Shown in pieces: positions 1 to 64,000 of a stretch of DNA of 64,000 nucleotides. A model generated the notes under the pieces. The model ran no database searches. It saw nothing but the letters and a program-made list of their open reading frames with translations, and was not told the origin of the DNA. Where the stretch lies: assembly GCF_011045215.1 (NCBI RefSeq), contig NZ_CP049201.1; one strand, given 5' to 3'. Made by a program: the position numbers and the translations under genes. The DNA is from Escherichia coli. Lineage in GTDB: Bacteria > Pseudomonadota > Gammaproteobacteria > Enterobacterales > Enterobacteriaceae. The number at the start of each line of letters is the position of its first letter. Within the stretch, counting starts at the first letter, position 1.

Positions 1-202
1 TAATCAGTAAAGGAATTTGCTGATCGCGGGCAATCTTACATGCCGCATCGATAGTCGGCATAACCGCATTGCCTGCAAGGATCACGCAATCGGCCTGATA
101 CGGCACCTCACCGGAGAAATCATCCTGCGCCAGCCACTGTCCGATAACATTTATGGCATCTATGGTTGCCGTCGAAAGCGTCGGAAACGGGGTATTGTTC
201 AT
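1..202 (-). CDS. ydcF: DUF218-family protein YdcF, 5' portion (gene continues beyond window start)
   Basis: Minus-strand ATG at 200-202 preceded by AAGGAGG-like RBS; translation MNNTPFPTLSTATIDAINVIGQWLAQDDFSGEVPYQADCVILAGNAVMP... matches recalled E. coli YdcF N-terminus; absent from ORF track because truncated. Confidence 0.8.
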   Translation of the reverse strand, partial: MNNTPFPTLSTATIDAINVIGQWLAQDDFSGEVPYQADCVILAGNAVMPTIDAACKIARDQQIPLLI

Positions 203-414
203 GGTTCCTCCTTATCGTTCCCTTAAGAATACTGCGTGAGATAATAGTGAGAAGCGGAGCACTCTGAAAGGAGGAAGTCGTATTTCCTTAACCGCCACTC
301 CGCAAGCCTGACATATCTTTTAAGGAAATGCTGTAGATAAACATTATTCATCTTGCAGCAGAGAATTGTATTTTTCTGAATTCCTGAATTTTTGCCCTTA
401 CCGTTTTAGAATTA

Positions 415-450
415 ATAAAAAACCCGGCGCTAAATGCTTACCGGGTTTTA
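415..450 (-). terminator. Intrinsic terminator downstream of hrpA
   Basis: Stem CCCGG...CCGGG with flanking A-run/T-run about 25 nt after hrpA stop. Confidence 0.5.
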
Positions 451-473
451 GATTTATCAGGCAAATAGCAGGG

Positions 474-3400
474 TTAACCGCTAATCTGCTCCATCGCCTG
501 CAAAATACGCTTATCTGAAATCGGATAAGGCGTACCAAGTTGTTGAGCGAAGTAACTAACGCGCAACTCTTCTATCATCCAACGGATCTCTTTCACGTCT
601 TCATCCTCGCGACGTGCGGGCGGCAGTTTGTTGATCCATTGCTGCCACGCCTGCTGGACGTTTTCGACTTTCAGCATCTGTGCACGGTCGCGATGTGGAT
701 CAACCGCCAGTTTTTCCAGCCGTTTTTCAATCGCCTGCAAATAACGCAGCGTGTCGCCCAGCCGTTTGAAGCCGTTACCAGTCACAAAACCGCGATACAC
801 CAGCCCGCCCATCTGCGCTTTAATGTCAGAAAGCCCCAGCGCCATCGTCATATCCACCCGCCCTTTCAGACGTTTGTTGATATTGAACACTGCCGTAAGA
901 ATTTGCTCGACCTGCTTCGCAATATCCACCACCGTGTCATTCAGTTCGGCGCGCACTTTTTCATGCAGCGCAGCAAAGCCTTCTTCCGTCCAGACCGGGC
1001 CACCATTGGCGTCGATCAGTTGATCCACACCGCAGGAGATACAGTCGTCTATCAACTCCAGCACTTTGCCATACGGGTTAAAGTACAGTCCAAGCTTGGC
1101 TTTGTTTGGTAACTTCTCATGTAAATACTTGATCGGCGAGGGAATATTCAGCAGCAGTAGACGGCGAAGACCGTTCCACATTGCCTGTTTTTGCTCCAGC
1201 GGGTTATCAAACAGTTTGATCGCCACACTGTCGCGCTCATCCACCAGCGCCGGCCACGCCTTCACTTTGTAGTTACCACGCTTCTGTTCGTAGCTTTCCG
1301 GCAACTGACCAAAACTCCAGATATGTAAGCCGCTCTGCTCGATACCGTCATCCGCCACCGCAGATAGCGTTTCCTGCACTTTGCCTTTCAGCGCATCTTT
1401 CAGATCTTGTAGCGAGCGTCCTTCTTTTAGCTTCTTGTTTTTGTCATCCACCACGCGGAAGGTAATTTTCAGGTGATCGGGCACCTGATCCCAGTGCCAG
1501 TCTTCGCGGTCAACGGTAACGCCGGTCATCCGCCGTAACTCGCGCTCAAGGCTGTCGAGCAACGGTAACTCCAGCGGTTTGACGCGGCCTAAAAACGCTT
1601 CAGCGTAGTTTGGCGCGGGCACAAAATTACGGCGTACCGGTTTCGGCAACGATTTAATCAGAGCAATCACCAGTTCGCGGCGCAGACCGGGGATCTGCCA
1701 TTCAAACCCGCTTTCCTCAACCTGGTTAAGTAACGGCAGCGGAATATGTACGGTCACACCGTCAGCATCCGCGCCGGGCTCAAACTGATAGCTCAAACGC
1801 AGCTTGAGATTGCCCTGATGCCAGAAGTTCGGGTAATCCAGCTTGCTGATCTTTTCCGCCCCTTCTTTGATCAACATGCTCTTTTCAAAGTTGAGCAAAT
1901 CAGGCGTTTCGCGGCTGACTTTTTTCCACCAGCTGTCGAAGTGACGAGCGGAGATTACATCGTGGCTGATGCGCTGGTCGTAGAACTCAAACAGCGTTTC
2001 GTCATCAACCAGAATATCGCGGCGACGTGATTTGTGTTCAAGCTCTTCCACTTCGGCCCGCAGTTTCAGGTTTTCACGGAAGAATGCGTGACGCGTCTGC
2101 CAGTCACCTTCCACCAACGCGTGGCGAATAAAGAGTTCACGACATAACGCCGGATCGATCTGGCTGTAGTTGACCTTGCGCGCGGCAACAATCGGCAAAC
2201 CATAAACAGTGACTTTTTCCGTTGCCATCACCGCGCCCTGCGCCCGTTCCCAGTGCGGTTCGCTGTAGGTACGTTTAATCAAATGCTGAGCGACAGGCTC
2301 CACCCATTCCGGGTCGATACGCGCAGCAATGCGCCCCCACAGGCGGCTGGTTTCTACCAGTTCCGCCACCATTACCCATTTCGGCGGTTTTTTGAATAAA
2401 CCAGAACCGGGGAAGATGGAGAAACGCGCGTTACGTGCGCCGGTATATTCTTGTTTATCGGCATCTTTCATGCCGATATGGGAAAGCAAACCCGTCAGCA
2501 ACGCAATGTGAATTTCGCGATATTCCGCCGGTTCGCTGTTCACCGGAATGCCGAGTTCTTTCACCACCTGGCGCAACTGGGTGTAGATATCCTGCCATTC
2601 GCGCACGCGCAGATAGTTGAGATAATCGGTACGACACAGGCGACGGAAGGCGTTAGAAGAAAGCGCCTTTTGCTGCTCGCCAAGATAATTCCACAGATTT
2701 ACAAACGCGAGGAAGTCGGATTCTTTGTCGTGGAAGCGACGATGTTTTTCGTCCGATGCCTGCTGTTTGTCCATCGGACGTTCGCGCGGATCCTGAATGG
2801 AGAGCGCGGACGTGATAATCATCGCCTCACGCACGCAGCCATGTTTTTGCGCTTCCAGCACCATACGCGCCAGACGAGGGTCGACAGGCAACTGCGAGAG
2901 CTGGCGACCGAGCGGCGTCAGTTTATAGGCGCTGGCCTGTTCATCAGTGGTGATCGCGCCCAGCTCTTCGAGCAGACGCACGCCATCCTGGATATTGCGT
3001 TTATCCGGTGCTTCGACAAACGGGAACGCAGCGATATCGCCCAGCCCCAGCGCGGTCATCTGCAAAATAACCGAGGCCAGGTTGGTACGCAGAATCTCCG
3101 GATCGGTAAACTCCGGGCGCGAGAGGAAATCGTCTTCGGAATAGAGACGAATACAGATCCCTTCGGACACACGACCACAGCGGCCTTTACGCTGATTGGC
3201 AGACGCCTGGGAAATCGGCTCAATCGGCAAACGCTGCACTTTGGTGCGATAGCTGTAGCGGCTGATACGCGCCGTACCGGGGTCGATAACGTATTTAATC
3301 CCCGGTACGGTCAGCGAGGTTTCCGCGACGTTGGTCGCCAGCACAATGCGTCGCCCGCTGTGCGACTGGAACACGCGGTTCTGTTCGCTATTCGAAAGCC

Positions 3401-4376
3401 GCGCATAAAGCGGCAAGATTTCGGTATGGCGTAAGTTCAGCTTGTTCAGCGCATCGGCGGTATCGCGAATTTCCCGCTCGCCGCTCATAAAGATCAGAAT
3501 GTCGCCGGGGCTTTCCTGGCTTAGTTCGTCTACGGCGTCAAAAATCGCCTGCAACTGATCGCGCTCGGTGTCATCGGCTTCTTCAACAATCGGGCGATAG
3601 CGCACTTCCACCGGATAGGTCCGACCGGAGACTTCAATAATCGGCGCATTATTAAAGTGGCGCGAAAAGCGTTCCGGGTCGATAGTCGCGGAAGTGATAA
3701 TGATTTTTAGGTCAGGACGCCGCGGCAGCAACTCTTTCAAATAGCCGAGCAAAAAATCGATATTCAGGCTGCGTTCGTGCGCTTCGTCAATAATGATAGT
3801 GTCGTACTGCATCAGCAGGCGGTCTTGCTGGATCTCCGCCAGCAGGATACCGTCGGTCATCAGCTTGACCATCGTGTTATCACTTACGTGATCGCTGAAA
3901 CGCACTTTGTAACCGATGCAACCGCCCGGCTCCGTTTTCAGCTCTTCCGCAATACGGTTCGCTACCGTTCTTGCCGCCAGGCGACGCGGCTGGGTATGGC
4001 CGATCAGCCCTTTAATCCCGCGCCCCAGCTCCATACAGATTTTCGGTAACTGAGTCGTTTTACCAGAACCCGTTTCCCCGGCGACGATCACCACCTGGTG
4101 ATCACGAATCGCTTCGAGAATGTCCTGTTTTTTCTGACTAACCGGTAAATTGTCAGGATAAGTAATTTCCGGTCGTGCCGCTTCACGCAGCAGGACTTTC
4201 CCTGCCGCCTGGTCAATCTCTTTCGCCATCTCCTGGAAAATGGCCTGTTGTGCATCAGGATTTTTAACCTTCTTCACGCCGTGCAGACGGCGAGAAAAAC
4301 GCAGTCTGTCACGCAGCATCAGCGAATCCAGCCGCTGCTGCAAGGCCGTAAAGGTCAATTTTTGTTGTTCTGTCAT
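474..4376 (-). CDS. hrpA: ATP-dependent RNA helicase HrpA (DEAH-box)
   Basis: 1300-aa ORF; Walker A GETGSGKTTQ, DEAH box (IIIDEAHERS), helicase C-terminal motifs; matches recalled E. coli HrpA. Confidence 0.95.
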   Translation of the reverse strand: MTEQQKLTFTALQQRLDSLMLRDRLRFSRRLHGVKKVKNPDAQQAIFQEMAKEIDQAAGKVLLREAARPEITYPDNLPVSQKKQDILEAIRDHQVVIVAGETGSGKTTQLPKICMELGRGIKGLIGHTQPRRLAARTVANRIAEELKTEPGGCIGYKVRFSDHVSDNTMVKLMTDGILLAEIQQDRLLMQYDTIIIDEAHERSLNIDFLLGYLKELLPRRPDLKIIITSATIDPERFSRHFNNAPIIEVSGRTYPVEVRYRPIVEEADDTERDQLQAIFDAVDELSQESPGDILIFMSGEREIRDTADALNKLNLRHTEILPLYARLSNSEQNRVFQSHSGRRIVLATNVAETSLTVPGIKYVIDPGTARISRYSYRTKVQRLPIEPISQASANQRKGRCGRVSEGICIRLYSEDDFLSRPEFTDPEILRTNLASVILQMTALGLGDIAAFPFVEAPDKRNIQDGVRLLEELGAITTDEQASAYKLTPLGRQLSQLPVDPRLARMVLEAQKHGCVREAMIITSALSIQDPRERPMDKQQASDEKHRRFHDKESDFLAFVNLWNYLGEQQKALSSNAFRRLCRTDYLNYLRVREWQDIYTQLRQVVKELGIPVNSEPAEYREIHIALLTGLLSHIGMKDADKQEYTGARNARFSIFPGSGLFKKPPKWVMVAELVETSRLWGRIAARIDPEWVEPVAQHLIKRTYSEPHWERAQGAVMATEKVTVYGLPIVAARKVNYSQIDPALCRELFIRHALVEGDWQTRHAFFRENLKLRAEVEELEHKSRRRDILVDDETLFEFYDQRISHDVISARHFDSWWKKVSRETPDLLNFEKSMLIKEGAEKISKLDYPNFWHQGNLKLRLSYQFEPGADADGVTVHIPLPLLNQVEESGFEWQIPGLRRELVIALIKSLPKPVRRNFVPAPNYAEAFLGRVKPLELPLLDSLERELRRMTGVTVDREDWHWDQVPDHLKITFRVVDDKNKKLKEGRSLQDLKDALKGKVQETLSAVADDGIEQSGLHIWSFGQLPESYEQKRGNYKVKAWPALVDERDSVAIKLFDNPLEQKQAMWNGLRRLLLLNIPSPIKYLHEKLPNKAKLGLYFNPYGKVLELIDDCISCGVDQLIDANGGPVWTEEGFAALHEKVRAELNDTVVDIAKQVEQILTAVFNINKRLKGRVDMTMALGLSDIKAQMGGLVYRGFVTGNGFKRLGDTLRYLQAIEKRLEKLAVDPHRDRAQMLKVENVQQAWQQWINKLPPARREDEDVKEIRWMIEELRVSYFAQQLGTPYPISDKRILQAMEQISG

Positions 4377-4567
4377 AACGTTAGTGGGCAGTAGTCTGCC
4401 TGATTAATTTTCTTTGAAATGATAGATATAGAGTACCACATCGCGGCTTTCTATGCGTTGTTCAATAAATTCGAACATAGGCTTCGATTTATTGCGCTAT
4501 CTCTGTGGCAGGATTGTGAATAAAGTGTCAACAAGCAACGGGGCATCGCCCATTCAAATATCTATAA

Positions 4568-5182
<615 letters not shown>

Positions 5183-5196
5183 CCGGACACGATCTT

Positions 5197-5223
5197 GATG
5201 TGGACTGTAGTTCAGTCCACATC
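5197..5223. terminator. Inverted repeat between convergent azoR and ynbD (terminator-like)
   Basis: GATGTGGACTG-tagtt-CAGTCCACATC perfect 11-bp stem; weak T-run so function uncertain. Confidence 0.4.
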
Positions 5224-5232
5224 TCAATCCAC

Positions 5233-8296
<3,064 letters not shown>

Positions 8297-8311
8297 TTTC
8301 TCTATTTTCCT

Positions 8312-9208
8312 TCAGTAACAGCAGTAGCGAATAAAATAAAAAAATACCGGAGCGGTGAAAATTAATGAGTCAATCCTGTCAAGGAGTCCGCCATGTCCTG
8401 GTAATAGTTTTCCGCTATCTTTAACACCCACATCTCGTTTGACGGCTGACATCACTGCATCGCCGCAAAAACCACTAATACCAATTAACAAACCCGCTAA
8501 TAATGCCTGTAATGTATTTAGCGGTGTCAGCAACGGTCCAATAATCAGTGACGCAATCATGGTGGTGATTACGCCCCCCACCAGACCTTCCAGCGTTTTT
8601 CCCGGGCTGACTCTGGGGACCACTTTTCTTCTGCCGCAGGATTTCCCCCATAAATACTGTGCAATATCGTTTGACTCTGTTAACGCCAAAAGAAATAACA
8701 CCAGTAACGCCCCGCCCTGGGTATTTGTGGTTGTCAACATTAATAACCAGGCGGCATGACTCAAGGCGAAAACGGTCATTATCCAGCCCCAAAAAATGGC
8801 GCTCACGGTATGCAGAAAACCGGAGGTATCACCTACTAAAACTCGCCAGGTGGTTAATATCAGAAACCCAGCCAAAGGTATAAATAACAGAAACAGCTCA
8901 AAGCAATTAAAACCGATAAGCAAATAGTTAAGAGGAATAACCCAATATAACCAACGCGGAAAATGTACGGATATAAGCGTACAATATTCTTTCAATGCCA
9001 GAAAACTTATCAGCGCAAAAAACGTCAACGTCATCCAGCGTGGACCTGAAATCACCAGTGAAAAACAAATGACGATACCCCACCAGGTACGAATACGTAG
9101 TGTAACTTCATCCCCTTTTCTCTCCGGTAACCGCCATACCCGAAAACGGTTTATCAGCGTTGCTAAAATTAACAACGCGAAAAGTGTTGCCAGAGATTTT
9201 TCCAGCAT
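8312..9208 (-). CDS. ynbB: CDP-diglyceride synthetase-like integral membrane protein YnbB
   Basis: 298-aa polytopic membrane protein, CdsA-like C-terminal region; synteny. Confidence 0.85.
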   Translation of the reverse strand: MLEKSLATLFALLILATLINRFRVWRLPERKGDEVTLRIRTWWGIVICFSLVISGPRWMTLTFFALISFLALKEYCTLISVHFPRWLYWVIPLNYLLIGFNCFELFLLFIPLAGFLILTTWRVLVGDTSGFLHTVSAIFWGWIMTVFALSHAAWLLMLTTTNTQGGALLVLFLLALTESNDIAQYLWGKSCGRRKVVPRVSPGKTLEGLVGGVITTMIASLIIGPLLTPLNTLQALLAGLLIGISGFCGDAVMSAVKRDVGVKDSGKLLPGHGGLLDRIDSLIFTAPVFFYFIRYCCY

Positions 9209-9813
9209 TATCTTTCAGCACTCATCAGGAGCACACTCCGACAACGATTAATCGCAGTCCAGAGAAGCAGAATTGAAGCAATGCTCCATAAAAGATTATT
9301 CCATTGCATCCACTGTGGATAAATGGCAACGGCCAGCCCCCACAACCCAAATATTAACGCGCGATCGCTTTTGCCAAAAGGACCGACATAACTACGAATA
9401 CCGTTAATCGTCTGCGCGAGTAAACCGCAAAACTCAGTCAATATGGTGCAAAATAACATGAGTATTACGAGTGATGCGTTACTTTCCGGTAAAAATAAAA
9501 ACGGTAAATAGAGCGCAATATCGGAAATAACATCGCCAGTTTCATTTAAAATCGCCCCCAGACGTGTTTGCTGATTGCACTCACGCGCCAACATGCCATC
9601 CAGCGCATTGAGTGCCATACGGATAAAAAGCACGATGGGCAATAGCAAAAAGAGGATGGGTTGTGCGACCAACATCAACAGCAATCCGGTAATAAGAGAA
9701 AGCGCCAGTGCAGCAAGAGTGATGTGATTCGCTGTAACATGGTGCTTATAAAGCCAAAACATCGTCGGCCTTAACAGCGACTGAAAGAGCGGTTTTATCT
9801 GGTAGAGCGTCAT
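9208..9813 (-). CDS. ynbA: CDP-alcohol phosphatidyltransferase-family protein YnbA
   Basis: Signature D-G-x2-A-R-x8-G-x3-D-x3-D visible (NALDGMLARECNQQTRLGAILNETGDVISDIALY); start taken at MTLYQIK. Confidence 0.88.
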   Translation of the reverse strand: MTLYQIKPLFQSLLRPTMFWLYKHHVTANHITLAALALSLITGLLLMLVAQPILFLLLPIVLFIRMALNALDGMLARECNQQTRLGAILNETGDVISDIALYLPFLFLPESNASLVILMLFCTILTEFCGLLAQTINGIRSYVGPFGKSDRALIFGLWGLAVAIYPQWMQWNNLLWSIASILLLWTAINRCRSVLLMSAER

Positions 9814-9983
9814 TATCAATCCTTGATAATTCGGTTTGCGCTATGGTGCATCAATTCCCCTGACGGAGATATCGCAACACGACGCTTCATTAAAAATTCA
9901 GAATATATCAAGGTATTGGGGACTCACTGTCAGGAATGATTATCCCCAATAAATCAAGTGGTTAAAAATTATTACACTGTTAT

Positions 9984-12290
9984 TCAATACAACTCATCAA
10001 GTTTTCTCATCGCTTGTTCCCGTATTGCGCGCGTCTTACCGTTAAGCGCCAGCTGGCGAACTAAATCCAGTTCAGGGTTAACAAGCTCTAACGCCAGCAA
10101 AGGATCACGTTTCAGCCTCGCCTTTAATACATCAACTGGAAAACGGGGATTATTCATCGCCACAATCCACCACTCGGGATCAATTTCTGCCGCCAGTACT
10201 GCAGGCGGTGTGTGGCGGTTGTTAAGTGCGCCGAACTTGAAAAATGTGAGATTGCTTTTCGCCAGTGTACTCCACCATATACGATCCGGTTGTTTTGCCA
10301 GTACATCCAGTTGTGCTAACGCATCGGGGTCTAGTGCATAATAAACACGTAACGCTTCGTTAACCTGCGCACGGGAACTGTTTTCCTGCCTCAGAAAAAA
10401 CTTCGCCCAAATATCATTGCGTGGCGTGTTTTGCTGTAATTCCTTGAGAACAACAGCGGGTAAATTATCCCAACTAATTAATGCACTCTCTAAAAAGTCC
10501 CAGTCGTCCGAACGTATCAGAGAGGTGGCATTTAATAGCATCTGGTCATCAACTTCACCGTAGCTGATAAGCTCAGACAAAATCATATCAGCGCTGGTTT
10601 CATATGCATCTGAATCTGCTTTGGGATTATTTTTCCGATGCGATAAAGCACGTTGCCAAATTTTTTGTTTCATCGACGTGCTCAGATACTGATTTTTCGC
10701 CAGATTACTCCACCCCTCAGGATCGTTGAAACGTGTCAATAACCGTTGTAAAGCAGCGTCAGAGTGAATTATTTGCATATCCCGACAGCAAAAGTAGGCA
10801 GGGGATTTTTTCTCCATCCTTTTAACAAAATTAAACTGTAAGTTATCTGGCAACGCTAAAAATAACGCACCTATTAGATCATCGTCATTCTCGAATTTTT
10901 GGTATAAATATACTGCTATTTTGTCACTCTCTTGTGGCGTCATCCGCAACAATTGACCATGGTGTTTCATCTCTGCCAGCTTTAACGCTAAGCTTGTGAC
11001 AACATCGTTTGATGAATCGTTCGCCAACTGCATTGCCTGATTGTAGGTGAGTTGTCCTCCAGCACCGACCTGACGAATAGAGGAATCATCACTGCGGATA
11101 TAGCCATCAATAATGGATTCGGGCAATAACCACGCATCTTTATAAAGCTCCTGAATGATCATATCCCAATCTCTTTTCGCCAGAGTCATGACGATATCCA
11201 GAGGGAGATTTTCACGTAGCGCAAGATTCAACGGACCGACACCATCAGGTAGATGACTCATTCGCGTCATTATTTCGACAGAGAGCGGTTCACGGTCGAG
11301 CACCCCCAGAACAACAGGCTGGTAACCCAATTGCTGATCGGTCAACTCCAGAATCTCATTGTCAGGCATATATCTCGCCATACTTTCAATCGTTTGTCCA
11401 TCATTGCTATTAATAAGTTGTTTGCGTAGGTTAGCTGAAATTCCTTTAAGCCTTGGGAGAGTTCGCATTATGGCAAGATCAAATGTCGCAATATCTCGTC
11501 CTTCAAATGCAGCAACGTTGCCTTCATCCAGCATTTGCAATTCCTGCACTAACTCAGGAGAAGGCTTAGGGCGAAACAGCGCTTCTTTTTTCATCTGATT
11601 ACAGACATTCCCTGCCATGCGAATATTGCTTCGCTTAAAAATTTCTTTCAGAGCATCTTCATCATTTATTAGACCCCAATAATATGCATCAGGATTTATT
11701 ATCATCAGCGCTTTTTTGACATTTTCAGTGTCATTTTTGTCACTCGCACGGACCATGAATTCACTATTTGTCGAAGACGCAACAACAGGTGCAATTATGT
11801 CATTGATAAATATCCCACGCGCATTAATACTCCCCTTAATCGTAGACGGATTATCGTAATATGAGTCGATAAATACCAGTCCACTTGCATTTATCGAACC
11901 GGTAATTAACAGTGGTGAATCCGTAACTATATTCGTTGCCGTCACGTTACCGAGAATAACCCATGGATTAGAAAGAGAGAAAGTGGAAATATTACCTTTG
12001 ACTGTCAAATTGCCAAGAACAATCAATTTTTGATTACTCTCTATATTACCTTCTACCACTAAATCGCCACGATGCACTTTCCAGTCCGATGCAGATAAAC
12101 CGAAGGGGACAAGATTCACGCTACTGTTGATAGCTTGTTCAACTTGTTGTTTATCTTCAGCGGTAGCCGCAGAAAAAAATGGTTCTATATCAACTGCATT
12201 TGCAACACATCGAAGTTCCGCCTGTACTGGAAGACTCAGCATAAACAGGGGAAGTAAACCTATCCAGCTGCAAATCCTGGGCTTAAACAT
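9984..12290 (-). CDS. ydbD: Secreted protein of unknown function YdbD
   Basis: About 768 aa with N-terminal signal peptide (MFKPRICSWIGLLPLFMLSLPVQA); synteny. Confidence 0.85.
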   Translation of the reverse strand: MFKPRICSWIGLLPLFMLSLPVQAELRCVANAVDIEPFFSAATAEDKQQVEQAINSSVNLVPFGLSASDWKVHRGDLVVEGNIESNQKLIVLGNLTVKGNISTFSLSNPWVILGNVTATNIVTDSPLLITGSINASGLVFIDSYYDNPSTIKGSINARGIFINDIIAPVVASSTNSEFMVRASDKNDTENVKKALMIINPDAYYWGLINDEDALKEIFKRSNIRMAGNVCNQMKKEALFRPKPSPELVQELQMLDEGNVAAFEGRDIATFDLAIMRTLPRLKGISANLRKQLINSNDGQTIESMARYMPDNEILELTDQQLGYQPVVLGVLDREPLSVEIMTRMSHLPDGVGPLNLALRENLPLDIVMTLAKRDWDMIIQELYKDAWLLPESIIDGYIRSDDSSIRQVGAGGQLTYNQAMQLANDSSNDVVTSLALKLAEMKHHGQLLRMTPQESDKIAVYLYQKFENDDDLIGALFLALPDNLQFNFVKRMEKKSPAYFCCRDMQIIHSDAALQRLLTRFNDPEGWSNLAKNQYLSTSMKQKIWQRALSHRKNNPKADSDAYETSADMILSELISYGEVDDQMLLNATSLIRSDDWDFLESALISWDNLPAVVLKELQQNTPRNDIWAKFFLRQENSSRAQVNEALRVYYALDPDALAQLDVLAKQPDRIWWSTLAKSNLTFFKFGALNNRHTPPAVLAAEIDPEWWIVAMNNPRFPVDVLKARLKRDPLLALELVNPELDLVRQLALNGKTRAIREQAMRKLDELY

Positions 12291-12353
12291 ATGCACTCCA
12301 TGCCATTAAAAAAGAAACAAAAGGGAAATGCATCTTTCCCTTTTGTATATTCG

Positions 12354-13214
12354 TTATTCTCGCGAAATACCATCCAACGTAGACAACACTTCCTCAGAAA
12401 GATGCAATTTTTCAGCAGCCATATTCTCCCGTAAATGCGCAACAGAAGACGTCCCTGGGATCAGCAAAATATTCGGTGAACGTTGTAACAGCCACGCCAG
12501 CGCCACCTGCATGGGTGTTGCACCCAGGCTCGCTGCAACATCGGAAAGCGTGGCGGATTGCAGCGGTGTAAAGCCCCCGAGCGGGAAGAACGGCACGTAG
12601 GCAATGCCATCGTGGGCCAAAGCATCAATCATTGCATCATCAGCACGGTGCGCGATGTTGTATTCGTTTTGCACACAGACAATTTCGGCAATCTTGCGCG
12701 CCTCTGCAACCTGCGTCGGTGTGACGTTGCTTAGGCCAATATGTTTTACCAGGCCTTGTTGTTGCATCTCTGCCAGCACGGTCAGGCTGGCTTCAATCGA
12801 TCCTTCCGCCGGGCCATGACCATCCCCCATCATCACGCGCAGGTTAACCACATCCAGTACGTCCAGGCCGAGATTACGTAGATTATCGTGTACCGCTTTT
12901 TGCAGCTCTGCCGGAGAAAATGCGGGCAACCAGGATGCGTCCTCTCCACGCCGCGCACCAATTTTAGTGACAATTGTCAGGTCGTCAGAGTAAGGATAAA
13001 GCGCTTCGCGGATAATCTGATTGGTGACGTGCGGACCATAAAAGTCGCTGGTATCAATGTGATTGACGCCCAATGCCAGCGCCTCACGCAGCACGGTTAT
13101 AGCGACGTGACGATCTCTTGGGGGGCCAAAAACCCCAGGACCTGCCAGTTGCATCGCGCCATAACCAAGACGGTTAACGGATTTTGTACCGAGAGTAAAT
13201 GTGTTGCTGCTCAT
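12354..13214 (-). CDS. ydbC: Aldo-keto reductase YdbC
   Basis: 286 aa; AKR-family features (GxxxxD, NHIDTSDFYG); synteny. Confidence 0.9.
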   Translation of the reverse strand: MSSNTFTLGTKSVNRLGYGAMQLAGPGVFGPPRDRHVAITVLREALALGVNHIDTSDFYGPHVTNQIIREALYPYSDDLTIVTKIGARRGEDASWLPAFSPAELQKAVHDNLRNLGLDVLDVVNLRVMMGDGHGPAEGSIEASLTVLAEMQQQGLVKHIGLSNVTPTQVAEARKIAEIVCVQNEYNIAHRADDAMIDALAHDGIAYVPFFPLGGFTPLQSATLSDVAASLGATPMQVALAWLLQRSPNILLIPGTSSVAHLRENMAAEKLHLSEEVLSTLDGISRE

Positions 13215-13368
13215 CGCACCCTGCCCTGTAATAAAACGGATTAAGAAAAATCAGTATAGAAATGAATAGAGATAAATAATGCGAGGGCGTAAACAAGATT
13301 ACTGGATGAGTTGCTCTATTGTCCTGAAAGACACCAAAACAAAACGCGTCAAGTACCGCATCCGGCAA

Positions 13369-13402
13369 TAAAAAACCGCAACCTGTATCAGCGTTGCGGT
13401 TT
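13369..13402 (-). terminator. Intrinsic terminator after paaY (end of paa cluster)
   Basis: A-run, CCGCAAC...GTTGCGG stem, T-run; symmetric so potentially bidirectional. Confidence 0.6.
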
Positions 13403-13444
13403 AGGTATCACCTGCTAAAAATTAGAACATTCAGCATCAGGACG

Positions 13445-14035
13445 TTACTGTTTCGGTCGCAGATCCTCATCAAATACCAGGCGCTTTCTGCCAGGTTCAA
13501 CTTCCCGCAATGGCTCGACTTGATGCAACGTCTGCTTACAGCGTGTCACCAGCACCTGATACTCATGCGTGCCCTGCTTTTTCCATGCCAGTTCTTGCTC
13601 ACTAAGTTCACGAATCGCTTTGGCCGGGCTGCCGACAATCAGGTAATTAGCAGGCATTTCTGCTTTGGCTTTCACAAATGCGGATGCGCCAACAATGCTG
13701 TTCTCGCCAATCACCGCACCGTCCATCACTACCGCGTTCATTCCCACTAATGCATTGCGGCGGATAATGCAGCCGTGAAGAATAGCGCTATGACCAATAT
13801 GTCCATCTTCTTCAACGACTGTATCCTGCTCGGGAAAACCGTGCATAACGCAATTATCCTGAATGTTCGCGCCATCTTTCACCACGATACGACCAAAATC
13901 GCCACGCAGGCTGGCATTGGGTCCAACGTAAACACCCTTGCCGAGAATAACATCGCCGATCAATACCGATGTCGGATGAACAAAACTCTCTTCTGGTACA
14001 ACCGGAGTCAGACCGTCTATCTGGTAAATTGGCAT
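13445..14035 (-). CDS. paaY: Hexapeptide-repeat (left-handed beta-helix) protein PaaY
   Basis: 196 aa; gamma-carbonic-anhydrase-like hexapeptide repeats; last gene of paa cluster. Confidence 0.92.
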
Positions 14036-14967
14036 AACGCCTCCTGTTCAATGTTCAAACCGCCAAAACGTTGAAAATACAGGCTACCCGGCGCAGGCAG
14101 TTCACCGACCGAGGTTTCACCTTTTTCACTAACGAACGCTAAAGCGGCAGGCGCTACGCGCTGATAAATGTTGATACACAGCTGACGCGCCGTATGCCCT
14201 GCCCAGTGTGCCGGAAGCAACTCCTCCGGCAACAATGGGTCTTTAAGGACGACACGGCGATAAAAATGGATCAGTAAAAGCTGAATATGAAATGCACGCT
14301 CCGGGGTTAACTCGTCTGCCGCCTCTTTTAACAGCGGCACCAGCGGGCGGAATGACTGAATAAAGGTTTCGTACATGGCATTTTGTTCAGTTAAATGCCA
14401 GCACTCTTCTACTCTGGCACGCAGTGCTGCACGAGAAAGCGCCAGTGGTATTTGCGCTTCAAAACAAATTACGTTATCCGCCACACCCGCTTCATGCAAA
14501 AGTGTCTGTACATCGGCCAGTTTTTGCGACGGCGATGCCATCAGGCTGGGTGCCAGTGCGCCAAAACCTTGCCAAATCAACTGCTTTTTGACATCAGCCA
14601 GCGTCGTTTTATCTAAACCTTCCGAGAGCAACAGGAGCCATTTACCATCCCATGCAGGTTGCTCTGCGCGATAGATTTTACTTTCTGCCCGTCGCGTCAG
14701 GCGCAAGCCTTTATCACTGAGGCTATAGAAACTGCGTCGCCCGATGCGGGAAACATCCAGCCAGCCTTCTTTATTAAGACGAAACAAAGCGGTGCGGACG
14801 AAACGCTCACCAAATCCCAGCCCTTCCAGCAAAGCCGCCAGACTACCCAGCCAGATTTCACCACCACGATGGGAAAGCGAATCACCATACAGAGAGGAGA
14901 TCAGTGATGTGCCACTGACAGGAACAGCGTTGACAGCATGTTGGATAAAAGTATCAAGTTTACTCAT
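14017..14967 (-). CDS. paaX: Phenylacetyl-CoA-responsive transcriptional repressor PaaX
   Basis: 316 aa; matches recalled PaaX; position upstream of paaY. Confidence 0.93.
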
Positions 14968-15029
14968 TCGATTCAGTCTGTTGTTATTGTTGTGATTTAT
15001 GAATCATAGCACAGGTCGTATCGACTTCT

Positions 15030-15057
15030 GGCCCTGGTGGTTTACCTCACCAGGGCC
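15030..15057. repeat. Perfect 10-bp inverted repeat in paaK-paaX intergenic region
   Basis: GGCCCTGGTG-gtttacct-CACCAGGGCC; no T-run; possible attenuator/REP-like structure. Confidence 0.5.
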
Positions 15058-15067
15058 ATACGACACG

Positions 15068-16381
15068 TCAGGCACCAACAATATTGCGCAGATCAAACAC
15101 CCGACACGCCTTGCCTTCTGAACGCGGGATACTGCCACAGTTAACGATCATCACATCGGTAGAAATCCCCACCATCGACTTAATCCGATGGCGCAGCTGG
15201 TGGCATACCTGGCAACGCTGCTCATGCGTCAATGTCAGGCTGCTTTCTTTCAGCTCTACTTTCACAGAAAGTGAATCAAGATGCCCTCGGCGGTTCACCT
15301 CCAGTTGGTAATGCGGCGATAAATGTTCGAATTTGACAATCTCTTCTTCCAGTTGTGACGGGAAGACATTCACACCGCGAATGATCAACATGTCATCGCT
15401 GCGTCCGCTGATGCGATCCATGCGGCGCATGGTTCGTGCCGTTCCTGGCAACAGTCGGGTTAAATCACGCGTGCGGTAACGAATGACCGGCAATGCTTCT
15501 TTGGTCAGCGTGGTGAATAACAGTTCGCCATGTTCGCCATCGGCAAGCGGTGTGCCGTCATGAGGATTAACAATTTCAGGATAGAAATGATCTTCCCAAA
15601 TAGTTGGGCCGTCGGTCGTTTCCAGACACTCCATCGCCACCCCCGGCCCCATCACTTCTGACAGGCCATAAATATCCAGTGCGGTGATCCCCAGACGCCG
15701 TTCAATCTCTTTACGCATGGCCTGTGTCCACGGCTCAGCACCAAACACTCCAACCCGCAGCGAGCAACCGCTGGCATCACCGCCCAACTGCCGCTCCAGC
15801 TCTTCAATCAGGTTAAGGCAATAAGATGGCGTAACCATGATCATATCTGGTTGAAAATCGCGGATCAGTTGCGCTTGTTTTTCTGTCTGCCCGCCAGACA
15901 TCGGGATCACCGTAGCGCCCAGACGTTCGGCACCATAGTGCGCGCCCAGCCCACCAGTAAACAGGCCGTAACCATAGGCAACATGAATTTTGTCTTTGGG
16001 CGTGCCACCTGCCGCACGCAAAGAACGCGCTACAATATTGGCCCAGTTATCAATATCGTTTTGCGTATAGCCGACAACTGTCGGTTTACCTGTGGTTCCC
16101 GAAGAAGCATGAATGCGCACCACTTGTTCCATCGGCACGGCAAAGGTGTCGAAAGGATAGTTGTCGCGCAGATCCTGTTTGGTGGTACAGGGAAATTTAC
16201 GCAGGTCTGAAAGTTCCCTGAAATCATCAGGATGTACGCCTGCTGCGTCGAATTTGCGCCGATACATCGGCACATTTTCATACGCGTGTTTGAGCGTCCA
16301 TTTCAGACGCTGTGTTTGCAACGCCTGTAACTCATCAACAGACGCGGTTTCAATCGGGTCAAGCTTTGTATTGGTTATCAT
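15068..16381 (-). CDS. paaK: Phenylacetate-CoA ligase PaaK
   Basis: Adenylate-forming enzyme; start placed at MITNTKLDPIE (437 aa) instead of the overlapping ORF-track start. Confidence 0.92.
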   Translation of the reverse strand: MITNTKLDPIETASVDELQALQTQRLKWTLKHAYENVPMYRRKFDAAGVHPDDFRELSDLRKFPCTTKQDLRDNYPFDTFAVPMEQVVRIHASSGTTGKPTVVGYTQNDIDNWANIVARSLRAAGGTPKDKIHVAYGYGLFTGGLGAHYGAERLGATVIPMSGGQTEKQAQLIRDFQPDMIMVTPSYCLNLIEELERQLGGDASGCSLRVGVFGAEPWTQAMRKEIERRLGITALDIYGLSEVMGPGVAMECLETTDGPTIWEDHFYPEIVNPHDGTPLADGEHGELLFTTLTKEALPVIRYRTRDLTRLLPGTARTMRRMDRISGRSDDMLIIRGVNVFPSQLEEEIVKFEHLSPHYQLEVNRRGHLDSLSVKVELKESSLTLTHEQRCQVCHQLRHRIKSMVGISTDVMIVNCGSIPRSEGKACRVFDLRNIVGA

Positions 16382-16407
16382 TGTAGGGTACTCGCAGGTT
16401 GATATGC

Positions 16408-17613
16408 TCAAACACGCTCCAGAATCATGGCGATGCCCTGACCGACACCGATGCACATGGTGCATAATGCGTAACGACCGTTACGCCGATGCAACTCATG
16501 GCTGGCAGCCAGTGCCAGGCGGGCACCACTCATTCCCAACGGATGGCCTAAGGCGATAGCGCCTCCGTTGGGGTTAACATGTGGGGCATCATCAGGCAGC
16601 CCCAATTCGCGTAGTACACCCAACGCCTGGGCCGCGAACGCTTCGTTCAGTTCAATCACGTCCATATCGTGAATACTCAGCCCCGCGCGTTCCAGCACCC
16701 GGCGAGTTGCAGGCACCGGACCAAGCCCCATCAGACGCGGTTCCACCCCGGCGGTTGCCATGGCTACGATACGCGCTCGCGGCGTCAGTCCATGCGCTGC
16801 TGCCATCTGTTCACTGGCAATAATCAACGCAGCGGCTCCGTCATTCACCCCGGAGGCATTGCCTGCGGTAATCACCCCATTGGCACGAAACGGTGCTTTC
16901 AGCCCACGTAACTGTTCCAGCGTCGTTTCCGGGCGCAGATGCTCATCATGTTGTATTTCTATTACAACACCTTTCTTGTTTTTCAACACAACCGGAACAA
17001 TCTCCTCAGCCAGAATGCCTGAGGATTGCGCTTTTGCCGTACGTTGCTGACTGCGTAGCGCAAAACTATCTTGATCTTCTCGCGAGATTTTTAACAGTTC
17101 AGCTACATTCTCTGCCGTTTCCGGCATGCTGTCAGTTCCAAATTGTTGAGCCATGAGCGGGTTCACAAATCGCCAGCCAATAGTGGTATCAAACATCTCA
17201 GCCTGACGAGAAAATGCACTGGTTGCCTTGCCCATAACAAACGGTGCCCGTGACATTGACTCCACGCCACCGGCGATCAGCAAATCGCCATCGCCCGCTT
17301 TAATCGCCCGTGCGGCGAACCCCAGTGCGTCCAGCCCGGAACCACACAAGCGGTTAATGGTTGTGCCGGAAACACTCTGCGGCAGCCCCGCCAGTAAAGT
17401 CGCCATCCGGGCTACGTTACGGTTATCTTCTCCCGCCTGATTAGCACAGCCGAGGATCACATCATCGATACATTCCGCATCGAGACGCGGGTTTCGCACC
17501 AGCAGTTCCCGCAAAGGGATAGCAGCCAGATCATCAGCCCGAACACCTGATAATGCCCCGCCGTAGCGACCAATTGGCGTACGAATTCCGTCACAAATAA
17601 AGGCTTCACGCAT
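16408..17613 (-). CDS. paaJ: 3-oxoadipyl-CoA / 3-oxo-5,6-dehydrosuberyl-CoA thiolase PaaJ
   Basis: 401 aa; thiolase signatures (catalytic Cys region CGSGLDA, NEAFAAQ, C-terminal [11 protein letters not shown]). Confidence 0.93.
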
Positions 17614-18035
17614 CAGGCTTCTCCTGTAATGGTGCCGCCGATGCGGTGAGATTTACCGCGAAACAGCGCAACCGTTTTTTGTTGTTGGTTAACAATTTCG
17701 ATGTCGTAAACACCGGTTTGCTTGCCCTGATGACGTACCTGCGCAGTAGCAGTTAAGGTGTCTCCGGCAAAGCCTGGACGCAAAAAATCAATCGTGCAGG
17801 CAGAAGCGACGGCTGCCAGCCCCTGGCTATTGCAGGCGTAGGCAAAGGCAGTATCAGCCAGTGAAAATAGCTGCCCGCCGTGGCAACTTTGATGACCATT
17901 AAGCATTTGTGCAGTGACGGTCATGGTCACTACAGCAAAGCCTTCATCCATTGAGGTAATGTCGATGCCAAGCGCTTTGGCGCAGGCATCGTTCTCATAC
18001 ATTGCATGGGCATTTTGCCAGGCCTTATGACTCAT
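17613..18035 (-). CDS. paaI: Hotdog-fold acyl-CoA thioesterase PaaI
   Basis: 140 aa from MSHKAWQNAH; ORF-track upstream extension overlaps paaH. Confidence 0.9.
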   Translation of the reverse strand: MSHKAWQNAHAMYENDACAKALGIDITSMDEGFAVVTMTVTAQMLNGHQSCHGGQLFSLADTAFAYACNSQGLAAVASACTIDFLRPGFAGDTLTATAQVRHQGKQTGVYDIEIVNQQQKTVALFRGKSHRIGGTITGEA

Positions 18036-19452
18036 AACCGCTCTCCAGAAGCGCCCGTTGGCGCAGCAATGAACATGGGCGATAGCGTTCTTCGCCATAG
18101 TGATGCTGTAGATTTTCCAGGAGCCTTAATATTCGCTGCCAGCCAAGTTGCGCTCCCCAGGCAAGTGGGCCATATGGATAATTCACCCCAAGACGCATGG
18201 CGGTATCGATATCCTGTTCAGAGGCCACGCCTTTTTGCAGCGCATCGAGGGCTTCATTGATGATCATTGCTACCGTTCGCCAAATCAGCATTCCTGGGTA
18301 ATCTGCAATTTGCAGCACTGTTTTGCCCTGCTGTTGCAGGTAATAAATGGCCTTGCGGGTCGCTGAGTCCGGGTTCACCGCTGCCGCAGCAATGGTCACC
18401 ACCTTGCCCGCCATTTTGTCGACCACTACCACCGGGCGTGCCAGTCGTATTGCCAGCGCCTGTGCCGTCTCGCCTTGTGTCTCAATCAATAAAACATCGT
18501 CAATTTCCGTGACACCGTCACTTTTCTTTTCTACTTTCATTGGGCTAAAACTGTCGCTTACCGCTTCCAGGCCAACAACTGCCTCACGTTCCGCGCGCCA
18601 GTCGTACACGCCCAGCCCACTTTTCTTGCCCAACCGTCCACCAATCACCAGTTCCTGTTGCACCAGCGAAGGTAAAAAACGACGCTCCTGCCAGAAAGCG
18701 TTAAACACCGAACAGGTGACAGCAAAATTGACGTCCTGACCAATCAGATCGGTTAATTCCAGCGGCCCCATCGGGAAACCAGCGCCATCGCGAAGCGCAG
18801 CGTCAATCACTTCTGGTGCAGCAACCTGCTCTTCCAGTGCCCGCCAGGCCTCGGAATAATAAGGACGCGCAACACGGTTAACGATAAATCCGGGGGTCGA
18901 ATGACAGCGCACTGGCTGCTTACCCCAACTCAATGTCAGTTCACACAACTGCTCGACAACTTCCGCTGCCGTTGCCAGCCCACTGACCACCTCCACCAAC
19001 TTCATCACCGGTGCCGGGTTAAAAAAATGCAGCCCCGCAACACGTTCAGGATTTTTTACCTCCGCAGCAATCGCGGTTATAGAGATTGACGAAGTGTTAG
19101 TGGTCAATAGCGTTTGTGGCGGGCAAACTTCCGCCAGCTGTGCAAAGAGCGCTTTTTTGACTTCCAGACGTTCAGACGCCGCTTCAATGACCAGGTCCGC
19201 AGCTGCCAGCGCGTGAATATCGGTCACTGGGATCAGGCGTTTCAATGTGCGTTCACAGGTTTCAGCAGTCAGTTTTCCCCGCGTCACGCGTGAATTTAGC
19301 CGCGCGTGTATCCCGTCGATTGCGCGGGTCAGCGCTTCAGCAGAAATGTCATACAGTAAAACCTGATGTCCATGACTGGCGGCAATTTCAGCAATGCCTG
19401 CCCCCATGGTGCCGCTCCCAATCACTGCCACAGTTTGCACATTTATCATCAT
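18025..19452 (-). CDS. paaH: 3-hydroxyadipyl-CoA dehydrogenase PaaH
   Basis: NAD-binding VAVIGSGTMGAGIA; start at MMINVQ (475 aa); ORF-track start overlaps paaG. Confidence 0.92.
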   Translation of the reverse strand: MMINVQTVAVIGSGTMGAGIAEIAASHGHQVLLYDISAEALTRAIDGIHARLNSRVTRGKLTAETCERTLKRLIPVTDIHALAAADLVIEAASERLEVKKALFAQLAEVCPPQTLLTTNTSSISITAIAAEVKNPERVAGLHFFNPAPVMKLVEVVSGLATAAEVVEQLCELTLSWGKQPVRCHSTPGFIVNRVARPYYSEAWRALEEQVAAPEVIDAALRDGAGFPMGPLELTDLIGQDVNFAVTCSVFNAFWQERRFLPSLVQQELVIGGRLGKKSGLGVYDWRAEREAVVGLEAVSDSFSPMKVEKKSDGVTEIDDVLLIETQGETAQALAIRLARPVVVVDKMAGKVVTIAAAAVNPDSATRKAIYYLQQQGKTVLQIADYPGMLIWRTVAMIINEALDALQKGVASEQDIDTAMRLGVNYPYGPLAWGAQLGWQRILRLLENLQHHYGEERYRPCSLLRQRALLESGYES

Positions 19453-19453
19453 G

Positions 19454-20242
19454 CTATTTCCCCGTGAACTGCGGTGAGCGTTTGGCCAGGAACGCACTGA
19501 CACCTTCACGATAATCTGCGCTCCGTCCGGCAAGTCGCTGATAGTCGCGTTCCAGATCCAGTTGCGTATCGAGCGTATTGGTTTCAGCGCTATTTATCGC
19601 TTGCTTGATAAGTCCAAGACCAAATGTCGGTTGTGTCGCCAGATGCCGCGCCAGCTGTTGCGCGGTATCTGCCAGCGTTTCATCATCAACAACCTGCCAG
19701 ATCATCCCCCATTCGTGCGCCTGTTCAGCACTCAGTTGATTCCCCAGCAGTGCCAGCCCCATGGCGCGCGCTCGCCCAGCAACGCGTGGCAGTAACCAGG
19801 TTCCACCGCAATCGGGTACTAAGCCTAACTTACTAAACGCCATGACGAATTTTGCTGAACGGGCAGCAATAACGATGTCGCATCCCAGTGCCAGTGTTGC
19901 GCCAGCCCCTGCCGCCACGCCATTGACTGCACAGATCACCGGTTTTGGCAGTTTTGCCAGGCGACGTACCAGCGGGTTATAGAAACGTTCTACTGACATA
20001 CCTAAATCCGGTGCGGGGCCAGTGGGATCAACGTTACGATCGTTAAGGTCCTGACCAGCACAAAATCCGCGCCCGGCACCTGTAATTAACAGGCAACGGA
20101 TAGTGTCGTCGCGCTCGGCCTGTTTCAGGCACTCTGCCAGTTGTGCGTGCATCTCATCATTAAAACTGTTCAGGCGTTCCGGGCGGTTGAGCGTTAGTGT
20201 CATCACGCCCTTTTCTACATGACTGAGGATGAATTCCATCAT
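19454..20242 (-). CDS. paaG: Crotonase-family 1,2-epoxyphenylacetyl-CoA isomerase PaaG
   Basis: 262 aa enoyl-CoA hydratase/isomerase fold; synteny. Confidence 0.92.
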   Translation of the reverse strand: MMEFILSHVEKGVMTLTLNRPERLNSFNDEMHAQLAECLKQAERDDTIRCLLITGAGRGFCAGQDLNDRNVDPTGPAPDLGMSVERFYNPLVRRLAKLPKPVICAVNGVAAGAGATLALGCDIVIAARSAKFVMAFSKLGLVPDCGGTWLLPRVAGRARAMGLALLGNQLSAEQAHEWGMIWQVVDDETLADTAQQLARHLATQPTFGLGLIKQAINSAETNTLDTQLDLERDYQRLAGRSADYREGVSAFLAKRSPQFTGK

Positions 20243-21009
20243 TAGCGTCCTTTAAAGTCGGGCGTGCGTTTTTGTAAGAAAGCGGAGATGCCTTCATGAC
20301 GATCTTCTGTTGCCGCCAGCAAGGTGAATAACTGTCGCTCCTGGGCAAGTCCGGCTTGCAAAGCCACTTCCTGCGACTGGCGCAGCGCTTGCTTTGCCGC
20401 TTGTAAGGCCAGCGGCGAGTGACGTGCCATTTTCGACGCCAGCTGTAAGGCGTATTCGAGGGTTAAATCGCTGGGGAAGACGTCGCTAACCAGCCCGGCC
20501 TGCTGTGCTTGCTGAGCGGTGATACTTTCTCCGCTCAGCACCATTTTGCTGGCTAACGATTTACCGACACTACGGATTAAACGTTGCGTTCCGCCTGCGC
20601 CAGGCATGATGCCGAGAGTGATTTCCGGCAACCCAAAACGCGCGTTCTCTCCGGCAACCACCACATCGCACAGCAATGCCAGTTCGCAACCCGCACCAAG
20701 CGCGTAACCGTTGACGGCTGCGATGAGTGGTTTGTTAAAGGCCTGCAATCGCGCCCATAGCTGCGGACGTGTATCGTTTAAGGTGGCCGCGAGATCTTTT
20801 TCCGCCATTTCGTTGAGATCGGCCCCGGCGGCAAAAAAGCGTGCATTACCGGTAATCACACAGACCGAAATACTGCTATCGGTAGCCGCAGCTTCCAGTT
20901 CATTTACCAGTTGCGTCAGCAGGGCATTATTTAGCGCATTACGTGCGGCGGGACGGTTAAGGGTCAGCAACAATACTCGTTGCTGACGGCTGACGATCAG
21001 TTCGCTCAT
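20242..21009 (-). CDS. paaF: Enoyl-CoA hydratase PaaF
   Basis: 255 aa crotonase fold; synteny. Confidence 0.92.
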   Translation of the reverse strand: MSELIVSRQQRVLLLTLNRPAARNALNNALLTQLVNELEAAATDSSISVCVITGNARFFAAGADLNEMAEKDLAATLNDTRPQLWARLQAFNKPLIAAVNGYALGAGCELALLCDVVVAGENARFGLPEITLGIMPGAGGTQRLIRSVGKSLASKMVLSGESITAQQAQQAGLVSDVFPSDLTLEYALQLASKMARHSPLALQAAKQALRQSQEVALQAGLAQERQLFTLLAATEDRHEGISAFLQKRTPDFKGR

Positions 21010-22076
21010 GCCATCCCCTTCGCGTCAAAGTCAACCACCACATCGCTGGTCAGCGGCAGTGCCTGGCAACTCAACACATAGCCTGCAGCCAGTTCATCCG
21101 GTTCCAGACTGTAATTGGTTTCCATCGCCACTTTGCCACGCAGCACTTTGCATTTGCAGGTCGCACAGACGCCGCCTTTGCAGGCATAGGGCAGATCAGC
21201 CCCCTGGCGCAATGCCGCATCGAGAATGCTTTCATCGTCGGCATTAAGCACGATTTCCCGATCCCGCCCATCCTGACGTACAGTCACTTTTTGTCCGTCA
21301 CTTTGCACGTTAACGCTACGTTTGACGCGCGTGCCAGGCGTATTAAACCGCTCCAGATGAATCGCTTTTTCTGGCATTCCCAGTGCTTTTAAGGCAGCTT
21401 CCGCGTCATCCATCATCGCCGCCGGACCACAAATAAACGCCTCATCATAAAGACGAAAATTAATGAGCGAGGCCCCAAGTGACTGTAATTTTTCACCATC
21501 AATACGCCCGTGAAGCAGATCGCTGTCGAGGGTTTCCTGACTGAAAATGCACAACAACTGTAAACGCTGAGGATATTTGTCTTTCAGGTCTGCCAGTGCC
21601 TGGCGAAACATCATGCTCTGGCTGGTACGGTTACCGTAGATCAGGGTGAACTGACTTTCAGGCTCGGTTTGTAAAGTGGTGGCGATAATCGCCAGCATTG
21701 GCGTAATACCTGATCCTGCTGCAATTGCCAGATAACGGCCCTGGCGTTCGGCCTGCGGCTGATAGCCGAAATGCCCCTGCGGCACCATGACTTCCAGCGT
21801 CATCCCCTGGCGGATGTGTTCGCGGGCATAGCGGGAGAAACGTCCGCCTTCAATAGCTTTCACCGCCACACTAATTTCGCCAGGCAGGTAGCTGCGGCAA
21901 ATGGAGTAACAACGGCGTAATTCTTCACCATCAAGGCTGGCTTTTAAGGTCAAATGTTGACCGGGGCGAAAGCGATACGCCTCCTGCAAAGGCTGGGGCA
22001 CCGCAAAGGTAATGGTCACCGCATCACGGGTTTCCGGCTCCACTTTTGCCACCGTTAAGGAATGAAACGTTGTCAT
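21006..22076 (-). CDS. paaE: Phenylacetyl-CoA epoxidase reductase subunit PaaE
   Basis: FNR-like domain plus C-terminal 2Fe-2S ferredoxin cysteines (CKGGVCATCKC); start at MTTFHSL (356 aa). Confidence 0.92.
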   Translation of the reverse strand: MTTFHSLTVAKVEPETRDAVTITFAVPQPLQEAYRFRPGQHLTLKASLDGEELRRCYSICRSYLPGEISVAVKAIEGGRFSRYAREHIRQGMTLEVMVPQGHFGYQPQAERQGRYLAIAAGSGITPMLAIIATTLQTEPESQFTLIYGNRTSQSMMFRQALADLKDKYPQRLQLLCIFSQETLDSDLLHGRIDGEKLQSLGASLINFRLYDEAFICGPAAMMDDAEAALKALGMPEKAIHLERFNTPGTRVKRSVNVQSDGQKVTVRQDGRDREIVLNADDESILDAALRQGADLPYACKGGVCATCKCKVLRGKVAMETNYSLEPDELAAGYVLSCQALPLTSDVVVDFDAKGMA

Positions 22077-22083
22077 GGCATCC

Positions 22084-22581
22084 TCAAATACATTTGAAAT
22101 AATCGAAAGGTTCGCGGCAACTATCGCAGCGATACAATGCTTTGCAGGCCGTGGAACCAAATTCACTGATAAGTGTGGTATGGACGCTGGCGCAACGCGG
22201 GCAACGTACTTCTGGCGGTAAATGGGCATGACAACTGTGTCCGGCGGGCGGGCTGATGCCATACTGTCGCAGACGCTCACGGGCATCGGGGGTCATCCAG
22301 TCGGTGGTCCATGCCGGGTCGAGTTGCAGCACAACCTGAACGGGGGTAAACCCGTTGGTTGTCATTGCCTCACGTATCGCGCCAATCAGATGTTCCGTTG
22401 CCGGACAACCGGAATATGTCGGCGTAAAGCCGATCACCCATCCTTCTCCCATCTGTGACACATTACTCACCATGCCTAAATCGGTAATGGTCAGCACCGG
22501 GATCTCCGGGTCCGGGATCTGGCTGAGTAGCGCCCATATCTCATGCACCTGCGGTGGTGCAATGGTGGCCAGACGTTGCAT
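22084..22581 (-). CDS. paaD: Phenylacetyl-CoA epoxidase subunit PaaD
   Basis: 165 aa from MQRLATIAPPQ; synteny. Confidence 0.9.
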   Translation of the reverse strand: MQRLATIAPPQVHEIWALLSQIPDPEIPVLTITDLGMVSNVSQMGEGWVIGFTPTYSGCPATEHLIGAIREAMTTNGFTPVQVVLQLDPAWTTDWMTPDARERLRQYGISPPAGHSCHAHLPPEVRCPRCASVHTTLISEFGSTACKALYRCDSCREPFDYFKCI

Positions 22582-22595
22582 ACCCATCTCCTCTG

Positions 22596-23342
22596 TTACC
22601 ACTGCTGACCGGGCAAGACACGCTGGAGATACTGCATTTCTGCCAGCATGGGTCCAAGGTGTTCGGTATGCAGTCCTTTTTTACCGCCAGTGCGATACGC
22701 CTGCTCTTGCGGCACGTTCAATGTGGCTTCGTTGATCCCGGCAAAAACTTCGGCCTCCCACGCTGCGCGTAAAGTGCGTGGATCAACCGCAATACCCTCT
22801 TCACTCAGTGCAATATCAATCTCGTCGGCATCGAACAGTTCGGCGGTAAAACGCCACAACTTGTTGATGGCCTGCTGCATCTTTTGCCCTGAAACGTCAG
22901 TACCATTGCCCAGTCGCTCCAGCCAGCCACGACTAAAACGCAGGTGATAACGCGCTTCTTTAATTGCTTTGGCAGAAATCGCTGCCAGTTGCGGATCACG
23001 GCTTTCCATCAGACGGGTAAAGAGCGCCACATGCCATGCATCGATGAAATACTGGCGTGCAATGGTGTCGGCAAAATTGCCGTTTGGCTGTTCAACCAAC
23101 AATAAGTTGCTGAACTGGCGCTCGTCTCGGGTGAAGGCCAGGGTATCTTCATCGCCTTCTCCCGCTAATTCAGCGGCATACGATAAGAAGTTGCGTGCCT
23201 GGCCTAATAAATCGAGGCCAATATTTGCCAGTGCGAGATCGATTTCCAGTTCCGGTGCATGACCGCACCACTCCCCCAACCGCTGGGAGAGCACCAGGCA
23301 GTTATCGCCCAGGCGCAAGGTGTAAGCCGTTAACTGATTCAT
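22596..23342 (-). CDS. paaC: Phenylacetyl-CoA epoxidase subunit PaaC
   Basis: 248 aa from MNQLTAYTLR; ferritin-like fold family; synteny. Confidence 0.9.
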   Translation of the reverse strand: MNQLTAYTLRLGDNCLVLSQRLGEWCGHAPELEIDLALANIGLDLLGQARNFLSYAAELAGEGDEDTLAFTRDERQFSNLLLVEQPNGNFADTIARQYFIDAWHVALFTRLMESRDPQLAAISAKAIKEARYHLRFSRGWLERLGNGTDVSGQKMQQAINKLWRFTAELFDADEIDIALSEEGIAVDPRTLRAAWEAEVFAGINEATLNVPQEQAYRTGGKKGLHTEHLGPMLAEMQYLQRVLPGQQW

Positions 23343-23350
23343 TTCCGACC

Positions 23351-23638
23351 TCACATGTGCTCAATGCCATCAGGGATGGAGTAAAACGTTGGATGGCGAT
23401 AGACCTTGCTTTCAGCCGGATCAAAAAATTCACCGCGTTCTTCCGGTTGCGAGGCAACAATTTCACTCGCCTTCACCACCCAAATTGAACATCCTTCACT
23501 ACGACGGGTGTAAGCATCACGGGCATTTTCCAGTGCCATCCGCTCATCGGCAGCATGTAAACTGCCAACATGGCGGTGTGATAAGCCCTGTTTGCCACGC
23601 ACGAAAACTTCGTATAACGGCCAGTAAACATTACTCAT
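23351..23638 (-). CDS. paaB: Phenylacetyl-CoA epoxidase subunit PaaB
   Basis: 95 aa; synteny. Confidence 0.92.
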   Translation of the reverse strand: MSNVYWPLYEVFVRGKQGLSHRHVGSLHAADERMALENARDAYTRRSEGCSIWVVKASEIVASQPEERGEFFDPAESKVYRHPTFYSIPDGIEHM

Positions 23639-23649
23639 TTTGAATCTCC

Positions 23650-24579
23650 TTATGCGACCTTACGGGCATGTTGTTTTTGTGCATGGGCCAGCGCAGCTTC
23701 CCGTACCCAGGTACCTTCTTCCCAGGCTTTACGTTTGGCCTCGAGCCTCTCCTGATTACAAATTCCGCGACCGTTAATTACTTCGTTAAACTCCTGCCAG
23801 TCGATCTCACCAAAGCGGTAGTGACCGCTTTCAGTATCAAAATGCAGATCCGGGTCAGGAACGGTCATACCGAGCATTTCAACCTGTGGAACGGTGTTAT
23901 CCACGAAACGCTGGCGGAGTTCGTCGTTGGTGAAACGTTTGATTTTCCAGGCGAGACTTCTGGCGCTGTTTGGCGAGTTATCATCGTTTGGCCCGAACAT
24001 CATTAAGGCTGGCCACCAGAAACGGTTAATGGCGTCTTGCAACATCTGCTTTTGAGCTTCGCTGCCCTGCGCCAGTGCCATGCAGGCTTCAAACCCCTGA
24101 CGCTGGTGAAAACTCTCTTCTTTGCAGATTTTCACCATTGCTCTGGCATACGGGCCATAAGAAGTGCGGCATAACGCCACCTGATTGACGATCGCTGCGC
24201 CATCCACCAGCCAGCCGATAACACCGATATCAGCCCAACTCAATGTCGGATAATTAAAGATGGAGGAATATTTCATCCGTCCGTCGAGCATTTTTTGGTA
24301 GATGTCTTCTCTGGCGCAGCCCAGTGTTTCGGCGGCGCTATAGAGATACAGGCCATGACCTGCTTCATCCTGCACTTTGGCTAACAGAATGGCTTTACGC
24401 CGCAAGGTTGGTGCGCGAGTGATCCAGTTACCTTCAGGCAACATACCAACAATCTCGGAGTGCGCATGCTGCCCAATCTGGCGGATCAATGTCTTTCGGT
24501 AAGCATCGGGCATCCAGTCCTGCGGCTCGATAGCCATTTCCTGGGCTATCCGTTGCTCAAAGCGTTCTTCTTGGGTCAC
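23650..24579 (-). CDS. paaA: Phenylacetyl-CoA epoxidase catalytic subunit PaaA
   Basis: 309 aa di-iron oxygenase family; matches recalled PaaA. Confidence 0.93.
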
Positions 24580-24620
24580 GTCATCACCTTTACGATTCCA
24601 GTTTTCGTGAATTAATTAAA

Positions 24621-24635
24621 AACACGAATCACGTT
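24621..24635 (-). promoter_or_regulatory. Candidate PaaX operator half-site in paaA promoter
   Basis: Minus-strand AACGTGATTCGTGTT contains TGATTCGYG core of the PaaX box as I recall it. Confidence 0.4.
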
Positions 24636-24805
24636 GTTTTATGAAAGTTACACAATGGTTAACTAAAATCACAAATTTTGTATGTTTGAACTGTGACGGA
24701 TTTCGCACCCTATTTTTATAACTCATTATTTATCAGTGTATTAATGCTTTTATTAGTTGATATACAGATCGCACAGTTAACATTTCGTTAAAATACGCCT
24801 TGCTT

Positions 24806-24820
24806 TTTATGATTCGTGAT
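24806..24820 (+). promoter_or_regulatory. Candidate PaaX operator in paaZ promoter
   Basis: TTTATGATTCGTGAT fits recalled PaaX consensus WWTRTGATTCGYGWT; about 45 nt upstream of paaZ ATG. Confidence 0.45.
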
Positions 24821-24863
24821 TTAACTATTAGTAACAGAAATGTGAAACATCTGGAGAGTAGCG

Positions 24864-26909
24864 ATGCAGCAGTTAGCCAGTTTCTTATCCGGTACCTGGC
24901 AGTCTGGCCGGGGCCGTAGCCGTTTGATTCATCACGCTATTAGCGGCGAGGCGTTATGGGAAGTGACCAGTGAAGGTCTTGATATGGCGGCTGCCCGCCT
25001 GTTTGCCATTGAAAAAGGTGCCCCAGCCCTTCGCGCTATGACCTTTATCGAACGTGCGGCGATGCTTAAAGCGGTCGCTAAACATCTGCTGAGTGAAAAA
25101 GAGCGTTTCTATGCTCTTTCTGCGCAAACAGGCGCAACGCTGGCAGACAGTTGGGTTGATATTGAAGGCGGTATTGGGACGTTATTTACTTACGCCAGCC
25201 TCGGTAGCCGGGAGCTGCCTGACGATACGCTGTGGCCGGAAGATGAATTGCTCCCCTTATCTAAAGAAGGTGGATTTGCCGCGCGCCATGTACTGACCTC
25301 AAAGTCAGGCGTGGCAGTGCATATTAACGCCTTTAACTTCCCCTGCTGGGGAATGCTGGAAAAGCTGGCACCAACGTGGCTGGGCGGAATGCCAGCCATC
25401 ATCAAACCAGCTACCGCGACGGCCCAACTGACTCAGGCGATGGTGAAATCAATTGTCGATAGTGGTCTTGTTCCCGAAGGCGCAATTAGTCTGATCTGCG
25501 GTAGTGCGGGTGATCTGTTGGATCATCTGGACAGCCAGGATGTGGTGACTTTCACGGGGTCTGCGACGACCGGACAGATGCTGCGAGTTCAGCCAAATAT
25601 CGTAGCCAAATCTATCCCCTTCACTATGGAAGCTGATTCCCTGAACTGCTGCGTACTGGGTGAAGATGTCACCCCGGATCAACCGGAGTTTGCGCTGTTT
25701 ATTCGTGAAGTTGTGCGTGAGATGACCACAAAAGCCGGGCAAAAATGTACGGCAATCCGGCGGATTATTGTGCCGCAAGTATTGGTTAATGCTGTCAGTG
25801 ACGCTCTGGTTGCGCGATTACAGAAAGTCGTGGTCGGTGATCCTGCGCAGGAAGACGTGAAAATGGGCGCACTGGTAAATGCAGAGCAGCGTGCCGATGT
25901 GCAGGAAAAAGTGAACACATTGCTGGCTGCAGGATGCGAGATTCGCCTCGGTGGTCAGGCGGATTTATCTGCTGCGGGTGCCTTCTTCCCGCCAACCTTA
26001 TTGTACTGTCCGCAGCCGGATGAAACACCGGCGGTACATGCAACAGAAGCCTTTGGCCCTGTCGCAACGCTAATGCCAGCACAAAACCAGCAACATGCTC
26101 TGCAACTGGCTTGTGCAGGCGGCGGTAGCCTTGCGGGAACGCTGGTGACGGCTGATCCGCAAATTGCGCGTCAGTTTATTGCCGACGCGGCACGTACGCA
26201 TGGGCGAATTCAGATCCTCAATGAAGAATCGGCAAAAGAATCCACCGGGCATGGCTCCCCACTGCCACAACTGGTACATGGTGGGCCTGGTCGCGCAGGA
26301 GGCGGTGAAGAATTAGGTGGTTTACGGGCGGTGAAACATTACATGCAGCGAACCGCTGTACAGGGTAGTCCGACGATGCTTGCCGCTATCAGTAAACAGT
26401 GGGTGCGTGGTGCGAAAGTCGAAGAAGATCGTATTCATCCGTTCCGCAAATATTTTGAGGAGCTGCAACCAGGCGACAGCCTGCTGACTCCCCGCCGCAC
26501 AATGACAGAGGCCGATATTGTTAACTTTGCTTGCCTCAGCGGCGATCATTTCTATGCACATATGGATAAGATTGCCGCTGCCGAATCTATTTTTGGCGAG
26601 CGAGTAGTACATGGGTATTTTGTGCTTTCTGCGGCTGCGGGTCTGTTTGTCGATGCCGGAGTTGGTCCGGTCATTGCTAACTATGGGCTGGAAAACTTGC
26701 GCTTTATCGAGCCAGTAAAACCAGGTGATACCATCCAGGTGCGTCTTACCTGTAAGCGCAAGACGCTGAAAAAACAGCGTAGCGCAGAAGAAAAACCAAC
26801 AGGTGTGGTGGAATGGGCGGTAGAGGTATTCAATCAGCATCAAACCCCGGTGGCGCTGTATTCAATTCTGACGCTGGTGGCCAGGCAGCACGGTGATTTT
26901 GTCGATTAA
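24864..26909 (+). CDS. paaZ: Bifunctional oxepin-CoA hydrolase / aldehyde dehydrogenase PaaZ
   Basis: 681 aa; N-terminal ALDH domain and C-terminal MaoC-like hydratase domain. Confidence 0.93.
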
Positions 26910-26921
26910 TCGGTGAATGAA

Positions 26922-26950
26922 GGGCAACGGCGAATAGTTGCCCTTTTATT
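26922..26950 (+). terminator. Intrinsic terminator after paaZ
   Basis: GGGCAAC...TTGCCC stem followed by TTTT. Confidence 0.6.
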
Positions 26951-27156
26951 TCACCAAATTTTGTGACGTTGTCACGTTATGCATGATGTGTATCTGTATT
27001 TTCAGGGCACCCACTGTATGAAAAGCTGGCACACCTGCCAAACAACCTGGCAGGTGCAGGCAATCCCCTTTACATCAGTACTGATAATGTGAACCTGACT
27101 AAACCGCCCACAGAGCGCGGTTGCTAACAAGAACACAACATCTGACGAGGTTAATA

Positions 27157-29430
27157 ATGAGAAGCCCCTCTCTGTATTCTGCCCGTAAAACAGCCCTGGC
27201 GTTGGCAGTCGCCTTAAGTTTCGCCTGGCAAGCGCCGGTATTTGCCCACGGTGGTGAAGCGCATATGGTGCCAATGGATGAAACGCTTAAAGAATTTGGT
27301 GCCGATGTGCAGTGGGACGACTACGCCCAGCTCTTTACCCTGATTAAAGATGGCGCGTACGTGAAAGTGAAGCCTGGTGCGCAAACAGCAATTGTTAATG
27401 GTCAGCCTCTGGCACTGCAAGTACCGGTAGTGATGAAAGACAATAAAGCCTGGGTTTCTGACACCTTTATTAACGATGTTTTCCAGTCCGGGCTGGATCA
27501 AACCTTTCAGGTAGAAAAGCGCCCTCACCCACTTAATGCGCTAACTGCGGACGAAATTAAACAGGCCGTTGAAATTGTTAAAGCTTCCGCGGACTTCAAA
27601 CCCAATACCCGTTTTACTGAGATCTCCCTGCTACCGCCAGATAAAGAAGCTGTCTGGGCGTTTGCGCTGGAAAACAAACCGGTTGACCAGCCACGCAAAG
27701 CCGACGTCATTATGCTCGACGGCAAACATATCATCGAAGCGGTGGTGGATCTGCAAAACAACAAACTGCTCTCCTGGCAACCCATTAAAGACGCCCACGG
27801 TATGGTGTTGCTGGATGATTTCGCCAGTGTGCAGAACATTATTAACAACAGTGAAGAATTTGCCGCTGCCGTGAAGAAGCGCGGTATTACTGATGCGAAG
27901 AAAGTGATTACCACGCCGCTGACCGTAGGTTATTTCGATGGTAAAGATGGCCTGAAACAAGATGCCCGGTTGCTCAAAGTCATCAGCTATCTTGATGTCG
28001 GTGATGGCAACTACTGGGCACATCCCATCGAAAACCTGGTGGCGGTCGTTGACTTAGAACAGAAAAAAATCGTTAAGATTGAAGAAGGTCCGGTAGTTCC
28101 GGTGCCAATGACCGCACGCCCATTTGATGGCCGTGACCGCGTTGCTCCGGCAGTTAAACCTATGCAAATCATTGAGCCTGAAGGTAAAAATTACACCATT
28201 ACTGGCGATATGATTCACTGGCGTAACTGGGATTTTCACCTCAGCATGAACTCTCGCGTCGGGCCGATGATCTCCACCGTGACTTATAACGACAATGGCA
28301 CCAAACGCAAAGTCATGTACGAAGGTTCTCTCGGCGGCATGATTGTGCCTTACGGTGATCCTGATATTGGCTGGTACTTTAAAGCGTATCTGGACTCTGG
28401 TGACTACGGTATGGGCACGCTAACCTCACCAATTGCTCGTGGTAAAGATGCACCGTCTAACGCAGTGCTCCTGAATGAAACCATCGCCGACTACACTGGC
28501 GTGCCGATGGAGATCCCTCGCGCTATCGCAGTATTTGAACGTTATGCCGGGCCGGAGTATAAGCATCAGGAAATGGGCCAGCCCAACGTCAGTACCGAAC
28601 GCCGGGAGTTGGTGGTGCGCTGGATCAGTACAGTGGGTAACTATGACTACATTTTTGACTGGATCTTCCATGAAAACGGCACTATTGGCATTGATGCCGG
28701 TGCTACGGGCATCGAAGCGGTGAAAGGTGTTAAAGCGAAAACCATGCACGATGAGACGGCGAAAGATGACACGCGCTACGGCACGCTTATCGATCACAAT
28801 ATCGTGGGTACTACGCACCAACATATTTATAATTTCCGCCTCGATCTGGATGTAGATGGCGAAAATAACAGCCTGATGGCGATGGACCCGGTGGTAAAAC
28901 CGAATACTACCGGTGGCCCACGCACCAGTACCATGCAAGTTAATCAGTACAACATTGGCAATGAACAGGATGCCGCACAGAAGTTTGATCCGGGCACGAT
29001 TCGTCTGTTGAGTAACCCGAACAAAGAGAATCGCATGGGCAATCCGGTTTCCTATCAAATTATTCCTTATGCAGGTGGTACTCACCCGGTAGCAAAAGGT
29101 GCCCAGTTCGCGCCGGACGAGTGGATCTATCATCGTTTAAGCTTTATGGACAAGCAGCTCTGGGTAACGCGTTATCATCCTGGCGAGCGTTTCCCGGAAG
29201 GCAAATATCCGAACCGTTCTACTCATGACACCGGTCTTGGACAATACAGTAAAGATAACGAGTCGCTGGACAACACCGACGCCGTTGTCTGGATGACCAC
29301 CGGCACCACACATGTGGCCCGCGCCGAAGAGTGGCCGATTATGCCGACCGAATGGGTACATACTCTGCTGAAACCATGGAACTTCTTTGACGAAACGCCA
29401 ACGCTAGGGGCGCTAAAGAAAGATAAGTGA
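27157..29430 (+). CDS. tynA: Periplasmic copper/topaquinone primary amine oxidase
   Basis: Signal peptide; TPQ precursor motif NYDY; copper-binding HQH; start at MRSPSLYSARK. Confidence 0.93.
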   Translation: MRSPSLYSARKTALALAVALSFAWQAPVFAHGGEAHMVPMDETLKEFGADVQWDDYAQLFTLIKDGAYVKVKPGAQTAIVNGQPLALQVPVVMKDNKAWVSDTFINDVFQSGLDQTFQVEKRPHPLNALTADEIKQAVEIVKASADFKPNTRFTEISLLPPDKEAVWAFALENKPVDQPRKADVIMLDGKHIIEAVVDLQNNKLLSWQPIKDAHGMVLLDDFASVQNIINNSEEFAAAVKKRGITDAKKVITTPLTVGYFDGKDGLKQDARLLKVISYLDVGDGNYWAHPIENLVAVVDLEQKKIVKIEEGPVVPVPMTARPFDGRDRVAPAVKPMQIIEPEGKNYTITGDMIHWRNWDFHLSMNSRVGPMISTVTYNDNGTKRKVMYEGSLGGMIVPYGDPDIGWYFKAYLDSGDYGMGTLTSPIARGKDAPSNAVLLNETIADYTGVPMEIPRAIAVFERYAGPEYKHQEMGQPNVSTERRELVVRWISTVGNYDYIFDWIFHENGTIGIDAGATGIEAVKGVKAKTMHDETAKDDTRYGTLIDHNIVGTTHQHIYNFRLDLDVDGENNSLMAMDPVVKPNTTGGPRTSTMQVNQYNIGNEQDAAQKFDPGTIRLLSNPNKENRMGNPVSYQIIPYAGGTHPVAKGAQFAPDEWIYHRLSFMDKQLWVTRYHPGERFPEGKYPNRSTHDTGLGQYSKDNESLDNTDAVVWMTTGTTHVARAEEWPIMPTEWVHTLLKPWNFFDETPTLGALKKDK

Positions 29431-29445
29431 TTGTTTCAGACTAAT

Positions 29446-29470
29446 AAAACGGCACCAGGTGCCGTTTTTT
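29446..29470. terminator. Bidirectional intrinsic terminator between convergent tynA and feaB
   Basis: AAAA-CGGCACC-a-GGTGCCG-TTTTTT. Confidence 0.7.
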
Positions 29471-29488
29471 ACTTATGAGCGAACCAGA

Positions 29489-30988
29489 TTAATACCGTAC
29501 ACACACCGACTTAGTTTCACACCAACCCTCCAGCCAGTCGGGGCCAAAATCACGGCCTGTTCCTGACTGCTTCATCCCACCAAACGGTAAGTTAGCGTCA
29601 ATTAAGGTATGACTGTTTACCCACACCGTCCCTGCCTGTAAGCGATCGCTATATTCCAGAGCCCGGGAGAGATTTTGCGTCCAGACACTGGCAGTTAAGC
29701 CATATTCCGTGTCGTTTGCCAGTTGTAACGCCTCTTCTCCATCCGCTACTCGCACCAGGTTAACCACCGGACCAAACACCTCTTCACGAGTTAGGCGCAA
29801 TTTAGCATCGGGATTAACCACCAGCGTTGGCGCAACATAATATCCCTCTCCGGCTGGTCCACTCGACCCGCGAATCAGTTCTGCTTGCTGTGCCTGCGCA
29901 TCGTCGAGGAATGAACGCACTTTGTCGCAGTGCGCACGAGAAACCAAAGGGTTAATCTGTGCAACAGTTGACATCCCCGGTCCCACTTGCAACGATTTTA
30001 CCGCCTGCTCAAATCCACTAACCAGCGTGTCAAACAACGGCGCTTCAATATAAATTCGCGAACTGGCGGCGCATACTTGCCCCTGATTCAGGAAGCTTCC
30101 GGTCATCAAGCCTTCAATAACCCATTGCGGATCAGCATCTTTTAATACAATTGCCGGGTTTTTACCGCCCAGTTCCAGCGTTACACGCGTTAAGCGATCA
30201 GCAGCAGTTCTGGCAATACCTTTTCCCGTCGCGGTTGAACCGGTAAAACTGATTTTCGCAACATGAGGATGTGACGTCAGGGCCGCGCCGCATACAGCAC
30301 CGGCCCCGGTGACGACATTAAAAACGCCATCAGGGATACCAGCCTCGCTGGCCAGTTCCGCCACGCGCAACATCGTCAGTGGCGTGGTTTCCGAAGGCTT
30401 AATCACGATTGAACAGCCTGCTGCCAGTGCTGGCATCACCTTCCACATGCCAATCATCAACGGGAAGTTCCATGGCACAATTCCCGCCACTACGCCAACC
30501 GGCTCTTTACGCGTCCAGGCCTGATAGCGCGCCCCCTGGGGTAAGGGAATCGACAAGTCCAGCGTTTTACCCGCGATTTTGGTCGTTAACCCGGCGGTAT
30601 AACGCATCCAGTTCAGCGTACAGCCCACTTCAAAAGCACGGGAAATGGCAATTGACTTGCCTTGCTCCAGGGTTTCCAGCTGCGCCAGCTCCTCACTGTG
30701 CTGCTCAACCAGATCGGCAAAACGTAGCAGGATACGTTCACGCTCTGCGGGTAATCGCCCGGCCCAGCGACGCGAGACAAAGGCTCGCCAGGCAGACATG
30801 ACCGCGTTATCTACATCCGCTTCGTTGGCATCAGCAGTTGACGAAATTTTTTGCCCGGTTGCCGGATTAAAGATCGCTAACCGTTTTTCACTTTGTGCGG
30901 GGCCAGGACGACCATCAATATAAAGACCGTGTTGACGATCGAGAAACTGTTGGACCTGGCTTAATACTGCTACATGCGGCTCTGTCAT
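29489..30988 (-). CDS. feaB: Phenylacetaldehyde dehydrogenase
   Basis: ALDH family: ELGGKNP, catalytic Cys in [10 protein letters not shown]; matches recalled FeaB. Confidence 0.93.
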
Positions 30989-31223
30989 CACTTTTCCTTA
31001 TTATTTACCCAGTGTGATTTCAGTGTACGCAGCGACAAGAAAAGTCACTTTTTTCGCTGTGACATTCGCTTTGTCAGCTGTGACAAGCTCCGCAAATCGT
31101 GACAATAACCGCTTATGTCTCTATGCCTGACAAGACTTATTTCCTATAGTCAGGCTCATTAGCTTCGTTTATTGCAACACAAATGCAACAATAAAAATAC
31201 ATTTCACAGAGCGAAAACGTGCC

Positions 31224-32129
31224 ATGAACCCCGCAGTGGATAATGAGTTTCAGCAATGGCTTTCCCAAATCAATCAGGTATGCGGAAATTTTACCGGACG
31301 CCTGCTGACTGAGCGTTACACGGGTGTACTGGAAACGCATTTTGCCAAAGGACTAAAGCTGAGCACCGTGACAACCAGCGGGGTGAATTTATCCCGCACC
31401 TGGCAGGAGGTAAAAGGCAGTGACGATGCCTGGTTTTACACTGTTTTTCAGCTTAGTGGTCAGGCGATAATGGAGCAGGATGAGCGTCAGGTGCAGATTA
31501 GCGCAGGCGATATTACGTTACTCGATGCCTCACGACCCTGTTCGCTTTACTGGCAGGAGTCTTCTAAACAGATTTCATTACTTTTGCCACGCACTCTGCT
31601 GGAACAATATTTTACCCATCAAAAACCTGTCTGCGCAGAAAGACTGGACGCTGACTTACCCATGGCGCAACTCAGTCATCGCCTGTTACAGGAGAGCATG
31701 AATAACCCGGCACTTTCTGAAACAGAAAGTGAAGCTGCGCTACAGGCGATGGTGTGTCTGCTGCGCCCGGTACTTCATCAGCGGGAATCTGTTCAACCTC
31801 GCCGTGAACGTCAGTTTCAAAAAGTGGTTACGTTGATAGACGATAATATTCGCGAAGAGATATTACGCCCGGAGTGGATAGCCGGAGAGACAGGTATGTC
31901 AGTACGTAGTTTGTACCGAATGTTTGCCGATAAAGGTTTGGTGGTCGCGCAATATATTCGTAACCGTCGTCTCGATTTTTGTGCTGATGCGATTCGCCAT
32001 GCCGCAGATGATGAAAAACTGGCAGGCATTGGCTTTCATTGGGGATTTTCCGACCAGAGTCATTTTTCAACGGTATTTAAGCAACGCTTTGGGATGACGC
32101 CAGGCGAGTATCGCCGTAAATTCCGCTAA
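31224..32129 (+). CDS. feaR: AraC-family activator of tynA/feaB
   Basis: 301 aa; C-terminal AraC-type HTH; divergent from feaB. Confidence 0.9.
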   Translation: MNPAVDNEFQQWLSQINQVCGNFTGRLLTERYTGVLETHFAKGLKLSTVTTSGVNLSRTWQEVKGSDDAWFYTVFQLSGQAIMEQDERQVQISAGDITLLDASRPCSLYWQESSKQISLLLPRTLLEQYFTHQKPVCAERLDADLPMAQLSHRLLQESMNNPALSETESEAALQAMVCLLRPVLHQRESVQPRRERQFQKVVTLIDDNIREEILRPEWIAGETGMSVRSLYRMFADKGLVVAQYIRNRRLDFCADAIRHAADDEKLAGIGFHWGFSDQSHFSTVFKQRFGMTPGEYRRKFR

Positions 32130-32300
32130 CTAATTCGCGTTGCATGTACTGCAACGCGAATTAGTTAAAACAGATATTTGACTATGCATTTTTCAGGGCG
32201 AAAGGCAATTTGACAGGAGTTTTTGAATATTCACCTTGTTTCAGGAAAATAGATCAATCGCTTTCTCCTGTAGCGTTATCCCGATATTGCGGTTTTGCTA

Positions 32301-32627
32301 TTAAAATTTTCGCACCCATTTACCGTTTATCCCTTGTACATATTCCCCCGGTTTGGCCCGAGCGACGAGCTTTTGCCCGGCGAGTTTCGCGATATCATCT
32401 ACAGACACATTATTTTGCTTTGCCAGTTGTTGGTAACTCGCTTTACGTTCGGCATTAATGTCGGTTACTAATTTCTCTGTTTCAGCATCCGTTTTCAGCG
32501 CAACCAGATAACCATAAAATGTTTCACCTACCCGCCCCTGAGTTCTGGCTTCATCCAGAGTCAATGCCATTACATTGCTGCTTACCAGCCCAACAAGAAA
32601 CGCACAAAGAAGTAATGTTTTCTTCAT
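32301..32627 (-). CDS. ydbL: Periplasmic DUF1318-family protein YdbL
   Basis: 108 aa from MKKTLLLCAFLVGLVSSNVMA (signal peptide); start shortened to avoid overlap with ynbE. Confidence 0.85.
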   Translation of the reverse strand: MKKTLLLCAFLVGLVSSNVMALTLDEARTQGRVGETFYGYLVALKTDAETEKLVTDINAERKASYQQLAKQNNVSVDDIAKLAGQKLVARAKPGEYVQGINGKWVRKF

Positions 32628-32634
32628 CATCGCC

Positions 32635-32820
32635 TCAGAAAAGATCGCTACGAGTTTCAAGCAGCTCTTCGACATCTTTGTCTGCCTTGATGATGATCTC
32701 ATGCTCAATTTTAACGTTCATATTGATAGTGATCGGTTCCTTAGGTGCAGCGACTTCAATGCGAGGCGTACAGCCAACCAGCATAAAAGATGACGTCAAC
32801 GCAGCCAGTAAAATTTTCAT
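32635..32820 (-). CDS. ynbE: Small lipoprotein YnbE
   Basis: 61 aa with lipobox LVGC. Confidence 0.85.
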   Translation of the reverse strand: MKILLAALTSSFMLVGCTPRIEVAAPKEPITINMNVKIEHEIIIKADKDVEELLETRSDLF

Positions 32821-35456
32821 TGTTTTTCCTCACACTCTTTTCCTTGCGGACAGTCATTTCCCGGCAGACGTGCGTTCTGCTCCAACCATGCCTGGAGATT
32901 ATCGCCAAAGCGTAAACTGCGCCACAGCGTAAAAATATTCTCTTCATGATGGTAATTAAGGTTTACCGTACCGCTTTTACCATCGACGCGACTGGTGCCC
33001 GAAATGTTGGCCTGCATGGTTAACACACCGAGATTATCTAAATTAATCCTTGTTGATGAGCGACTGATTTCCATATAACGCAACCAGTTGATGGCAGTTC
33101 CAGCGGTCATATTGTCTTTGGCCACCGCATCTGCAGTGTCTTTATCCAGACGCAGCGTCATCGGCCCCGCGTTTGCCAACCAGCCATCTTTGACAATCCA
33201 TTTTTCATTGTTCAGCCATAGTGGCAACGCCCCACTAAATGCCCCAGACATAGCAAACTGTTTCGGATTAACCGCGCTAACCAGTTCGCTGGATGAGAGA
33301 TTATTCAGCCGCAACAGCGCCGGGTCATGTTGCGGCATACGTAATTGTTTCATCAGCACGTTACCGCCTAACACATCGACGCTAACATCAGTCAACAGCA
33401 ATGGTTCTTCTTCAGTCCACGGATAACGCCCTTGCAAATCAGCCGTAATATTTTTCGCTGTCACCAGATTAATCACTTCGGCAATTCGCAACGTAACGGG
33501 GCCGCGAGTCCCCAGATGCCAGGCTCCATCGGCAAAACGGAAAGGCAGGACAAAATCGACACCGTTAACCTGATTATCTGGCATCCAGGCACTACCGCCT
33601 TTCAACACGCCGTGCCCTCCCGCGCGGAATCCTTGTTCAGGCGCAGCAGAAAATGCAACCTGAGCATACAGTTCACCATCGCGTAAGTTCATCTTCCAGT
33701 CGGGTGGCACCAGCGGCTGGAATACAGTCAGTGATTGTTTAGGCCACCAGGCGTTACCGCGCAGACGAATACCGTCCCAGCGACCATTTACCCGAACCGG
33801 GCCAATCTCACCAGCATGTAAATCGCCTTTAAAGAGGAAATACGTCGGATCGCGCCCATCGACGCTAAATTTTAAGGTTGATGGCGGTAACACACTGCCG
33901 CCAGTGAACAGCGTTTGCCCGGCGTCCAGTGACAGCGCGCCGCTGAAGGAGGGATGCTGTGCGTCACGTACCCAGGCGACGGGCTTGTCGAGAATTAATC
34001 GCGGCTTTTCTACCGTCATCGTACCGTATTGTAACTGGTCGAAACCGGTGGAGAGATCGGTCAGCGTAATCGTGCTGTCATGCCACTCACCTTTTCCTGC
34101 GACATCCCAGGTGGCATTCATCGGTGTAAAGCTCCCTTTTCCCCAGTAGCGCCACTGCCAGCGGCCAGCGTCAGGGAGAAAATCATTCGCCAGCCCATCC
34201 ATATGCAGCACGAAATCGCCCAGTTCATTTTCATGCGCCTGCAAAATGGCCTGCAAACGTCCGTCAACACCACGTTGGGTGACTTTTACACCCGCTAAAG
34301 GCCAGCGGATTTCATCGATGTCCAGCGAATCGATGACTCTTCCCTTTGAACGAAGTAACGCGCCTGGCTCAAAGGTCAGCGTTGGGTCAGACAGACTTCC
34401 ACTTAGCTGCGCAGGTAAACGGGCATATAAAATGAGGTCCGCCTGTTTCGCTTCACCGGTCAGCTGCAGAGGCAGCTGGCTGTTATCCATGCTTAATTTT
34501 CCTGGGCCAAAATTAAGCACCGCGTTGCCCTTACCCGCTTGCCCCTGGGTCAGCACACTCAGTCGTCCGCTGACCAGAGCGTTCTCAAGCCCTGCCTGCC
34601 AGTTGTCGACTTTGACACCCAGTCGGCCACTCAAAGGAAAACCTGCATACGGCCAGCTCCAGCGACCATCGCTTACGGTCAATTGTTGACGAGTAATTCG
34701 CCACGGCAAATCGAGCAACGGATCGCCGTTATCCCGTGCCAGCACGATCAATTGCCCGCTATTTTCCTGCCAGTCCAGCTCGGCATCCACCAGTGACGGT
34801 TCCTGCGGCAAGTTTAACGTCGCAGTAGCATGCCCACTTACAGGAAGTCCATCCGGCACGAGCGGCATAGTAAATTCCCCCACCAGTTTAACCGGCGGCT
34901 GATTTTCAAACGCGACGACATCCAGTTCGCTGACTGTAAGTTGTTGCCCTTTCAGCTGGCCTTGAAATTTAACTTTTTCGCCCTGATAACGCAGTTGCTG
35001 GATATCAGAGGTTAATGCGAGAGAGAGTTTTCCCTGCCATTCCTGCCAGGGAGAAAAAATCAGTTTATCGATATTGATCCAGGTGTTAGGCAGCATGGAC
35101 TGCCACTGCGCGAGGGTTTTTGGAGCAGCTGGCGATTGCTCCGTCTGCGGCAATTTCGCCAGACAAGCAGAATCAAGTTCTACCATGCCGACGTTCAATA
35201 ACCAGCGGCTGGGATGTGAAAGGCTGGCGTTGGTGATATGCGCAAGCTGACAATCTCCCACCAGATAACGGAGATCGGGAATGATTAAACCTTTACGCGT
35301 AATGCGTGGGCTTTCATCTAATGCAATACGTGTCCCGAGCGGTAGCCAGATGCCCGCCAGCGTGGGAACCCACAGCCCGAGCGTCATCAGCAGCGTCAAC
35401 GGCACAAGAATAATCAGTAATAACAGCGCGAGAACGGCTTTATATTTACCCAGCAT
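32817..35456 (-). CDS. ydbH: AsmA-like envelope protein YdbH
   Basis: 879 aa; N-terminal membrane anchor; forms operon with ynbE and ydbL (overlapping stops/starts). Confidence 0.9.
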   Translation of the reverse strand: MLGKYKAVLALLLLIILVPLTLLMTLGLWVPTLAGIWLPLGTRIALDESPRITRKGLIIPDLRYLVGDCQLAHITNASLSHPSRWLLNVGMVELDSACLAKLPQTEQSPAAPKTLAQWQSMLPNTWINIDKLIFSPWQEWQGKLSLALTSDIQQLRYQGEKVKFQGQLKGQQLTVSELDVVAFENQPPVKLVGEFTMPLVPDGLPVSGHATATLNLPQEPSLVDAELDWQENSGQLIVLARDNGDPLLDLPWRITRQQLTVSDGRWSWPYAGFPLSGRLGVKVDNWQAGLENALVSGRLSVLTQGQAGKGNAVLNFGPGKLSMDNSQLPLQLTGEAKQADLILYARLPAQLSGSLSDPTLTFEPGALLRSKGRVIDSLDIDEIRWPLAGVKVTQRGVDGRLQAILQAHENELGDFVLHMDGLANDFLPDAGRWQWRYWGKGSFTPMNATWDVAGKGEWHDSTITLTDLSTGFDQLQYGTMTVEKPRLILDKPVAWVRDAQHPSFSGALSLDAGQTLFTGGSVLPPSTLKFSVDGRDPTYFLFKGDLHAGEIGPVRVNGRWDGIRLRGNAWWPKQSLTVFQPLVPPDWKMNLRDGELYAQVAFSAAPEQGFRAGGHGVLKGGSAWMPDNQVNGVDFVLPFRFADGAWHLGTRGPVTLRIAEVINLVTAKNITADLQGRYPWTEEEPLLLTDVSVDVLGGNVLMKQLRMPQHDPALLRLNNLSSSELVSAVNPKQFAMSGAFSGALPLWLNNEKWIVKDGWLANAGPMTLRLDKDTADAVAKDNMTAGTAINWLRYMEISRSSTRINLDNLGVLTMQANISGTSRVDGKSGTVNLNYHHEENIFTLWRSLRFGDNLQAWLEQNARLPGNDCPQGKECEEKQ

Positions 35457-35663
35457 GGGTAGTTAATATCGTGATTTAGCGAAAAATTAAGCATTCAATA
35501 CGGGTATTGTGGCATGTTTAACCGTTCAGTTGAAGGTTGCGCCTACACTAAGCATAGTTGTTGATGAATTTTTCAATATCGCCATAGCTTTCAATTAAAT
35601 TTGAAATTTTGTAAAATATTTTTAGTAGCTTAAATGTGATTCAACATCACTGGAGAAAGTCTT

Positions 35664-36653
35664 ATGAAACTCGCCGTTTATAGCACAAAACAGTACGACA
35701 AGAAGTACCTGCAACAGGTGAACGAGTCCTTTGGCTTTGAGCTGGAATTTTTTGACTTTCTGCTGACGGAAAAAACCGCTAAAACTGCCAATGGCTGCGA
35801 AGCGGTATGTATTTTCGTAAACGATGACGGCAGCCGCCCGGTGCTGGAAGAGCTGAAAAAGCACGGCGTTAAATATATCGCCCTGCGCTGTGCCGGTTTC
35901 AATAACGTCGACCTTGACGCGGCAAAAGAACTGGGGCTGAAAGTAGTCCGTGTTCCAGCCTATGATCCAGAGGCCGTTGCTGAACACGCCATCGGTATGA
36001 TGATGACGCTGAACCGCCGTATTCACCGCGCGTATCAGCGTACCCGTGACGCTAACTTCTCTCTGGAAGGTCTGACCGGCTTTACTATGTATGGCAAAAC
36101 GGCAGGCGTTATCGGTACCGGTAAAATCGGTGTGGCGATGCTGCGCATTCTGAAAGGTTTTGGTATGCGTCTGCTGGCGTTCGATCCGTATCCAAGTGCA
36201 GCGGCGCTGGAACTCGGTGTGGAGTATGTCGATCTGCCAACCCTGTTCTCTGAATCAGACGTTATCTCTCTGCACTGCCCGCTGACACCGGAAAACTACC
36301 ATCTGTTGAACGAAGCCGCCTTCGATCAGATGAAAAATGGCGTGATGATCGTCAATACCAGTCGCGGTGCATTGATTGATTCACAGGCAGCAATTGAAGC
36401 GCTGAAAAATCAGAAAATTGGTTCGTTGGGTATGGACGTGTATGAGAACGAACGCGATCTGTTCTTTGAAGATAAATCCAACGACGTGATCCAGGATGAC
36501 GTATTCCGTCGCCTGTCTGCCTGCCACAACGTGCTGTTTACCGGGCACCAGGCATTCCTGACAGCAGAAGCTCTGACCAGTATTTCTCAGACTACGCTGC
36601 AAAACTTAAGCAATCTGGAAAAAGGTGAAACCTGCCCGAACGAACTGGTTTAA
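35664..36653 (+). CDS. ldhA: Fermentative D-lactate dehydrogenase
   Basis: 329 aa; NAD-binding GVIGTGKIG; 2-hydroxyacid dehydrogenase family. Confidence 0.95.
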   Translation: MKLAVYSTKQYDKKYLQQVNESFGFELEFFDFLLTEKTAKTANGCEAVCIFVNDDGSRPVLEELKKHGVKYIALRCAGFNNVDLDAAKELGLKVVRVPAYDPEAVAEHAIGMMMTLNRRIHRAYQRTRDANFSLEGLTGFTMYGKTAGVIGTGKIGVAMLRILKGFGMRLLAFDPYPSAAALELGVEYVDLPTLFSESDVISLHCPLTPENYHLLNEAAFDQMKNGVMIVNTSRGALIDSQAAIEALKNQKIGSLGMDVYENERDLFFEDKSNDVIQDDVFRRLSACHNVLFTGHQAFLTAEALTSISQTTLQNLSNLEKGETCPNELV

Positions 36654-36660
36654 TCTTGCC

Positions 36661-36683
36661 GCTCCCCTGCAATCCAGGGGAGC
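36661..36683 (+). terminator. Terminator-like hairpin after ldhA
   Basis: GCTCCCCTG-caatc-CAGGGGAGC perfect stem; weak T-run. Confidence 0.4.
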
Positions 36684-36763
36684 TGATTCAGATAATCCCC
36701 AATGACCTTTCATTCTCTATTCTTAAAATAGTCCTGAGTCAGAAACTGTAATTGAGAACCACA

Positions 36764-37186
36764 ATGAAGAAAGTAGCCGCGTTTGTTGCGCTAAGCCTGC
36801 TGATGGCGGGATGTGTAAGTAATGACAAAATTGCTGTTACGCCAGAACAGCTACAGCATCATCGCTTTGTGCTGGAAAGCGTAAACGGTAAGCCCGTGAC
36901 CAGCGATAAAAATCCGCCAGAAATCAGCTTTGGTGAAAAAATGATGATTTCCGGCAGCATGTGTAACCGCTTTAGCGGTGAAGGCAAACTGTCTAATGGT
37001 GAACTGACAGCCAAAGGGCTGGCAATGACCCGTATGATGTGCGCTAACCCGCAGCTTAATGAACTCGATAACACCATTAGCGAAATGCTGAAAGAAGGTG
37101 CACAAGTGGATCTGACCGCGAACCAGTTAACGCTGGCGACCGCGAAACAGACATTAACTTATAAGCTGGCGGATTTAATGAATTAA
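36764..37186 (+). CDS. hslJ: Heat-inducible lipoprotein HslJ
   Basis: Lipobox LMAGC; start at MKKVAAFVAL. Confidence 0.9.
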   Translation: MKKVAAFVALSLLMAGCVSNDKIAVTPEQLQHHRFVLESVNGKPVTSDKNPPEISFGEKMMISGSMCNRFSGEGKLSNGELTAKGLAMTRMMCANPQLNELDNTISEMLKEGAQVDLTANQLTLATAKQTLTYKLADLMN

Positions 37187-37449
37187 TAGCTGCCACAGCT
37201 CCCGGCGGCAAGTGACTGTTCGCTACAGCGTTTGCCGTTGGGTAATGCACACATCCCAATCGCCGTACCATCCAGTTGACGGGCAACAGAAAGCGAACCG
37301 CCGATCATTGCACAATTTGCTTCTCCACTACTCGACATTGACGCTTTTAAACCTGGCGCTACGTGCGCCGCAGTCGCCTGCTGAACAGGCTCACTACTAC
37401 ACGCCGACAACAATAAAGCGGCACACCCTACCCAAAACGCTGCTCGCAT
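37183..37449 (-). CDS. ydbJ: Small lipoprotein-like protein YdbJ
   Basis: 88 aa; signal/lipobox LLLSAC; 3' end overlaps hslJ by 4 nt (convergent). Confidence 0.8.
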   Translation of the reverse strand: MRAAFWVGCAALLLSACSSEPVQQATAAHVAPGLKASMSSSGEANCAMIGGSLSVARQLDGTAIGMCALPNGKRCSEQSLAAGSCGSY

Positions 37450-37722
37450 CTTTTCTTCCTCTGATCTTCAAGCCAAACGACACCGCCATAAATAATAGGC
37501 AGCACAGAGGGCGGCGTCGAGAGCTGTCCTGCGCGTTGCCCCGCATTTTTACTTTTTTATGGCTATTTTTTTGCCCTCTGTTTGATCAAAACATTCATTA
37601 CGCTGATGTGGGGGACACAAAAGCGAAAATGCAGAAGAAAGCCATTTGCTAAAATTGAAAGATTACTACTGGGCGCGCAGCAATTTCGTGCGCCCCTCAT
37701 TTGCGCAATGTAAGGGTGTCAT

Positions 37723-40700
37723 ATGATTACTATTGACGGTAATGGCGCGGTTGCTTCGGTCGCATTTCGCACCAGTGAAGTTATCGCCATCTACCCTATT
37801 ACCCCCAGTTCCACGATGGCAGAACAGGCTGATGCCTGGGCCGGAAACGGCTTAAAGAACGTTTGGGGAGACACACCACGCGTGGTTGAAATGCAGTCGG
37901 AAGCGGGTGCTATCGCTACCGTGCATGGCGCTTTGCAGACGGGTGCCCTTTCAACATCGTTTACATCATCGCAGGGTTTGCTGCTGATGATCCCGACGCT
38001 GTACAAACTGGCAGGCGAACTAACACCGTTTGTCCTGCATGTAGCGGCACGTACCGTTGCCACACATGCACTCTCTATTTTTGGCGATCATTCCGACGTC
38101 ATGGCGGTGCGCCAGACGGGTTGCGCGATGTTGTGTGCGGCAAACGTCCAGGAAGCGCAAGACTTTGCTCTCATTTCGCACATCGCGACGCTGAAAAGCC
38201 GCGTGCCATTTATTCATTTCTTTGATGGTTTCCGCACGTCCCACGAAATCAATAAAATTGTCCCGCTGGCCGATGACACGATTCTTGATCTCATGCCGCA
38301 GGCCGAAATTGATGCTCATCGCGCCCGGGCGCTCAACCCGGAACATCCGGTGATCCGCGGTACGTCCGCCAATCCTGACACTTATTTCCAGTCTCGCGAA
38401 GCCACCAACCCTTGGTACAACGCGGTCTATGACCATGTTGAACAGGCGATGAATGATTTCGCTGCTGCGACAGGTCGTCAGTATCAGCCGTTTGAGTATT
38501 ACGGGCATCCGCAAGCGGAACGGGTGATTATCCTGATGGGCTCTGCCATTGGCACCTGTGAAGAAGTGGTTGATGAATTGCTAACCCGTGGCGAAAAAGT
38601 CGGCGTGCTGAAAGTTCGCCTGTACCGCCCCTTCTCCGCTAAACATTTACTGCAAGCTCTGCCGGGATCCGTACGCAGCGTGGCGGTACTGGACAGAACC
38701 AAAGAAGCCGGTGCCCAGGCAGAACCGCTCTATCTGGATGTGATGACCGCACTGGCAGAAGCCTTTAATAATGGCGAGCGTGAAACCCTGCCCCGTGTCA
38801 TTGGTGGGCGCTATGGTCTTTCATCCAAAGAATTTGGTCCGGACTGTGTACTGGCGGTATTTGCCGAGCTCAACGCGGCTAAACCGAAAGCGCGCTTTAC
38901 GGTTGGTATTTACGATGATGTGACTAATCTGTCACTGCCGTTGCCGGAAAACACCCTGCCAAACTCGGCGAAACTGGAAGCCTTGTTTTATGGCCTTGGT
39001 AGTGATGGCAGCGTTTCCGCGACCAAAAACAATATCAAGATTATCGGTAATTCCACGCCGTGGTACGCACAGGGCTATTTTGTTTACGACTCCAAAAAGG
39101 CGGGCGGCCTGACGGTTTCTCACCTTCGAGTGAGCGAACAGCCGATTCGTTCCGCTTATCTCATTTCCCAGGCTGATTTTGTTGGCTGCCACCAGTTGCA
39201 GTTTATCGATAAATATCAGATGGCTGAGCGTTTAAAACCTGGCGGCATTTTCCTGCTCAACACACCGTACAGCGCAGATGAAGTGTGGTCGCGCTTGCCG
39301 CAAGAAGTTCAGGCCGTGTTAAACCAGAAAAAAGCGCGCTTCTATGTGATTAACGCGGCGAAAATCGCCCGCGAATGTGGCCTGGCGGCCCGTATTAATA
39401 CCGTCATGCAGATGGCTTTTTTCCATCTGACGCAAATTCTGCCTGGCGATAGCGCCCTCGCAGAATTGCAGGGTGCGATTGCCAAAAGTTACAGTAGCAA
39501 AGGCCAGGATCTGGTGGAACGCAACTGGCAGGCTCTGGCGCTGGCGCGTGAATCCGTAGAAGAAGTTCCGTTGCAACCGGTAAATCCGCACAGCGCCAAT
39601 CGACCGCCAGTGGTTTCCGATGCCGCCCCTGATTTCGTGAAAACCGTAACCGCTGCGATGCTCGCCGGGCTTGGTGATGCCCTCCCCGTTTCGGCGCTGC
39701 CGCCAGACGGCACCTGGCCGATGGGCACTACGCGCTGGGAAAAACGCAATATCGCCGAAGAGATCCCCATCTGGAAAGAGGAACTCTGTACCCAATGTAA
39801 CCACTGTGTTGCCGCTTGCCCACACTCAGCTATTCGCGCAAAAGTGGTACCGCCTGAAGCGATGGAAAACGCCCCTGCCAGCCTGCATTCGCTGGATGTG
39901 AAATCGCGTGATATGCGCGGGCAGAAATATGTCTTGCAGGTGGCTCCGGAAGATTGCACCGGTTGTAACCTGTGCGTCGAAGTTTGCCCGGCGAAAGACC
40001 GTCAGAATCCAGAGATTAAAGCCATCAATATGATGTCGCGCCTGGAACATGTCGAAGAAGAGAAAATCAATTACGATTTCTTCCTCAACCTCCCAGAAAT
40101 CGACCGTAGTAAACTCGAACGTATTGATATTCGTACATCACAGCTGATTACACCGCTGTTTGAATATTCAGGTGCTTGCTCCGGTTGTGGCGAGACGCCG
40201 TATATTAAATTGCTGACTCAGCTCTATGGTGACCGGATGTTGATCGCTAACGCCACCGGCTGTTCTTCAATTTATGGCGGTAACCTGCCCTCTACACCGT
40301 ATACTACCGATGCCAACGGTCGTGGTCCGGCCTGGGCGAACTCTCTGTTTGAAGATAATGCCGAATTTGGCCTGGGTTTCCGCCTGACGGTCGATCAACA
40401 CCGTGTACGCGTGCTGCGTCTGCTGGATCAATTTGCCGATAAAATCCCGGCGGAATTACTGACTGCGTTGAAATCAGACGCCACGCCAGAGGTTCGTCGT
40501 GAACAGGTTGCAGCTTTACGCCAGCAACTCAACGATGTTGCCGAAGCACATGAACTGCTGCGTGATGCAGATGCGCTGGTAGAAAAATCAATCTGGCTGA
40601 TTGGTGGCGACGGCTGGGCTTACGATATCGGCTTTGGCGGTCTGGATCATGTATTGAGTTTGACAGAAAACGTCAACATTCTGGTGCTGGATACGCAATG

Positions 40701-41247
40701 CTATTCCAACACCGGTGGTCAGGCGTCGAAAGCGACACCGCTGGGTGCAGTAACTAAATTTGGCGAGCACGGCAAACGTAAAGCGCGTAAAGATCTTGGC
40801 GTCAGTATGATGATGTACGGTCATGTTTATGTGGCGCAGATTTCTCTCGGCGCGCAACTGAACCAGACGGTGAAAGCGATTCAGGAAGCGGAAGCGTATC
40901 CGGGACCATCGCTGATCATTGCTTATAGCCCGTGTGAAGAGCATGGTTACGATCTGGCACTCAGCCATGACCAGATGCGCCAACTCACAGCTACCGGCTT
41001 CTGGCCGCTATATCGCTTCGATCCGCGTCGTGCCGATGAAGGCAAACTGCCGCTGGCGCTGGATTCACGCCCGCCGTCAGAAGCACTGGAAGAAACGTTA
41101 CTTCACGAGCAACGTTTCCGTCGTCTGAATTCGCAGCAGCCAGAAGTGGCAGAACAGTTATGGAAAGATGCTGCAGCTGATTTGCAAAAACGCTATGACT
41201 TCCTGGCACAAATGGCCGGAAAAGCGGAAAAAAGCAACACCGATTAA
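37723..41247 (+). CDS. ydbK: Pyruvate:flavodoxin oxidoreductase (PFOR)
   Basis: 1174 aa; two 4Fe-4S ferredoxin motifs (CTQCNHCVAACP, CTGCNLCVEVCP); TPP-binding GDGWAYDIG. Confidence 0.95.
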   Translation: MITIDGNGAVASVAFRTSEVIAIYPITPSSTMAEQADAWAGNGLKNVWGDTPRVVEMQSEAGAIATVHGALQTGALSTSFTSSQGLLLMIPTLYKLAGELTPFVLHVAARTVATHALSIFGDHSDVMAVRQTGCAMLCAANVQEAQDFALISHIATLKSRVPFIHFFDGFRTSHEINKIVPLADDTILDLMPQAEIDAHRARALNPEHPVIRGTSANPDTYFQSREATNPWYNAVYDHVEQAMNDFAAATGRQYQPFEYYGHPQAERVIILMGSAIGTCEEVVDELLTRGEKVGVLKVRLYRPFSAKHLLQALPGSVRSVAVLDRTKEAGAQAEPLYLDVMTALAEAFNNGERETLPRVIGGRYGLSSKEFGPDCVLAVFAELNAAKPKARFTVGIYDDVTNLSLPLPENTLPNSAKLEALFYGLGSDGSVSATKNNIKIIGNSTPWYAQGYFVYDSKKAGGLTVSHLRVSEQPIRSAYLISQADFVGCHQLQFIDKYQMAERLKPGGIFLLNTPYSADEVWSRLPQEVQAVLNQKKARFYVINAAKIARECGLAARINTVMQMAFFHLTQILPGDSALAELQGAIAKSYSSKGQDLVERNWQALALARESVEEVPLQPVNPHSANRPPVVSDAAPDFVKTVTAAMLAGLGDALPVSALPPDGTWPMGTTRWEKRNIAEEIPIWKEELCTQCNHCVAACPHSAIRAKVVPPEAMENAPASLHSLDVKSRDMRGQKYVLQVAPEDCTGCNLCVEVCPAKDRQNPEIKAINMMSRLEHVEEEKINYDFFLNLPEIDRSKLERIDIRTSQLITPLFEYSGACSGCGETPYIKLLTQLYGDRMLIANATGCSSIYGGNLPSTPYTTDANGRGPAWANSLFEDNAEFGLGFRLTVDQHRVRVLRLLDQFADKIPAELLTALKSDATPEVRREQVAALRQQLNDVAEAHELLRDADALVEKSIWLIGGDGWAYDIGFGGLDHVLSLTENVNILVLDTQCYSNTGGQASKATPLGAVTKFGEHGKRKARKDLGVSMMMYGHVYVAQISLGAQLNQTVKAIQEAEAYPGPSLIIAYSPCEEHGYDLALSHDQMRQLTATGFWPLYRFDPRRADEGKLPLALDSRPPSEALEETLLHEQRFRRLNSQQPEVAEQLWKDAAADLQKRYDFLAQMAGKAEKSNTD

Positions 41248-41275
41248 ATGCTCTGTATAAGGATTATCCAATTCT

Positions 41276-41313
41276 AAAAAAAAGCCCGGACGACTGTTCG
41301 GGCTTGTCTTTTT
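41276..41313. terminator. Bidirectional intrinsic terminator shared by ydbK and micC
   Basis: A-run / GCCCG...CGGGC stem / T-run; serves convergent transcripts. Confidence 0.75.
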
Positions 41314-41385
41314 ATATGTTGGAAAATCAGTGGCAATGCAATGGCCCAACAGAAAATAAAATCTGTGACAATAAAGGCATATAAC
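41277..41385 (-). ncRNA. micC: MicC sRNA (Hfq-dependent repressor of ompC)
   Basis: Minus-strand sequence GTTATATGCCTTTATTGTCACAGATTTTATTTTCTGTTGGGCCATTGC...CCGGGCTTTTTTT matches recalled MicC; lies between ydbK and ompN as in K-12. Confidence 0.85.
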
Positions 41386-41612
41386 CCGCGCAGAATAACG
41401 TATAGAAAATTAAAAGTATAATTTTTATTTTGTATGTATTATCTTCGATACATTCACCAGACTTATTATCATTTCAGAGGAATTATTTGATTAAGGTTTT
41501 ACTTAAGGCGTAACAAATGATATTTATCGGCTAACTGAACTTCTCCTTTAGGATGTTTTCACTCCCCGAAATGGGGATCAAAGGCAAATAAAATAACTAA
41601 AGGATTTATTCA

Positions 41613-42746
41613 ATGAAAAGCAAAGTACTGGCACTTTTAATTCCTGCCCTGCTCGCCGCAGGTGCTGCACATGCAGCCGAAGTTTATAATAAAGACGGCA
41701 ACAAATTAGATCTGTATGGCAAAGTTGATGGCCTGCATTATTTTTCTGATAATTCAGCGAAAGATGGCGACCAGAGCTATGCGCGTCTGGGTTTTAAAGG
41801 CGAAACCCAAATTAACGATCAACTTACTGGCTACGGTCAATGGGAATACAATATTCAGGCAAACAACACTGAATCTTCAAAAAACCAGTCATGGACCCGT
41901 CTGGCATTTGCCGGACTGAAATTTGCAGATTACGGTTCTTTCGATTACGGACGTAATTATGGCGTAATGTACGACATCGAAGGCTGGACCGATATGCTGC
42001 CTGAATTTGGCGGTGACTCTTATACCAATGCAGACAACTTTATGACTGGTCGTGCCAATGGCGTCGCGACTTATCGTAATACTGATTTCTTCGGTCTGGT
42101 AAATGGTCTGAACTTCGCGGTGCAGTATCAAGGTAACAACGAAGGTGCCAGTAATGGTCAGGAAGGCACCAACAACGGACGTGATGTTCGCCATGAAAAC
42201 GGTGACGGCTGGGGTCTTTCCACAACATATGATTTAGGCATGGGCTTTAGCGCTGGTGCGGCATACACCTCTTCTGACCGCACCAATGACCAGGTTAACC
42301 ATACTGCGGCGGGTGGTGATAAAGCAGACGCGTGGACTGCTGGGCTAAAATACGATGCTAACAATATTTACCTGGCAACCATGTATTCAGAAACGCGTAA
42401 TATGACCCCGTTTGGCGACAGCGATTATGCAGTTGCGAACAAAACCCAGAACTTTGAAGTCACTGCACAGTACCAGTTTGATTTTGGTCTGCGTCCGGCA
42501 GTCTCTTTCCTGATGTCTAAAGGCCGTGACCTGCACGCTGCCGGTGGTGCAGACAACCCGGCAGGTGTTGATGATAAAGATCTGGTTAAATACGCCGATG
42601 TTGGCGCGACTTACTATTTCAATAAAAACATGTCCACCTATGTTGACTATAAAATCAACCTGTTGGATGAAGATGACAGTTTCTACGCTGCCAACGGCAT
42701 CTCTACCGATGATATTGTCGCTTTAGGTCTGGTTTATCAGTTCTAA
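41613..42746 (+). CDS. ompN: Outer membrane porin OmpN
   Basis: 377 aa; signal peptide [21 protein letters not shown]; porin C-terminal YQF. Confidence 0.93.
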
Positions 42747-42754
42747 ATCCTCCT

Positions 42755-42780
42755 GCCCGCTGTTATGGCGGGCTTTTTCT
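42755..42780 (+). terminator. Intrinsic terminator after ompN
   Basis: GCCCGC-tgttatg-GCGGGC followed by TTTTT. Confidence 0.7.
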
Positions 42781-42805
42781 GCTTATTCTTCCTCCTTTGA
42801 TCTAA

Positions 42806-43321
<516 letters not shown>

Positions 43322-43328
43322 CACTAAC

Positions 43329-43353
43329 GCCCGCACATTGCTGCGGGCTTTTT
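43329..43353 (+). terminator. Intrinsic terminator after uspF
   Basis: GCCCGCA-cattgc-TGCGGGC followed by TTTTT. Confidence 0.7.
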
Positions 43354-43496
43354 GATTCATTTCGCAAATGTGCTGACATTTTCCCCTCTAATCCGTACCA
43401 TACACGCCACAGTTTTTATATCAGATTTCTTATGCTGGGCGTTCCGGCATGACGCATACTCTTCTGATGCCATATAACGAATTGAGTCGCTTTTAA

Positions 43497-43550
43497 ATGT
43501 CGCAAAATCAAGAAATTAGCAAGAAAGAACAATACAATCTGAACAAGTAA
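43497..43550 (+). pseudogene. ttcC: ttcA 5' fragment (ttcC-like), prophage attachment-site duplication
   Basis: ATG...TAA encodes MSQNQEISKKEQYNLNK, near-identical to recalled TtcA N-terminus (MQENQQITKKEQYNLNK...), then stops. Confidence 0.7.
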
Positions 43551-43652
43551 GGGCAAAAATCACAACCATCTGATGCATAATAGTTTTATTTATTTTTCAA
43601 TGCGTTAATCATTATCAGCAACAACAATAAGCTACGATAATCCACTCTTTTG

Positions 43653-43698
43653 TTGCCCCATTTTTGCCCCTTTTACAGCATTTTGCCCCATTTTTGCC
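43653..43698 (+). repeat. Two exact 16-bp direct repeats TTGCCCCATTTTTGCC spaced 30 bp apart
   Basis: Copies at 43653-43668 and 43683-43698, in non-coding DNA at the prophage end. Confidence 0.8.
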
Positions 43699-43782
43699 AC
43701 CGAAAAAATTCCAAAACTTCTCAACCTCAGCACGTTCTTGAATATGGCATATGACAATTTCCTTTACGATTTATATGCTGTT

Positions 43783-43825
43783 ATAAAAATCCCCAGTTGT
43801 CAGCAACAACTGGGGATTTACTTTT
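43783..43825. terminator. Bidirectional intrinsic terminator downstream of the HTH-peptidase gene
   Basis: Perfect 10-bp stem CCCCAGTTGT-cagca-ACAACTGGGG flanked by A-rich and T-rich runs. Confidence 0.7.
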
Positions 43826-43873
43826 CAGGCCCAAAAGACGTTCACTACGACTCTAGATGTGAGCATTTACGGG

Positions 43874-44980
43874 TCATACTAGTCGGAGCGAAGCCCTTGA
43901 TGGTGTTCTTTTGTTATTTCCGCCACTAATTGCCGCAACTCCATAAAGCAAACTACTCAATTCATCGAGAGGTACGTTAAGCTCATTACTCAAGTGAGCC
44001 AGATAAATGCCGTCTCCAGCCAGAGCAGTCATCATTTTTTCTATAACGAGTGATCTTTCGCGCTCAATTCCCCCCGGCTCACCGGTTCGATACCCCTTTG
44101 CCGTCGCATCACGCATCAAACTATTATACTGCCATTCCGTCAGCATATTTAGATTGCGCATTCTGACAATCAGGGCCATAGCCGAAACTTTCCAGAGTGA
44201 TTTCAATTGCACAATTTTATCAAACGTCGGGACCACCATCTTAACGGCCATCACGTTTTCCTGAGGCATTAGAAATGCAGAAGCAAAAGCATCCGCTTCA
44301 CGCTCAGCATCCTGCCCTTTGACTTCCCCTTGACGATGAAGTACTAGGTGAGCCAATTCATGTGCGGCATCAAAACGGCTGCGTTCACCTGACTTGCGTG
44401 TGTTAAGAAAGATATAAGGAACATCATCTTTCCAGAACGAAAAAGCATCAATACTCGCTGTTTCCTCTGAAAGCCAGAACACCTTAACTCCAAATTTCTC
44501 AAGTAGATGAACAACATTGGTGATACTCTTCTTACCAATCCCCCAAGCCTCGCGTATCGCTTGGGCAGCGACCTCAGGCTCACTTCCACGGAGATTCGGC
44601 AATTGAGGCGAAGGAAGAGTAAAGCGAGCATTAAAATAATCGCTAAGCATAACCCCTAAAGCACCTGCACCAATTGCCGCATGCTGGTCAGCAGCTTTTG
44701 TTGTGCGTAATGAACGAAATGAAACAGTCAATGGATCAATTGTTTCAACATCATCGCCAAAGAAAAAAGCCTCTGGATAATTTAAAGCACTAGCGTATGC
44801 GCGTACCGTCTCTGCCGTGGGTGCATAAAGACAATAATCTTTTTCGTATTCAATTACGATACGACTAGATAACCCGGTTCGCCTCGCCAGTTCTGCCAAG
44901 GTCAGTTTGCGTCTGATCCGCGCTAGCTTTAGTCGAGACGGATTAAAAAGACGTTTGACATCATCAACAGTGTTACTCAT
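43874..44980 (-). CDS. XRE-type HTH + ImmA/IrrE-family zinc metallopeptidase fusion protein
   Basis: N-terminal HTH (LARIRRKLTLAELARRTGLSSRIVIEYE); HEXXH motif with downstream Glu/LMP (AAHELAHLVLH...EREADAFASAFLMP); ATGA start/stop overlap with upstream gene. Confidence 0.8.
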   Translation of the reverse strand: MSNTVDDVKRLFNPSRLKLARIRRKLTLAELARRTGLSSRIVIEYEKDYCLYAPTAETVRAYASALNYPEAFFFGDDVETIDPLTVSFRSLRTTKAADQHAAIGAGALGVMLSDYFNARFTLPSPQLPNLRGSEPEVAAQAIREAWGIGKKSITNVVHLLEKFGVKVFWLSEETASIDAFSFWKDDVPYIFLNTRKSGERSRFDAAHELAHLVLHRQGEVKGQDAEREADAFASAFLMPQENVMAVKMVVPTFDKIVQLKSLWKVSAMALIVRMRNLNMLTEWQYNSLMRDATAKGYRTGEPGGIERERSLVIEKMMTALAGDGIYLAHLSNELNVPLDELSSLLYGVAAISGGNNKRTPSRASLRLV

Positions 44981-45648
44981 TTGCTTTCAACTGAAATTGA
45001 TATGTCATCATCAAAATCCTGTTCAGGGAAAATATCCGCACCTTCAAATTGCAGAGGAGCTAAAATAATTCGCTCACTCCACGCGCTTACTCTGGCAAAT
45101 CCGTCCTGATTCACCATCCCTACCGGATACGACACCTCACAGCGAATTTCTTTATTTGCCGCATCATAATAATACAGAACGATATAAGTTCGGGTGCTAT
45201 CTATCGGCGTGATCTCAGCTTTGCCTGAATGTAAGGTATCTGCTTGGAACATATCGAATGTACCCGGATTGTTGTGAACAATCGAGCGAGTTGCCTCTCC
45301 CTTTGCATTTTTGGTTTTAGGCAATCCATCAGGACGCCCGGTATGTCCGTCACCTGAGGTAATAATCAGATTAACCCCTTTGCTTGAATTAACGACCATT
45401 TCCATGCGATTGACTACTTCAGAAGACCAGCCGTTACCCTTACCAATCAGAATACGGCGAAGCGCGGCAACCATCTCACTCCAAAAGCGGAATCCAGCAT
45501 CCACTTTAGGGTGGAGCTTACTGGATTTGCGTCGCTCGTATAAAGCAGACATTAACGCATCGCGAATATCATTTTCTGTAAAGCCCAGTTTACTAAGTAC
45601 AAAATCCGAATCAATTCCTGTATGCAGAACACAATGAGGCATATTCAT
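44977..45648 (-). CDS. Hypothetical protein, partner of the HTH-peptidase gene
   Basis: ORF with GGGAG RBS before MNMPHCVLH...; stop overlaps next start (ATGA); no family recognised by eye. Confidence 0.6.
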   Translation of the reverse strand: MNMPHCVLHTGIDSDFVLSKLGFTENDIRDALMSALYERRKSSKLHPKVDAGFRFWSEMVAALRRILIGKGNGWSSEVVNRMEMVVNSSKGVNLIITSGDGHTGRPDGLPKTKNAKGEATRSIVHNNPGTFDMFQADTLHSGKAEITPIDSTRTYIVLYYYDAANKEIRCEVSYPVGMVNQDGFARVSAWSERIILAPLQFEGADIFPEQDFDDDISISVESK

Positions 45649-45884
45649 GAAAGTTTCTCCCATCACTTTTACTTCATGATTTTATCATAAAATTTATGCA
45701 AAAATCAAGAAGTGACACCCTGCAAGCGATTGTAGACTTTCTCTTGTTTTCTTACGTTCCTGCTCTCCAATTGCGCAATTGATTTCTTCAACAATATGAG
45801 AGTACACATCATAAACCTCCGACTGCAGCCAGCAACCGGAGCCTCATTCTTCAGATACCAGAACAACTCACTGCGACCTATTCG

Positions 45885-46448
45885 TTACTCAACATTAAAT
45901 GCTCGTATCGCATCTAAATCCTCCAGACTACTCAACTCCTCCTTCATCTCCCGCTGACGCTGATAAATCTCGTCATTGCGATCGACCTGCGCCTGAACCA
46001 TTGCAGTAAGTAGCTCATCCAGTTGTTGCATTGACAACTTTACCTGCTGATTTTCCGCATCACCCCATACCATGTTTTTCCGTGCCGTGACTGATTTTGC
46101 TGATATCACCACCGGGTAAAGACGGGCCATCGAATCCGGTCCCCCGTTCCAGCTATGACCGTTCCATTCAAAAATGAATGGCTGCGCCTCCTGCTCTGTA
46201 CGCCATGCTTCAATTTCCCGGCGTTTGGCTGCTTTTGCTGCTTCCAGCATCTCTGGCGTGACGGTGAACGGCGTTATTTCTCCCCACTTGCCGCTTTGCA
46301 GTTCCTGCCAGACTCGCTGCCCTGTCTCTGCTGTATCCGTGGCAGTTGCCGTATACGGAACCGGTTCATCCATGCCATCAAACAACACCCCGCAGTCAAT
46401 CGCGCCATTTTCAAGATAACGCGCATTTTCGATGCGTTTTATTTCCAT
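45885..46448 (-). CDS. Putative tail fibre assembly/chaperone protein (second module)
   Basis: Immediately downstream of second fibre gene with short overlap; size typical of Tfa; start placed at MEIKRIEN; weak sequence support. Confidence 0.5.
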   Translation of the reverse strand: MEIKRIENARYLENGAIDCGVLFDGMDEPVPYTATATDTAETGQRVWQELQSGKWGEITPFTVTPEMLEAAKAAKRREIEAWRTEQEAQPFIFEWNGHSWNGGPDSMARLYPVVISAKSVTARKNMVWGDAENQQVKLSMQQLDELLTAMVQAQVDRNDEIYQRQREMKEELSSLEDLDAIRAFNVE

Positions 46449-46455
46449 AAAACAC

Positions 46456-47880
46456 CTACGCAATACGTATGAACAAACCAATCATGACACTGGCTGACCC
46501 GGCAGACCCGAGTTCATCGCCTGACAGTGCACGATATGACCCCGGCATACCACCACCAGAACCCCGCACATATACGGAAACGCTGCCGTTATATCCAACC
46601 CCGCTACCGGTCGTGCCGTGACACATAAATTCAACCGCGCTCAGACGTGACCCCGGATAGCTGTACCCGCGTTTTATCCGGCGGTCGGTGTCTGCGTCTC
46701 CCTCACCGTTACAGGCCGCCAGTACAAGACTGCCTGTACCGTACCAGCCGTCCGTGGTACCGGGAGCAATACCGGACAGAAGAGAGATAATGTCCTGTGA
46801 GGTCATCTTCAGATTTTCCCAGCCAGTCAGATAACCATTACCTGTTGTCCAGTAGCGGCTGTAATAAACATCGCCATTAATACCGTAGAAAATAATGGCC
46901 TTTGCTGTATATCGCGGCTCCGGTGGATTATTGCGTGCCTCAACCCACCGGATTCTGACCACCCCGTTAAACAACACACCTCCGGATATGATTTTACTGC
47001 CACCCTCAACAAAATATTCACCCGGCGTCGCATTCCTTACCCATGCCAGAAAATCATCCTCTGTGTTAAAACGGATACGCTCTGCGGGCAAAAAAATATG
47101 CCCAAAACCAAATGCGCCAGGTGTCGCCAGACGACCTTCAGTCCGGTCACGAATGTCGCTCTGTGGCATCATTGTGGCAGCGCTTTTCAGTCCAAGATTA
47201 TCACGGGATTCCTGCTGAGCCTCTTCACCTTCATCAGCCAGCTCTGACAGGCGATTCGCCGTTTTCAGTGTCGCAGATAACGCAGTATCAATATCTGCTC
47301 TGGCCTGCTCTGCACCGGATGCGGCCTGTTTAGCAGCTTCAGCGTCCTTTTTTACCTCTGCGGCGGCATTCTCAACCTGCGAGGCCAGATTTTCGGCCTG
47401 TTGTTTACCCTCCGCAACAGCGTCGGCGTTCTGCTGAACACCTTCCGCCAGTTTTTTTACCTCTTCTTTTGCCCGGGCGGCAGCATCTGCATGTTGCCCT
47501 GCCTGTCGTTCGCTTTCTGTTGCGGTTTCGGCACCCTGCTGCGCCTGCGCCACCATTTCCTCAAATCGTTTCACCACGTCGGGTTTGAGGTCGCCTTCAT
47601 CCAGGGCAGTCAGAAAATCGTTCAGCGTGCCGGGCTTTGAGTCGTCGTATACAGCAATATCGCCAACACAGTACTCGTCGCGCCAGCCCTGTTTCAGATA
47701 TACGCAATATTTTCCGGTCTGCGCCTCAAAACAGTACTCGCCACAGTTTCCTGTCACCACGTCGGCAACTGTGCGCATCACCACCTCTGAGGTGTTTACC
47801 CGGGATTTCAGAATAATGTGGCATCCGGACATGGAGATACCTGCGCCATCAATCAGCGCACCTGATATCACTACAGACAT
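46456..47880 (-). CDS. Tail fibre protein 2 with lambda Stf-like N-terminal domain and divergent C-terminal domain
   Basis: N-terminus MSVVISGALIDGAG...VYDDSKPGTLNDFL resembles recalled side-tail-fibre N-terminal domain; Ala/Glu/Lys-rich coiled coil; Gly-rich C-terminus. Confidence 0.65.
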   Translation of the reverse strand: MSVVISGALIDGAGISMSGCHIILKSRVNTSEVVMRTVADVVTGNCGEYCFEAQTGKYCVYLKQGWRDEYCVGDIAVYDDSKPGTLNDFLTALDEGDLKPDVVKRFEEMVAQAQQGAETATESERQAGQHADAAARAKEEVKKLAEGVQQNADAVAEGKQQAENLASQVENAAAEVKKDAEAAKQAASGAEQARADIDTALSATLKTANRLSELADEGEEAQQESRDNLGLKSAATMMPQSDIRDRTEGRLATPGAFGFGHIFLPAERIRFNTEDDFLAWVRNATPGEYFVEGGSKIISGGVLFNGVVRIRWVEARNNPPEPRYTAKAIIFYGINGDVYYSRYWTTGNGYLTGWENLKMTSQDIISLLSGIAPGTTDGWYGTGSLVLAACNGEGDADTDRRIKRGYSYPGSRLSAVEFMCHGTTGSGVGYNGSVSVYVRGSGGGMPGSYRALSGDELGSAGSASVMIGLFIRIA

Positions 47881-47903
47881 AGTTTTTCTCGCGATAAATT
47901 AAA

Positions 47904-48449
47904 TCAGGAAGAGGCTTCCGGAGAGACGGGCCATTCAATGGCGTTATATGAGGCTTTATCAGTGACGGTGCTGAAATCCATCGCCTGCAGCGATTTCGCG
48001 TAAATGCGGTACGCTTTCAGCTTTTCCCTGTCTTCGTCGCTGATTAATCCCAGCAGCAGGTCTTTTTCCCATTCGCTGGTCATGATGCTGGCCTGTTGTA
48101 ACAGGGCATCGCGTTCATCTTCTGCTTTAAGTTTGTAGTCGAAAACAAATTCATCATTGCGGTAAAACCAGTAACCAGGCACGGTAATACGGCGATTAGC
48201 GGTAATATCAGGAACTTCAATAACACTGGCGTTACGGGGTTCAATACCTGTCACATCCTTACCGACCCACACCACGCGTCCGTCTCCGGTGTAAACCATT
48301 TTTATGGTGTCACTGGCAAAGTTCTTCTGTTCTTCATACCAGTTTTTGCCGTCTTCCGAAAAAAGCCAGGTGACATCATACTGTTTTGTCAGCTGATATT
48401 GTTCCGCGGTTTTCGGATTACCCGCAGTAATATTTTTTAAATGCAACAT
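47904..48449 (-). CDS. Tail fibre assembly protein (Tfa/gpG-like)
   Basis: 181 aa; C-terminal region (KLKAYRIYAKSL...IEWPVSP) resembles recalled Tfa proteins; directly follows fibre gene. Confidence 0.7.
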   Translation of the reverse strand: MLHLKNITAGNPKTAEQYQLTKQYDVTWLFSEDGKNWYEEQKNFASDTIKMVYTGDGRVVWVGKDVTGIEPRNASVIEVPDITANRRITVPGYWFYRNDEFVFDYKLKAEDERDALLQQASIMTSEWEKDLLLGLISDEDREKLKAYRIYAKSLQAMDFSTVTDKASYNAIEWPVSPEASS

Positions 48450-48451
48450 TG

Positions 48452-50005
48452 TTAAACACTCGCCACGTTATACCAGGTGCCGTTAATCAGTTTCTGAAGC
48501 GGTCGGTAATACACGCCGCCGATGTTATCTGCTGAATTTTTTCCGGTATCCTGCACATTAATACCGGATAATCCGTGGCCTGAAGGTGAGCGAAATGTCC
48601 AGGATTTTTCGTTACCTCCCGGGTTATAAAACATTTCGGAGCCATAACGCACATCCTGCACGCCGCCATTTCGCTGCTGGTAACGGGCATCGAAATTTCC
48701 ATAGTTTGATGGAACCATCTGTCCGTTTACAGCGAATGTGATACTGCCATCGGTATTTCTCTGGCTGTAGAAATGCCAGCCGGAATCATCACCAAGCTCT
48801 GCAACTACAGGTCGGGATGAATTACCCCATAAATTAAACGTTGCATTTTTCGTGGAGTTGTTGGCGCTGGATAACGTGAATTTTTTAGCATTTCCGGCCT
48901 GAATATTTTTTAACGCTATCGCCACACCATTCTGGAAACGAAATACATGCTGTCCATTCGCATAAACATCCAGAATGCCGTCGCCGTTTTGTTTTATACC
49001 TGTATCGTTATCCCCGAAAGCAATTGAGTTTCCGCCCAGCGCGTTCTGAACGCCGATACCCAGCGCACCATTGACCTGCGAACCACCGCCAACAGACACT
49101 TTATGCGACATGGATATTTCACCAGTCCGCAGATTAATAGTGAACGGGCGAAGTGGACCAATATCGCCATTCTCGCCCTGACCTTCACTGGTAGGGATAA
49201 GGTGCAGGCACTCTTCCGAACGACGAAAAATAAGGCCAAAAGCGTCGTTGAAAATCCTCAGCGCATTAACACCACGGATTTTCAGCTCCCCGGTCATCAA
49301 ATCACCAGATTTTTTTACATATCGCAGATCAAAATCTGAATAGATATTGCTGGGGTTTATCACGCTGAAATAGCTTTTCTCGCTATCAAGAAGGCAAATC
49401 AAAGGAATACCCTTAATGATATCATTCGCTACCAGCTCGGACTTGTTCCCCTTATAAAGTGGGAACGTACCAAGAACCTTTCCGCCTAGTGTTAGTTGAA
49501 GTGTCGCCGCGTTGGTATTGTTCTGAACGGGGAAGACGATAATCGGGGTTCGTAGCGTCCAATCTGTACCCTCATTAACAAAAAACGTCGAGGGAAGTTC
49601 CAGCGCCAGTGTGTTTGCAGTGCCACCAGCAACACCCGCAATATAATGACCGCTCTGAAGCTGCGCTATCTGTACGAAATAGTTTTCCGATCCACGCGTG
49701 GCAAAGTTAGCCACTACGTCATTAAGGGACCAACCTTTCGCGGTTGTTCCTTCCTGCCCACGAATGACTTTCAGCACGTCACCGTTTACCGATACCAGGT
49801 GACAAATCTCAAATGCAGACTCTTTATTATCGGTAAGCGTAATTTTTGCATAGACGCGTTGCCCGTTCGATTTATTTTCAAAATCGGCAGAAAGCAATTT
49901 TGCAAATTTAGCTCCCGTGCCCGGCATCACCGGAATATCAGTCTGAATCGTCGTAATATCACCAGCCAGTGCTGAAACAACGTTATTGCCGAATCCAAGA
50001 ATCAT
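48452..50005 (-). CDS. Tail fibre protein 1 (P2 gpH / Mu S / Stf-type C-terminal module)
   Basis: 517 aa; segment VNALRIFNDAFGLIFRRSEECLHLIPTSEGQGENGDIGPLRPFTINLRTGEISMSH matches a module I recall from P2 H-type fibres. Confidence 0.8.
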   Translation of the reverse strand: MILGFGNNVVSALAGDITTIQTDIPVMPGTGAKFAKLLSADFENKSNGQRVYAKITLTDNKESAFEICHLVSVNGDVLKVIRGQEGTTAKGWSLNDVVANFATRGSENYFVQIAQLQSGHYIAGVAGGTANTLALELPSTFFVNEGTDWTLRTPIIVFPVQNNTNAATLQLTLGGKVLGTFPLYKGNKSELVANDIIKGIPLICLLDSEKSYFSVINPSNIYSDFDLRYVKKSGDLMTGELKIRGVNALRIFNDAFGLIFRRSEECLHLIPTSEGQGENGDIGPLRPFTINLRTGEISMSHKVSVGGGSQVNGALGIGVQNALGGNSIAFGDNDTGIKQNGDGILDVYANGQHVFRFQNGVAIALKNIQAGNAKKFTLSSANNSTKNATFNLWGNSSRPVVAELGDDSGWHFYSQRNTDGSITFAVNGQMVPSNYGNFDARYQQRNGGVQDVRYGSEMFYNPGGNEKSWTFRSPSGHGLSGINVQDTGKNSADNIGGVYYRPLQKLINGTWYNVASV

Positions 50006-50628
50006 TTTTGAATCACCGTTGTTGCATAGGAATAAATAAAAGGGAGTTTTACATATTTCTGGTCAATGGCATCTTTCAGAAAATAGCCTATACCATCACC
50101 ATATTCTGGTATCTGAATAGAAAAAACACTGTCCGATACAGTCACGCTCACATCAAAAGTGTGCTGCAACGGCGGGTCTATTCCGTTTTTTCCATGAATA
50201 AAGCGCGCCACACGGCGCTTTAACCAGTCAATGCAGAAATGCGAACCGTCAGCCTTGTAAAAATTCCACGTTAATATTCGTTTGAAATAATCATCCGGAA
50301 CATACGATGCCTGCCCCGGAACATAATTCCGCATTGCCGCATAAGGGATTGTATTGTATTCAATGGTATCGTATGCGCCGCGTGCAATAGCCTCCTCGGA
50401 AACCTGTAGTAAAGGCCTTTCAACGCCATAAATCCCGAGAGCAATCCAGTCCAGCAATTGCCCGGTTATTGATTCCGATGTCCAGCATGGCAATGCCAGA
50501 TTGTTGAGTGAATCGAGGTATTCCTGAGCAATTTCATTGTATGCATCAAAGAACGCAACAACATTCGGATCATCTCTGTACTGCACAAACGGATAAGCAG
50601 GGAGAATTTTTTCAGTCAGATATTGCAT
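50002..50628 (-). CDS. Baseplate protein (gpI-like, by position)
   Basis: Lies between J-like gene and fibre; start placed at MQYLTEKILP to limit overlap. Confidence 0.5.
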   Translation of the reverse strand: MQYLTEKILPAYPFVQYRDDPNVVAFFDAYNEIAQEYLDSLNNLALPCWTSESITGQLLDWIALGIYGVERPLLQVSEEAIARGAYDTIEYNTIPYAAMRNYVPGQASYVPDDYFKRILTWNFYKADGSHFCIDWLKRRVARFIHGKNGIDPPLQHTFDVSVTVSDSVFSIQIPEYGDGIGYFLKDAIDQKYVKLPFIYSYATTVIQK

Positions 50629-51838
50629 ACTTGTTAACTTGAACCTGTGATGCCACCGTCGAAAAATAGGAATAGGTATCGCCATAAACCAGGCTTGTGT
50701 CTTTTGCCGGAGGAACAATATGGCCATTAATGCCAATGCTCACACTGATTGTTGAGATCAACGTCGCATCAACCAACAATCTGACGGAACTGGTAAAAAT
50801 ATCCTGGATTCGCAGCAGATTTATCGGGTGTCCGACTTCAATAGAATTGATGTAATCAGCAACGTTTTGCTGCACAGCCATAGCAATACCCGCCGGATCA
50901 ACATAATCATCAGATACAGTGTTCCAGGTGATTAGCACCATGACGTTTTGTGATGACGGGATAACGAACGGCACCTGATAAACATCTGGCGAAACGGTTA
51001 TTGAAACCGTGCGTTTTTCCACTGCCGCACCAGATGGATTGCTAACATCGTTGGTCAGTTTCGAAATATCCGGTACAGATTTGTAAATAGCATAAGCCAC
51101 ATCATACGGATCACCGCCACCAACAACCGCAACCCATTTCCCCAGCGACGACTGCCGGAAAGAAATCAGGTTTTCTCGCACACCGCTTACTGATTTGAGC
51201 ATCGCTTTAAAGCAATCCGGTGTTCCCTGCACACCAAACATGCCGGACTCCATGACTTCGGCGCGGTAAGATGCCCACGTTTGCGCCTCCTGACCTGGCA
51301 TCCCTGCGGTAAGGTTCGTGCATTTTACAGGCTGATCTTTGGGTACCGATGTAATGACCTGCGTTACGGTTCCTTCCGGTACAGCCCATGAGCCTGACGT
51401 TGTGGCCACACAGTAGACTGGCTCAGTCTGCCCGCTTTCCGGCACCACCGTATCGCGGGAAACTGCATACTGGTAGTTGCCGTCACCGACAACAAATCCT
51501 TTAGGGATACCAAACCCCGGCAACGCCTCAAACACCACGTATACCGCCGTATTTGTACTTAATCCCTTCTGTGCTCCATAAATGTTTCCGAGTTGCATCA
51601 ATAACGGAATATTTGCGCCGTATGGGCTTACGGAGTTAATAAGGTCCACCCGCGCCTGGTCTATTAATGCCAGCGCCCCGACTGCCGTGCTGGCAAGGTC
51701 AGTAATAAGCCCCGCCGGAAGGTTGGCTGTATATCCAGGTACTTTTTCAGCAACTCTGATGATAAGATCTGCAAGCAAATCATTGGGTGGCGTAGGCTGC
51801 GCCCCCGCACTGGTCATAGTAATTGGTATTTCTGACAT
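50612..51838 (-). CDS. Baseplate wedge protein (gpJ/gp47-like, by position and size)
   Basis: 408 aa; GGAG RBS; order W - J - I - fibre typical of contractile-tail baseplate clusters. Confidence 0.55.
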   Translation of the reverse strand: MSEIPITMTSAGAQPTPPNDLLADLIIRVAEKVPGYTANLPAGLITDLASTAVGALALIDQARVDLINSVSPYGANIPLLMQLGNIYGAQKGLSTNTAVYVVFEALPGFGIPKGFVVGDGNYQYAVSRDTVVPESGQTEPVYCVATTSGSWAVPEGTVTQVITSVPKDQPVKCTNLTAGMPGQEAQTWASYRAEVMESGMFGVQGTPDCFKAMLKSVSGVRENLISFRQSSLGKWVAVVGGGDPYDVAYAIYKSVPDISKLTNDVSNPSGAAVEKRTVSITVSPDVYQVPFVIPSSQNVMVLITWNTVSDDYVDPAGIAMAVQQNVADYINSIEVGHPINLLRIQDIFTSSVRLLVDATLISTISVSIGINGHIVPPAKDTSLVYGDTYSYFSTVASQVQVNKYAISD

Positions 51839-51850
51839 ATTTACTCCATT

Positions 51851-51876
51851 AAAAAACCCGCTTTCGCGGGTTTTTT
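51851..51876. terminator. Intrinsic terminator immediately after the moron gene and 13 nt before the J-like gene
   Basis: AAAAAA-CCCGC-tttc-GCGGG-TTTTTT, perfectly symmetric. Confidence 0.75.
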
Positions 51877-51878
51877 AC

Positions 51879-53054
51879 TTATTCAACCTCTTCTAAACTG
51901 CTCACTCTGGACCCTCGGCGGAAATTATCATCATTTTTAACATACTCGTATGAATCCAGAATCAAACCAGATATGCGAAGTATATCTTCCGGATTAGTTA
52001 TATGTATCCTTTTACCATCCGTATCAAGTCGAGCTCGTCTTATTTCATTCAACTGAACTTCACTAAGCGAAATAGGTAAAGTTATAAATGAAGATTTTTT
52101 ATCATAAAATCTTAACAGCCATCTATTTGTTTTACCATTCAATAGTACACCGAAATATGACTCAGTATCTTTATATTCTATATTATCTTCTGTTTGTATG
52201 ATTTGTTTTACCCTTTCAAATAGCTCCAATTCTTTGGCTGTGGTTATTATGTTGGGGTTTTCTTCATCAACAATGGCGTTATTAACTTGTGTATCCGTTG
52301 CATCATTTTCTTTAGTTTGCTCTACCGGTTGTGTAGATAGCCCGGAAACCACCATTGCGCTAACAGCGCGCTCAACGGCCTGTTTAACTAATGGAGTCAC
52401 GAACTCAAGAAATCTCTGATTAAGTTGTCTCTCAATATTTGAACGACTAGCAACATATCGAACAAACTCCAGATCAACTTCACGAAGACTAGAACTGATT
52501 GTTTTAGTAAATGAATTCAAATAAACACTTTCTTCAGCCAGTGTCCGTAAAGCCTCTGGTTTGAATTTATCATAACGAAAACGAAATAATTGTGTAATAT
52601 CGGAGTGAGTTAGAGAATCCATTCTTAATTTTAAAAACGGCGTTGAATCCATTATGTTTTTTTGTTTCAAATCCGTAAAAAAACGCCATTCAACACCATT
52701 TGTAATGGCTGATATAGTAACTTCCGGTGTTGAATTAAAATATCTTGATAGCTGTGGGCAGTGATTATCAATTTGTTCTGAAAACGATTTCGCCTCAATG
52801 AACATCACAGGAACATCATGACAAAATAAAGCGTAATCAACCCGTTCATTAGCCTTAACCCCGGGGAAGTCAGCACTATACTCAGCTTTGACTTTTCTTG
52901 GATCATACGGAGTAAAACCAAGAATATCTAGTAATGGCATAATGAGTGCTTGTTTTGTCGTTTCTTCAGTTGTACAAAACACCCCCATTTTTGCAACATG
53001 CTCTGTGTGTATTTTTAACTTATTTGCAAAATTTTCCATGCTTGTCTCCTCCAT
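51879..53054 (-). CDS. Orphan HsdR-N-like PD-(D/E)xK nuclease-domain protein (AT-rich moron; candidate defence gene)
   Basis: N-terminal motifs ETTKQALIMPLLDILGF / RVDYALF / VMFIEAKS / QLSRYF / AITNGVEWRFF as in type I R-subunit N-domains; C-terminal ~270 aa unassigned; AT-rich; likely start at second ATG (53039) after GGAGGAG. Confidence 0.7.
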   Translation of the reverse strand: MEETSMENFANKLKIHTEHVAKMGVFCTTEETTKQALIMPLLDILGFTPYDPRKVKAEYSADFPGVKANERVDYALFCHDVPVMFIEAKSFSEQIDNHCPQLSRYFNSTPEVTISAITNGVEWRFFTDLKQKNIMDSTPFLKLRMDSLTHSDITQLFRFRYDKFKPEALRTLAEESVYLNSFTKTISSSLREVDLEFVRYVASRSNIERQLNQRFLEFVTPLVKQAVERAVSAMVVSGLSTQPVEQTKENDATDTQVNNAIVDEENPNIITTAKELELFERVKQIIQTEDNIEYKDTESYFGVLLNGKTNRWLLRFYDKKSSFITLPISLSEVQLNEIRRARLDTDGKRIHITNPEDILRISGLILDSYEYVKNDDNFRRGSRVSSLEEVE

Positions 53055-53188
53055 GGTAACAATATGTATTTTGCAAATCCGAAATAATATATGTCAATAT
53101 GCTCCAGCTTAGAAAATTACTCGCCCCCCTAAAATATCTCTCTACAGCACTCCAAACCAAGGTAAAAGTTTTATCATAAAACTGTGAT

Positions 53189-53536
53189 TCATACCGGCAC
53201 CTGCGTCCGGTAACTGGTCCCATTAAAAAACACAACATCGATGTTATAGGTGGGGTTATCTGCTCCATCTACCTTTGAAATTGCCAGTGATGCAAAATAC
53301 CCAGCAAACTGTTGCTGAACCATGTTCACATAGTAGTCTGGGTAAATCTGCTGCACGATGCACTGCTGCGCAGGAATACCGTAATTCGCGTAAAACGGCG
53401 ACTCCCCCAATCCCAGCTTTAACGTCTGAATGAGCGTCGTCAGCCAGCCGTAGGAGAAATCACCGTTGGCGTCAGATTCTACTGCAACCCATTTTTTGTT
53501 GCCGTTCGCGTCGGTGACGCGGCCCCATGTTCTCAT
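53189..53536 (-). CDS. Baseplate protein (gpW/gp25-like)
   Basis: 115 aa; LKLGLGESPFYANYGIP resembles the gp25/W-family core; position before J. Confidence 0.5.
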   Translation of the reverse strand: MRTWGRVTDANGNKKWVAVESDANGDFSYGWLTTLIQTLKLGLGESPFYANYGIPAQQCIVQQIYPDYYVNMVQQQFAGYFASLAISKVDGADNPTYNIDVVFFNGTSYRTQVPV

Positions 53537-53736
53537 CGTGCCCCCATCACTTTAACTAACTCTGTCAGTACTGGTGAAAAGGCAAATGCTAAAGCTACGA
53601 GTGCAGCGGTGTAATACATGCGTCGTAAGGTATTGCTTTTTGCCACTAATTTTAAGGCTTTCACAATCCAGTCTCCTCCGCTAAAATTAATCACGGAAGA
53701 CCTCCAAACATACGTAATCATCCCTTGCGTATTCAA
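53533..53736 (-). CDS. Small hypothetical protein with hydrophobic C-terminal segment
   Basis: 67-aa ORF overlapping W-like start by 4 nt; TAALVALAFAFSPVL stretch; coding status unverified. Confidence 0.35.
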   Translation of the reverse strand: MNTQGMITYVWRSSVINFSGGDWIVKALKLVAKSNTLRRMYYTAALVALAFAFSPVLTELVKVMGAR

Positions 53737-53747
53737 GGTGAGAAACA

Positions 53748-53786
53748 GAAAACCCCGACTGGGCCAACAGTCGGGTTTTTCGTTTT
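53748..53786. terminator. Intrinsic terminator-like hairpin between spike gene and downstream baseplate genes
   Basis: CCCGACTG-ggccaa-CAGTCGGG with flanking A/T runs on both strands. Confidence 0.55.
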
Positions 53787-53818
53787 ATGGTCAGAATTTA
53801 AAGTGAAATGAACCGGTA

Positions 53819-54532
53819 TTAACCAGGATTTGGTTTCTTCGACGTAATCGTGCTGCTGCCGCTTTGAACACCAGTCACATCGTGGCTGTGGCCGCTGACG
53901 CTCACGCCGTTGATAACTGCATCCATCTCGACATTAAGAGGACCAATCAGCGAAGCGGTTGTATCCTTCATCTGGGCTTTGTCCTGGACGATCGGTCCGT
54001 TGAGGTGAATTTTCCCGTTCAGGAAAATATCTTCGGCCTCGAGGTAAACAGCTTTCGACTTTTGCCTGATTTCTTCCAGAGCCACCATTACCGAGCTACT
54101 GCCGTCCTCTGTTTTGAGGATCGCGCCATCCGGACCGTACAAAACGATTTTTTGCGGATCTTCGTCGGACCACTCCTTGTTTGCCAGTGGCACGAAAAAC
54201 AGGGGAGTGAGCGACATCGAGTAAGAAAGCGTTGCCATACCGGTTCCCAATCCGGACACACCGCGCAGTGATACATCAGCGGCAATTGTTACTCCTCGAT
54301 CGCCCGGCTGTATCGGGTAACGGATATACGGGAATGTGGCGACAGGGATTGTTATCTGCGGGAAGTTGATCCCCTCCGGCAACATATCAAACTGAACTGT
54401 CACTATTTGCCCGCAGATATCGACAACATGGCAGGGCAATTCGCGGCCTTTAAGCTCGGCTTGTTGGTTACCAGAACTGGTCATCATCTCCGACAGTGTT
54501 CGGAGAAACGGTAATTTTTGAGCGTTTGACAT
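53819..54532 (-). CDS. Baseplate central spike protein (gpV/gp5-like)
   Basis: 237 aa; C-terminal HxH motif (VSGHSHDVTG) as in metal-binding spike tips; position after hub. Confidence 0.6.
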   Translation of the reverse strand: MSNAQKLPFLRTLSEMMTSSGNQQAELKGRELPCHVVDICGQIVTVQFDMLPEGINFPQITIPVATFPYIRYPIQPGDRGVTIAADVSLRGVSGLGTGMATLSYSMSLTPLFFVPLANKEWSDEDPQKIVLYGPDGAILKTEDGSSSVMVALEEIRQKSKAVYLEAEDIFLNGKIHLNGPIVQDKAQMKDTTASLIGPLNVEMDAVINGVSVSGHSHDVTGVQSGSSTITSKKPNPG

Positions 54533-55539
54533 TACACCCTCGCCCAGTTCTCAGCATATGCCTCAAATACCGTCACCCAGGCATCGCCATCGGCTGTCAG
54601 ATACGAACCAATGTGTCTGACTGATTTCACAAGAAATTTCCCGGTGAACGTGGTCGAATTTTTTGCGATAACGCTGGGTACCGTTGTATTAGCCATCACA
54701 ATCGACGCAGCGCCAGAATATAGCCCCTCCGGCAGTTTAACCACATCACCACATCTGATATCGCCTCTCATAGGGCATTTGAAACTGACGGTAAACGGCG
54801 CTATCCATGTCGGCTGCCCGACCAGTTCATGGGCATGAATTGTTTTTGGCTCACCCCACTTTGCCGATGCGTTATCGTAGATTCGTATTCTGTCGGAAAG
54901 AATACTGATGGCGATTCCGCTATACCTTTCATTACGCATCATCGCAATAGAGGCGTTTTTTACGACCATAGCCAGCGAACCAATCTCCGTATATTTGCCC
55001 GTCCACGGCTCTGGCAAAACCAGGTTGTCGCTGACTGTGCAATCAATAAGTTTATTGGGATATGCTTTTTGCAAAGCGCGGACTAAAACATCGCCCACCC
55101 TTTCCCCTGCTTCCCCCTGCCCCTCAATTGAAAAAGGTTTACCGTCATCGGTTTTGCGTATGCTTGGATTTATTACCAGGTTTAAAGTCTGGTTCGTGCC
55201 GATCCAGTTGGCATAGGCCAGATAAATTTCACCATAGATTACCTCCCCCTGTTGATCCTTATTTGCCAGTGGTAACCCCTGAACAAAGCCTGCTTTCATA
55301 CGTACCAGACAACCCTGCAAACTTACGCTTTGCTTCAGCATGTCAATTGGTAATCCATAGATCGTCAGCATCGTACCCGAACAGACTACATCCAGGCCGG
55401 TTACTTCAAAGTCAAATTCAACATGTAACCCACATCCTGGTGTTTCATTGGTATCAAAAGGTCCAATGGGTTTTCCATTGCTATCCACTGGCGGCTTGCC
55501 TGTTTTAGGATTAATAATTTCCAGTCGGTAATAACGCAT
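54532..55539 (-). CDS. Baseplate hub protein (gpD/gp27-like, by position)
   Basis: 335 aa immediately upstream of spike; tight coupling. Confidence 0.45.
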   Translation of the reverse strand: MRYYRLEIINPKTGKPPVDSNGKPIGPFDTNETPGCGLHVEFDFEVTGLDVVCSGTMLTIYGLPIDMLKQSVSLQGCLVRMKAGFVQGLPLANKDQQGEVIYGEIYLAYANWIGTNQTLNLVINPSIRKTDDGKPFSIEGQGEAGERVGDVLVRALQKAYPNKLIDCTVSDNLVLPEPWTGKYTEIGSLAMVVKNASIAMMRNERYSGIAISILSDRIRIYDNASAKWGEPKTIHAHELVGQPTWIAPFTVSFKCPMRGDIRCGDVVKLPEGLYSGAASIVMANTTVPSVIAKNSTTFTGKFLVKSVRHIGSYLTADGDAWVTVFEAYAENWARV

Positions 55540-55805
55540 TACGAAACCTCAAACTGATTCGTACTTTCGCGAAAAACAAGTTTCCCCGGTGAGCAAGGCA
55601 GCGCCAGATTGATGTCGTAACTGTCTGGTGACGCGATCAAAGGCATGTATACAATCACGTCGCCTGAACTGTCTTTCAGTTCCAGGTAGTAACGATTTGC
55701 ATACAGATTAAACGGAACGCGGGCGAATGTTTCATATTCTCCGATTCTGGCCGTGAACTGAAATGGTCCTCGCCCGTCAGGTTTGAAAGGAATTAACGTT
55801 GTCAT
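55539..55805 (-). CDS. Hypothetical tail protein
   Basis: 88-aa ORF tightly coupled between neighbours. Confidence 0.4.
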   Translation of the reverse strand: MTTLIPFKPDGRGPFQFTARIGEYETFARVPFNLYANRYYLELKDSSGDVIVYMPLIASPDSYDINLALPCSPGKLVFRESTNQFEVS

Positions 55806-56470
55806 AAGCCAAAACCAAACTCCTGCACGACCTGGTTCTTAATACCTGACCACGATAGCGCCCCGTCTGACGGCATCCCTTTATCAAATTTATCCAGAAC
55901 GCTCGCCAGCGTTTTTACCGTTTGTTCGACAGACGACAATGGTTGCTCAAACTCAATCTGCCAGGTGTGCTGAACCTGCTTGTTCTGCTCAGAGAAACCG
56001 GATGTATCGATAAACGACCGCATCAGACAGCGCGTGTAGATGAAAGATGGCGTCATTACGGTGTAACAACCGCCATACTGGTTATGCATATCGAGCGCCA
56101 TTTTCAGCGCCGTAAACGTCATCCCCTTAGTGGTGTAGCCACCGTCCTCCGTTGATACCGGACGGATCATCTGCATGACTACCCGGTTAGGCTTCCTGAC
56201 GGTCGCATTCGCTGCCGTTACCTGGTTATAGAAATTCAGGTTGCAAATATCCTGCTGGACCAGCGTTGTCCCGGCCATTGGCGTGAATGCCGCCATCGAG
56301 CGTGTATGAATCTCTCCATGCAGCAGACCGTTCGCGATACTTAGTCCTTCGGTCAGAACAGCAATCGGCATCACCCCGCCGGGAATTTTCGACGCTATGC
56401 CATCAACTAAAAGAATGGGCGAAACTTCAAACGCCAGTTTGAAAGCTTGTCCAAAGTAATTAAGTGACAT
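55802..56470 (-). CDS. Hypothetical tail protein following tape measure
   Basis: 222 aa; 4-nt gap to TMP stop. Confidence 0.45.
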   Translation of the reverse strand: MSLNYFGQAFKLAFEVSPILLVDGIASKIPGGVMPIAVLTEGLSIANGLLHGEIHTRSMAAFTPMAGTTLVQQDICNLNFYNQVTAANATVRKPNRVVMQMIRPVSTEDGGYTTKGMTFTALKMALDMHNQYGGCYTVMTPSFIYTRCLMRSFIDTSGFSEQNKQVQHTWQIEFEQPLSSVEQTVKTLASVLDKFDKGMPSDGALSWSGIKNQVVQEFGFGL

Positions 56471-56473
56471 CTT

Positions 56474-58447
56474 TTACCCCGGTATTTGTTGCGTTCCGGC
56501 GAGTTGTGCCAGTATGTCGGAACCCGGCGATTGTCGCACCTGAAGCTCAATTATTGCGCGGGCATTTTTGCCAGCACCCTGAAGGTTATCTCTGGCATTT
56601 CTTAGCTGATTCATAATACCAGGGTGTTGATCCAAAGCTCCCTGTATCTGAGGCAATAATTTAATTAAATATTTTACAGTCTCCATTCTCAAACTTAGAT
56701 TTCCATCTCTATCAATACGACCTCCGTTATATGCCGTAAGCATTTTTGCCACATCGCCTTTATAACGCCGGTTCAGATCATTTAAAAAGCGGCCAGCCGC
56801 AAGAGTGGATTTATTTGGGTCATAAACATCATCACCCACCAGACCATACTGTTTTGCGGTGCTATCCCAGAATTGCCACAACCCCTTAGCGAATCTACCT
56901 TTTTCATCTGGAGTTCCTCTTGCCAGAGGATTCCACGAAGATTCAACCTCCGCGATAGCTGACATCATATTTTTAGGAAGTCGATAAGTATTATTGGCTT
57001 GCTCTACAAAGTTCTGAATATTTCTCTTTAAATCATTAGGCATACGGTAATTTTTATATACATCATCCTGTTTATAAAACTCACCCGTATACTGATTTGT
57101 CATCGGGTTTGCTCCCGGCAACGCACCACCGAGATATTTATTCCCAAATGCCGCAAGAACTGGATCTGCCTGTTCAGCACCAACTCCGGTTCCGGGGAGA
57201 TATTTATCTTCCCCACCGATCCATTTGATAGCTGACCATATTGCTTTTGCAATCCGGCTCACCGCCAGAGAAAAATCGTCAAGATCATTTTTAAATTGTT
57301 CGCTATTCAGCCACTTACCAAGTTTCTCCAGCCCTTCGCCAGCCTCAGTGAGAATTTTCTGAAAATTTCCACCATTCAGAAAACCTTCAATATTGGATGT
57401 CAGCCCATCAGATGCACCTGTGATTAGTGGGTTATATCTGGCGAGAGCTGCATACCAGGAATTTGATATTCTGTTTCCATTTACCATCAGGTTACTCACC
57501 GTATCCTGATAACCTGACTGCATAGCTGGCGTGAGGTAAGCACCGAGCAACCTGGTATTTGATGCAAATTTCTCGTTCAGTTGGGGGATCTTGTCCAGAT
57601 TCGCTTCCACCTGGTTAGTTGTCGCGACATCAACAAATCCAAGCCCTTGTCCGTTGAGAATCCCCTGAGTAAGTCCTGAACCTTTATATTGCTTAACGAG
57701 AGATGCAAGCGCGCTCATAAGTTTGGGCAGATTCTTTGCTGCACCATCTCGAGGATCAATTCCAAGACTGACCAGACCAGCATAGTTTGGATCATTCGGA
57801 TTTTTCTGTGCGTTCGCCAGATGCTGAACCAGTTCTTCTGTGCCAGAAAAATATGGCGAATAGGTGGCACGTGCGGCCTGCATCTGTGCGGTTTCCATAC
57901 CCAGCCCCTGAGCCACGCTGTATTGCGCTGCAACCTTGCTCGCCATATATCCGTACCCGAAAGCACCGACCGAACCAAGCGCCGCAATTTTGCTCCCCCA
58001 GGATACAGTCGTTTTAAACAGCGTTTTCAGTCGTGAATTGGTCGTTTTAAGCGTTGAATTGATCTGCTTGTAAGTTTTCAGCGTCCCCTGAGCGTTTTTA
58101 CCCAGACTACTGAGATACTTATCAAACATCGTTTCGCCGCGACCTTTATAGTTGCTCACCAGCGAATCAGGTGTTTTTCCGCTACCGACAAAGCTCCCTT
58201 TTTCATCCCTTAAACGTCCATCGGTGGGCGCAGGTGAAGATGGTTTCCTGGGAGCCTGATTGGCTTCTCCGCCCGAGGTTGCCTGCTGCGTGCCACCTCC
58301 TAGACCTGTATTTGAAGGTATTTTAAGCGGCGTCCCCGCAGGGCCAATCATCAGCCCATTGCGATACTTTTCAAATATCGCCTCAAGTCGCTTAAGGTGT
58401 TCTTCATTAACGTCCAGTGTCAGAACTGGCATCTGATTACCTGACAT
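56474..58447 (-). CDS. Tail tape measure protein with lytic transglycosylase-like domain
   Basis: 657 aa, Gly/Ala-rich; SLT-like motif AIAEVESSWNPLA...GLWQFWDSTA; follows frameshift chaperone. Confidence 0.75.
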   Translation of the reverse strand: MSGNQMPVLTLDVNEEHLKRLEAIFEKYRNGLMIGPAGTPLKIPSNTGLGGGTQQATSGGEANQAPRKPSSPAPTDGRLRDEKGSFVGSGKTPDSLVSNYKGRGETMFDKYLSSLGKNAQGTLKTYKQINSTLKTTNSRLKTLFKTTVSWGSKIAALGSVGAFGYGYMASKVAAQYSVAQGLGMETAQMQAARATYSPYFSGTEELVQHLANAQKNPNDPNYAGLVSLGIDPRDGAAKNLPKLMSALASLVKQYKGSGLTQGILNGQGLGFVDVATTNQVEANLDKIPQLNEKFASNTRLLGAYLTPAMQSGYQDTVSNLMVNGNRISNSWYAALARYNPLITGASDGLTSNIEGFLNGGNFQKILTEAGEGLEKLGKWLNSEQFKNDLDDFSLAVSRIAKAIWSAIKWIGGEDKYLPGTGVGAEQADPVLAAFGNKYLGGALPGANPMTNQYTGEFYKQDDVYKNYRMPNDLKRNIQNFVEQANNTYRLPKNMMSAIAEVESSWNPLARGTPDEKGRFAKGLWQFWDSTAKQYGLVGDDVYDPNKSTLAAGRFLNDLNRRYKGDVAKMLTAYNGGRIDRDGNLSLRMETVKYLIKLLPQIQGALDQHPGIMNQLRNARDNLQGAGKNARAIIELQVRQSPGSDILAQLAGTQQIPG

Positions 58448-59128
58448 TCAATACCCCTCCCGGCGTCGTGCATTTACGCAGCTCACGAAACTGAGCTGCT
58501 GTTTTTACATTCAGACCGGAATTTGCCCAGATGTCGCTGAATCCGTCTCCGGCTGAGTAGTCGAGGATGTCGCTGATAACGTGCTCGCCGTCGCGCCAGA
58601 ACTGGCGACAGGCTTCAATGTCGGCAATGAAGCAATCCATTCCGTAAGACTCAAGGATGAAGTGCGACTGTTCCACATTCCACTGACTACCAGCATCATC
58701 TGTTCCGTCTGCTCCGGTGTGTTTATCGACGAGACGCATGTAAAAAAAACGAGTTCACCTGCCACATCATCAAATTCAACGATGCCGCGCTCTAGCGCCA
58801 TATCAAGCGGGATCGTGTCGTAGCCTTTCCCTTCGACTGGGTAAACCAGATTCGCAAGACGAATGATTTCATTCACGAGCGTATTGCGAACGCCCTTTTC
58901 GCCATCCCAGATATTCATATCTGAGGAGATCCGTTCCAGCATAAGGCAGGCGATACGCGGCCCCGAAACGACGCCAAGACCTTCTGAAAAAATGGCAGAA
59001 AAGGTTTTACTCAGAATAAAGAAATGCTCTTTAAACACCTCTTTGCTGATCGGCGTGGCATGGATCCAGCCGTTCCCCTTTTCTGTCCGGACAGGAATAA
59101 TCAGATTCAAATTTCGCGCGATTTTCAT
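58437..59128 (-). CDS. Tail assembly chaperone, 0-frame product 59128..58511 and -1 frameshift fusion extending to 58437
   Basis: Slippery T-tract (minus 58749-58742) in overlap of two frames; second frame ends 8 nt inside TMP start; classic chaperone arrangement between tube and TMP. Confidence 0.65.
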
Positions 59129-59568
59129 ACCAGATCCCACATTTCAGAGTTGATGTAATACGTACCGGTAATGGTGATGGCTACACCAGGCTCGCCCCCG
59201 GCGAAGGTCATATCCTGCACGTTGGTGATCGCCGTGTTATAGATATCGAAGTCACCGAATACCGTGCTGTCGCTATACACTTTTGCGTCGCCGATCGTGG
59301 CGTTCTTTTCCCATTGAGCCTTGAATTGTTTCCCCAGCGCCTGGCTACGCAGCAGATGAACACGCGCCTGTAAAATCATGTATGGCTGCGGCGACTGCAC
59401 GGCTCCCGTCATGGCGGGTAAAAACTCCGTGATATTGCCCTGAAAGGACAATTCGACGCCTTCTTTTGCCAGAAATGAGGCGGACACATTCAGTTCGGAA
59501 TGAGAGGTGAATTTAACGCTGGCGCGAACCCGGTTAAGGGTGCCAACGGGGATCATTGGATTAGGCAC
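59125..59568 (-). CDS. Tail tube protein (by position/size)
   Basis: 147 aa between sheath-sized gene and chaperone; ATGA overlap with chaperone start. Confidence 0.55.
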   Translation of the reverse strand: MPNPMIPVGTLNRVRASVKFTSHSELNVSASFLAKEGVELSFQGNITEFLPAMTGAVQSPQPYMILQARVHLLRSQALGKQFKAQWEKNATIGDAKVYSDSTVFGDFDIYNTAITNVQDMTFAGGEPGVAITITGTYYINSEMWDLV

Positions 59569-59579
59569 GGTTCAGTCCC

Positions 59580-60917
59580 TCACGAAAGCTGCATTGTCAC
59601 ATTGATGTTAAAAATGATTTCGACAAATCCGCGCATCGGCGTATAGGAGGCCGAAAGGCCCGCATAACGCCCGATACCGTAATCATTCGGATTCGTGTTG
59701 ATATACTGGCGGAAAGGCACTGCATCTACGACAGGCTGGCCGTTGACCAGGCCGTAAGATACGCCCGTATTGAACACCGCCTGTGCGACCTGCTGCAGAC
59801 GGTCGATCCCGTCCTGGTTGTAGTAAAGCGGGTTAATTGGGTTATTGCAGCCGTTGATCACCGCGTTGGCGAGCTGCATATCGACGTTAATCTGCACCCA
59901 ATCCACGGAATACCAGTACGTCATATCGTTACCGTCACTGGTAACGCCTTTCACCAGGATCGTGTTGGAGATTCCACCCTCAGCACCCGTTTCGATGTAG
60001 TTAATATTCTGCTTCGTCATCGTGGCCAGAATGGAATTTTTGCCCTTGTGGGCGTTTACCGCCTGTAAATAGCGAAATGCCATCGGCGGCACCTTGTTGA
60101 TTTCTGAAGGTGATGCGGAAACATAGTTCCACATTACGGCTGCTGCCGCGTTTGTCGCCGGGTACGTATCATCCGCCGTTGCAATAACCGACTTAATACC
60201 GGCATAAGGCGAAACGTAATTCGTGTCGTCCGGCGTTTTCGTCAGCACGAAGAAATACTGCATCGCTTCGTTGGCGGTGTGGAGTTTTGCCAGACTGATA
60301 AACTCTGCGTCACCATCCCACGGCTGCGGCACCAGATACGCATAAAAACGCAGGAGCGGATCTTCCATATAAGCTTTCAGTGCAGCGATTTCCTTACTGA
60401 CTCCGCCTTTCTGTACTCCCAACTCCAGCAGGTAAATCCCCACTGAATTTCCCTGGGCAAAAAACGTGTTTACTGCCGTCACCAGATTTTCACTGCCAGC
60501 AATGGAAAACTGACCCAGTGTCACTGGCGAACCGGAAAGCTGAGAATCAGCTATTGTCCAGGTCAGTGTTTTTTCATCCGCGACGGTAGCAGTATATTCG
60601 CCGTTCCACGCGTCGGGAGAGCAACCGGAAACGACAATCTTTACCTCAGAACTGTTTTCGCGCCGGATATTACTCCCTTCCGGAAGCGTCATCGTAACAG
60701 TGACGTTTGTCGCAGATTTTCCTGCGGCTGCTGCCGACAGTGCTGCAATCGGATTTTTAACCAGATCGTTGATATCCTGATTACGGGTGAGTAATACGGG
60801 TTTCCCAGGCTCATGAGTCGTGGAGCCAAACGAGAGAACCGCGGACATCTGCTGCAAATTCGAGGGAATGGCCCCGATGGTCTGGGACACATTCACCGTG
60901 ACGATATTAAATCCCAT
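59580..60917 (-). CDS. Tail sheath protein (by position/size)
   Basis: 445 aa immediately upstream of tube. Confidence 0.55.
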   Translation of the reverse strand: MGFNIVTVNVSQTIGAIPSNLQQMSAVLSFGSTTHEPGKPVLLTRNQDINDLVKNPIAALSAAAAGKSATNVTVTMTLPEGSNIRRENSSEVKIVVSGCSPDAWNGEYTATVADEKTLTWTIADSQLSGSPVTLGQFSIAGSENLVTAVNTFFAQGNSVGIYLLELGVQKGGVSKEIAALKAYMEDPLLRFYAYLVPQPWDGDAEFISLAKLHTANEAMQYFFVLTKTPDDTNYVSPYAGIKSVIATADDTYPATNAAAAVMWNYVSASPSEINKVPPMAFRYLQAVNAHKGKNSILATMTKQNINYIETGAEGGISNTILVKGVTSDGNDMTYWYSVDWVQINVDMQLANAVINGCNNPINPLYYNQDGIDRLQQVAQAVFNTGVSYGLVNGQPVVDAVPFRQYINTNPNDYGIGRYAGLSASYTPMRGFVEIIFNINVTMQLS

Positions 60918-61861
60918 TATTTAACCTCATATTTACAAATAACTTTTTCAATCAACTGCCGGGATATTTTCCGGGCGGTGCTCTGGTAGTAATTCACGTC
61001 AAAATCGACAATCTTTTTCTTCGCCAGAGCGTTGATTTCAACCTGTCCCGACTTTGCGTCCTGAACCACCGGAATATTGGTTACACCAAACTTTTCCTCC
61101 TCCAGCGCCCTGTTCACCACCGAGTCGACAAGATCCAGCGCCATTTTGTTGCTGAATCCGTAAAGCGTCAGGCGAACCGAATCCTGGACTAGCTGGAACC
61201 GCTCACCGCCGAAAACAACGGGAGCCACCTGCAACGGAATACTGTTGCGAACATCCACCGCGATATACGGAGGGCGAAGGTTCTGCGGTACCAGGTAAGA
61301 CGGATACACGGTCGCGGCATCTTTCATTTGCAGCCAGATCGGGATGCTGTTGGAGATGATCTGCTCGTCGCTGATATCCTCCTCGCAGTCGATAATCTGA
61401 GAACGCATGGTTGGTAAAATCGCCATGCCGCGATAATGAAAAATACCAGACTGCTGATAACGGCTCTCCATTCGTGAAAAAGCGAACTGGACGCCTCCGT
61501 ACTCACCGAGATAGATCGCATCGGGATTTTCCACATTAAAATCATCAACCTGCTGAACAGGCGTGAAAATAATGTTGTTCACATCCTTCGAGACAGACTC
61601 GTCCTGAATCGCAATAACCTGACGATGCAGGCTGCCTTTGATTTTCAGACGAGTTGGTGACTCAATATTCAGGCGACACAGTTCATCGCAACTGATGATT
61701 TCCGCATTAACCCAATAGACAAAGCCATCCAGCGGCAGAACCTGCCGGACATAGAGCCTGAACGTGATTTCCTGGTCTGACGAGATGGTTTCAACTGCGG
61801 ATTTAAGAACGGACGAGAGCTGCGAACTGTGCTGTTCGGCTAATTCCTCAAGACTCGGCAT
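60917..61861 (-). CDS. Hypothetical head-tail joining / tail completion protein
   Basis: 314-aa ORF between head-side genes and sheath. Confidence 0.4.
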   Translation of the reverse strand: MPSLEELAEQHSSQLSSVLKSAVETISSDQEITFRLYVRQVLPLDGFVYWVNAEIISCDELCRLNIESPTRLKIKGSLHRQVIAIQDESVSKDVNNIIFTPVQQVDDFNVENPDAIYLGEYGGVQFAFSRMESRYQQSGIFHYRGMAILPTMRSQIIDCEEDISDEQIISNSIPIWLQMKDAATVYPSYLVPQNLRPPYIAVDVRNSIPLQVAPVVFGGERFQLVQDSVRLTLYGFSNKMALDLVDSVVNRALEEEKFGVTNIPVVQDAKSGQVEINALAKKKIVDFDVNYYQSTARKISRQLIEKVICKYEVK

Positions 61862-62303
61862 TATTATCTATCCACGCTATAAAGCTGCCCTTAAACAGGC
61901 CGCCGTCTATGAATGACGGACGCCGCTCTCCGGTATACTTGTCCTTAAGCCTGGAGTTAACGCCCAGTAGCGCGGCCTGAGTTGGCACAGGGTTTCCGTT
62001 AATCGTCATCCCGGCCATTTCTTCAGTTTCAAGAAAAATATGGAAAATCTTCCCGGTCCCTTCCAGAAAATGCTCGCCAGGTAGCGGAGCCTTATACTTG
62101 AAGTGATTGACCAACTGGTACGCCAGTTCAGTACCTGCCTCCTGGATAATCTCGTCCTTATGCATTTCCCAGAAGTGCGTAAAAATTTCGTATCGCTCCT
62201 CGAGGTCACAGGCTACGTCAAACGTGGTTTTTCCCGGTTCGTCGCCGTAGTCATACGGCTGGTCGATAACCCCAAAACAAAGTTTCATGGCGTGTAACCC
62301 CAT
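61848..62303 (-). CDS. Hypothetical head-tail connector protein
   Basis: 151-aa coupled ORF. Confidence 0.4.
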   Translation of the reverse strand: MGLHAMKLCFGVIDQPYDYGDEPGKTTFDVACDLEERYEIFTHFWEMHKDEIIQEAGTELAYQLVNHFKYKAPLPGEHFLEGTGKIFHIFLETEEMAGMTINGNPVPTQAALLGVNSRLKDKYTGERRPSFIDGGLFKGSFIAWIDNNAES

Positions 62304-62725
62304 ACCGTGCCCATCTGCATCAGCACCGCAACAACCTGTCGCCCATACGGATCCTGTAACATCTGCAAATCCAGCAAAGACAGATTACTCAGCGCGTCGC
62401 TGATGGTGATCGAACCCGATGTCCCCTGGTCTGCTGCCGCGCTGACAAGCCCGGTAGCCAGTTTCCCCAGGTTGAGTTTTTTTCTCAGGTCGGCAAACCA
62501 CGAGCCGGGAGCGAAATTCAGGAGAAATGAGGCAGCAGCGTTATAAACCGTTCGCACATAGATGATGGATAAACGCTCCAGCCCCTGATCGTGAGGGATT
62601 AGCTCCATCGCAGACTGAAAGCAACATTCCAGCGTCGGATCATCGTCAGCAATAGCGTGAACCGGTACTTTCATGTCTTCACGAACGAAGCGAATAAACC
62701 CCTCCAGTGACGGACGCAGGGTCAT
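62285..62725 (-). CDS. Hypothetical head-tail connector protein
   Basis: 146-aa coupled ORF. Confidence 0.4.
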   Translation of the reverse strand: MTLRPSLEGFIRFVREDMKVPVHAIADDDPTLECCFQSAMELIPHDQGLERLSIIYVRTVYNAAASFLLNFAPGSWFADLRKKLNLGKLATGLVSAAADQGTSGSITISDALSNLSLLDLQMLQDPYGRQVVAVLMQMGTVWGYTP

Positions 62726-63222
62726 TATTTTTTAACCTTAATATTTCGCTTTGTGCTGGGCGGATTTTCCTGTTCGGTGTTAACCGCTTCCCCGGTGATT
62801 TCCATCTCAATACCGCCCGGTTGAGGTTTTTCGCCACTCTGAATCACCGCCTGATCCACTGCGTTATTCAGCGATACAGCGCTGGCTGCGAGAATTTCTT
62901 CTGACAGGGATTCCAGATTTTCCGTTTTCTGCTCCGCGCAATCCTCAATGCGACCGACGCTCACAGGTTTATCGATGGAATAGCAGATACCGGAAAAATT
63001 CTTGTCCACCTTGTCACAACGCTGGAATCCGTAAGGCTCATGCTGTCGGATGATGTGGTCGATAATATCGGACTGATTTTCGATCATATGCTGACGTCCG
63101 GACGGAATTGTCACACCGAACGACTGCGTTTTTTCGGGGAGTTTGTAGTTGAACGTGTGCGGCTGACGTGAGCAGTTAGCGATGTAGAGCTTCATAAATT
63201 TTCCCACAAAAAAGGGGAGCAT
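62725..63222 (-). CDS. Hypothetical structural protein
   Basis: 165-aa ORF; alternative start MKLYIANCS about 27 nt downstream. Confidence 0.35.
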   Translation of the reverse strand: MLPFFVGKFMKLYIANCSRQPHTFNYKLPEKTQSFGVTIPSGRQHMIENQSDIIDHIIRQHEPYGFQRCDKVDKNFSGICYSIDKPVSVGRIEDCAEQKTENLESLSEEILAASAVSLNNAVDQAVIQSGEKPQPGGIEMEITGEAVNTEQENPPSTKRNIKVKK

Positions 63223-63251
63223 TTAGCTCCCCGCATTATCAGATTGAACGT

Positions 63252-64000
63252 TTATGCGTATTTGGCAGACAACAGAGTGATCCCCTCAGGGCGGAAGTTC
63301 CAGCCCGGCGTCGCGCGCATGGTATACAACGTGGTCAGGCCGCCATCCGGCATAGGGGACGGAATTTCCGTCGGCGCTGCCATATCACAGAACATCACGT
63401 TGACGGCCTGCTGGTTAGGGACCAGCGTGGAGAAAATATTGGTGTTAATGTTGTGACGCGCTTCCGGAACCTCAATCGTCGGGTTCGTAACGATGATCAG
63501 GTCATTACCACCAGCGCCTTTACCGATCAGCGTGTCGTCCTGGCAGAAAATGATGTCGTCGCCTGCCGCCTTATCGGCGACGTCTTTAACCATCGTTCCC
63601 ACCGTTCCGGTACCACCACCAGGACGCTGGTAACTGGTCAGCTCAACAATTCCTGTCCACTCCAGCGCCTTCATGAATCGCTGTGGGCTCAGAATAACAG
63701 TCGTTAATGGCTGCCCCAGCAGCAACATGCGGGTTTTCTGGTCAGCAATCAGGCCAAGCATAAATTTAGCCATCTCGCCGGAATCCCAGGTGGTATATGA
63801 ATCATTCCCTTTGCTGTCGTTGCCCAGATTCAGCGTCACTGCGTTCGGGGAGTTGGTGATCCCCTCGTTATTAGCTGCATTCACGCCATACAGCAGCATA
63901 TTACGCAACATTTGAGCGTGTCCCTGACGGTTAGCCAGGCGCAAGCCTTCAATCAGAGAATAGCCCCAGCGATCTGCTGCATCAGTATCGAGATAGCTGT
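63252..64000 (-). CDS. Putative major capsid protein, 3' portion (open to window end)
   Basis: Reading frame stays open upstream to position 64000; position upstream of connector/tail genes; identity by position only. Confidence 0.4.
   Translation of the reverse strand, partial: SYLDTDAADRWGYSLIEGLRLANRQGHAQMLRNMLLYGVNAANNEGITNSPNAVTLNLGNDSKGNDSYTTWDSGEMAKFMLGLIADQKTRMLLLGQPLTTVILSPQRFMKALEWTGIVELTSYQRPGGGTGTVGTMVKDVADKAAGDDIIFCQDDTLIGKGAGGNDLIIVTNPTIEVPEARHNINTNIFSTLVPNQQAVNVMFCDMAAPTEIPSPMPDGGLTTLYTMRATPGWNFRPEGITLLSAKYA

Follow-up and report, generated by a model that had tools for sequence, protein, structure and literature searches.

Gene junctions and translation starts in the phenylacetate (paa) catabolic cluster of an Escherichia coli genome

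Introduction

Within the phenylacetate catabolic (paa) cluster of Escherichia coli, several neighboring genes share nucleotides at their junctions, and several open reading frames can be extended upstream into the preceding gene. This raises the questions of whether the overlaps reflect translational coupling and which of the alternative start codons are real. We addressed both in a 64,000-nucleotide stretch of E. coli contig NZ_CP049201.1 (hereafter, the window), where the minus strand carries an intact paa cluster at positions 13445–24579. This is the well-known, standard set of phenylacetate catabolic genes, and its short overlaps and over-long ORFs are ordinary operon features that are already known. 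The explanation that very probably holds as a whole is that of a standard cluster with the usual packing, in which the annotated starts are real, coupling is likely at the tightest junctions and paaK is controlled separately.

Gene content and organization of the paa cluster

The paa cluster of E. coli K-12 and W was reportedly described by Ferrandez et al. in 1998 and 2000. Gene coordinates were carried over to the window from the RefSeq genome NZ_CP049204.1 (PGAP annotation), to which the cluster shows 99.6% identity, and from the K-12 genome NC_000913.3 (about 98% DNA identity). The curated K-12/PGAP coordinates transferred exactly for 13 out of 13 genes, and each of the 13 reading frames is intact at its K-12 length with a single terminal stop, which bears out the identification of the cluster made earlier in a sequence-only reading. 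The genes, in the order of transcription, are as follows.

paaA, 23650–24579, minus strand: 309 aa; first gene of the Pa operon; GTG start with the Shine-Dalgarno (SD) site AAGGTGAT
paaB, 23351–23638, minus strand: 95 aa; GGAG SD within the 11-nt spacer 3' of paaA
paaC, 22596–23342, minus strand: 248 aa; 8-nt spacer to paaB
paaD, 22084–22581, minus strand: 165 aa; 14-nt spacer to paaC
paaE, 21006–22076, minus strand: 356 aa; invariant 7-nt spacer to paaD (tgaGGNTGCC atg)
paaF, 20242–21009, minus strand: 255 aa; ATGA overlap (4 nt) with paaE
paaG, 19454–20242, minus strand: 262 aa; annotated 1-nt overlap with paaF (TAATGATG)
paaH, 18025–19452, minus strand: 475 aa; 1-nt gap to paaG
paaI, 17613–18035, minus strand: 140 aa; 11-nt overlap with paaH (ATGAGTCATAA)
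paaJ, 16408–17613, minus strand: 401 aa; TGATG overlap (1 nt) with paaI
paaK, 15068–16381, minus strand: 437 aa; 26-nt spacer to paaJ; without SD
paaX, 14017–14967, minus strand: 316 aa; repressor, first gene of the paaXY unit; without SD (PMC9493321)
paaY, 13445–14035, minus strand: 196 aa; strong AGGAGG SD; 19-nt overlap with paaX

Gene content and order were also matched, with paaZ divergent from paaABCDEFGHIJK, which is followed by paaXY, and all 14 paa proteins were recovered by tblastn at 97–100% identity. The window shares with the K-12/W cluster the 14 genes, their order, orientation and protein lengths, as well as the PaaX-box motifs at Pa and Px, and differs from it in alleles only. 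The ydbA/ynbG segment, which is located 3' of paaY in K-12, is missing from the window. Additional E. coli matches at 80–90% identity were considered as divergent alleles and rejected, being remnants of paaY and paaX in strains without the cluster. The GTG start of paaA is kept in 12 out of 13 other Enterobacterales loci; an ATG-ACG-TGA mini-ORF across this start was rejected as a candidate, as its ATG is not conserved.

The transcription units of the cluster, driven by Pa, Pz and Px, have been published and include paaA-K and paaXY (PMC9493321, PMC4498308). The paa genes on the minus strand form the same two co-directional units, paaABCDEFGHIJK transcribed from Pa and paaXY from Px. Comparison with the PaaX operator consensus TGATTC(N27)GAATCA (PMC9493321) identified operator-like motifs at both regulated promoters, and a stem-loop was found at the end of paaK.

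PaaX operator-like motif at Pa, 24593–24631, minus strand: TGATTC-N27-GAATCG
PaaX operator-like motif at Px, 14969–15006, minus strand: TGATTC-N26-GAATCG; separated from the paaX ATG by 1 nt
Stem-loop, 15017–15067, minus strand: directly 3' of the paaK stop; no U-tract

The stem-loop folds with a dG of -37.2 kcal/mol (z = -4.95; none of 200 shuffles folds as well) and probably forms the 3' terminus of the Pa transcript or stabilises it. A scan of positions 12000–27500 against Rfam at E<=1 gave no match, and consensus promoter and terminator scans returned matches no commoner than in shuffled sequence.

Packing and conservation of gene junctions

Junction distances, measured between the final nucleotide of each stop codon and the first nucleotide of the start that comes next, are +11 for A/B, +8 for B/C, +14 for C/D, +7 for D/E, -4 for E/F (ATGA), -1 for F/G (TAATG), +1 for G/H, -11 for H/I, -1 for I/J (TGATG), +26 for J/K, +100 for K/X and -19 for X/Y. 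The sequence-only reading had stated that most paa genes abut or overlap by 1–10 nt and had named five overlapping pairs. All five (X/Y, I/J, F/G, E/F and H/I) do overlap, but the size range holds for E/F, F/G and I/J only and is exceeded by H/I and X/Y, and "most" was overstated: among the 12 junctions, five overlap, one abuts (the 1-nt gap), four have spacers of 7–14 nt and two are longer.

We compared these distances with a genome-wide junction background, the figures for which were taken from PMC10666635. The range from -8 to +6 nt contains four of the 12 paa junctions (E/F, F/G, G/H and I/J) vs 24% for the whole set of co-directional gene pairs in E. coli (p = 0.31); if the limit is moved to +10 nt, B/C and D/E join them, giving six of 12 vs 27% (p = 0.08), and H/I, X/Y, A/B, C/D, J/K and K/X are left beyond it. 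The packing of the paa cluster is not denser than that of E. coli operons in general.

Relatives were represented by 11 other Enterobacterales genera, by 13 other Enterobacterales loci, and by a wider set including distant Proteobacteria. The D/E spacer is +7 nt in 14 out of 14 loci, E/F measures -4 or -1 nt in 14 out of 14, including all 13 other Enterobacterales loci, and H/I is -11 or -8 nt in all 13 Enterobacterales loci scored. Within the wider set, the H/I overlap (-8 or -11 nt) is present in 29 out of 35 loci, including those from Pseudomonas, Halomonas and Thauera, and the I/J overlap in 27 out of 29. The 1-nt F/G overlap arises because the annotation picks the first ATG (20242) of TAATGATG; the second ATG (20239) gives a 2-nt gap, which is found in 11 out of 11 other genera, where the paaG start aligns to this second ATG. 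The X/Y junction varies among relatives (+9, +9, -28, -28, -20, +13, +9 and +10 nt) and is not conserved as an overlap, so that in this case at least the PaaX C-terminus seems to have drifted neutrally.

Translational coupling

The overlapping paa pairs are co-directional, all being located on the minus strand. Published experiments in E. coli found translational coupling for gene pairs at -4 nt and its collapse once the distance exceeds about 20 nt (PMC6728339, PMC10666635). It is reasonable to regard coupling as plausible at the paa junctions between -11 and +1 nt; the same reading is inapplicable to J/K, with its 26-nt spacer, and to K/X, where the downstream gene has a separate promoter. 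Each downstream start, paaK excepted, has its own SD, located either within the final codons of the gene before it or in a 7–14-nt spacer. At the tightest junctions (E/F, F/G at -1 or +2 nt, G/H, H/I, I/J and X/Y), terminating ribosomes most likely promote the next initiation, possibly by termination-reinitiation or by the opening of local mRNA structure. The A/B, B/C, C/D and D/E junctions belong to the E. coli "+10 nt" class, in which a gene is at least as likely to initiate independently from its SD.

The SDs of paaF, paaG, paaH, paaI, paaJ and paaY fall within the 3'-terminal part of the preceding gene (dG from -5.3 to -10.3 kcal/mol) and are kept in relatives; for example, the GGAG of paaI sits within conserved L-L-E codons of paaH. 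The initiation regions of paaG and paaH appear closed in E. coli, at 15.3 and 11.0 kcal/mol, respectively, but open in relatives (about 8 kcal/mol). Across the cluster, predicted mRNA accessibility gave no clean split between coupled and independent genes, was irreproducible across genera except for paaK, and is no more than a weak hint that downstream translation depends on ribosomes reaching the junction. A literature search for published paa translational coupling, N-termini or start-site profiling found nothing relevant.

The termination-reinitiation pairs characterized by Huber et al. (2019, 2023) share several features with the paa cluster, specifically, the ATGA (E/F) and TGATG/TAATG (I/J, F/G) arrangements, an SD inside the upstream gene and, in the case of H/I (-8 nt in relatives, -11 nt here), the ATGNNTRA-type phase. 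However, H/I and X/Y are outside the window from -8 to +10 nt deemed predictive by these authors, and, unlike in their coupled pairs, coupling in the paa cluster is deduced from sequence and the overlapping partners other than PaaF/PaaG are not known co-subunits. Indeed, PaaF/PaaG are the only known complex partners among the overlapping pairs, and the genes for the PaaABCE subunits are separated by gaps (PMC4498308). Since the overlapping pairs are mostly not known to be complex partners, a stoichiometry rationale for coupling fits poorly.

The overlaps might instead have no translational function, having arisen neutrally as stop codons drifted and the genome became compact, with each gene initiating independently at its own SD, which we consider unlikely while giving it some weight. 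This scenario agrees with the presence of an own SD at every downstream start, with the freedom of X/Y to vary between -28 and +13 nt among genera, with a fraction of tight junctions no higher than the genome background, and with de novo initiation at bioB/F, one of the five E. coli -4 nt pairs assayed (PMC6728339). On the other hand, four of the five native pairs in the same assays were coupled (PMC6728339), the E/F, H/I and I/J overlaps persist across Enterobacterales despite saturated synonymous divergence, and those of H/I and I/J persist also in Pseudomonas, Halomonas and Thauera.

A stronger form of coupling than the one that we favor for the tightest junctions could be proposed for paaH-paaI-paaJ. 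Their double overlap (-8/-11 nt followed by -1/-4/-8 nt, with an internal GGAG each) is conserved in Enterobacterales and as far away as Pseudomonas, Halomonas and Thauera. That it imposes obligatory co-translation of the three products is very doubtful; if so, it could reflect a transient PaaH-PaaI-PaaJ assembly or keep the PaaI "safety-valve" thioesterase in constant proportion to the beta-oxidation enzymes, and such an association would escape co-purification, which gave only PaaFG and PaaABC(E) complexes.

Longest open reading frames and annotated starts

The longest ORF runs into the upstream gene for exactly the six paa genes listed in the sequence-only reading.

paaK extension, ATG 16465, minus strand: 28 codons, 58 nt into paaJ
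paaI extension, ATG 18098, minus strand: 21 codons, 74 nt into paaH
paaH extension, TTG 19533, minus strand: 27 codons, 80 nt into paaG
paaE extension, ATG 22286, minus strand: 70 codons, 203 nt into paaD
paaD extension, GTG 22602, minus strand: 7 codons, 7 nt into paaC
paaC extension, GTG 23354, minus strand: 4 codons, 4 nt into paaB, embedded in the paaB ATGTGA

The internal starts to which these genes had been moved are identical to the annotated K-12 and PGAP starts in six out of six cases, so the corrections agree with curated annotation and with the comparative evidence below. An extension frame runs off-frame through the coding sequence of its neighbor, where on average a stop occurs only about every 17 codons and an ATG, GTG or TTG at about the same interval, so that roughly half of the genes gain a spurious upstream start. 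From off-frame codon frequencies, 6.5–7.4 of the 13 paa genes are expected to be over-extended, compared with six observed, and elsewhere in the window seven out of 18 annotated genes are over-extended likewise. The rate is not above chance or background. The over-long ORFs are a by-product of tight packing. For quality control, they show that where an operon is tightly packed, a longest-ORF track places about half of the starts too far upstream.

Comparative evidence supports the annotated internal starts as the real ones. In the 11 other genera, a start codon aligns with the annotated one, without offset or occasionally shifted by up to 3 codons, preceded by an SD motif 5–9 nt upstream, the position of which is also kept; in distant Proteobacteria, the starts of most paa genes are located at most 3 codons from the E. 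coli position. The long extension frames (paaK, paaI, paaH and paaE) are closed by stops in most relatives: that of paaK within 4–15 codons in 11 out of 11 genera and that of paaH within 1–18 codons in seven out of 11, whereas the 70 codons of the paaE extension are open in only one of 11 close and one of 26 distant relatives. The short extensions of paaC and paaD are out of frame in three and four out of 11 genera, respectively (in the latter case with a spacer of 10 or 13 nt). Even between E. coli strains, the longest-ORF start shifts for paaH (-27/-32/-15) and paaI (-21/-28).

The extension starts lack an SD (dG from -1.9 to -3.3 kcal/mol vs from -5.7 to -9.1 kcal/mol for five annotated starts), the exception being paaK, the annotated start of which is likewise without SD (-2.5 kcal/mol). 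For paaD, the values are -9.1 kcal/mol for the annotated ATG, -2.4 kcal/mol for GTG 22602 and -5.2 kcal/mol for ATG 22587, two codons upstream. The structures of E. coli PaaI (PDB 1psu) and PaaH (PDB 3mog) begin at the annotated Met, and the alignment with Burkholderia PaaK structures (2y27, 2y4o) begins within about 6 residues of it. A small caveat concerns the GTG extensions of paaC and paaD, which form a GTGA-like overlap with the upstream stop and for which sequence alone is not strictly decisive.

It is highly improbable that some of the longer ORFs are real and produce N-terminally extended isoforms, the candidates being PaaC from GTG 23354, PaaD from GTG 22602 and PaaK from TTG 16411. 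All three overlap the upstream stop at -4 or -7 nt, a configuration favoring reinitiation (PMC10666635); TTG 16411, which shares a TTGA with the paaJ stop and has GGAG upstream, shows an SD dG of -6.1 vs -2.5 kcal/mol for the annotated paaK ATG; and the paaC GTG is in frame in eight out of 11 genera, as is a start-type codon upstream of paaD in seven out of 11. However, the paaC and paaD GTGs are conserved because they are located inside the last codons and stop of the upstream gene (ATGTGA and CAGTGGTAA, respectively), conservation does not extend to the residues that they add, and three to four of the 11 genera break the frame, while the paaK TTG extension is confined to E. coli, as the frame of its relatives closes within 4–15 codons, and the long paaE, paaH and paaI extensions combine the lack of an SD with closure in most relatives.

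Translation of paaK and Spot 42

The junction preceding paaK is the one loose junction within the operon (+26 nt, without SD), and the paaK initiation region is the most accessible of the cluster, costing less to unfold than any other, both in E. coli and in 10 out of 10 other genera. The targets of Spot 42 (spf) are said to have been placed in a catabolite-repression feed-forward loop by Beisel and Storz in 2011. In the paaJ-paaK spacer, we identified a candidate site for this RNA.

Predicted Spot 42 pairing site, 16383–16399, minus strand: paaJ-paaK spacer; mRNA ACCUGCGAGUACCCUAC, complementary to Spot 42 nucleotides 1–15

The predicted duplex would join mRNA positions -19 to -1 with nucleotides 1–16 of Spot 42 through a 9-nt perfect complement (GUACCCUAC, the part of the site facing Spot 42 nucleotides 1–9) extended to 14 bp; this register is our own prediction. 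Computed with the 20-nt single-stranded 5' region of Spot 42, the duplex dG is -21.1 kcal/mol at paaK vs -4.2 to -9.6 kcal/mol at the other 12 paa initiation regions; with full-length Spot 42 the energy is uninformative, the paaK value being no better than that of 77 out of 300 shuffles. The site is retained in 10 out of 11 other genera (dG from -14.5 to -22.7 kcal/mol), with several of the changes among genera fitting G-U wobble, and is lost in Rosenbergiella. Two other origins of the spacer motif were rejected: a paaJ read-through peptide, as the frame of the motif differs among genera, and an internal promoter, as its spacing is poor and the promoter scan did not pick it up.

According to secondary sources, paaK is a confirmed Spot 42 target (PMC5760752, PMC8534726, PMC6127932), two of which reportedly give its repression, dependent on Spot 42 and Hfq, as confirmed (PMC5760752, PMC8534726). 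Similar to other targets, it has a complement to the single-stranded Spot 42 5' end directly upstream of its start, but here the target closes an 11-gene operon instead of lying in a 5' leader. Given the 26-nt spacer, the lack of an SD, the unstructured initiation region and the Spot 42 site, paaK translation is probably initiated and regulated independently, the separate control probably being catabolite repression through Spot 42. The operon would then not be uniformly coupled: PaaK, the first-step enzyme encoded last, can be throttled apart from the ten upstream enzymes, as is already implied by published Spot 42 work. In a lesser variant of the obligatory co-translation considered above for paaH-paaI-paaJ, and just as doubtful, E. 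coli could use TTG 16411 to make PaaK in a coupled isoform beyond the reach of Spot 42.

Cluster content and distribution

The window carries thirteen paa genes on the minus strand in the order paaA-B-C-D-E-F-G-H-I-J-K, paaX-Y, according to both the PGAP annotation of the best-matching genome and the curated K-12 MG1655 annotation. After annotation transfer, every one of the 13 reading frames proved intact in window coordinates, with lengths exactly as in K-12; the start codon of paaA is GTG, as in K-12 and 12 of 13 other Enterobacterales loci. One further paa gene lies beyond paaA:

24864-26909: paaZ, divergent from paaA-K (PGAP best match and K-12 MG1655 annotation)

Plus-strand ORFs of 80-130 aa antisense to the paa genes are unannotated in either reference. 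In total, 4014 complete E. coli genomes match positions 13445-24579 (best match 99.6% identity over the full length), and coverage of this segment reaches at least 80% in 3104 of 5426 complete genomes. A further 900 or so retain paaY/paaX remnants only, some at 87-89% identity.

With regard to the flanks, just 230 nt (13215-13444) separate pdxI (ydbC) from paaY, a location where K-12 has ynbG and an IS-disrupted ydbA autotransporter pseudogene; ydbA is absent in the window strain. Collinearity with the best paa match, NZ_CP049204.1, ends at 43,699, beyond which (43700-64000) the two differ in sequence, the reference having sitABCD and prophage tail genes there.

Each feature described here fits a known category: the cluster is that of E. 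coli paa, its genes are packed as in ordinary operons (overlaps in the -4, -1 and -8 phases), longest-ORF tracks over-call starts, and the regulatory sites are PaaX operators and a target of Spot 42. Three points are mildly new, at a descriptive level: how deeply the H/I/J overlaps are conserved, that the F/G "overlap" is peculiar to E. coli, and where precisely the Spot 42 site lies and how well it is kept among relatives.

Gene packing and longest-ORF starts

Distances between adjacent paa genes, from the last base of the stop codon to the first base of the next start (negative values, overlaps)
A/B: +11 nt
B/C: +8 nt
C/D: +14 nt
D/E: +7 nt
E/F: -4 nt (ATGA)
F/G: -1 nt (TAATG)
G/H: +1 nt
H/I: -11 nt (ATGAGTCATAA)
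I/J: -1 nt (TGATG)
J/K: +26 nt
K/X: +100 nt
X/Y: -19 nt

The sequence-only reading held that most paa genes abut or overlap by 1-10 nt. All five pairs that it named (X/Y, I/J, F/G, E/F and H/I) do overlap, but H/I does so by 11 nt and X/Y by 19 nt, and overlaps occur at only 5 of the 12 junctions. The 1-nt F/G overlap is an annotation choice: in each of the 11 other genera a gap of 2 nt separates the two genes, and the start aligns with the second E. coli ATG at 20239. Its claim that the longest-ORF starts of six genes enter the upstream gene was borne out, these starts being 4-70 codons too long and overlapping by 4-203 nt.

Longest-ORF starts relative to the annotated start and the upstream gene
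paaK: 28 codons upstream, 58 nt into the upstream gene
paaI: 21 codons upstream, 74 nt into the upstream gene
paaH: 27 codons upstream, 80 nt into the upstream gene
paaE: 70 codons upstream, 203 nt into the upstream gene
paaD: 7 codons upstream, 7 nt into the upstream gene
paaC: 4 codons upstream, 4 nt into the upstream gene

Neither the over-extension nor the tight packing of paa is above chance. When the paa coding sequences are read off-frame, stops make up 5.5% of codons and ATG/GTG/TTG 5.9% of sense codons. Since a start-type codon is thus reached before a stop with probability 0.50 upstream of a true start, 6.5 of 13 genes are expected to be over-extended (7.4 using the actual open runs), and six were observed; among other annotated window genes with exactly transferring coordinates the count is 7 of 18. 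For E. coli co-directional pairs, 707 of 2,987 lie within -8 to +6 nt and 820 within -8 to +10 nt (PMC10666635), against which paa has 4 (p=0.31) and 6 (p=0.08) of its 12 junctions, respectively. The same packing is seen in other window operons (ynbA/B -1, ydbH/ynbE -4, ynbB/C +15, ynbC/D +13). The 4-nt ydbH/ynbE overlap is at 32817-32820; translational coupling of this native E. coli pair has been shown experimentally (Huber et al. 2019, PMC6728339).

Comparative analysis of start codons

A PaaH scan of the genome collection yielded 79 loci. The close set comprised 11 other Enterobacterales genera/species with the paaABCDEFGHIJK order, including Enterobacter, Kluyvera, Pseudocitrobacter, Pluralibacter, Cedecea and Rosenbergiella (three loci are truncated, and paaI is missing from Rosenbergiella), and the distant set some 30 further Proteobacteria with most paa genes. 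Orthologues were anchored on the window protein, and candidate starts were then located.

Moving the starts to the internal Met is supported. A start codon occurs at the aligned position or at most 3 codons away for 13 of 13 genes, with a Shine-Dalgarno (SD) motif, likewise conserved, 5-9 nt upstream. The extensions are unconserved: a stop closes the paaK frame within 4-15 codons in 11/11 genera and the paaH frame within 1-18 codons in 7/11, the paaE frame is open for at least 70 codons in only 1/11 close and 1/26 distant relatives, and the ATG at -21 of paaI was not seen outside E. coli among the relatives compared. Even among E. coli strains the longest-ORF start varies (paaH -27, -32, -15; paaI -21, -28; paaE -70, -68). 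SD energies are -1.9 to -3.3 kcal/mol at extension starts versus -5.7 to -9.1 kcal/mol at five annotated starts, paaK being the exception. When PDB sequences were searched with the extended ORFs, the E. coli entries for PaaI (1psu) and PaaH (3mog) start at the annotated Met, alignments of Burkholderia PaaK1 and PaaK2 begin within ~6 residues of the annotated PaaK Met, and PaaE homology starts at about annotated residue 9.

The ambiguity that remains is limited to the short cases, paaC and paaD. Their GTG codons (-4 and -7 codons) are conserved because they are embedded in the terminal codons of the upstream gene (ATGTGA and CAGTGGTAA). They are in frame in 8/11 and 7/11 genera, respectively, but the residues added are unconserved, and both GTGs lie upstream of the SD. 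The sequence-only reading is largely right, with minor numerical errors, and its interpretation is supported.

Translational coupling

Three transcription units are known, Pz-paaZ, Pa-paaABCDEFGHIJK and Px-paaXY (PMC9493321, PMC4498308). Native E. coli pairs are tightly coupled at -4 nt overlaps and lose coupling almost completely beyond ~20 nt (PMC6728339, PMC10666635); in a separate "+10 nt" class initiation is probably independent (PMC6728339, PMC10666635). By analogy, E/F, F/G, G/H, H/I and I/J would be candidates for coupling, A/B, B/C, C/D and D/E probably have SD-driven, independent or weakly coupled initiation, and J/K and K/X would initiate independently.

Conservation supports a putative function at some junctions. 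D/E is +7 nt and E/F -4 or -1 nt in 14/14 Enterobacterales loci; H/I is -11 or -8 nt throughout Enterobacterales and overlaps in 29/35 loci of the wider set, and I/J overlaps in 27/29. The X/Y distance ranges from -28 to +13 nt among relatives, and this overlap looks neutral. A stoichiometry rationale for coupling fits PaaF/PaaG only; the genes for the PaaABCE subunits (PMC4498308) are separated by gaps, with no overlaps. The predicted unfolding cost of initiation regions in E. coli is lowest for paaA, paaB, paaK and paaX, and that of paaF, G, I, J and D is close to the operon-internal median; across 10 other genera the pattern reproduces for paaK only.

The paaJ-paaK spacer and its predicted Spot 42 pairing site

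J/K is the sole loose junction within the 11-gene operon and has no SD (dG -2.5 kcal/mol). Its spacer motif CCTGCGAGTACCCT is identical or has one mismatch in 9/11 genera, a conservation equal to that of nearby first and second codon positions. The paaK gene is among the validated targets of the sRNA Spot 42 (PMC8534726; PMC6127932, subzone A1), and this published listing prompted a pairing test with the K-12 spf sequence:

16399..16383, minus strand: predicted pairing site, mRNA ACCUGCGAGUACCCUAC with Spot 42 nt 1-15

The predicted duplex has 9 perfect base pairs, a small internal loop and 5 more pairs, with an energy of -21.1 kcal/mol for paaK versus -4.2 to -9.6 kcal/mol for the initiation regions of the 12 other paa genes. 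Pairing is kept in 10/11 genera (-14.5 to -22.7 kcal/mol) and lost in Rosenbergiella. With paaK a published target and the pairing predicted here, Spot 42 targeting, which is known biology, accounts for the spacer motif. The motif also singles out paaK as a gene whose initiation and regulation are probably independent. In every genus checked, the initiation region of paaK is predicted to have less structure than any other in the cluster.

Ten codons before the paaK ATG is an in-frame TTG (16409-16411, minus strand) that overlaps the paaJ stop as TTGA and is preceded by GGAG at a distance of 7 nt (dG -6.1 kcal/mol). This TTG is E. coli-specific, the frame being closed in 11/11 other genera.

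PaaX boxes and the hairpin downstream of paaK

Motif matches and structure prediction yielded three further elements:

24631..24593, minus strand: PaaX operator-like motif at Pa (TGATTC-N26/27-GAATCG)
15006..14969, minus strand: PaaX operator-like motif at Px (TGATTC-N26/27-GAATCG)
15017-15067, minus strand: very stable predicted hairpin (dG -37 kcal/mol, z -4.95)

The Px motif stops 1 nt short of the paaX ATG; paaX has no SD (dG -0.9 to +0.4 kcal/mol), and its leader is A/C-rich. The hairpin begins directly after the paaK stop codon, has no U-tract, and may serve the Pa transcript as its 3' end or as a stabilising element.

Follow-up and report, generated by a model that had tools for sequence, protein, structure and literature searches.

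The 100-nt spacer between paaK and paaX in Escherichia coli raises the question of what a conspicuous palindrome and a TGATTC element are doing between the last catabolic gene of the phenylacetate cluster and the gene for its repressor. In the window, which is the whole 64,000-nucleotide stretch of E. coli DNA that was analysed, the phenylacetate (paa) cluster lies on the minus strand and its ORF list runs paaJ (16408-17613), paaK, the spacer, paaX and paaY. The paaK coding sequence, for phenylacetate-CoA ligase, occupies 15068-16381 and ends in a TGA at 15070-15068, and paaX, which encodes a GntR-type repressor and is the first gene of paaXY, occupies 14017-14967 with its ATG at 14965-14967, followed by paaY at 13445-14035. 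The spacer itself (14968-15067) probably houses two adjacent and functionally separate modules, namely a 3' stem-loop (module A, 15017-15067) and the Px promoter and operator (module B, 14965-15011). The E. coli paa genes are a textbook aromatic-catabolism system, so that the significance of the locus is mostly one of annotation; it is ordinary and known in substance, and its sole loose end is a strong antisense RNA 3' end at the hairpin. What the analysis adds is a precise placement of the Px operator and extended -10, with a phylogenetic footprint of both, a degenerate right half-site in E. coli, K-12 above all, by comparison with other Enterobacteriaceae, a U-less hairpin at the paaK 3' end that is positionally conserved and sense-biased, and the recognition of that strong, uncommented antisense end within a published Term-seq table.

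The spacer is a regular component of the species. Of 5426 complete E. coli genomes, 3165 have a match to a 300-bp query centred upon it, with identities of 95-98.3% and always between genes annotated as paaK and paaX, and the RefSeq annotation at E. coli loci of 96-98% identity places the end of a 1314-nt paaK 100 nt ahead of paaX. The exact spacer allele of the window was found in none of the complete E. coli genomes matched. In E. coli O145:H28 RM12581 an internal paa deletion fuses paaF to a 3' remnant of paaK, with the hairpin and paaX both kept.

Module B corresponds to a promoter that has been described before. According to the account given in PMC9493321, which cites Fernandez et al. 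2014, paaXY is driven from Px, PaaX binds Px in vitro and is released by phenylacetyl-CoA, and the repressor acts on its own promoter through steric hindrance of RNA polymerase. The same account, citing Fernandez 2014 and Kim 2004, gives the operator as TGATTC(N27)GAATCA. PaaX autoregulation, which had been proposed for this spacer from the letters alone as a candidate, is thus correct and is not new, since Fernandez et al. 2014 (via PMC9493321) had reported autorepression at Px before.

The putative core promoter of Px is an extended -10 element, TGcTATGAT, at 15003-15011 on the minus strand, with the TG at 15011-15010 and the hexamer TATGAT at 15008-15003. The element came out of a promoter scan with relaxed rules, and its assignment as the -10 is inferred from its conservation. 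A search for relatives of PaaX yielded 80 loci, mostly from the Enterobacteriaceae, and the paaK-paaX spacer was taken from each. In 58 loci TG(C/T)TATG is fixed 44 nt from the ATG with a column identity of 90-100%, within a block that extends from (C/T)(G/A)TGCTATGATTC to GAATCA-N-ATG. There is no recognisable or conserved -35 element, the letters at 15026-15031 being CCAGAA in the foot of the hairpin, and a combined sigma-70 and terminator scan, the rules of which require a -35 and a T-run, returned nothing in the spacer. An alternative -10, CATAAA with the -35 TCGATA, was rejected, as CATAAA is not conserved in other genera.

The PaaX operator at Px reads TGATTC-N26-GAATCG (14969-15006, minus strand), with its two inverted half-sites at 15006-15001 and 14974-14969, the latter separated from the ATG by a single nucleotide. 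The exact form TGATTC-N26-GAATCA is found in 52 of the 58 orthologous loci and its geometry is fixed. For the looser pattern TGATTC-N20-32-GAATC the 64 kb window has two matches where 0.39 would be expected, once at Px (15006-14970, N26) and once in the paaA/paaZ control region (24631-24594, N27). This second PaaX-type site, TGATTC-N27-GAATCG (24594-24631, minus strand), lies just upstream of the paaA start, and on its opposite strand a TATGATTCGTGAT motif faces paaZ. The half-sites at Px and their inverted orientation match those of the PaaX operators of the paa regulon (Pa, Pz, Px and pac; TGATTC-N26-28-GAATCA), as do the spacing of about 26-27 bp and the overlap with the core promoter. Compared with the quoted operator, however, the spacing here is 26 rather than 27 and the right half agrees at 5 of 6 positions, or 4 of 6 for the GAAGCG of K-12. 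Overlap of the left half-site with the conserved extended -10 accords with the steric hindrance of RNA polymerase reported for Px. Bound PaaX would occlude the polymerase at Px, and phenylacetyl-CoA would free the promoter from its repressor.

The right half-site is where E. coli departs from its relatives. It is GAATCG in the window and in most E. coli and GAAGCG in K-12 and strain M8, whereas most other genera of the Enterobacteriaceae have a perfect GAATCA. The sequence suggests that autorepression may be weaker in E. coli, and in K-12 especially, as a consequence of this degenerate half-site. In Buttiauxella and Cedecea (L059, L061-L063, L065, L066, L069 and L084) there is no TGATTC-N26-GAATCA; these loci keep a -10-like TGCTATGTTT (TGCTATTCTT in L084) with GAATC(G/A)(C/T)AT...TGATTT upstream, which suggests a different operator arrangement. 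Most genera also carry an in-frame ATG that precedes the aligned paaX start by three codons (ATGAATCAGATG), within the right half-site (for example L008, 2492-2503); E. coli has CTG at this position, and no clear Shine-Dalgarno sequence precedes either paaX start.

The TGATTC half-site (15006-15001) had been recognised in the sequence-only reading, which placed it correctly on the paaX-coding strand and saw it as part of an imperfect palindrome. That palindrome, TGATTTATGAATCA (14993-15006, plus strand; TGATTCATAAATCA on the minus strand), is 12/14 palindromic and does contain the left half-site, but it is not the operator unit, because AAATCA, its second arm, is conserved only in Escherichia and Pseudocitrobacter. 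A wider version of the same idea holds that a dimeric protein binds either TGATTTATGAATCA or the inverted repeat of module A as double-stranded DNA; for TGATTTATGAATCA this would be PaaX on a compact 14-bp site. Both are indeed palindromic in the window. However, most genera lack the AAATCA arm whereas the distal GAATCA hardly varies, the half-sites of published PaaX operators are separated by about 27 bp, and the GC palindrome of module A is not a perfect DNA palindrome in 9 of 10 alleles and is not conserved between genera, all of which make such a site extremely improbable.

Module A is built on a perfect inverted repeat, TGGCCCTGGTG-N8-CACCAGGGCCA (15029-15058, both strands), of 11 bp with an 8-nt loop. 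A 10-bp hairpin at 15030-15057 had been described beforehand, and its letters, GGCCCTGGTG (15030-15039), GTTTACCT (15040-15047) and CACCAGGGCC (15048-15057), are exact; only its size needs amending, as the perfect repeat is one pair longer (T15029/A15058). In RNA of the paaK sense (minus strand), RNA folds extend the stem-loop over 15017-15067, so that its first base directly follows the stop codon, and the window allele folds into 7 bp, an internal loop of 2 and 5 nt, and 11 bp. In antisense RNA (plus strand) the same hairpin spans 15015-15071 and includes an outer stem, GTCGTAT/ATACGAC, at 15015-15021/15058-64. Compared with shuffled sequences, the fold of the spacer RNA has a z-score of -4.8 for the minus strand and of -5.6 for the plus strand.

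Perfect inverted repeats of at least 10 bp with loops of 3-10 nt give 20 raw matches in the window, a count in which the same hairpin can recur at several loop lengths and which corresponds to about 9 distinct hairpins; composition-preserving shuffles give 0.6 +/- 0.9. Those that were inspected are at gene ends. Other members of this set, all with short loops, are at 5197-5223, 12317-12346, 29446-29468, 32127-32167, 34490-34519, 43787-43819 and 51850-51877, the longest being the 18-bp repeat at 32127-32167. Several of them are flanked by A/T-runs, which suggests bidirectional terminators. An Rfam scan of 14500-15500 at E <= 10 gave chance matches only, the best scoring 18.8 bits against a gathering score of 55.

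The position of the hairpin immediately suggests a terminator, and it shares with canonical intrinsic terminators a GC-rich stem-loop placed right after the last gene of an operon. It differs from them in that no U-tract (at least 5 U in 8 nt) is found 3' of the stem on either strand, the tails being AGAAGUCGAU on the minus strand and AUACGACACG on the plus strand. The earlier remark that a T-run is lacking is therefore accurate for both directions, and a terminator scan of 14600-15500 was negative. Without a U-tract, module A is not a canonical intrinsic terminator. Nor is this a local habit, since in the same window paaXY ends, after paaY, in a canonical terminator, AAACCGCAAC-N10-GTTGCGGTTT followed by TTTTTTATT (13366-13402, minus strand), which, unlike the paaK hairpin, has its U-tract; the scan missed this one because its loop is longer than 8 nt.

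The hairpin could still be a weak or non-canonical intrinsic terminator, one that halts most Pa-driven transcription after paaK and insulates Px. In the literature paaA-K and paaXY are described as two transcription units, the hairpin follows directly on the last catabolic gene, and in a minority of genera, Klebsiella and Raoultella among them, the equivalent hairpin carries a U-rich tail (...CCGGGGATTTTCCTGTG). Against this stand the negative scan, the canonical nature of the true paaXY terminator and the lack of a U-tract in every E. coli allele aligned. Moreover, among 62 hairpins at the equivalent position, a tail with at least 5 T in 8 nt is seen in only 4, and one with at least 4 T in 11. 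We regard termination by this hairpin as unlikely.

Variation within E. coli points to a structure that is maintained in RNA of the paaK sense. The hairpin is present in all 3165 of the 5426 complete genomes that have the locus, and 11 alleles, of which 10 are distinct, were aligned. Most alleles fold in the sense RNA into 7 bp, a 3-nt bulge, 13 bp and an 8-nt loop, at about -37 kcal/mol. Across the 10 distinct alleles the 10-bp inner helix is 99% paired in minus-strand RNA; at three of its pairs the sole change is to G.U, and a mismatch is seen in one allele. The 20-pair sense structure as a whole is 97% paired, with six pairs toggling between Watson-Crick and G.U. The variation is thus almost wholly from G-C or A-U to G.U, which pairs on the minus-strand RNA only. 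Because G.U turns into A.C on the complement, the sense fold is the more stable one, by 3.6-11.5 kcal/mol in 11 of 11 alleles. The perfect DNA palindrome is peculiar to the window, in that 9 of the 10 distinct alleles have one inner pair as U.G in the sense RNA and hence as a C.A mismatch on the other strand. Covariation is not significant: the inner helix has no double compensatory changes and the shuffle controls are not exceeded. The outer stem GTCGTAT/ATACGAC was rejected as a conserved sense feature, as one of its pairs forms in the window only; the outer register of most alleles pairs 15061-67 with 15017-23, in addition to the 13-bp inner stem.

Beyond E. coli it is the position of a hairpin that persists rather than its letters. 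Upstream of the promoter block the spacer is unconserved across genera, with a column identity of 30-40%, and the place of the E. coli hairpin is taken, in about 59 other Enterobacteriaceae, by stable hairpins of unrelated sequence or by REP-like units. Nearly every spacer has a strong GC-rich hairpin, whether unique, REP-like or made of CCCTCTCCC/GGGAGAGGG units. A fold z-score below -2 was obtained for 86% of the 59 spacers, the median being -3.5. When the two strands are compared, sense RNA gives the more stable fold in 44 of 58 cases (Wilcoxon p = 1.5e-4), a test on phylogenetically related and hence not independent loci, many of which carry repeat elements with an orientation of their own. 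The shortest spacers, of 81-97 nt, have exactly one strong hairpin each. As these unconserved spacers still fold, the conserved property is a stable hairpin, usually without a U-tract, in the place where the paaK message ends.

The frequency of repeats in this spacer raises the possibility that the E. coli hairpin has no selected function and is the neutral remnant of a REP-like palindromic element, mobile or repetitive, that landed in a permissive spacer. With REP and BIME elements it has in common that it is an intergenic GC-rich palindrome at the 3' end of an operon, and REP-like units do fill the same spacer in Kluyvera, Citrobacter and others; elsewhere the spacer holds CCCTCTCCC/GGGAGAGGG units or insertions longer than 1 kb. 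It differs from them in being without the REP consensus and in being single-copy in E. coli. A blastn search (word size 11, E <= 10) found it at a median of 1 place per genome, the matches inspected were all at the paaK-paaX spacer, and their count was identical to that from the 300-bp query. As a single-copy sequence it is not a REP/BIME-type repeat, and membership of such a family was rejected. The lack of related copies at blastn sensitivity, the pairing kept in 10 alleles through wobble-compatible changes and the retention of one strong hairpin in even the shortest spacers all argue against a relic, which we consider decidedly unlikely.

A further possibility concerns translation. In the sense RNA the helix begins at 15067, immediately 3' of the TGA, and in the shortest spacers the hairpin starts about 5-12 nt into the spacer, that is, past the paaK stop codon, so that the stem might slow ribosome termination or release on paaK and in this way tune PaaK output. 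Liang, Rudd and Deutscher reportedly described such an effect in 2015 for REP elements lying no more than 15 nt from stop codons. Terminator-like hairpins near stop codons are common, however, and usually have no such effect, which renders this role very improbable here.

The only RNA ends that have been mapped to the hairpin are on the strand opposite to paaK. Adams et al. 2021 (PMC7815308) list, in Supplementary file 1, the curated dominant Term-seq 3' ends of MG1655, roughly 1,050-1,175 per condition. Two of these are antisense to paaK, one at MG1655 position 1463435 (minus strand) in LB at OD 0.4 with 26,321 reads, and one at 1463441 (minus strand) in M63 with 27,693 reads. The coordinates were checked against NC_000913.3, which has the end of paaK at 1463438 and the start of paaX at 1463539; the 3' end is base 51 of the printed 61-mers. 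On the plus strand of the window these ends fall at 15065 (for 1463441) and 15071 (for 1463435), which puts them 8 and 14 nt, respectively, beyond the inner stem and 1 and 7 nt beyond the outer one. The main text of Adams et al. 2021 makes no mention of paaK or paaX, and no annotated RNA was found at the hairpin. Literature searches for a paaX antisense RNA or a spacer sRNA gave nothing relevant, and Cappable-seq supplements gave no coordinate matches at the locus. The Term-seq media were LB and M63 glucose, without phenylacetate, in which induction of the paa operon is not expected, and the lack of a sense-strand end in these data is therefore uninformative.

These published ends could mean that the hairpin works mainly in the antisense direction, forming, as terminator or stabiliser, the 3' end of a discrete cis-antisense RNA some 50-105 nt long that covers Px, the operator and the paaX 5' UTR. 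Besides the two abundant ends, a hypothetical promoter of near-consensus form, TTGACA-16-TATCAA, can be read at 14930-14957 on the plus strand, inside paaX codons 4-13; its K-12 version is TTTACA-16-TATCAA. The predicted RNA would be about 100 nt long if it arose from this promoter, or about 55 nt if it started near 15014. On the other hand, the candidate promoter is not conserved outside Escherichia, the G.U toggling and the fold energies favour the sense strand, the antisense stem of K-12 has a C.A mismatch, and the ends may stem from pervasive transcripts trimmed back to the nearest hairpin. A mainly antisense function is accordingly a possibility to be kept in mind, albeit a doubtful one. 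It is quite improbable that a discrete, fairly abundant cis-antisense RNA ends at the hairpin, crosses the paaX 5' UTR, the operator and Px, and modulates paaXY through transcriptional interference or pairing with the paaX leader. Such an RNA, were it a regulator, would add a second layer of control on the repressor gene.

The explanation that most likely accounts for module A is that of a structure that forms or protects RNA 3' ends, as opposed to an intrinsic terminator. Dar and Sorek 2018 (PMC6061677) described a class of stable stem-loops without U-tracts that have precise 3' ends directly downstream and give protection against PNPase and RNase II. The paaK hairpin resembles these in its stability, its missing U-tract and the precise 3' ends a few nt downstream, which in MG1655 are on the antisense strand. 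It differs in overlapping the -35 position of the next promoter and in its absence from the bicyclomycin-sensitive (Rho) table of Adams et al. (file 2), in which neither paaK nor paaX appears. The absence is a weak negative, given that paa induction was not expected, and an involvement of Rho is consequently unsupported.

In the proposed sequence of events, module A would be the last part transcribed of the paaABCDEFGHIJK mRNA, and transcripts that extend beyond paaK would either read through into paaXY or be terminated downstream. The 3'-5' exonucleases may then trim such transcripts back to the foot of the hairpin, and the trimmed end would stabilise the catabolic mRNA and mark its boundary with the regulatory operon. 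As the element is a palindrome, the hairpin may do likewise for RNA of the opposite strand, which is the case seen in MG1655. The original suggestion of a partial terminator or RNA-stabilising structure that sets the catabolic operon apart from paaXY is reasonable to this extent, with a hairpin that has no U-tract, is positionally conserved and sense-biased, and has 3' ends mapped to it, although these ends are on the antisense strand.

The spacers of the other genera also have features of their own. Enterobacter, Lelliottia and Pseudocitrobacter carry at least one CCCTCTCCC-N3-4-GGGAGAGGG unit followed by GGGTGAGGG, and the spacers of Kluyvera, Citrobacter and Pluralibacter hold REP-like units. 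The loci with either type of repeat are L008, L011, L016, L018-L021, L029, L033, L034, L054, L070, L072, L078, L080 and L083, with the repeats in the part of the spacer upstream of position 2501, and spacers of about 0.8-1.75 kb are found at L059, L062, L063, L065, L069, L073 and L079. These repeats and insertions, some of the latter longer than 1 kb, give the spacer the look of an insertion hot spot. Two of the loci bear unexpected labels. One is a 414-bp contig assigned to 'Pseudoalteromonas phenolica' (L085) that is 99% identical to E. coli PaaX, and the other is a contig labelled Chryseobacterium (L032) with an enterobacterial paaX (84% identity); both are probably cases of contamination or mislabelling in public assemblies.

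Follow-up and report, generated by a model that had tools for sequence, protein, structure and literature searches.

The locus analyzed here has its closest described counterpart in MicC of Escherichia coli K-12 (b4427; Rfam RF00121), for which Chen et al. 2004 is reportedly the source. A 22-bp duplex between MicC and the ompC leader has been described (PMC5745476), and a passage of the same paper that summarizes earlier work gives the mechanism as a block of 30S binding at this leader. The paper also draws a parallel to the micF-ompC locus, where a porin-repressing sRNA is likewise encoded divergently from another porin gene; micF, however, has no large convergent neighbor ending 28 nt from its own 3′ end. 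Among convergent E. coli genes, bidirectional terminators form an established and common class, known from SEnd-seq (Ju, Li and Liu 2019, as summarized in a passage of bioRxiv 10.1101/2022.10.23.513370). The micC gene, its arrangement, and this class of terminators have all been described already.

We analyzed a stretch of E. coli DNA of 64,000 nucleotides, referred to as the window. Its micC locus resembles that of K-12 both in the RNA, where the 5′ end, the seed, the internal region, and the terminator stem are alike, and in the neighborhood, with ompN divergent, ydbK convergent, and a 28-nt spacer to the ydbK stop. As in the terminators of Ju et al. (2019), one GC-rich palindrome with A-tract and T-tract flanks lies between the convergent units, and the ydbK and MicC transcripts would overlap by ∼38 nt. 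Unlike that class, one arm is followed by a perfect U8 and the other by an interrupted tract, UUGUCUUUUU; the stem is asymmetric (A·C in one RNA, G·U in the other); and read-through into ompN has been reported at this locus, according to a passage in PMC6176095. The explanation that we favor as a whole, with a probability of about 0.9, is a micC gene with a Rho-independent terminator, the same hairpin acting as a partial, leaky terminator of ydbK.

Identity and boundaries of micC

The Rfam search (cmscan, Rfam 15) yielded a match to RF00121 at 41388..41268 on the minus strand, with 125.3 bits against a gathering score of 90 (E 2e-19). The match spans model positions 1-123 of 123, is not truncated, and is the sole one above gathering in the whole 64 kb. 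The original prediction had placed MicC on this strand, naming the Rfam search as its check and the lack of a MicC hit as its refutation; the hit was found.

Alignment of the window with K-12 MG1655 and an O157 strain showed that MicC begins with a 5′ G at 41385 and that its tail ends with a U at 41276. By this alignment, the predicted interval 41276-41385 is the exact counterpart of the annotated K-12 gene (micC b4427, 1437121..1437231, plus strand), which is flanked by ompN (b1377) and ydbK (b1378, 1437260..1440784, minus strand). Inside the RNA the two are base-for-base the same, except for a tail of U8 instead of U9. Outside it, the window differs from K-12 by one SNP in the spacer at 41257 (T for G) and one in the promoter spacer at ∼41406 (A for C; A is also found in O157). 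None of these differences is expected to change the function. Of 5426 complete E. coli genomes, 5412 contain a 601-nt segment surrounding the site, with the best identity of 99.7%.

Most E. coli RefSeq/PGAP annotations list no feature here, which could cast doubt on whether the site is a functional gene rather than a chance or decayed MicC-like sequence. We rule this out as having a vanishingly small probability, based on the 125-bit full-model score and the identity to the experimentally characterized K-12 gene, with both the seed and the terminator intact. The absence of micC from the tables therefore reflects the annotation pipeline and not the sequence. The tables without a feature over micC were those of O157 TR01, strain C7, and twelve further sampled E. 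coli, and only the K-12 record annotates the gene.

The features of the locus, in the order of their start positions, are:

37723..41247, plus strand: ydbK (nifJ/pfo), pyruvate:flavodoxin/ferredoxin oxidoreductase, 1174 aa (ORF list; RefSeq/K-12 annotation of homologous loci)
41248..41275, no strand: spacer of 28 nt from the ydbK stop codon to the MicC 3′ end (read from the sequence)
41276..41385, minus strand: micC gene (MicC sRNA), 110 nt (Rfam full model and K-12 b4427 alignment)
41276..41283, minus strand: MicC U8 tail, A8 on the plus strand (read directly)
41282..41305, no strand: terminator hairpin, core GCCCGGAC-GACT-GTTCGGGC at 41284-41303, extended by AA/TT; MicC terminator and candidate ydbK terminator
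41304..41315, plus strand: T-rich tract TTGTCTTTTTAT following the hairpin in the ydbK sense, the same bases as the MicC A/U-rich stretch just 5′ of its terminator
41364..41385, minus strand: MicC 5′ seed (nt 1-22), GUUAUAUGCCUUUAUUGUCACA, pairing with the ompC leader
41392..41397, minus strand: probable micC −10 hexamer TATTCT, followed by the GC-rich discriminator GCGCGG (read by eye)
41613..42746, plus strand: ompN (quiescent porin), 377 aa, divergent from micC and co-directional with ydbK (ORF list; annotation)
42755..42773, plus strand: canonical terminator of ompN itself (GCCCGCTGTTATGGCGGGC then TTTTTCTGCT), the likely end of any ydbK-ompN read-through transcript

Hence micC lies between divergent ompN and convergent ydbK/nifJ. 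The convergent arrangement of the original prediction is borne out, as the ydbK ORF ends on the opposite strand 28 nt from the MicC 3′ end, and does so in K-12 as well. Both the identity of MicC and this layout are secure. A 63-aa ORF at 41158..41349 on the minus strand was rejected as spurious; it has a TTG start, lies across the ydbK 3′ end and micC, and overlaps the terminator.

Organization of the MicC RNA

From 5′ to 3′, MicC consists of the seed, a variable middle, the A/U-rich stretch AUAUAAAAAGACAA, the hairpin GCCCGAAC-AGUC-GUCCGGGC, and U8. Otaka et al. in 2011 are said to have found that sRNA 3′ modules need such features, that is, an A/U-rich stretch by the terminator, for Hfq. The hairpin at 41284-41303 followed by U8 makes a Rho-independent terminator with a tail of at least seven U. 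The seed nucleotides 1-15 are perfectly complementary to positions −28..−14 of the K-12 ompC (ompC itself being outside the window), which fits the published block of 30S binding.

From the identity to the K-12 gene, we infer that MicC is expressed as an Hfq-bound RNA of ∼109 nt repressing OmpC. In the proposed mechanism, transcription would begin at 41385 on the minus strand and yield an Hfq-dependent trans-acting sRNA of ∼110 nt, whose conserved 5′ end would pair with the ompC leader and block ribosome binding, while the 3′ GC hairpin with U8 would end transcription and also supply the poly-U/hairpin module needed by Hfq. A consensus promoter scan found no promoter on the micC strand; judging by its sequence, TATTCT at 41392-41397 is a plausible −10 element.

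The micC-ompN intergenic region (41386-41612) is 227 bp long and 70% A+T. H-NS represses both promoters of this region (PMC5745476), and a genomic-SELEX site for the flagellar sigma factor has been located in it (PMC5493296). It also carries a small GC hairpin, CTCCCCGAAATGGGGAT, at 41563-41579 on the plus strand, ∼35 nt upstream of the ompN start codon and with no U-tract after it. This position corresponds to the ompN 5′ UTR or to a read-through transcript, and the window differs from K-12 and O157 by one SNP (C for A) just 3′ of the hairpin. The tables of Adams et al. (2021) list a Rho-dependent termination region antisense to ompN at K-12 position 1436165 (plus strand), roughly at 42340 on the minus strand of the window. 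Since it is on the micC strand and upstream of micC, this region implies an antisense transcript within ompN.

Farther downstream, uspF also has a clean terminator of its own at 43329-43348. It is followed by a prophage (43500-64000), while other strains have an intact ttcA at this place and K-12 has Rac. Among the prophage genes are those for an HTH-domain protein (43874..44980, minus strand), a type I restriction endonuclease, baseplate J, and tail fibres; coverage of the stretch reaches 80% or more in only 9 of 5426 complete E. coli genomes.

Conservation of the terminator and of the layout

We scanned a species-representative genome collection once with a degenerate seed pattern and obtained 45 loci. 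A MicC-like terminator was present in 34 of them, while the rest were chance matches in unrelated phyla. The MicC-like loci come from Escherichia, Citrobacter, Salmonella, Klebsiella, Pseudocitrobacter, Superficieibacter, and related MAGs. In the alignment of 35 sequences, MicC nucleotides 1-20 are invariant; this invariance is partly forced, as the search pattern fixed most of these positions. The 3′ part, GACAAGCCCGAA...UUCGGGC followed by U7-10, is nearly invariant and was not forced by the pattern. In the MicC sense, the U tail is uninterrupted and 7-10 long in all 35 homologues. The RNAalifold consensus structure comprises the terminator stem only, with one pair covarying from C-G to U-A in four sequences.

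In 33 of the 35 enterobacterial homologues, nifJ/ydbK is read toward micC from the other strand, with its stop codon 14-33 nt from the end of the MicC tail; the tail-to-tail layout is therefore ancestral to the group. The tail in the ydbK sense is more variable, with 8 T per 10 positions in Escherichia and 4-7 in other genera (6 in Citrobacter and Salmonella, 4 in Superficieibacter). In Citrobacter sp. HRGM_Genome_0066, the MicC terminator is followed by a second GC-rich hairpin, CCCCCAGCTAGGCTGGGGG; no nifJ C-terminus of the usual kind was found within the 139-nt flank, and the layout may differ there.

Structure of the terminator hairpin

The hairpin core at 41284-41303 reads GCCCGGACGACTGTTCGGGC on the plus strand. 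The plus-strand fold of 41230-41330 has an energy of −29.2 kcal/mol (z = −4.67), with none of 200 shuffles being as stable, and in the predicted structure the upstream A8 pairs with the downstream T-tract around the GC stem. Folded alone, the hairpin has −13.3 kcal/mol in the ydbK sense, where it contains a G·U pair, versus −9.3 kcal/mol in the MicC sense, where an A·C mismatch is found instead. The ydbK-sense stem is continuous and comprises ten pairs, six of them G-C and one the G·U. The U-tract following it, UUGUCUUUUU, has 8 T in 10, with G and C interrupting it at positions 3 and 5.

The asymmetry of the stem stems from position 41302 (C on the plus strand, within GTTCGGGC; within GUCCGGGC in MicC), where U is replaced by C in the 3′ arm of the MicC stem. 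This substitution is carried by the window, K-12, O157, and Escherichia sp. MOD1-EC7003, while the perfect stem is kept in other Escherichia species and in all other genera. This E. coli-specific change produces both the A·C mismatch in MicC and the G·U pair in the ydbK-sense RNA.

Termination of ydbK transcription

Between the convergent units there is a single hairpin (41282-41305), with the ydbK stop at 41247 and micC read in the opposite direction. Because that stop is just 28 nt from the MicC 3′ end, the MicC palindrome inevitably lies in the path of ydbK transcription. A spacer this short, here and in the homologues, leaves no room for a separate ydbK terminator, and the terminator scan found none. 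A pattern scan of 40800-41900 on the plus strand returned the hairpin as the only terminator-like site, and hence the only one between the ydbK stop and ompN, although one match in such an AT-rich region is no more than expected by chance (shuffle mean 1.3).

Two sets of transcript-end tables were silent on this point. The Term-seq tables of Adams et al. (2021; PMC7815308), covering three conditions, have no entry for mapped ydbK or micC 3′ ends or for K-12 coordinates 1437xxx, in contrast to those of MicF, which are listed and readily detected; similarly, the SMRT-Cappable-seq tables have no micC or ydbK 3′-end entry. A literature search on the micC/ydbK terminator and on ydbK-ompN found nothing specific.

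Judging by its sequence, it is plausible that the MicC terminator hairpin also stops ydbK transcription; its efficiency in either direction is something we infer. At one extreme, it could be an efficient, truly bidirectional terminator, stopping MicC and essentially all ydbK transcription, so that the two units would be insulated and ompN would be expressed from its own promoter only. Several observations agree with this: the palindrome is flanked by A8 and the T-rich tract, the plus-strand scan calls a terminator, the ydbK-sense stem is the stronger one, there is no other candidate after ydbK, the class is common in E. coli, and ompN-lacZ fusions with the micC-ompN intergenic region only are active and regulated (PMC5745476). 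Still, we consider such insulation unlikely, given the interrupted and weakly conserved ydbK-sense U-tract and the reported SoxS-controlled operon in which ydbK is expressed together with ompN (Fabrega et al., 2012, cited in PMC6176095). Such co-expression means that polymerase passes the hairpin and transcribes micC antisense. As to the frequency of such events, RT-PCR can detect rare read-through.

At the other extreme, the hairpin would serve MicC only, with ydbK either reading into ompN as an operon or being stopped diffusely by Rho in the untranslated gap, and the T-rich tract would be explained by the need of MicC for an A/U-rich stretch. The operon report, as relayed in PMC6176095, speaks for this alternative. 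In addition, outside Escherichia the ydbK-sense tail is no longer rich in T, whereas every homologue has an unbroken U-tract in the MicC sense. The former has just 4-6 T in 10 in Citrobacter, Salmonella, and Superficieibacter, so that selection for termination in the ydbK direction is not evident; nor need any conservation of the tract reflect ydbK termination, since the same bases form the A/U-rich stretch of MicC and may be conserved for its sake. A hairpin acting in one direction is nevertheless doubtful, because a 10-bp stem with six G-C pairs and one G·U, followed by 8 T in 10, fits the range of working E. coli terminators. Moreover, the 365-nt ydbK-ompN gap, with ∼16% C and a C/G ratio of at most 1.12 in any 78-nt window, is not a typical Rho-loading site; our search for a C-rich, G-poor stretch indicative of a Rho-dependent stop in this gap found none, which is weak negative evidence.

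The original prediction held that the hairpin terminating MicC terminates ydbK from the other direction, arguing from symmetry. This claim is partly supported: the hairpin is the only candidate and is scored as terminator-like on the ydbK strand, but the U-tract in the ydbK sense is interrupted and poorly conserved outside Escherichia, and full termination does not agree with the reported operon.

We thus favor partial, leaky termination of ydbK at the MicC terminator. It is expected because the hairpin is somewhat stronger in the ydbK sense but is followed by the interrupted tract, and it is consistent with the co-expression of ydbK and ompN as relayed in PMC6176095. Most likely, MicC has in this hairpin both its Hfq module and an efficient terminator, whereas ydbK transcription ends there only in part and otherwise continues into ompN. 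Some ydbK transcripts would end ∼65 nt past the stop codon and so cover the last ∼38 nt of micC on the opposite strand; the others would traverse the whole of micC in antisense, enter ompN, and stop at the ompN terminator.

Possible biological role

The gene recovered by the scan is real and well studied, although the RefSeq/PGAP tables that we opened for E. coli genomes other than K-12 lack it. The annotation is correct but ordinary. Whether ydbK transcription stops at the MicC terminator or runs through it bears on a modest question, namely, whether ydbK induction interferes with MicC and drives ompN. Antisense interference by read-through, also raised in the original prediction, is speculation.

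It is conceivable, though quite improbable, that the leakiness of the ydbK terminator is deliberate. In that case, induction of ydbK by SoxS or sigma-S would yield a read-through RNA carrying a full-length, perfect MicC antisense into ompN, and polymerase collisions would hinder micC, so that MicC would be titrated or silenced when OmpN is made. If true, this would couple oxidative-stress signaling to the porin choice, and the E. coli-specific U-to-C change, which weakens the MicC stem but not that of ydbK, would be part of tuning the balance. The locus has little significance beyond annotation, and the mild interest that remains lies in ydbK read-through as a possible cis-antisense RNA to MicC under oxidative stress.

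Follow-up and report, generated by a model that had tools for sequence, protein, structure and literature searches.

Where Escherichia coli K-12 carries its Rac prophage, the stretch of DNA analyzed here (64,000 nucleotides of contig NZ_CP049201.1, hereafter the window) runs from chromosomal genes into a long series of phage structural genes. A preliminary description made from the sequence alone had proposed a different prophage, possibly intact or hybrid, that uses the Rac attachment site. This raises the question of whether an unrelated phage has settled at this site, or whether the element is itself a Rac prophage. Our comparisons indicate that positions 43547-64000 very probably constitute the right-hand part (late, tail, and neck genes) of a full-size temperate prophage of the Rac-SA53/Rac*W type, inserted in the 5′ end of ttcA.

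The prophage junction at ttcA

Ahead of the junction, the window follows the K-12 chromosome, as had been proposed. Positions 36507-43724 align with K-12 at 98.6% identity across 7.2 kb, and collinearity also spans 2437-37507, apart from ydbA, which is missing here. The genes for nifJ/ydbK (37723-41247, plus strand), MicC (41268-41388, minus strand; Rfam RF00121, 125 bits), OmpN (41613-42746, plus strand), and UspF (42887-43321, plus strand) have the same order as in K-12. The chromosomal genes end at uspF, after which a terminator scan identified a terminator-like hairpin (43329-43348).

A short reading frame of 17 codons and a stop (43497-43550, plus strand; translation MSQNQEISKKEQYNLNK) had been viewed as a ttcA-like fragment that marks the phage boundary, and this proves correct: it is the equivalent of the annotated K-12 ttcC pseudogene. 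Alignment with K-12, E. coli W, E. coli C7, and Rac-SA53 places a 26-bp att core, AAGAAAGAACAATACAATCTGAACAA, within this remnant (43521-43546). When the 5′ ends of the ttcA genes of K-12, W, and C7 are aligned, each shows the same core, which differs by one mismatch from the core annotated in the Rac-SA53 record (GenBank KU052037). The ttcC remnant is the former 5′ end of ttcA, now displaced, and marks the bacterial side of the junction. Phage DNA begins at 43547 rather than at 43322 as initially thought, and the intervening segment (43322-43546), including the uspF terminator, is chromosomal.

Adjoining the core is the Rac right att arm (43547-43724, 177 bp). It falls within the alignment to the right end of K-12 Rac, which reaches 43724, and is 97.6% identical to Rac-SA53 as far as 43706. 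Two exact 16-nucleotide direct repeats, TTGCCCCATTTTTGCC, are present in the arm (43653-43668 and 43683-43698) and are candidates for arm-type integrase binding sites. Two distinguishing features of the Rac family are thus found at this locus: integration at the 5′ end of ttcA that leaves ttcC and the core beside uspF, and a Rac-type arm directly next to that core. From 43547 onward, all genes in the window are encoded on the minus strand and form part of a phage late region.

Genes for a contractile tail

The late region enters the window with the C-terminal 248 codons of a major capsid gene (63252-64000), whose product matches phrog_6671 (6e-135) and, weakly, the major head protein family phrog_264. 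This part is 98.8% identical to a 342-amino-acid gene of SA53 and W. The window end cuts the gene, so that the integrase, the early region, the intact ttcA, and the second att copy of this genome would lie beyond it. Downstream lie four genes (60917-63195) for proteins of 314, 146, 146, and 156 amino acids that belong to phrog_6359, 6560, 6356, and 6737, none of which has an assigned function. These proteins are 98 to 100% identical to those of SA53 and W and have collinear homologs in the Yersinia phage vB_YenM_29.18; their position suggests neck or head-tail joining functions.

The tail sheath gene (59580-60917, 445 amino acids) was recognized by matches to phrog_205 (2e-53) and Pfam DUF3383 (1e-4), and its product is 37.6% identical to the vB_YenM_29.18 sheath. 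Next to it is the gene for a 147-amino-acid tail tube protein (59125-59568), which is predicted to adopt an Hcp/tube fold by a model of moderate confidence (pLDDT 64). The segment that follows (58437-59128) encodes a tail assembly chaperone of 205 amino acids (58511-59128) and a −1 frameshift extension that runs to 58437. A slippery site, T TTT TTT, is contained in a T8 run at 58742-58749, and the predicted fusion product has 230 amino acids. Both the position of this run and the −1 reading frame are conserved in five elements (the window, SA53, W, C7, and pPE4). The encoded chaperone is of the G/GT type, made via −1 frameshifting on the T8 run.

A 657-amino-acid protein (56474-58447; phrog_7694), whose C-terminus forms an SLT lytic transglycosylase domain (Pfam, 4e-20), occupies the tape-measure position and is presumably the tape measure. 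Its central portion differs among relatives, in step with the C-terminus of the chaperone. Two small tail or baseplate proteins of 222 and 88 amino acids (55802-56470 and 55539-55805, together 55539-56470) correspond to phrog_7750 and phrog_8737 and have collinear homologs in vB_YenM_29.18. The baseplate hub (54532-55539, 335 amino acids; phrog_196, 4.7e-43) is followed by a central spike or baseplate V-like protein (53819-54532, 237 amino acids) that is annotated bppV in KU052037 and carries H215-S216-H217 near its C-terminus; its profile matches are weak (TIGR01644, E 0.0017, under its cutoff; Pfam Apex, E 0.1). The 115-amino-acid protein in the gpW position (53189-53536; phrog_7986) and the 208-amino-acid protein in the gpI position (50002-50628; phrog_8212) belong to families with no assigned function and probably act in the baseplate, given where they lie and their 52% and 39% identity to the proteins encoded before and after J in vB_YenM_29.18. 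Between them is the baseplate wedge protein of the J/gp47 family (50612-51838; phrog_6, 1.2e-37; Pfam Baseplate_J, 2.8e-7). No sequence matches to PDB entries were found, and the W, I, spike, and tape-measure roles are assigned from position and weak matches.

Two fibre-chaperone pairs complete the module. Tail fibre 1 (48452-50005, 517 amino acids; phrog_6859 and phrog_454) is 97% identical to its counterpart in E. coli W and is paired with an assembly protein of the Caudo_TAP family (47904-48449; phrog_136, 1.7e-60; Pfam Caudo_TAP, 1.4e-24). Tail fibre 2 (46456-47880, 474 amino acids; phrog_2636, 5e-162; Pfam phage_tail_N, 2.4e-59) is paired with a DUF4376 assembly or chaperone protein (45885-46448; phrog_1141, 1e-86; Pfam DUF4376, 6e-16). 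Only residues 1-167 of fibre 2 match SA53 and W, the C-terminal part being unlike theirs, and the exact protein is not on record in databases. No inverted repeats that bracket the fibre genes were found in the window. Likewise, neither an integrase nor an invertase is found among the minus-strand genes, all of which were scanned, and the ten plus-strand reading frames of at least 100 amino acids yield no PHROG match, in agreement with the preliminary description. The integration module must therefore lie past 64000.

Most of the tail module initially read from this region holds up, including the sheath, tube, frameshift chaperone, SLT protein, hub, J, and both fibre-chaperone pairs, with the HxH spike, W, and I being the less secure parts. 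The features that define a myovirus are present, namely a sheath, a tube gene next to it, and a baseplate hub with a J/gp47 wedge, with weaker support for the spike. Because of the sheath HMM match, the predicted tube fold, the J and hub matches, the T8 frameshift site, and collinearity with Yersinia myoviruses, the tail is, as judged from its genes, of the contractile type. The Yersinia group 1 temperate myoviruses (vB_YenM_29.18 and vB_YenM_06.16-1; PMC9224151) have 16 collinear structural homologs, from capsid to fibre N-terminus, at 30 to 52% amino acid identity. Virions with a contractile tail were seen by electron microscopy only for the distant homolog vB_YenM_29.18 (PMC9224151). These phages differ in being distant, in having another host, and in carrying a different protein at the tape-measure position.

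Two cargo insertions

Between the last fibre chaperone gene and att lies a gene pair that is predicted to form a RosmerTA system. The rmrT toxin gene (44977-45663, minus strand; 228 amino acids; PADLOC RmrT PDLC03935, 1.3e-59) is immediately upstream of the rmrA antitoxin gene (43874-44980, minus strand), with which it overlaps by 4 nucleotides in the same operon. RmrA (PADLOC PDLC03949, 5.6e-143; phrog_2439 and phrog_87) joins an XRE-type HTH domain to an ImmA/IrrE (M78) metalloprotease whose HELAH sequence conforms to the HExxH motif. Known RosmerTA anti-phage systems (PMC10440598) likewise have an upstream toxin gene followed by a gene for an antitoxin with HTH and ImmA/IrrE protease domains. 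A promoter scan places a sigma-70-like promoter for rmrT at 45708 to 45679, and a perfect 14-bp hairpin lies downstream of rmrA (43787-43819). The pair is present in 7 of 5,426 complete E. coli genomes; in C7, the one examined, it is in the same prophage and adjoins att. It is absent from Rac-SA53, W, and pPE4.

The second insertion is a solitary gene with a GC content of 0.357 for a 386-amino-acid protein (51879-53039, minus strand), located between W and J, which abut in vB_YenM_29.18 with no cargo between them. The N-terminal nuclease domain of this protein is of the HsdR-N, PD-(D/E)xK type (Pfam HSDR_N, 3.9e-8; HSDR_N_2, 9.7e-8; phrog_4225, 1e-148), and D68 and E82-A83-K84 are invariant across 20 homologs. 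A promoter-like site was located by promoter scan at 53097 to 53068. The protein matches none of the PADLOC models. In Citrobacter and Providencia prophages, a gene for a CI-like repressor neighbors the homologs. Databases name this protein a type I restriction R subunit, a designation that we do not adopt. It is without a helicase domain in the Pfam scan, has 386 rather than approximately 1,000 amino acids, and scores 18.9 bits against the NCBIfam HsdR model, whose cutoff is 729. Furthermore, hsdM and hsdS do not adjoin the gene, whose neighbors are baseplate genes.

Kinship with full-size Rac prophages

Comparison of the structural genes with phage databases, which had been suggested as a check, reveals that the proteins of Rac-SA53 are the counterparts of those in the window. 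Nineteen structural proteins are 91 to 100% identical to those of SA53 and W, a range that applies from the capsid through the gpI position; for the tail and neck proteins of Rac*W, the range is 90 to 100%. At the DNA level, the prophage is 95.2% identical to Rac-SA53 (KU052037) over 73% of the region and 96.1% identical to E. coli C7 over 90%, and positions 53723-64000 are 96.2% identical to the Rac-SA53/Rac*W-type late region, which identifies the late region as being of this type. The nearest draft-genome contigs are 99.4% identical over 14.4 kb and carry terminase, portal, and capsid genes upstream; no identical genome is present in databases.

The prophage type is already known. A 2011 publication lists Rac*W at ttcA (PMC3032704), and Jobling described full-sized Rac-like prophages (2016, Pathog Dis 74:ftw001, as cited in PMC5917428; GenBank KU052037). 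Rac*W (E. coli W ATCC 9637, NC_017635.1) extends without interruption for about 49 kb between ttcA-intR and ttcC-uspF. In both W and C7, the order is ttcA-intR-xisR-rcbA-ralR-recT-recE-kilR, followed by the terminase, portal, capsid, sheath, and fibre genes, and then ttcC-uspF. Rac-SA53 has the same ttcA/ttcC junction, arm, late-gene order, and frameshift site as the window; its LT-IIa and pertussis-like toxin genes are in a part beyond the reach of the window. The window copy is a mosaic member of this group with two cargo inserts. Unlike the window, Rac-SA53 and Rac*W lack rmrTA beside att and have a long second fibre (1,061 and 1,046 amino acids, respectively, compared to 474). In place of the nuclease gene, the site between W and J holds ant and two opposite-strand hypothetical genes in Rac-SA53, and a gene for a 179-amino-acid hypothetical protein and a partial antirepressor gene in Rac*W.

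K-12 Rac has the integration site, the ttcC remnant, the 26-bp core, and the right arm in common with the window, and its early genes are of the same lineage as the full-size elements. It matches Rac*W at 99.1% from ttcA to kilR, at 97.9% from ydaT to ydaW, and at 90.9% in a third segment, for a total of approximately 15 kb. However, K-12 Rac measures 23 kb, its genes for the head and the contractile tail are lost, and in their place it carries trkG, ydaY, ynaA, lomR::IS5, stfR, tfaR, pinR, and ynaE. The sole counterpart of this lambda-like late part in the window is the N-terminal domain of StfR, at 43% identity. Seen against these relatives, it is the lambda-like tail remnants of K-12 that appear as the divergent part, not the window. 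The term "hybrid" applies in the limited sense of Rac-family mosaicism with alternative late regions, K-12 having kept the lambda-like ynaA-lomR-stfR-tfaR-pinR.

An unrelated myovirus-type prophage that shares nothing but the Rac att site, and that either replaced Rac or lies in tandem with it, would explain why the tail genes of the window and the tail remnants of K-12 Rac are not similar at the DNA level. PP818812 offers a precedent, as it has the same structural module with another integrase and att. We nevertheless judge this origin improbable, since the arm beside the core is that of K-12 Rac, the late region in W and C7 passes without a break into Rac early genes with 98 to 99% identity to K-12, and the truncated ynaK of K-12 corresponds to the 5′ end of a ParB-like late gene of Rac*W, a leftover of the same late operon. 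The contractile-tail prophage envisaged at the ttcA/Rac site is real, but the Rac arm and the identity to SA53 and Rac*W argue against a different phage that borrowed the site. A host-domesticated tailocin or other headless contractile injection system is still harder to credit, and we give it almost no weight. Most genes in the window are indeed tail genes, and SLT domains and fibre cassettes are known from tailocins too, but positions 60917-64000 hold neck genes and part of a major capsid gene, its 3′ end. Terminase and portal genes lie directly upstream in relatives, all of those examined having capsid, portal, and terminase genes, and an att site of a prophage forms the junction.

A more serious alternative concerns the state of the element rather than its identity. 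The tail end might look intact while head, lysis, replication, or integration genes past 64000 are deleted or interrupted, such that no phage is produced. K-12 Rac is just such a deletion derivative, the closest complete genome, C7, has a head-module gene split by an IS3 element, and 37 of the 98 complete genomes with the tail module cover less than 80% of its 7.3-kb core. Yet the 20-odd late genes within the window all have open reading frames with the lengths seen in SA53 and W, the frameshift signal is intact, the nearest relatives retain terminase, portal, and capsid genes, and the W element is uninterrupted. Such a defective remnant is possible, although we consider it doubtful.

We favor membership in the undeleted Rac lineage because of the Rac right arm, the identity to SA53 and Rac*W, and the approximately 15 kb of similarity between K-12 Rac and Rac*W. 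Based on its relatives, the prophage would have integrated through a tyrosine recombinase of the IntR type whose gene lies at the far end, where an intact ttcA with its first codons supplied by the phage would also be expected. The Rac early genes (xisR, ralR, recET, kilR, and the immunity region) probably lie there as well, as the att arm also suggests, although the structural module accompanies another integrase in PP818812. The ancestral gene order is broken by two inserts, rmrT-rmrA beside att and the HsdR-N gene between W and J. K-12 Rac is a deleted derivative of the same lineage that lost the late region and retained lambda-like tail remnants. Both cargo units may be expressed from the prophage and would then benefit the lysogen, most likely by acting against other phages.

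The chromosomal flank and the att junction

The chromosomal part of the window is collinear with E. coli K-12 over positions 2437-37507 (97.4-98.2% identity), apart from the ydbA autotransporter pseudogene region. This region, which occupies K-12 positions 1465063-1474005 (~8.9 kb, with IS2 and IS30), is missing, and its flanks lie 12 bp apart at 13431-13444. Over 36507-43724, identity to K-12 is 98.6%, and the gene order reported in the preliminary description is present in full: nifJ/ydbK (37723-41247), the MicC RNA on the minus strand (41268-41388; Rfam, 125 bits), ompN (41613-42746), and uspF (42887-43321) with its terminator at 43329-43348.

Past this terminator lies a 17-codon ORF, MSQNQEISKKEQYNLNK and a stop (43497-43550), that corresponds to ttcC, the pseudogene annotated in K-12. 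It had been described as a ttcA-like fragment marking a phage junction, and the junction structure bears this out. The 26 bases preceding the final ttcC codon (43521-43546, AAGAAAGAACAATACAATCTGAACAA) form an att core. This core recurs in K-12, in E. coli W, and in strain C7, each time at the 5′ end of an intact ttcA gene, and has a single mismatch to the annotated core of Escherichia phage Rac-SA53. Given the position of this core and its repetition at intact ttcA 5′ ends, phage DNA starts at 43547 rather than at 43322 as originally proposed. The K-12 alignment continues for 177 bp beyond the core, through the Rac right arm to position 43724. Within this arm, the 16-nt sequence TTGCCCCATTTTTGCC is present twice as exact direct repeats 30 bp apart (43653-43668 and 43683-43698), and related motifs (GGGGCAAA) are located beside intR in the Rac-SA53 record (KU052037). 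These are probably arm-type binding sites for the integrase.

Judging from the family, an IntR-type recombinase would have joined ttcA, at its 5′ end, to the phage core. A substitute N-terminus provided by the phage would keep ttcA intact, with the original first 17 codons stranded as ttcC.

Identity of the prophage

A megablast search of a phage collection, a check that had been proposed, returned Rac-SA53 (KU052037, 52.3 kb) as the best match, covering 73% of the region at 95.2% identity. Among complete E. coli genomes, strains C7 and C3 are closest (96.1% over 90%). The closest draft contigs carrying an identical sheath protein match at 99.4% over 14.4 kb, and therefore come from another genome. 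From the capsid gene to the baseplate protein at the gpI position, each protein is 91-100% identical to its counterparts in Rac-SA53 and the E. coli W prophage, and of the 5426 complete E. coli genomes, 98 have the tail core, among them that of the laboratory strain W. The window ends inside the capsid gene, of which the last 248 codons are visible, but the elements of W and C7 are complete at both sides. Both begin with ttcA, intR, xisR, rcbA, ralR, recT, recE, and kilR, and continue with the immunity region, replication, lysis, terminase, portal, capsid, and tail genes before reaching ttcC and uspF. The W element was listed in 2011 as Rac*W, located at ttcA (PMC3032704). According to Jobling, full-sized Rac-like prophages are carriers of LT-II toxins (PMC5917428), and Rac-SA53, deposited in 2016, is of the same prophage type (KU052037; PMC5917428).

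The preliminary description placed a contractile-tail prophage at the ttcA (Rac) site, and both the site and the tail type stand. It also proposed that a different, possibly intact or hybrid, prophage is present instead of Rac. This part fails because the K-12 Rac arm is present in the window and because Rac*W shares the early genes of K-12 Rac: the two are 99.1% identical from ttcA through kilR, 93% identical in ydaF-ydaG, and 97.9% identical in ydaT-ydaW. Moreover, K-12 ynaK (87 aa) corresponds to residues 1-86 of a ParB-like late gene product of Rac*W, with 95% identity for the protein and 91% for the DNA. Together, the arm alignment, the identities between K-12 Rac and Rac*W, and ynaK argue for one lineage and not a different phage. 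The simplest reading of these comparisons is a single Rac lineage whose late regions are either alternative versions or deleted, with the window prophage as the full-size form. The kind of prophage is already known, and the window copy is a new mosaic member of it.

The K-12 gene (17378-17641 of the K-12 locus, compared with 37982-38239) is a 5′-terminal piece of the ParB/Srx-like gene that comes first among the late genes of full-size Rac prophages. It marks the point at which the original late region was lost from K-12 Rac. The K-12 genes that replace the head and tail genes (ydaY, ynaA, lomR, stfR, tfaR, pinR, and ynaE) have no counterpart in the window, with the single exception of the N-terminal domain of StfR, which has a 43% match to the second fibre protein of the window (fibre 2; 46456-47880, minus strand, 474 aa).

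The state of the element differs among relatives. The E. coli W copy appears uninterrupted, and the K-12 copy is heavily deleted. The closest relative among complete genomes is C7, where a head-module gene annotated as DUF2213/NUDIX is interrupted by an IS3-family element (36016-38651 of the C7 locus), and this copy is therefore probably defective. The same structural module is also found in PP818812 (“Actinobacillus phage vB_Apl-pPE4,” hereafter pPE4), where it is accompanied by another integrase and the Rac arm is lacking. We considered whether this record could be an excised Rac genome, but rejected this on account of its differing integrase and its lack of similarity to the Rac att arm. 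The structural module itself is mobile among lambdoid backbones. The PP818812.1 record names Actinobacillus pleuropneumoniae as the host. It shares 94.5% identity with the late region of the window prophage, and its recET, kil, and ydaT genes are of the Rac type, alongside the differing integrase and att site. The attribution to an Actinobacillus host looks doubtful.

The contractile tail module

A contractile-type tail, as first described, is evident from profile matches for sheath, hub, J, and fibre proteins and from collinearity with the Yersinia myovirus vB_YenM_29.18, which encodes collinear homologs of 16 of the structural proteins (30-52% identity). These 16 homologs provide the link to observed morphology, the Yersinia phage being a myovirus verified by electron microscopy. 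The sheath gene (59580-60917) matches phrog_205 “tail sheath” (2e-53) and, more weakly, Pfam DUF3383 (1e-4). Upstream of it lie four neck genes and the end of the capsid gene, and their presence led us to reject a tailocin. The gene for the tail assembly chaperone (58511-59128) contains GTT TTT TTT A, where a -1 slip on T TTT TTT would move translation into an open frame of 100 codons, which closes where the next gene starts. The predicted product has 230 aa. The T8 run is identically placed in five elements (the window, Rac-SA53, W, C7, and pPE4), and the frameshift extension is still open where it has diverged to 72%.

Pfam places an SLT domain (4e-20) at the C-terminus of the 657-aa protein encoded after the chaperone. 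Relatives differ in the centre of this protein, in step with the C-terminus of the chaperone, which fits its putative role as the tape measure. Two small proteins are encoded between it and the hub gene (phrog_196, 5e-43). The remaining baseplate genes comprise J/gp47 (phrog_6, 1e-37; Pfam Baseplate_J), the W and I proteins assigned by position, and a V-like spike. Most of the tail parts originally listed were recovered (sheath, SLT domain, hub, J, and fibre pairs), and the HxH motif of the spike is present (H215-S216-H217), but the spike gives weak matches only. None of the sheath, tube, hub, J, or W proteins had a significant match in sequence searches of the PDB. Within the 282-bp gap between the spike and W-position genes of the late operon is a G+C-rich hairpin with an 8-bp stem and T runs on both strands (53754-53775), resembling a bidirectional terminator. 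If this hairpin is functional, late transcription would need antitermination there.

Two fibre and chaperone pairs complete the module (phage_tail_N, 2e-59; Caudo_TAP, 1e-24; DUF4376, 6e-16). Phage phiP27 matches a portion of the fibre region at 86% identity. Fibre 2 is unlike every close relative past residue 167, and the exact protein is absent from database records. A 50-mer from its unique part has no match in IMG/VR, and its sole match elsewhere is a metagenome contig of 1978 bp. The window was said to hold no integrase or invertase, and our ORF scan and inverted-repeat search agree: neither gene was found, no plus-strand ORF of at least 100 aa matches a phage family, and no inverted repeats bracket the fibre genes. 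The lack of a recombinase gene and of flanking inverted repeats rules out an invertible fibre segment such as that beside pinR in K-12.

By analogy with the family, induction would cause the late operon to build a capsid and a contractile tail whose length is set by the 657-aa protein. The SLT domain of this protein may aid peptidoglycan crossing, and the two fibre sets would determine host range. Public records label the late region almost wholly as “hypothetical protein,” and the annotation now names functions for the sheath, tube, frameshifted chaperone, hub, J, and fibres.

Two cargo slots in the late module

Collinearity with Rac-SA53 and the W prophage is broken at two stretches, 43725-45884 and 51847-53177. 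The first, flanked by the att arm and the gene for the last tail-fibre chaperone, contains a minus-strand RosmerTA pair composed of rmrT (44977-45663; PADLOC RmrT, 1.3e-59) and rmrA (43874-44980; PADLOC RmrA, 5.6e-143), the latter coding for an HTH domain and an ImmA/IrrE protease that contains HELAH. Upstream of the pair is a promoter-like site (45708 to 45679), and a perfect 14-bp hairpin of the terminator type follows it (43787-43819). Toxin-antitoxin systems of the RosmerTA type have been published as anti-phage systems (PMC10440598). The pair is missing from Rac-SA53, E. coli W, and pPE4, and this version is present in 7 of the 5426 complete E. coli genomes. In C7, the sole carrier examined, it resides in the same prophage and adjoins att.

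The second stretch holds a minus-strand gene (51879-53039, GC 0.357) with its own promoter-like site, coding for a 386-aa protein with an HSDR_N nuclease domain. It separates the W-position gene from J, two genes that abut in vB_YenM_29.18. Rac-SA53, pPE4, and W instead carry antirepressor and hypothetical genes on the opposite strand at this location. Because the spot between W and J holds differing genes among relatives, we regard it as a cargo slot.

The database name of the 386-aa protein, “type I restriction endonuclease,” is a misnomer, since it has no helicase domain and no hsdM or hsdS neighbours. It has more than 1300 homologs, and the best 120 of these are ~380 aa long, 62-99% identical, and spread across Enterobacterales. 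The catalytic D...ExK residues, D68 and E82-x-K84, are invariant in 20 homologs. An AF2 model is confident only for approximately residues 1-160 (pLDDT 59 overall). Foldseek hits to the nuclease domains of DrdV, BpuSI, and EcoR124I HsdR are all non-significant (E at least 0.019), and neither the model nor Foldseek gave an assignment for the C-terminal 220 residues. The protein matches no PADLOC 2.0 model, and a literature search on HSDR_N with prophage and defence returned nothing on this family.

Homologs with ~70% identity in Citrobacter and Providencia lambdoid prophages are co-oriented with a CI-like S24 repressor gene that they directly follow. The rexAB genes of phage lambda likewise directly follow the CI repressor gene. 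This rexAB-like position suggests a function expressed in the lysogen, possibly one that excludes other phages. We hold only tentatively, as a rather doubtful proposal, that the protein is an undescribed single-gene defence or exclusion factor swapped by prophages between cargo hot spots. In a Citrobacter prophage with an HsdR-N homolog, a 216-aa gene is followed by a 367-aa gene with HTH and Peptidase_M78 domains (1-1200 of the locus). These resemble a RosmerTA pair, which indicates that cargo of the same types is found again in related prophages. In the lysogen, rmrTA and the nuclease-domain gene would each be expressed from a predicted promoter of its own, and the nuclease-domain gene is the only part of the element that might merit experiment.

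The main use of these results is to correct a possible misreading of this locus. Contractile-tail genes at ttcA most simply represent Rac as it was before the K-12 deletions, with no foreign phage having displaced it. The late module of this lineage has two cargo slots, one adjacent to att and the other between W and J, that are filled differently by strain and that here carry RosmerTA and an uncharacterised nuclease-domain gene.

Follow-up and report, generated by a model that had tools for sequence, protein, structure and literature searches.

A reading frame of 54 bases that begins like ttcA and stops almost at once raises two questions, namely how the gene came to be cut there and at which base the chromosome gives way to foreign DNA. 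We addressed both in a stretch of Escherichia coli DNA of 64 kb (64,000 nucleotides; hereafter the window), in which the frame, at 43497-43550 on the plus strand, reads ATG TCG CAA AAT CAA GAA ATT AGC AAG AAA GAA CAA TAC AAT CTG AAC AAG TAA and translates to MSQNQEISKKEQYNLNK*. A preliminary description had taken it for an ATG followed by 17 codons near-identical to the start of TtcA and then a stop. The resemblance to TtcA and the stop were borne out, yet the count was off by one, as the 17 codons include the ATG and are directly followed by the TAA. All 17 residues are those of TtcA in an E. coli strain with an empty site (2013C-3342) and 13 of the 17 those of K-12 TtcA, and the peptide is identical to the K-12 ttcC product; at the DNA level, 52 of the 54 bases agree with K-12 ttcC and 50 with the ttcA 5' end of the empty site.

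In the K-12 reference record, the 51-base pseudogene ttcC (b4638; 1434958-1435008) occupies the same position as the window fragment, and the 'cryptic prophage Rac' feature starts at 1411899, a position within the initial 50 bases of ttcA, and ends at 1434958, where ttcC has its last base. From the literature, Rac is known to lie between ttcA and ttcC', and its excision to change four N-terminal residues of TtcA, with att sites that match imperfectly (Liu et al. 2015, PMC4632033; reviewed in PMC6379469). IntR/XisR-dependent excision that restores attB together with a circular attP was shown experimentally for K-12 Rac (PMC4632033), and a junction of the window type is termed attR in the nomenclature of that study (Liu et al. 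2015, PMC4632033).

It is nearly certain, in our view, that a tyrosine integrase of the Rac type (IntR) inserted a prophage into the 5' end of ttcA, and that 43497-43550 is the junction on its bacterial side. As such it is already known, namely as the described ttcC pseudogene and attachment junction of a Rac-type prophage; every defining feature of a Rac-type ttcC'/attR junction for which the window can be searched is present, and the case is an ordinary one. All of this has been described for E. coli K-12 and its relatives, and its value lies in annotation and not in discovery: it assigns the integration module to the Rac type (IntR/XisR at ttcA), sets the left prophage boundary to the base and predicts that TtcA of the lysogen has a phage-encoded N-terminus. 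What we add is small, that is, an argument on strand exchange drawn from natural variants and a list of the repeated motifs that are conserved in the attP arm.

The severed ttcA start beside uspF

The features on the chromosomal side of the junction are:
42887..43321, plus strand: uspF, an open reading frame annotated as uspF in matched genomes; left chromosomal neighbour of the attachment site
43329..43348, plus strand: uspF terminator-like hairpin with T run (hairpin search)
43373..43401, plus strand: promoter-like site ~96 bases 5' of the ATG (consensus match only, 9/12)
43497..43550, plus strand: ttcC' mini-ORF, the severed original ttcA 5' end (17 codons) with a TAA stop from the phage
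43548-43550, plus strand: the TAA stop codon, assigned to phage DNA

On its chromosomal side, the window has the genes known from the uspF-ttcA region of E. coli (paa genes, tynA, feaB/R, ydbH, ldhA, hslJ, nifJ/ydbK, MicC, ompN, uspF). Among them, the MicC sRNA (Rfam RF00121, 125 bits) lies at 41268-41388 on the minus strand between nifJ/ydbK and ompN, as in K-12. The ATG of the mini-ORF is situated 176 bases 3' of the uspF stop codon, beyond the uspF terminator hairpin, and the whole region upstream of it is identical to that of intact ttcA in empty-site strains. The arrangement is that of a Rac-type junction: directly 3' of uspF, co-oriented with it and with the native ttcA upstream region kept. 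Within this region, 43373-43401 represents a candidate native ttcA promoter, now orphaned; sites of this kind number three in the region against 1.3 expected from shuffles, which is weak evidence.

A non-specific event, such as a deletion, IS activity or misassembly, might in principle truncate ttcA as well, and the window by itself shows a single junction, beyond which nothing specific speaks for such an event. Yet among 5,426 complete E. coli genomes, at least 1,837 (at least 34%) have the same base-precise junction, with different prophage cargo, and both the reciprocal junction and attP exist (see below). Besides, a contig of an independent assembly, retrieved from Logan through an exact YdbK match (SRR11014969), is 100% identical across the junction and ends inside the prophage. 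We regard a non-specific truncation as vanishingly improbable.

Outside the junction, none of the 5,426 complete E. coli genomes is more than 98.9% identical to the chromosomal part of the window (1-43546), as measured over 12.5 kb, and the host lineage is therefore not represented among the complete RefSeq assemblies of this species.

As to how often the site is left unoccupied, we queried the 5,426 complete genomes with a synthetic attB at a coverage of at least 80%. The site was empty in 2,486 of them (~46%), with the flank from uspF to the core contiguous with ttcA, and the top matches reached 99.6% over the full length of the query. The ttcA attachment site ranks among the most frequently used in E. 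coli; of 638 strains in an earlier survey, 69% were reported to have Rac at the ttcA locus (PMC6379469). A different occupant was observed in E. coli PapM-32-1 (L007, 15500-18547) and E. coli SCPM-O-B-8794 (L029, 1-3560), where sitABCD, encoding an iron/manganese transporter, is placed between a ttcC' fragment with a Rac-type arm and an integrase-less int-side arm by ttcA. Lying between the two arms, the sit operon is therefore located in a decayed prophage remnant at the same attachment site.

The att core and the two ttcA starts

The element on which the junction turns is:
43521..43546, plus strand: 26-bp att core AAGAAAGAACAATACAATCTGAACAA, the identity block common to attB, attP and both junctions

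We aligned six sequences, namely the window junction, the ttcC junctions of C7 and K-12, their int-ttcA junctions and one empty site. Left of the 26-bp block, the window corresponds to the empty site (bacterial upstream region, ATG and codons 2-8), and right of it to the prophage ends (GTAAGGGCAAAAATCAC...); in the int-side junctions of K-12 and C7 the order is reversed, in that phage DNA precedes the core and the ttcA body follows it. The block itself is common to all six aligned sequences, with the consensus AAGAAAGAACAATACAA(C/T)CTGAACAA, and GenBank KU052037 (Rac-SA53) gives these 26 bp the annotation attP/attB. The window core matches K-12, C7 and SA53 at 25 of 26 positions and two empty-site contigs (L036, L037) at all 26; position 43538 is T in the window and C in K-12, C7, SA53 and every phage copy examined, a discrepancy that speaks against the Rac-type reading. 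An intact attP is present in five IMG/VR contigs (L010, L011, L015, L016, L017), in which the integrase stop is followed by two copies of TTTGCCCC, then ATGCAAGAAAATCAACAAATTACA, the core and the GTAAGGGC... arm. Ten further contigs contain the int-side junction.

All four sites, attB, attP, attL and attR, are thereby documented, and their relation is one of reciprocal exchange within the core. The core occurs once in the 64-kb window and not at all in 100 shuffles, with up to three mismatches allowed, so that the match is not due to chance. This four-way relation, established here, supports site-specific reciprocal recombination within the 26-bp identity at 43521-43546. Chromosomal DNA extends to about 43533-43546, and the G at 43547 is the first phage-only base. 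The preliminary description had seen in the segment the footprint of an integration into the 5' end of ttcA, with the att core within or just after it, and had proposed it as a precise estimate of the prophage boundary. All three points are upheld: attB, attP, the int-side junction and the window junction are reciprocal around the 26 bp; the core, defined by an alignment that includes an empty site, lies inside the fragment at 43521-43546; and the prophage limit is fixed to 14-27 bases.

The ttcA start had also been called duplicated, which is true of the 26-bp core and only of that. The window copy is the original chromosomal ttcA 5' end with its native upstream region, and the copy at the far end is a diverged, phage-borne surrogate that has an ATG of its own and diverged codons 2-8 (MQENQQIT; ATGCAAGAAAATCAACAAATTACA), with 17 of 24 bases as in the bacterial version. 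Since attP of phages in the Rac-type group does contain a start resembling that of ttcA, one might suspect that the window fragment, too, is phage-borne rather than chromosomal. However, the phage copy differs in codons 2-8 and is preceded by the integrase stop and the TTTGCCCC motifs, whereas the window has the bacterial codons, is contiguous with uspF as in empty-site strains and carries a C at 43520 that belongs to the host lineage. We therefore judge a phage-borne origin to be extremely improbable. The C at 43520 is a SNP of the host lineage common to PapM-32-1 (the nearest chromosomal relative), two related lysogens (L041, L043) and an empty-site metagenome contig (L037), and together with the T at 43538 it makes up the two SNPs that separate the window from K-12 ttcC.

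No second copy of the core was found in the 64-kb window in a search that allowed up to three mismatches, and the far end of the prophage lies outside. The integrase, excisionase and second junction of the window prophage, all of them beyond the window, are taken from relatives. The best junction-spanning match among the complete genomes, and the nearest relative in which both junctions are present, is E. coli C7 (98.3% over 1.2 kb), in which the tail and baseplate genes are collinear; its prophage measures ~51 kb and ends with xisR and intR, followed by ttcA. By analogy, the missing far junction would be located ~30 kb past the end of the window. A match at the other prophage end, on which the reading of the preliminary description hinged, does exist in relatives with the same junction (C7, K-12, Rac-SA53), in all of which the far end comprises intR/xisR together with an unbroken ttcA whose 5' end is of the phage type.

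On this evidence, the chromosomal attB inside ttcA codons 9-17 recombined with the phage attP within the 26-bp identity. The native ttcA upstream region, the start codon and the first 17 codons were left beside uspF, where phage DNA from 43547 onwards supplies a stop at once. The phage attP, for its part, has its own start codon and diverged codons 1-8; at the far end these would be joined to the ttcA body, so that the lysogen would keep a working TtcA that is different at four N-terminal residues. The attP arm of ~156 bp with its repeated TTGCCCC motifs would probably bind Int and/or XisR, and an IHF consensus abuts the core. This resembles the scheme of gene-end integrators, such as e14 at icd or tRNA-targeting phages, in which attP duplicates the displaced end, so that the function of the target gene is kept and the other junction is left with a pseudogene fragment (PMC6379469). 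At ttcA, though, the replacement affects the 5' end, and with it the start codon and presumably the signals for expression, whereas e14/icd and tRNA genes have their 3' end replaced; replacement of the 5' end is the less common case.

The phage arm and the cargo beside it

From the core into the prophage, we distinguish:
43506..43518, plus strand: IHF consensus WATCAANNNNTTR, matched exactly by AATCAAGAAATTA, which adjoins the core
43547..43702, plus strand: conserved phage attachment arm (attP arm distal to int), ~156 bp (conservation profile)
43551..43560, minus strand: inverted GGGCAAAAAT copy of the TTTTTGCCC motif, directly after the core
43653..43700, plus strand: four direct TTGCC(C/A)C motifs, starting at 43653, 43664, 43683 and 43694 (repeat search)
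43787..43819, minus strand: hairpin with T run, terminator of the rmrA/rmrT cassette (14-nt perfect arms; -24.9 kcal/mol, z = -6.3)
43874..45666, minus strand: RmrA-like and RmrT-like genes, the last cargo before the arm (PADLOC)
43874-44980, minus strand: RmrA-like gene, 368 aa, HTH and M78 peptidase (PADLOC RmrA, E = 5.6e-143)
44977-45666, minus strand: RmrT-like gene, 229 aa, overlapping and upstream (PADLOC RmrT, E = 1.3e-59)
43547..64000, no strand assigned: prophage, incomplete in the window, with tail fibre, baseplate and other virion-module genes, all on the minus strand

Among 17 distinct sequences with different cargo, conservation of the arm extends from 43547 to ~43702 and then collapses. 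Most E. coli matches to the junction end at 43724-43727; the limit of homology among prophages that differ in cargo is ~43702-43727. Identity over the arm amounts to 89.8% with K-12 Rac, 94.9% with C7, 96.2% with Rac-SA53 and 90.9% with an intact attP.

The arm is rich in repeats: a 16-nt unit recurs exactly at a spacing of 30 nt, and the only two exact copies of TTTGCCCC in the 64-kb window both lie here, with two more in the int-side arm of attP. The TTGCC(C/A)C motifs are clustered, and they are largely conserved across the 17 arms, fully so over 43681-43696; L045, an unrelated element at the same site (see below), has comparable repeats in its arm, TTTGCCCC among them. From this pattern we infer that the TTGCCCC motifs are candidate arm-type sites, probably bound by Int and/or XisR. 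In K-12, XisR was reported to bind an attR fragment (PMC4632033). IHF consensus sequences have been noted at both the ttcA and the ttcC start, with K-12 binding at the ttcA-side site and not at the ttcC-side one (PMC8407004). In addition, the arm contains a degenerate direct repeat of the core (43524-43542, AAAGAACAATACAATCTGA, versus 43555-43573, AAAAATCACAACCATCTGA; 74% identical, 31 nt apart), and 43555-43573 may be a secondary core-like site or a product of chance.

The mechanism resembles that of lambda, with a tyrosine integrase, an excisionase and IHF. Like lambda, the Rac-type system has its integrase gene by attP, a short identity core, an IHF consensus and flanking arms in which motifs are repeated, and its excisionase binds to one of the junctions. 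A lambda-like att site would have a defined overlap of 6-8 bp between staggered cleavage sites, for which natural variants point to a putative zone at 43534-43543 (see below). Unlike lambda, in which the core identity is 15 bp, it has a core identity of 26 bp, and its motif sequences are unrelated to the lambda arm sites.

Next to the arm, the gene pair at 43874-45666 looks like a toxin-antitoxin or defence pair of the Rosmer type, carried as terminal cargo. The pair yielded a match to PHROG 2439, and Pfam HTH_3 and Peptidase_M78 were found on a protein identical to the RmrA-like one. The exact RmrA-like protein is present in 49 blocks of the assembly collection, and all six of the places shown have it at the same junction by uspF. 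Searches against Rfam returned no RNA family overlapping the 43497-43550 fragment; sub-threshold NsiR1 matches on both strands at 43771-43833 were dismissed, as they merely reflect the terminator hairpin.

This hairpin (43787-43819) would also face read-through from the orphaned ttcA promoter, which bears on whether the fragment might be functional beyond being a scar, either as a translated 17-aa peptide or as a promoter firing into the prophage end antisense to rmrA/rmrT. Such a role would be compatible with integration by a Rac-type integrase. In its favour, the native upstream region and the start codon are fully kept, including the promoter-like site at 43373-43401, and the fragment is conserved across lysogens. 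That conservation, however, is explained by membership in the att site and a recent common origin, the strong hairpin stands between the fragment and rmrA, and the K-12 annotation is that of a pseudogene. We consider a functional role of the orphan fragment, through either expression or promoter activity, very unlikely.

Compared with K-12 Rac, the junction lies in the same place 3' of uspF, specifies the same 17-aa product and has the same core but for one base. The prophage itself is longer (~51 kb in the collinear C7, against a 23-kb remnant in K-12) and has a baseplate-type tail module as well as the terminal RmrT/RmrA cassette. Rac-SA53 (KU052037) shares the site and the annotated 26 bp, but differs in the cargo by the arm. 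One virion protein of the window prophage is widespread, with 127 blocks in the assembly collection. Among the baseplate genes, a gene on the minus strand at 51879-53054 is inserted that encodes a 391-aa protein with a PHROG 4225 ('endonuclease') match; its counterparts in related prophages have Pfam HSDR_N/HSDR_N_2 domains, and in C7 it is annotated as 'type I restriction endonuclease'. It is likely a moron or defence gene.

Natural variants and a putative zone of strand exchange

Natural variants of the core suggest a narrower interval for the crossover, in the right half of the core:
~43534..43543, no strand assigned: putative zone of strand exchange (overlap) in the core, placed by natural variants

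The first variant is Rac-SA53, whose int-side core is AAGAAAGAGATATACAACCTGAACAA, reading GAGATA where others have GAACAA, whereas its ttcC-side core is standard. The phage-specific bases at core positions 9-11 are present on the int side only, and exchange must therefore have occurred beyond core position 11, the last base to differ. This leaves 15 bases (43532-43546), of which the 14-bp block 43533-43546 was used as the SA53-based exchange limit.

The second variant comes from a contig (L045; GCA_910665095.1, CAJVFD010000014.1) whose host side has 3 differences in ~8,800 bases from the window (99.97% identical), and in which another element occupies the ttcA site. In its junction (8790-9000, compared with 43521-43543 of the window), identity with attB ends after core position 23, three bases earlier than in the window, with ...AACCTGAA before and GGTAATAC after this point. 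The L045 junction yields a different truncated peptide, and an SRAP gene comes after the arm; neither the junction nor the element had a match in IMG/VR or in the 5,426 complete E. coli genomes.

The third variant is the window itself. At core position 18, L045 has C and the window has T (43538). From the 3 differences in 8.8 kb, the chance of a random host SNP falling in the 26-bp core is estimated at ~1%, and position 18 was therefore probably affected by the recombination event. The T allele is shared by the empty attB contigs L036 and L037, by one int-side junction (L029) and by a subset of the lysogens with this type of prophage. Given its occurrence in empty attB, an int-side junction and only some lysogens, we rejected the idea that the T simply lies left or right of the crossover. 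The data fit best with core position 18 being within or next to the overlap, roughly 43534-43543; alternatively, a recurrent C/T change at a synonymous site is possible.

Taken further, the exact exchange zone that we infer from SA53, L045 and the window would put the T at 43538 inside an IntR-type overlap of ~43534-43543, with integration either across a one-base heterology or from an unseen attP variant. We offer this only tentatively and think it the less probable outcome. If it were true and the int-side junction had C at position 18, the mismatch between the junctions could impair excision and help to 'ground' an otherwise complete-looking prophage.

The exact T-variant core had no match in IMG/VR and was absent from all phage copies examined. 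It does occur, being matched exactly, in ttcA of Citrobacter, Phytobacter and Candidatus Pantoea formicae as well as in empty-site E. coli-like metagenome contigs (loci L028, L030, L031 and L033-L037). The target of the phage is therefore a piece of coding sequence that has been conserved from one genus to another.
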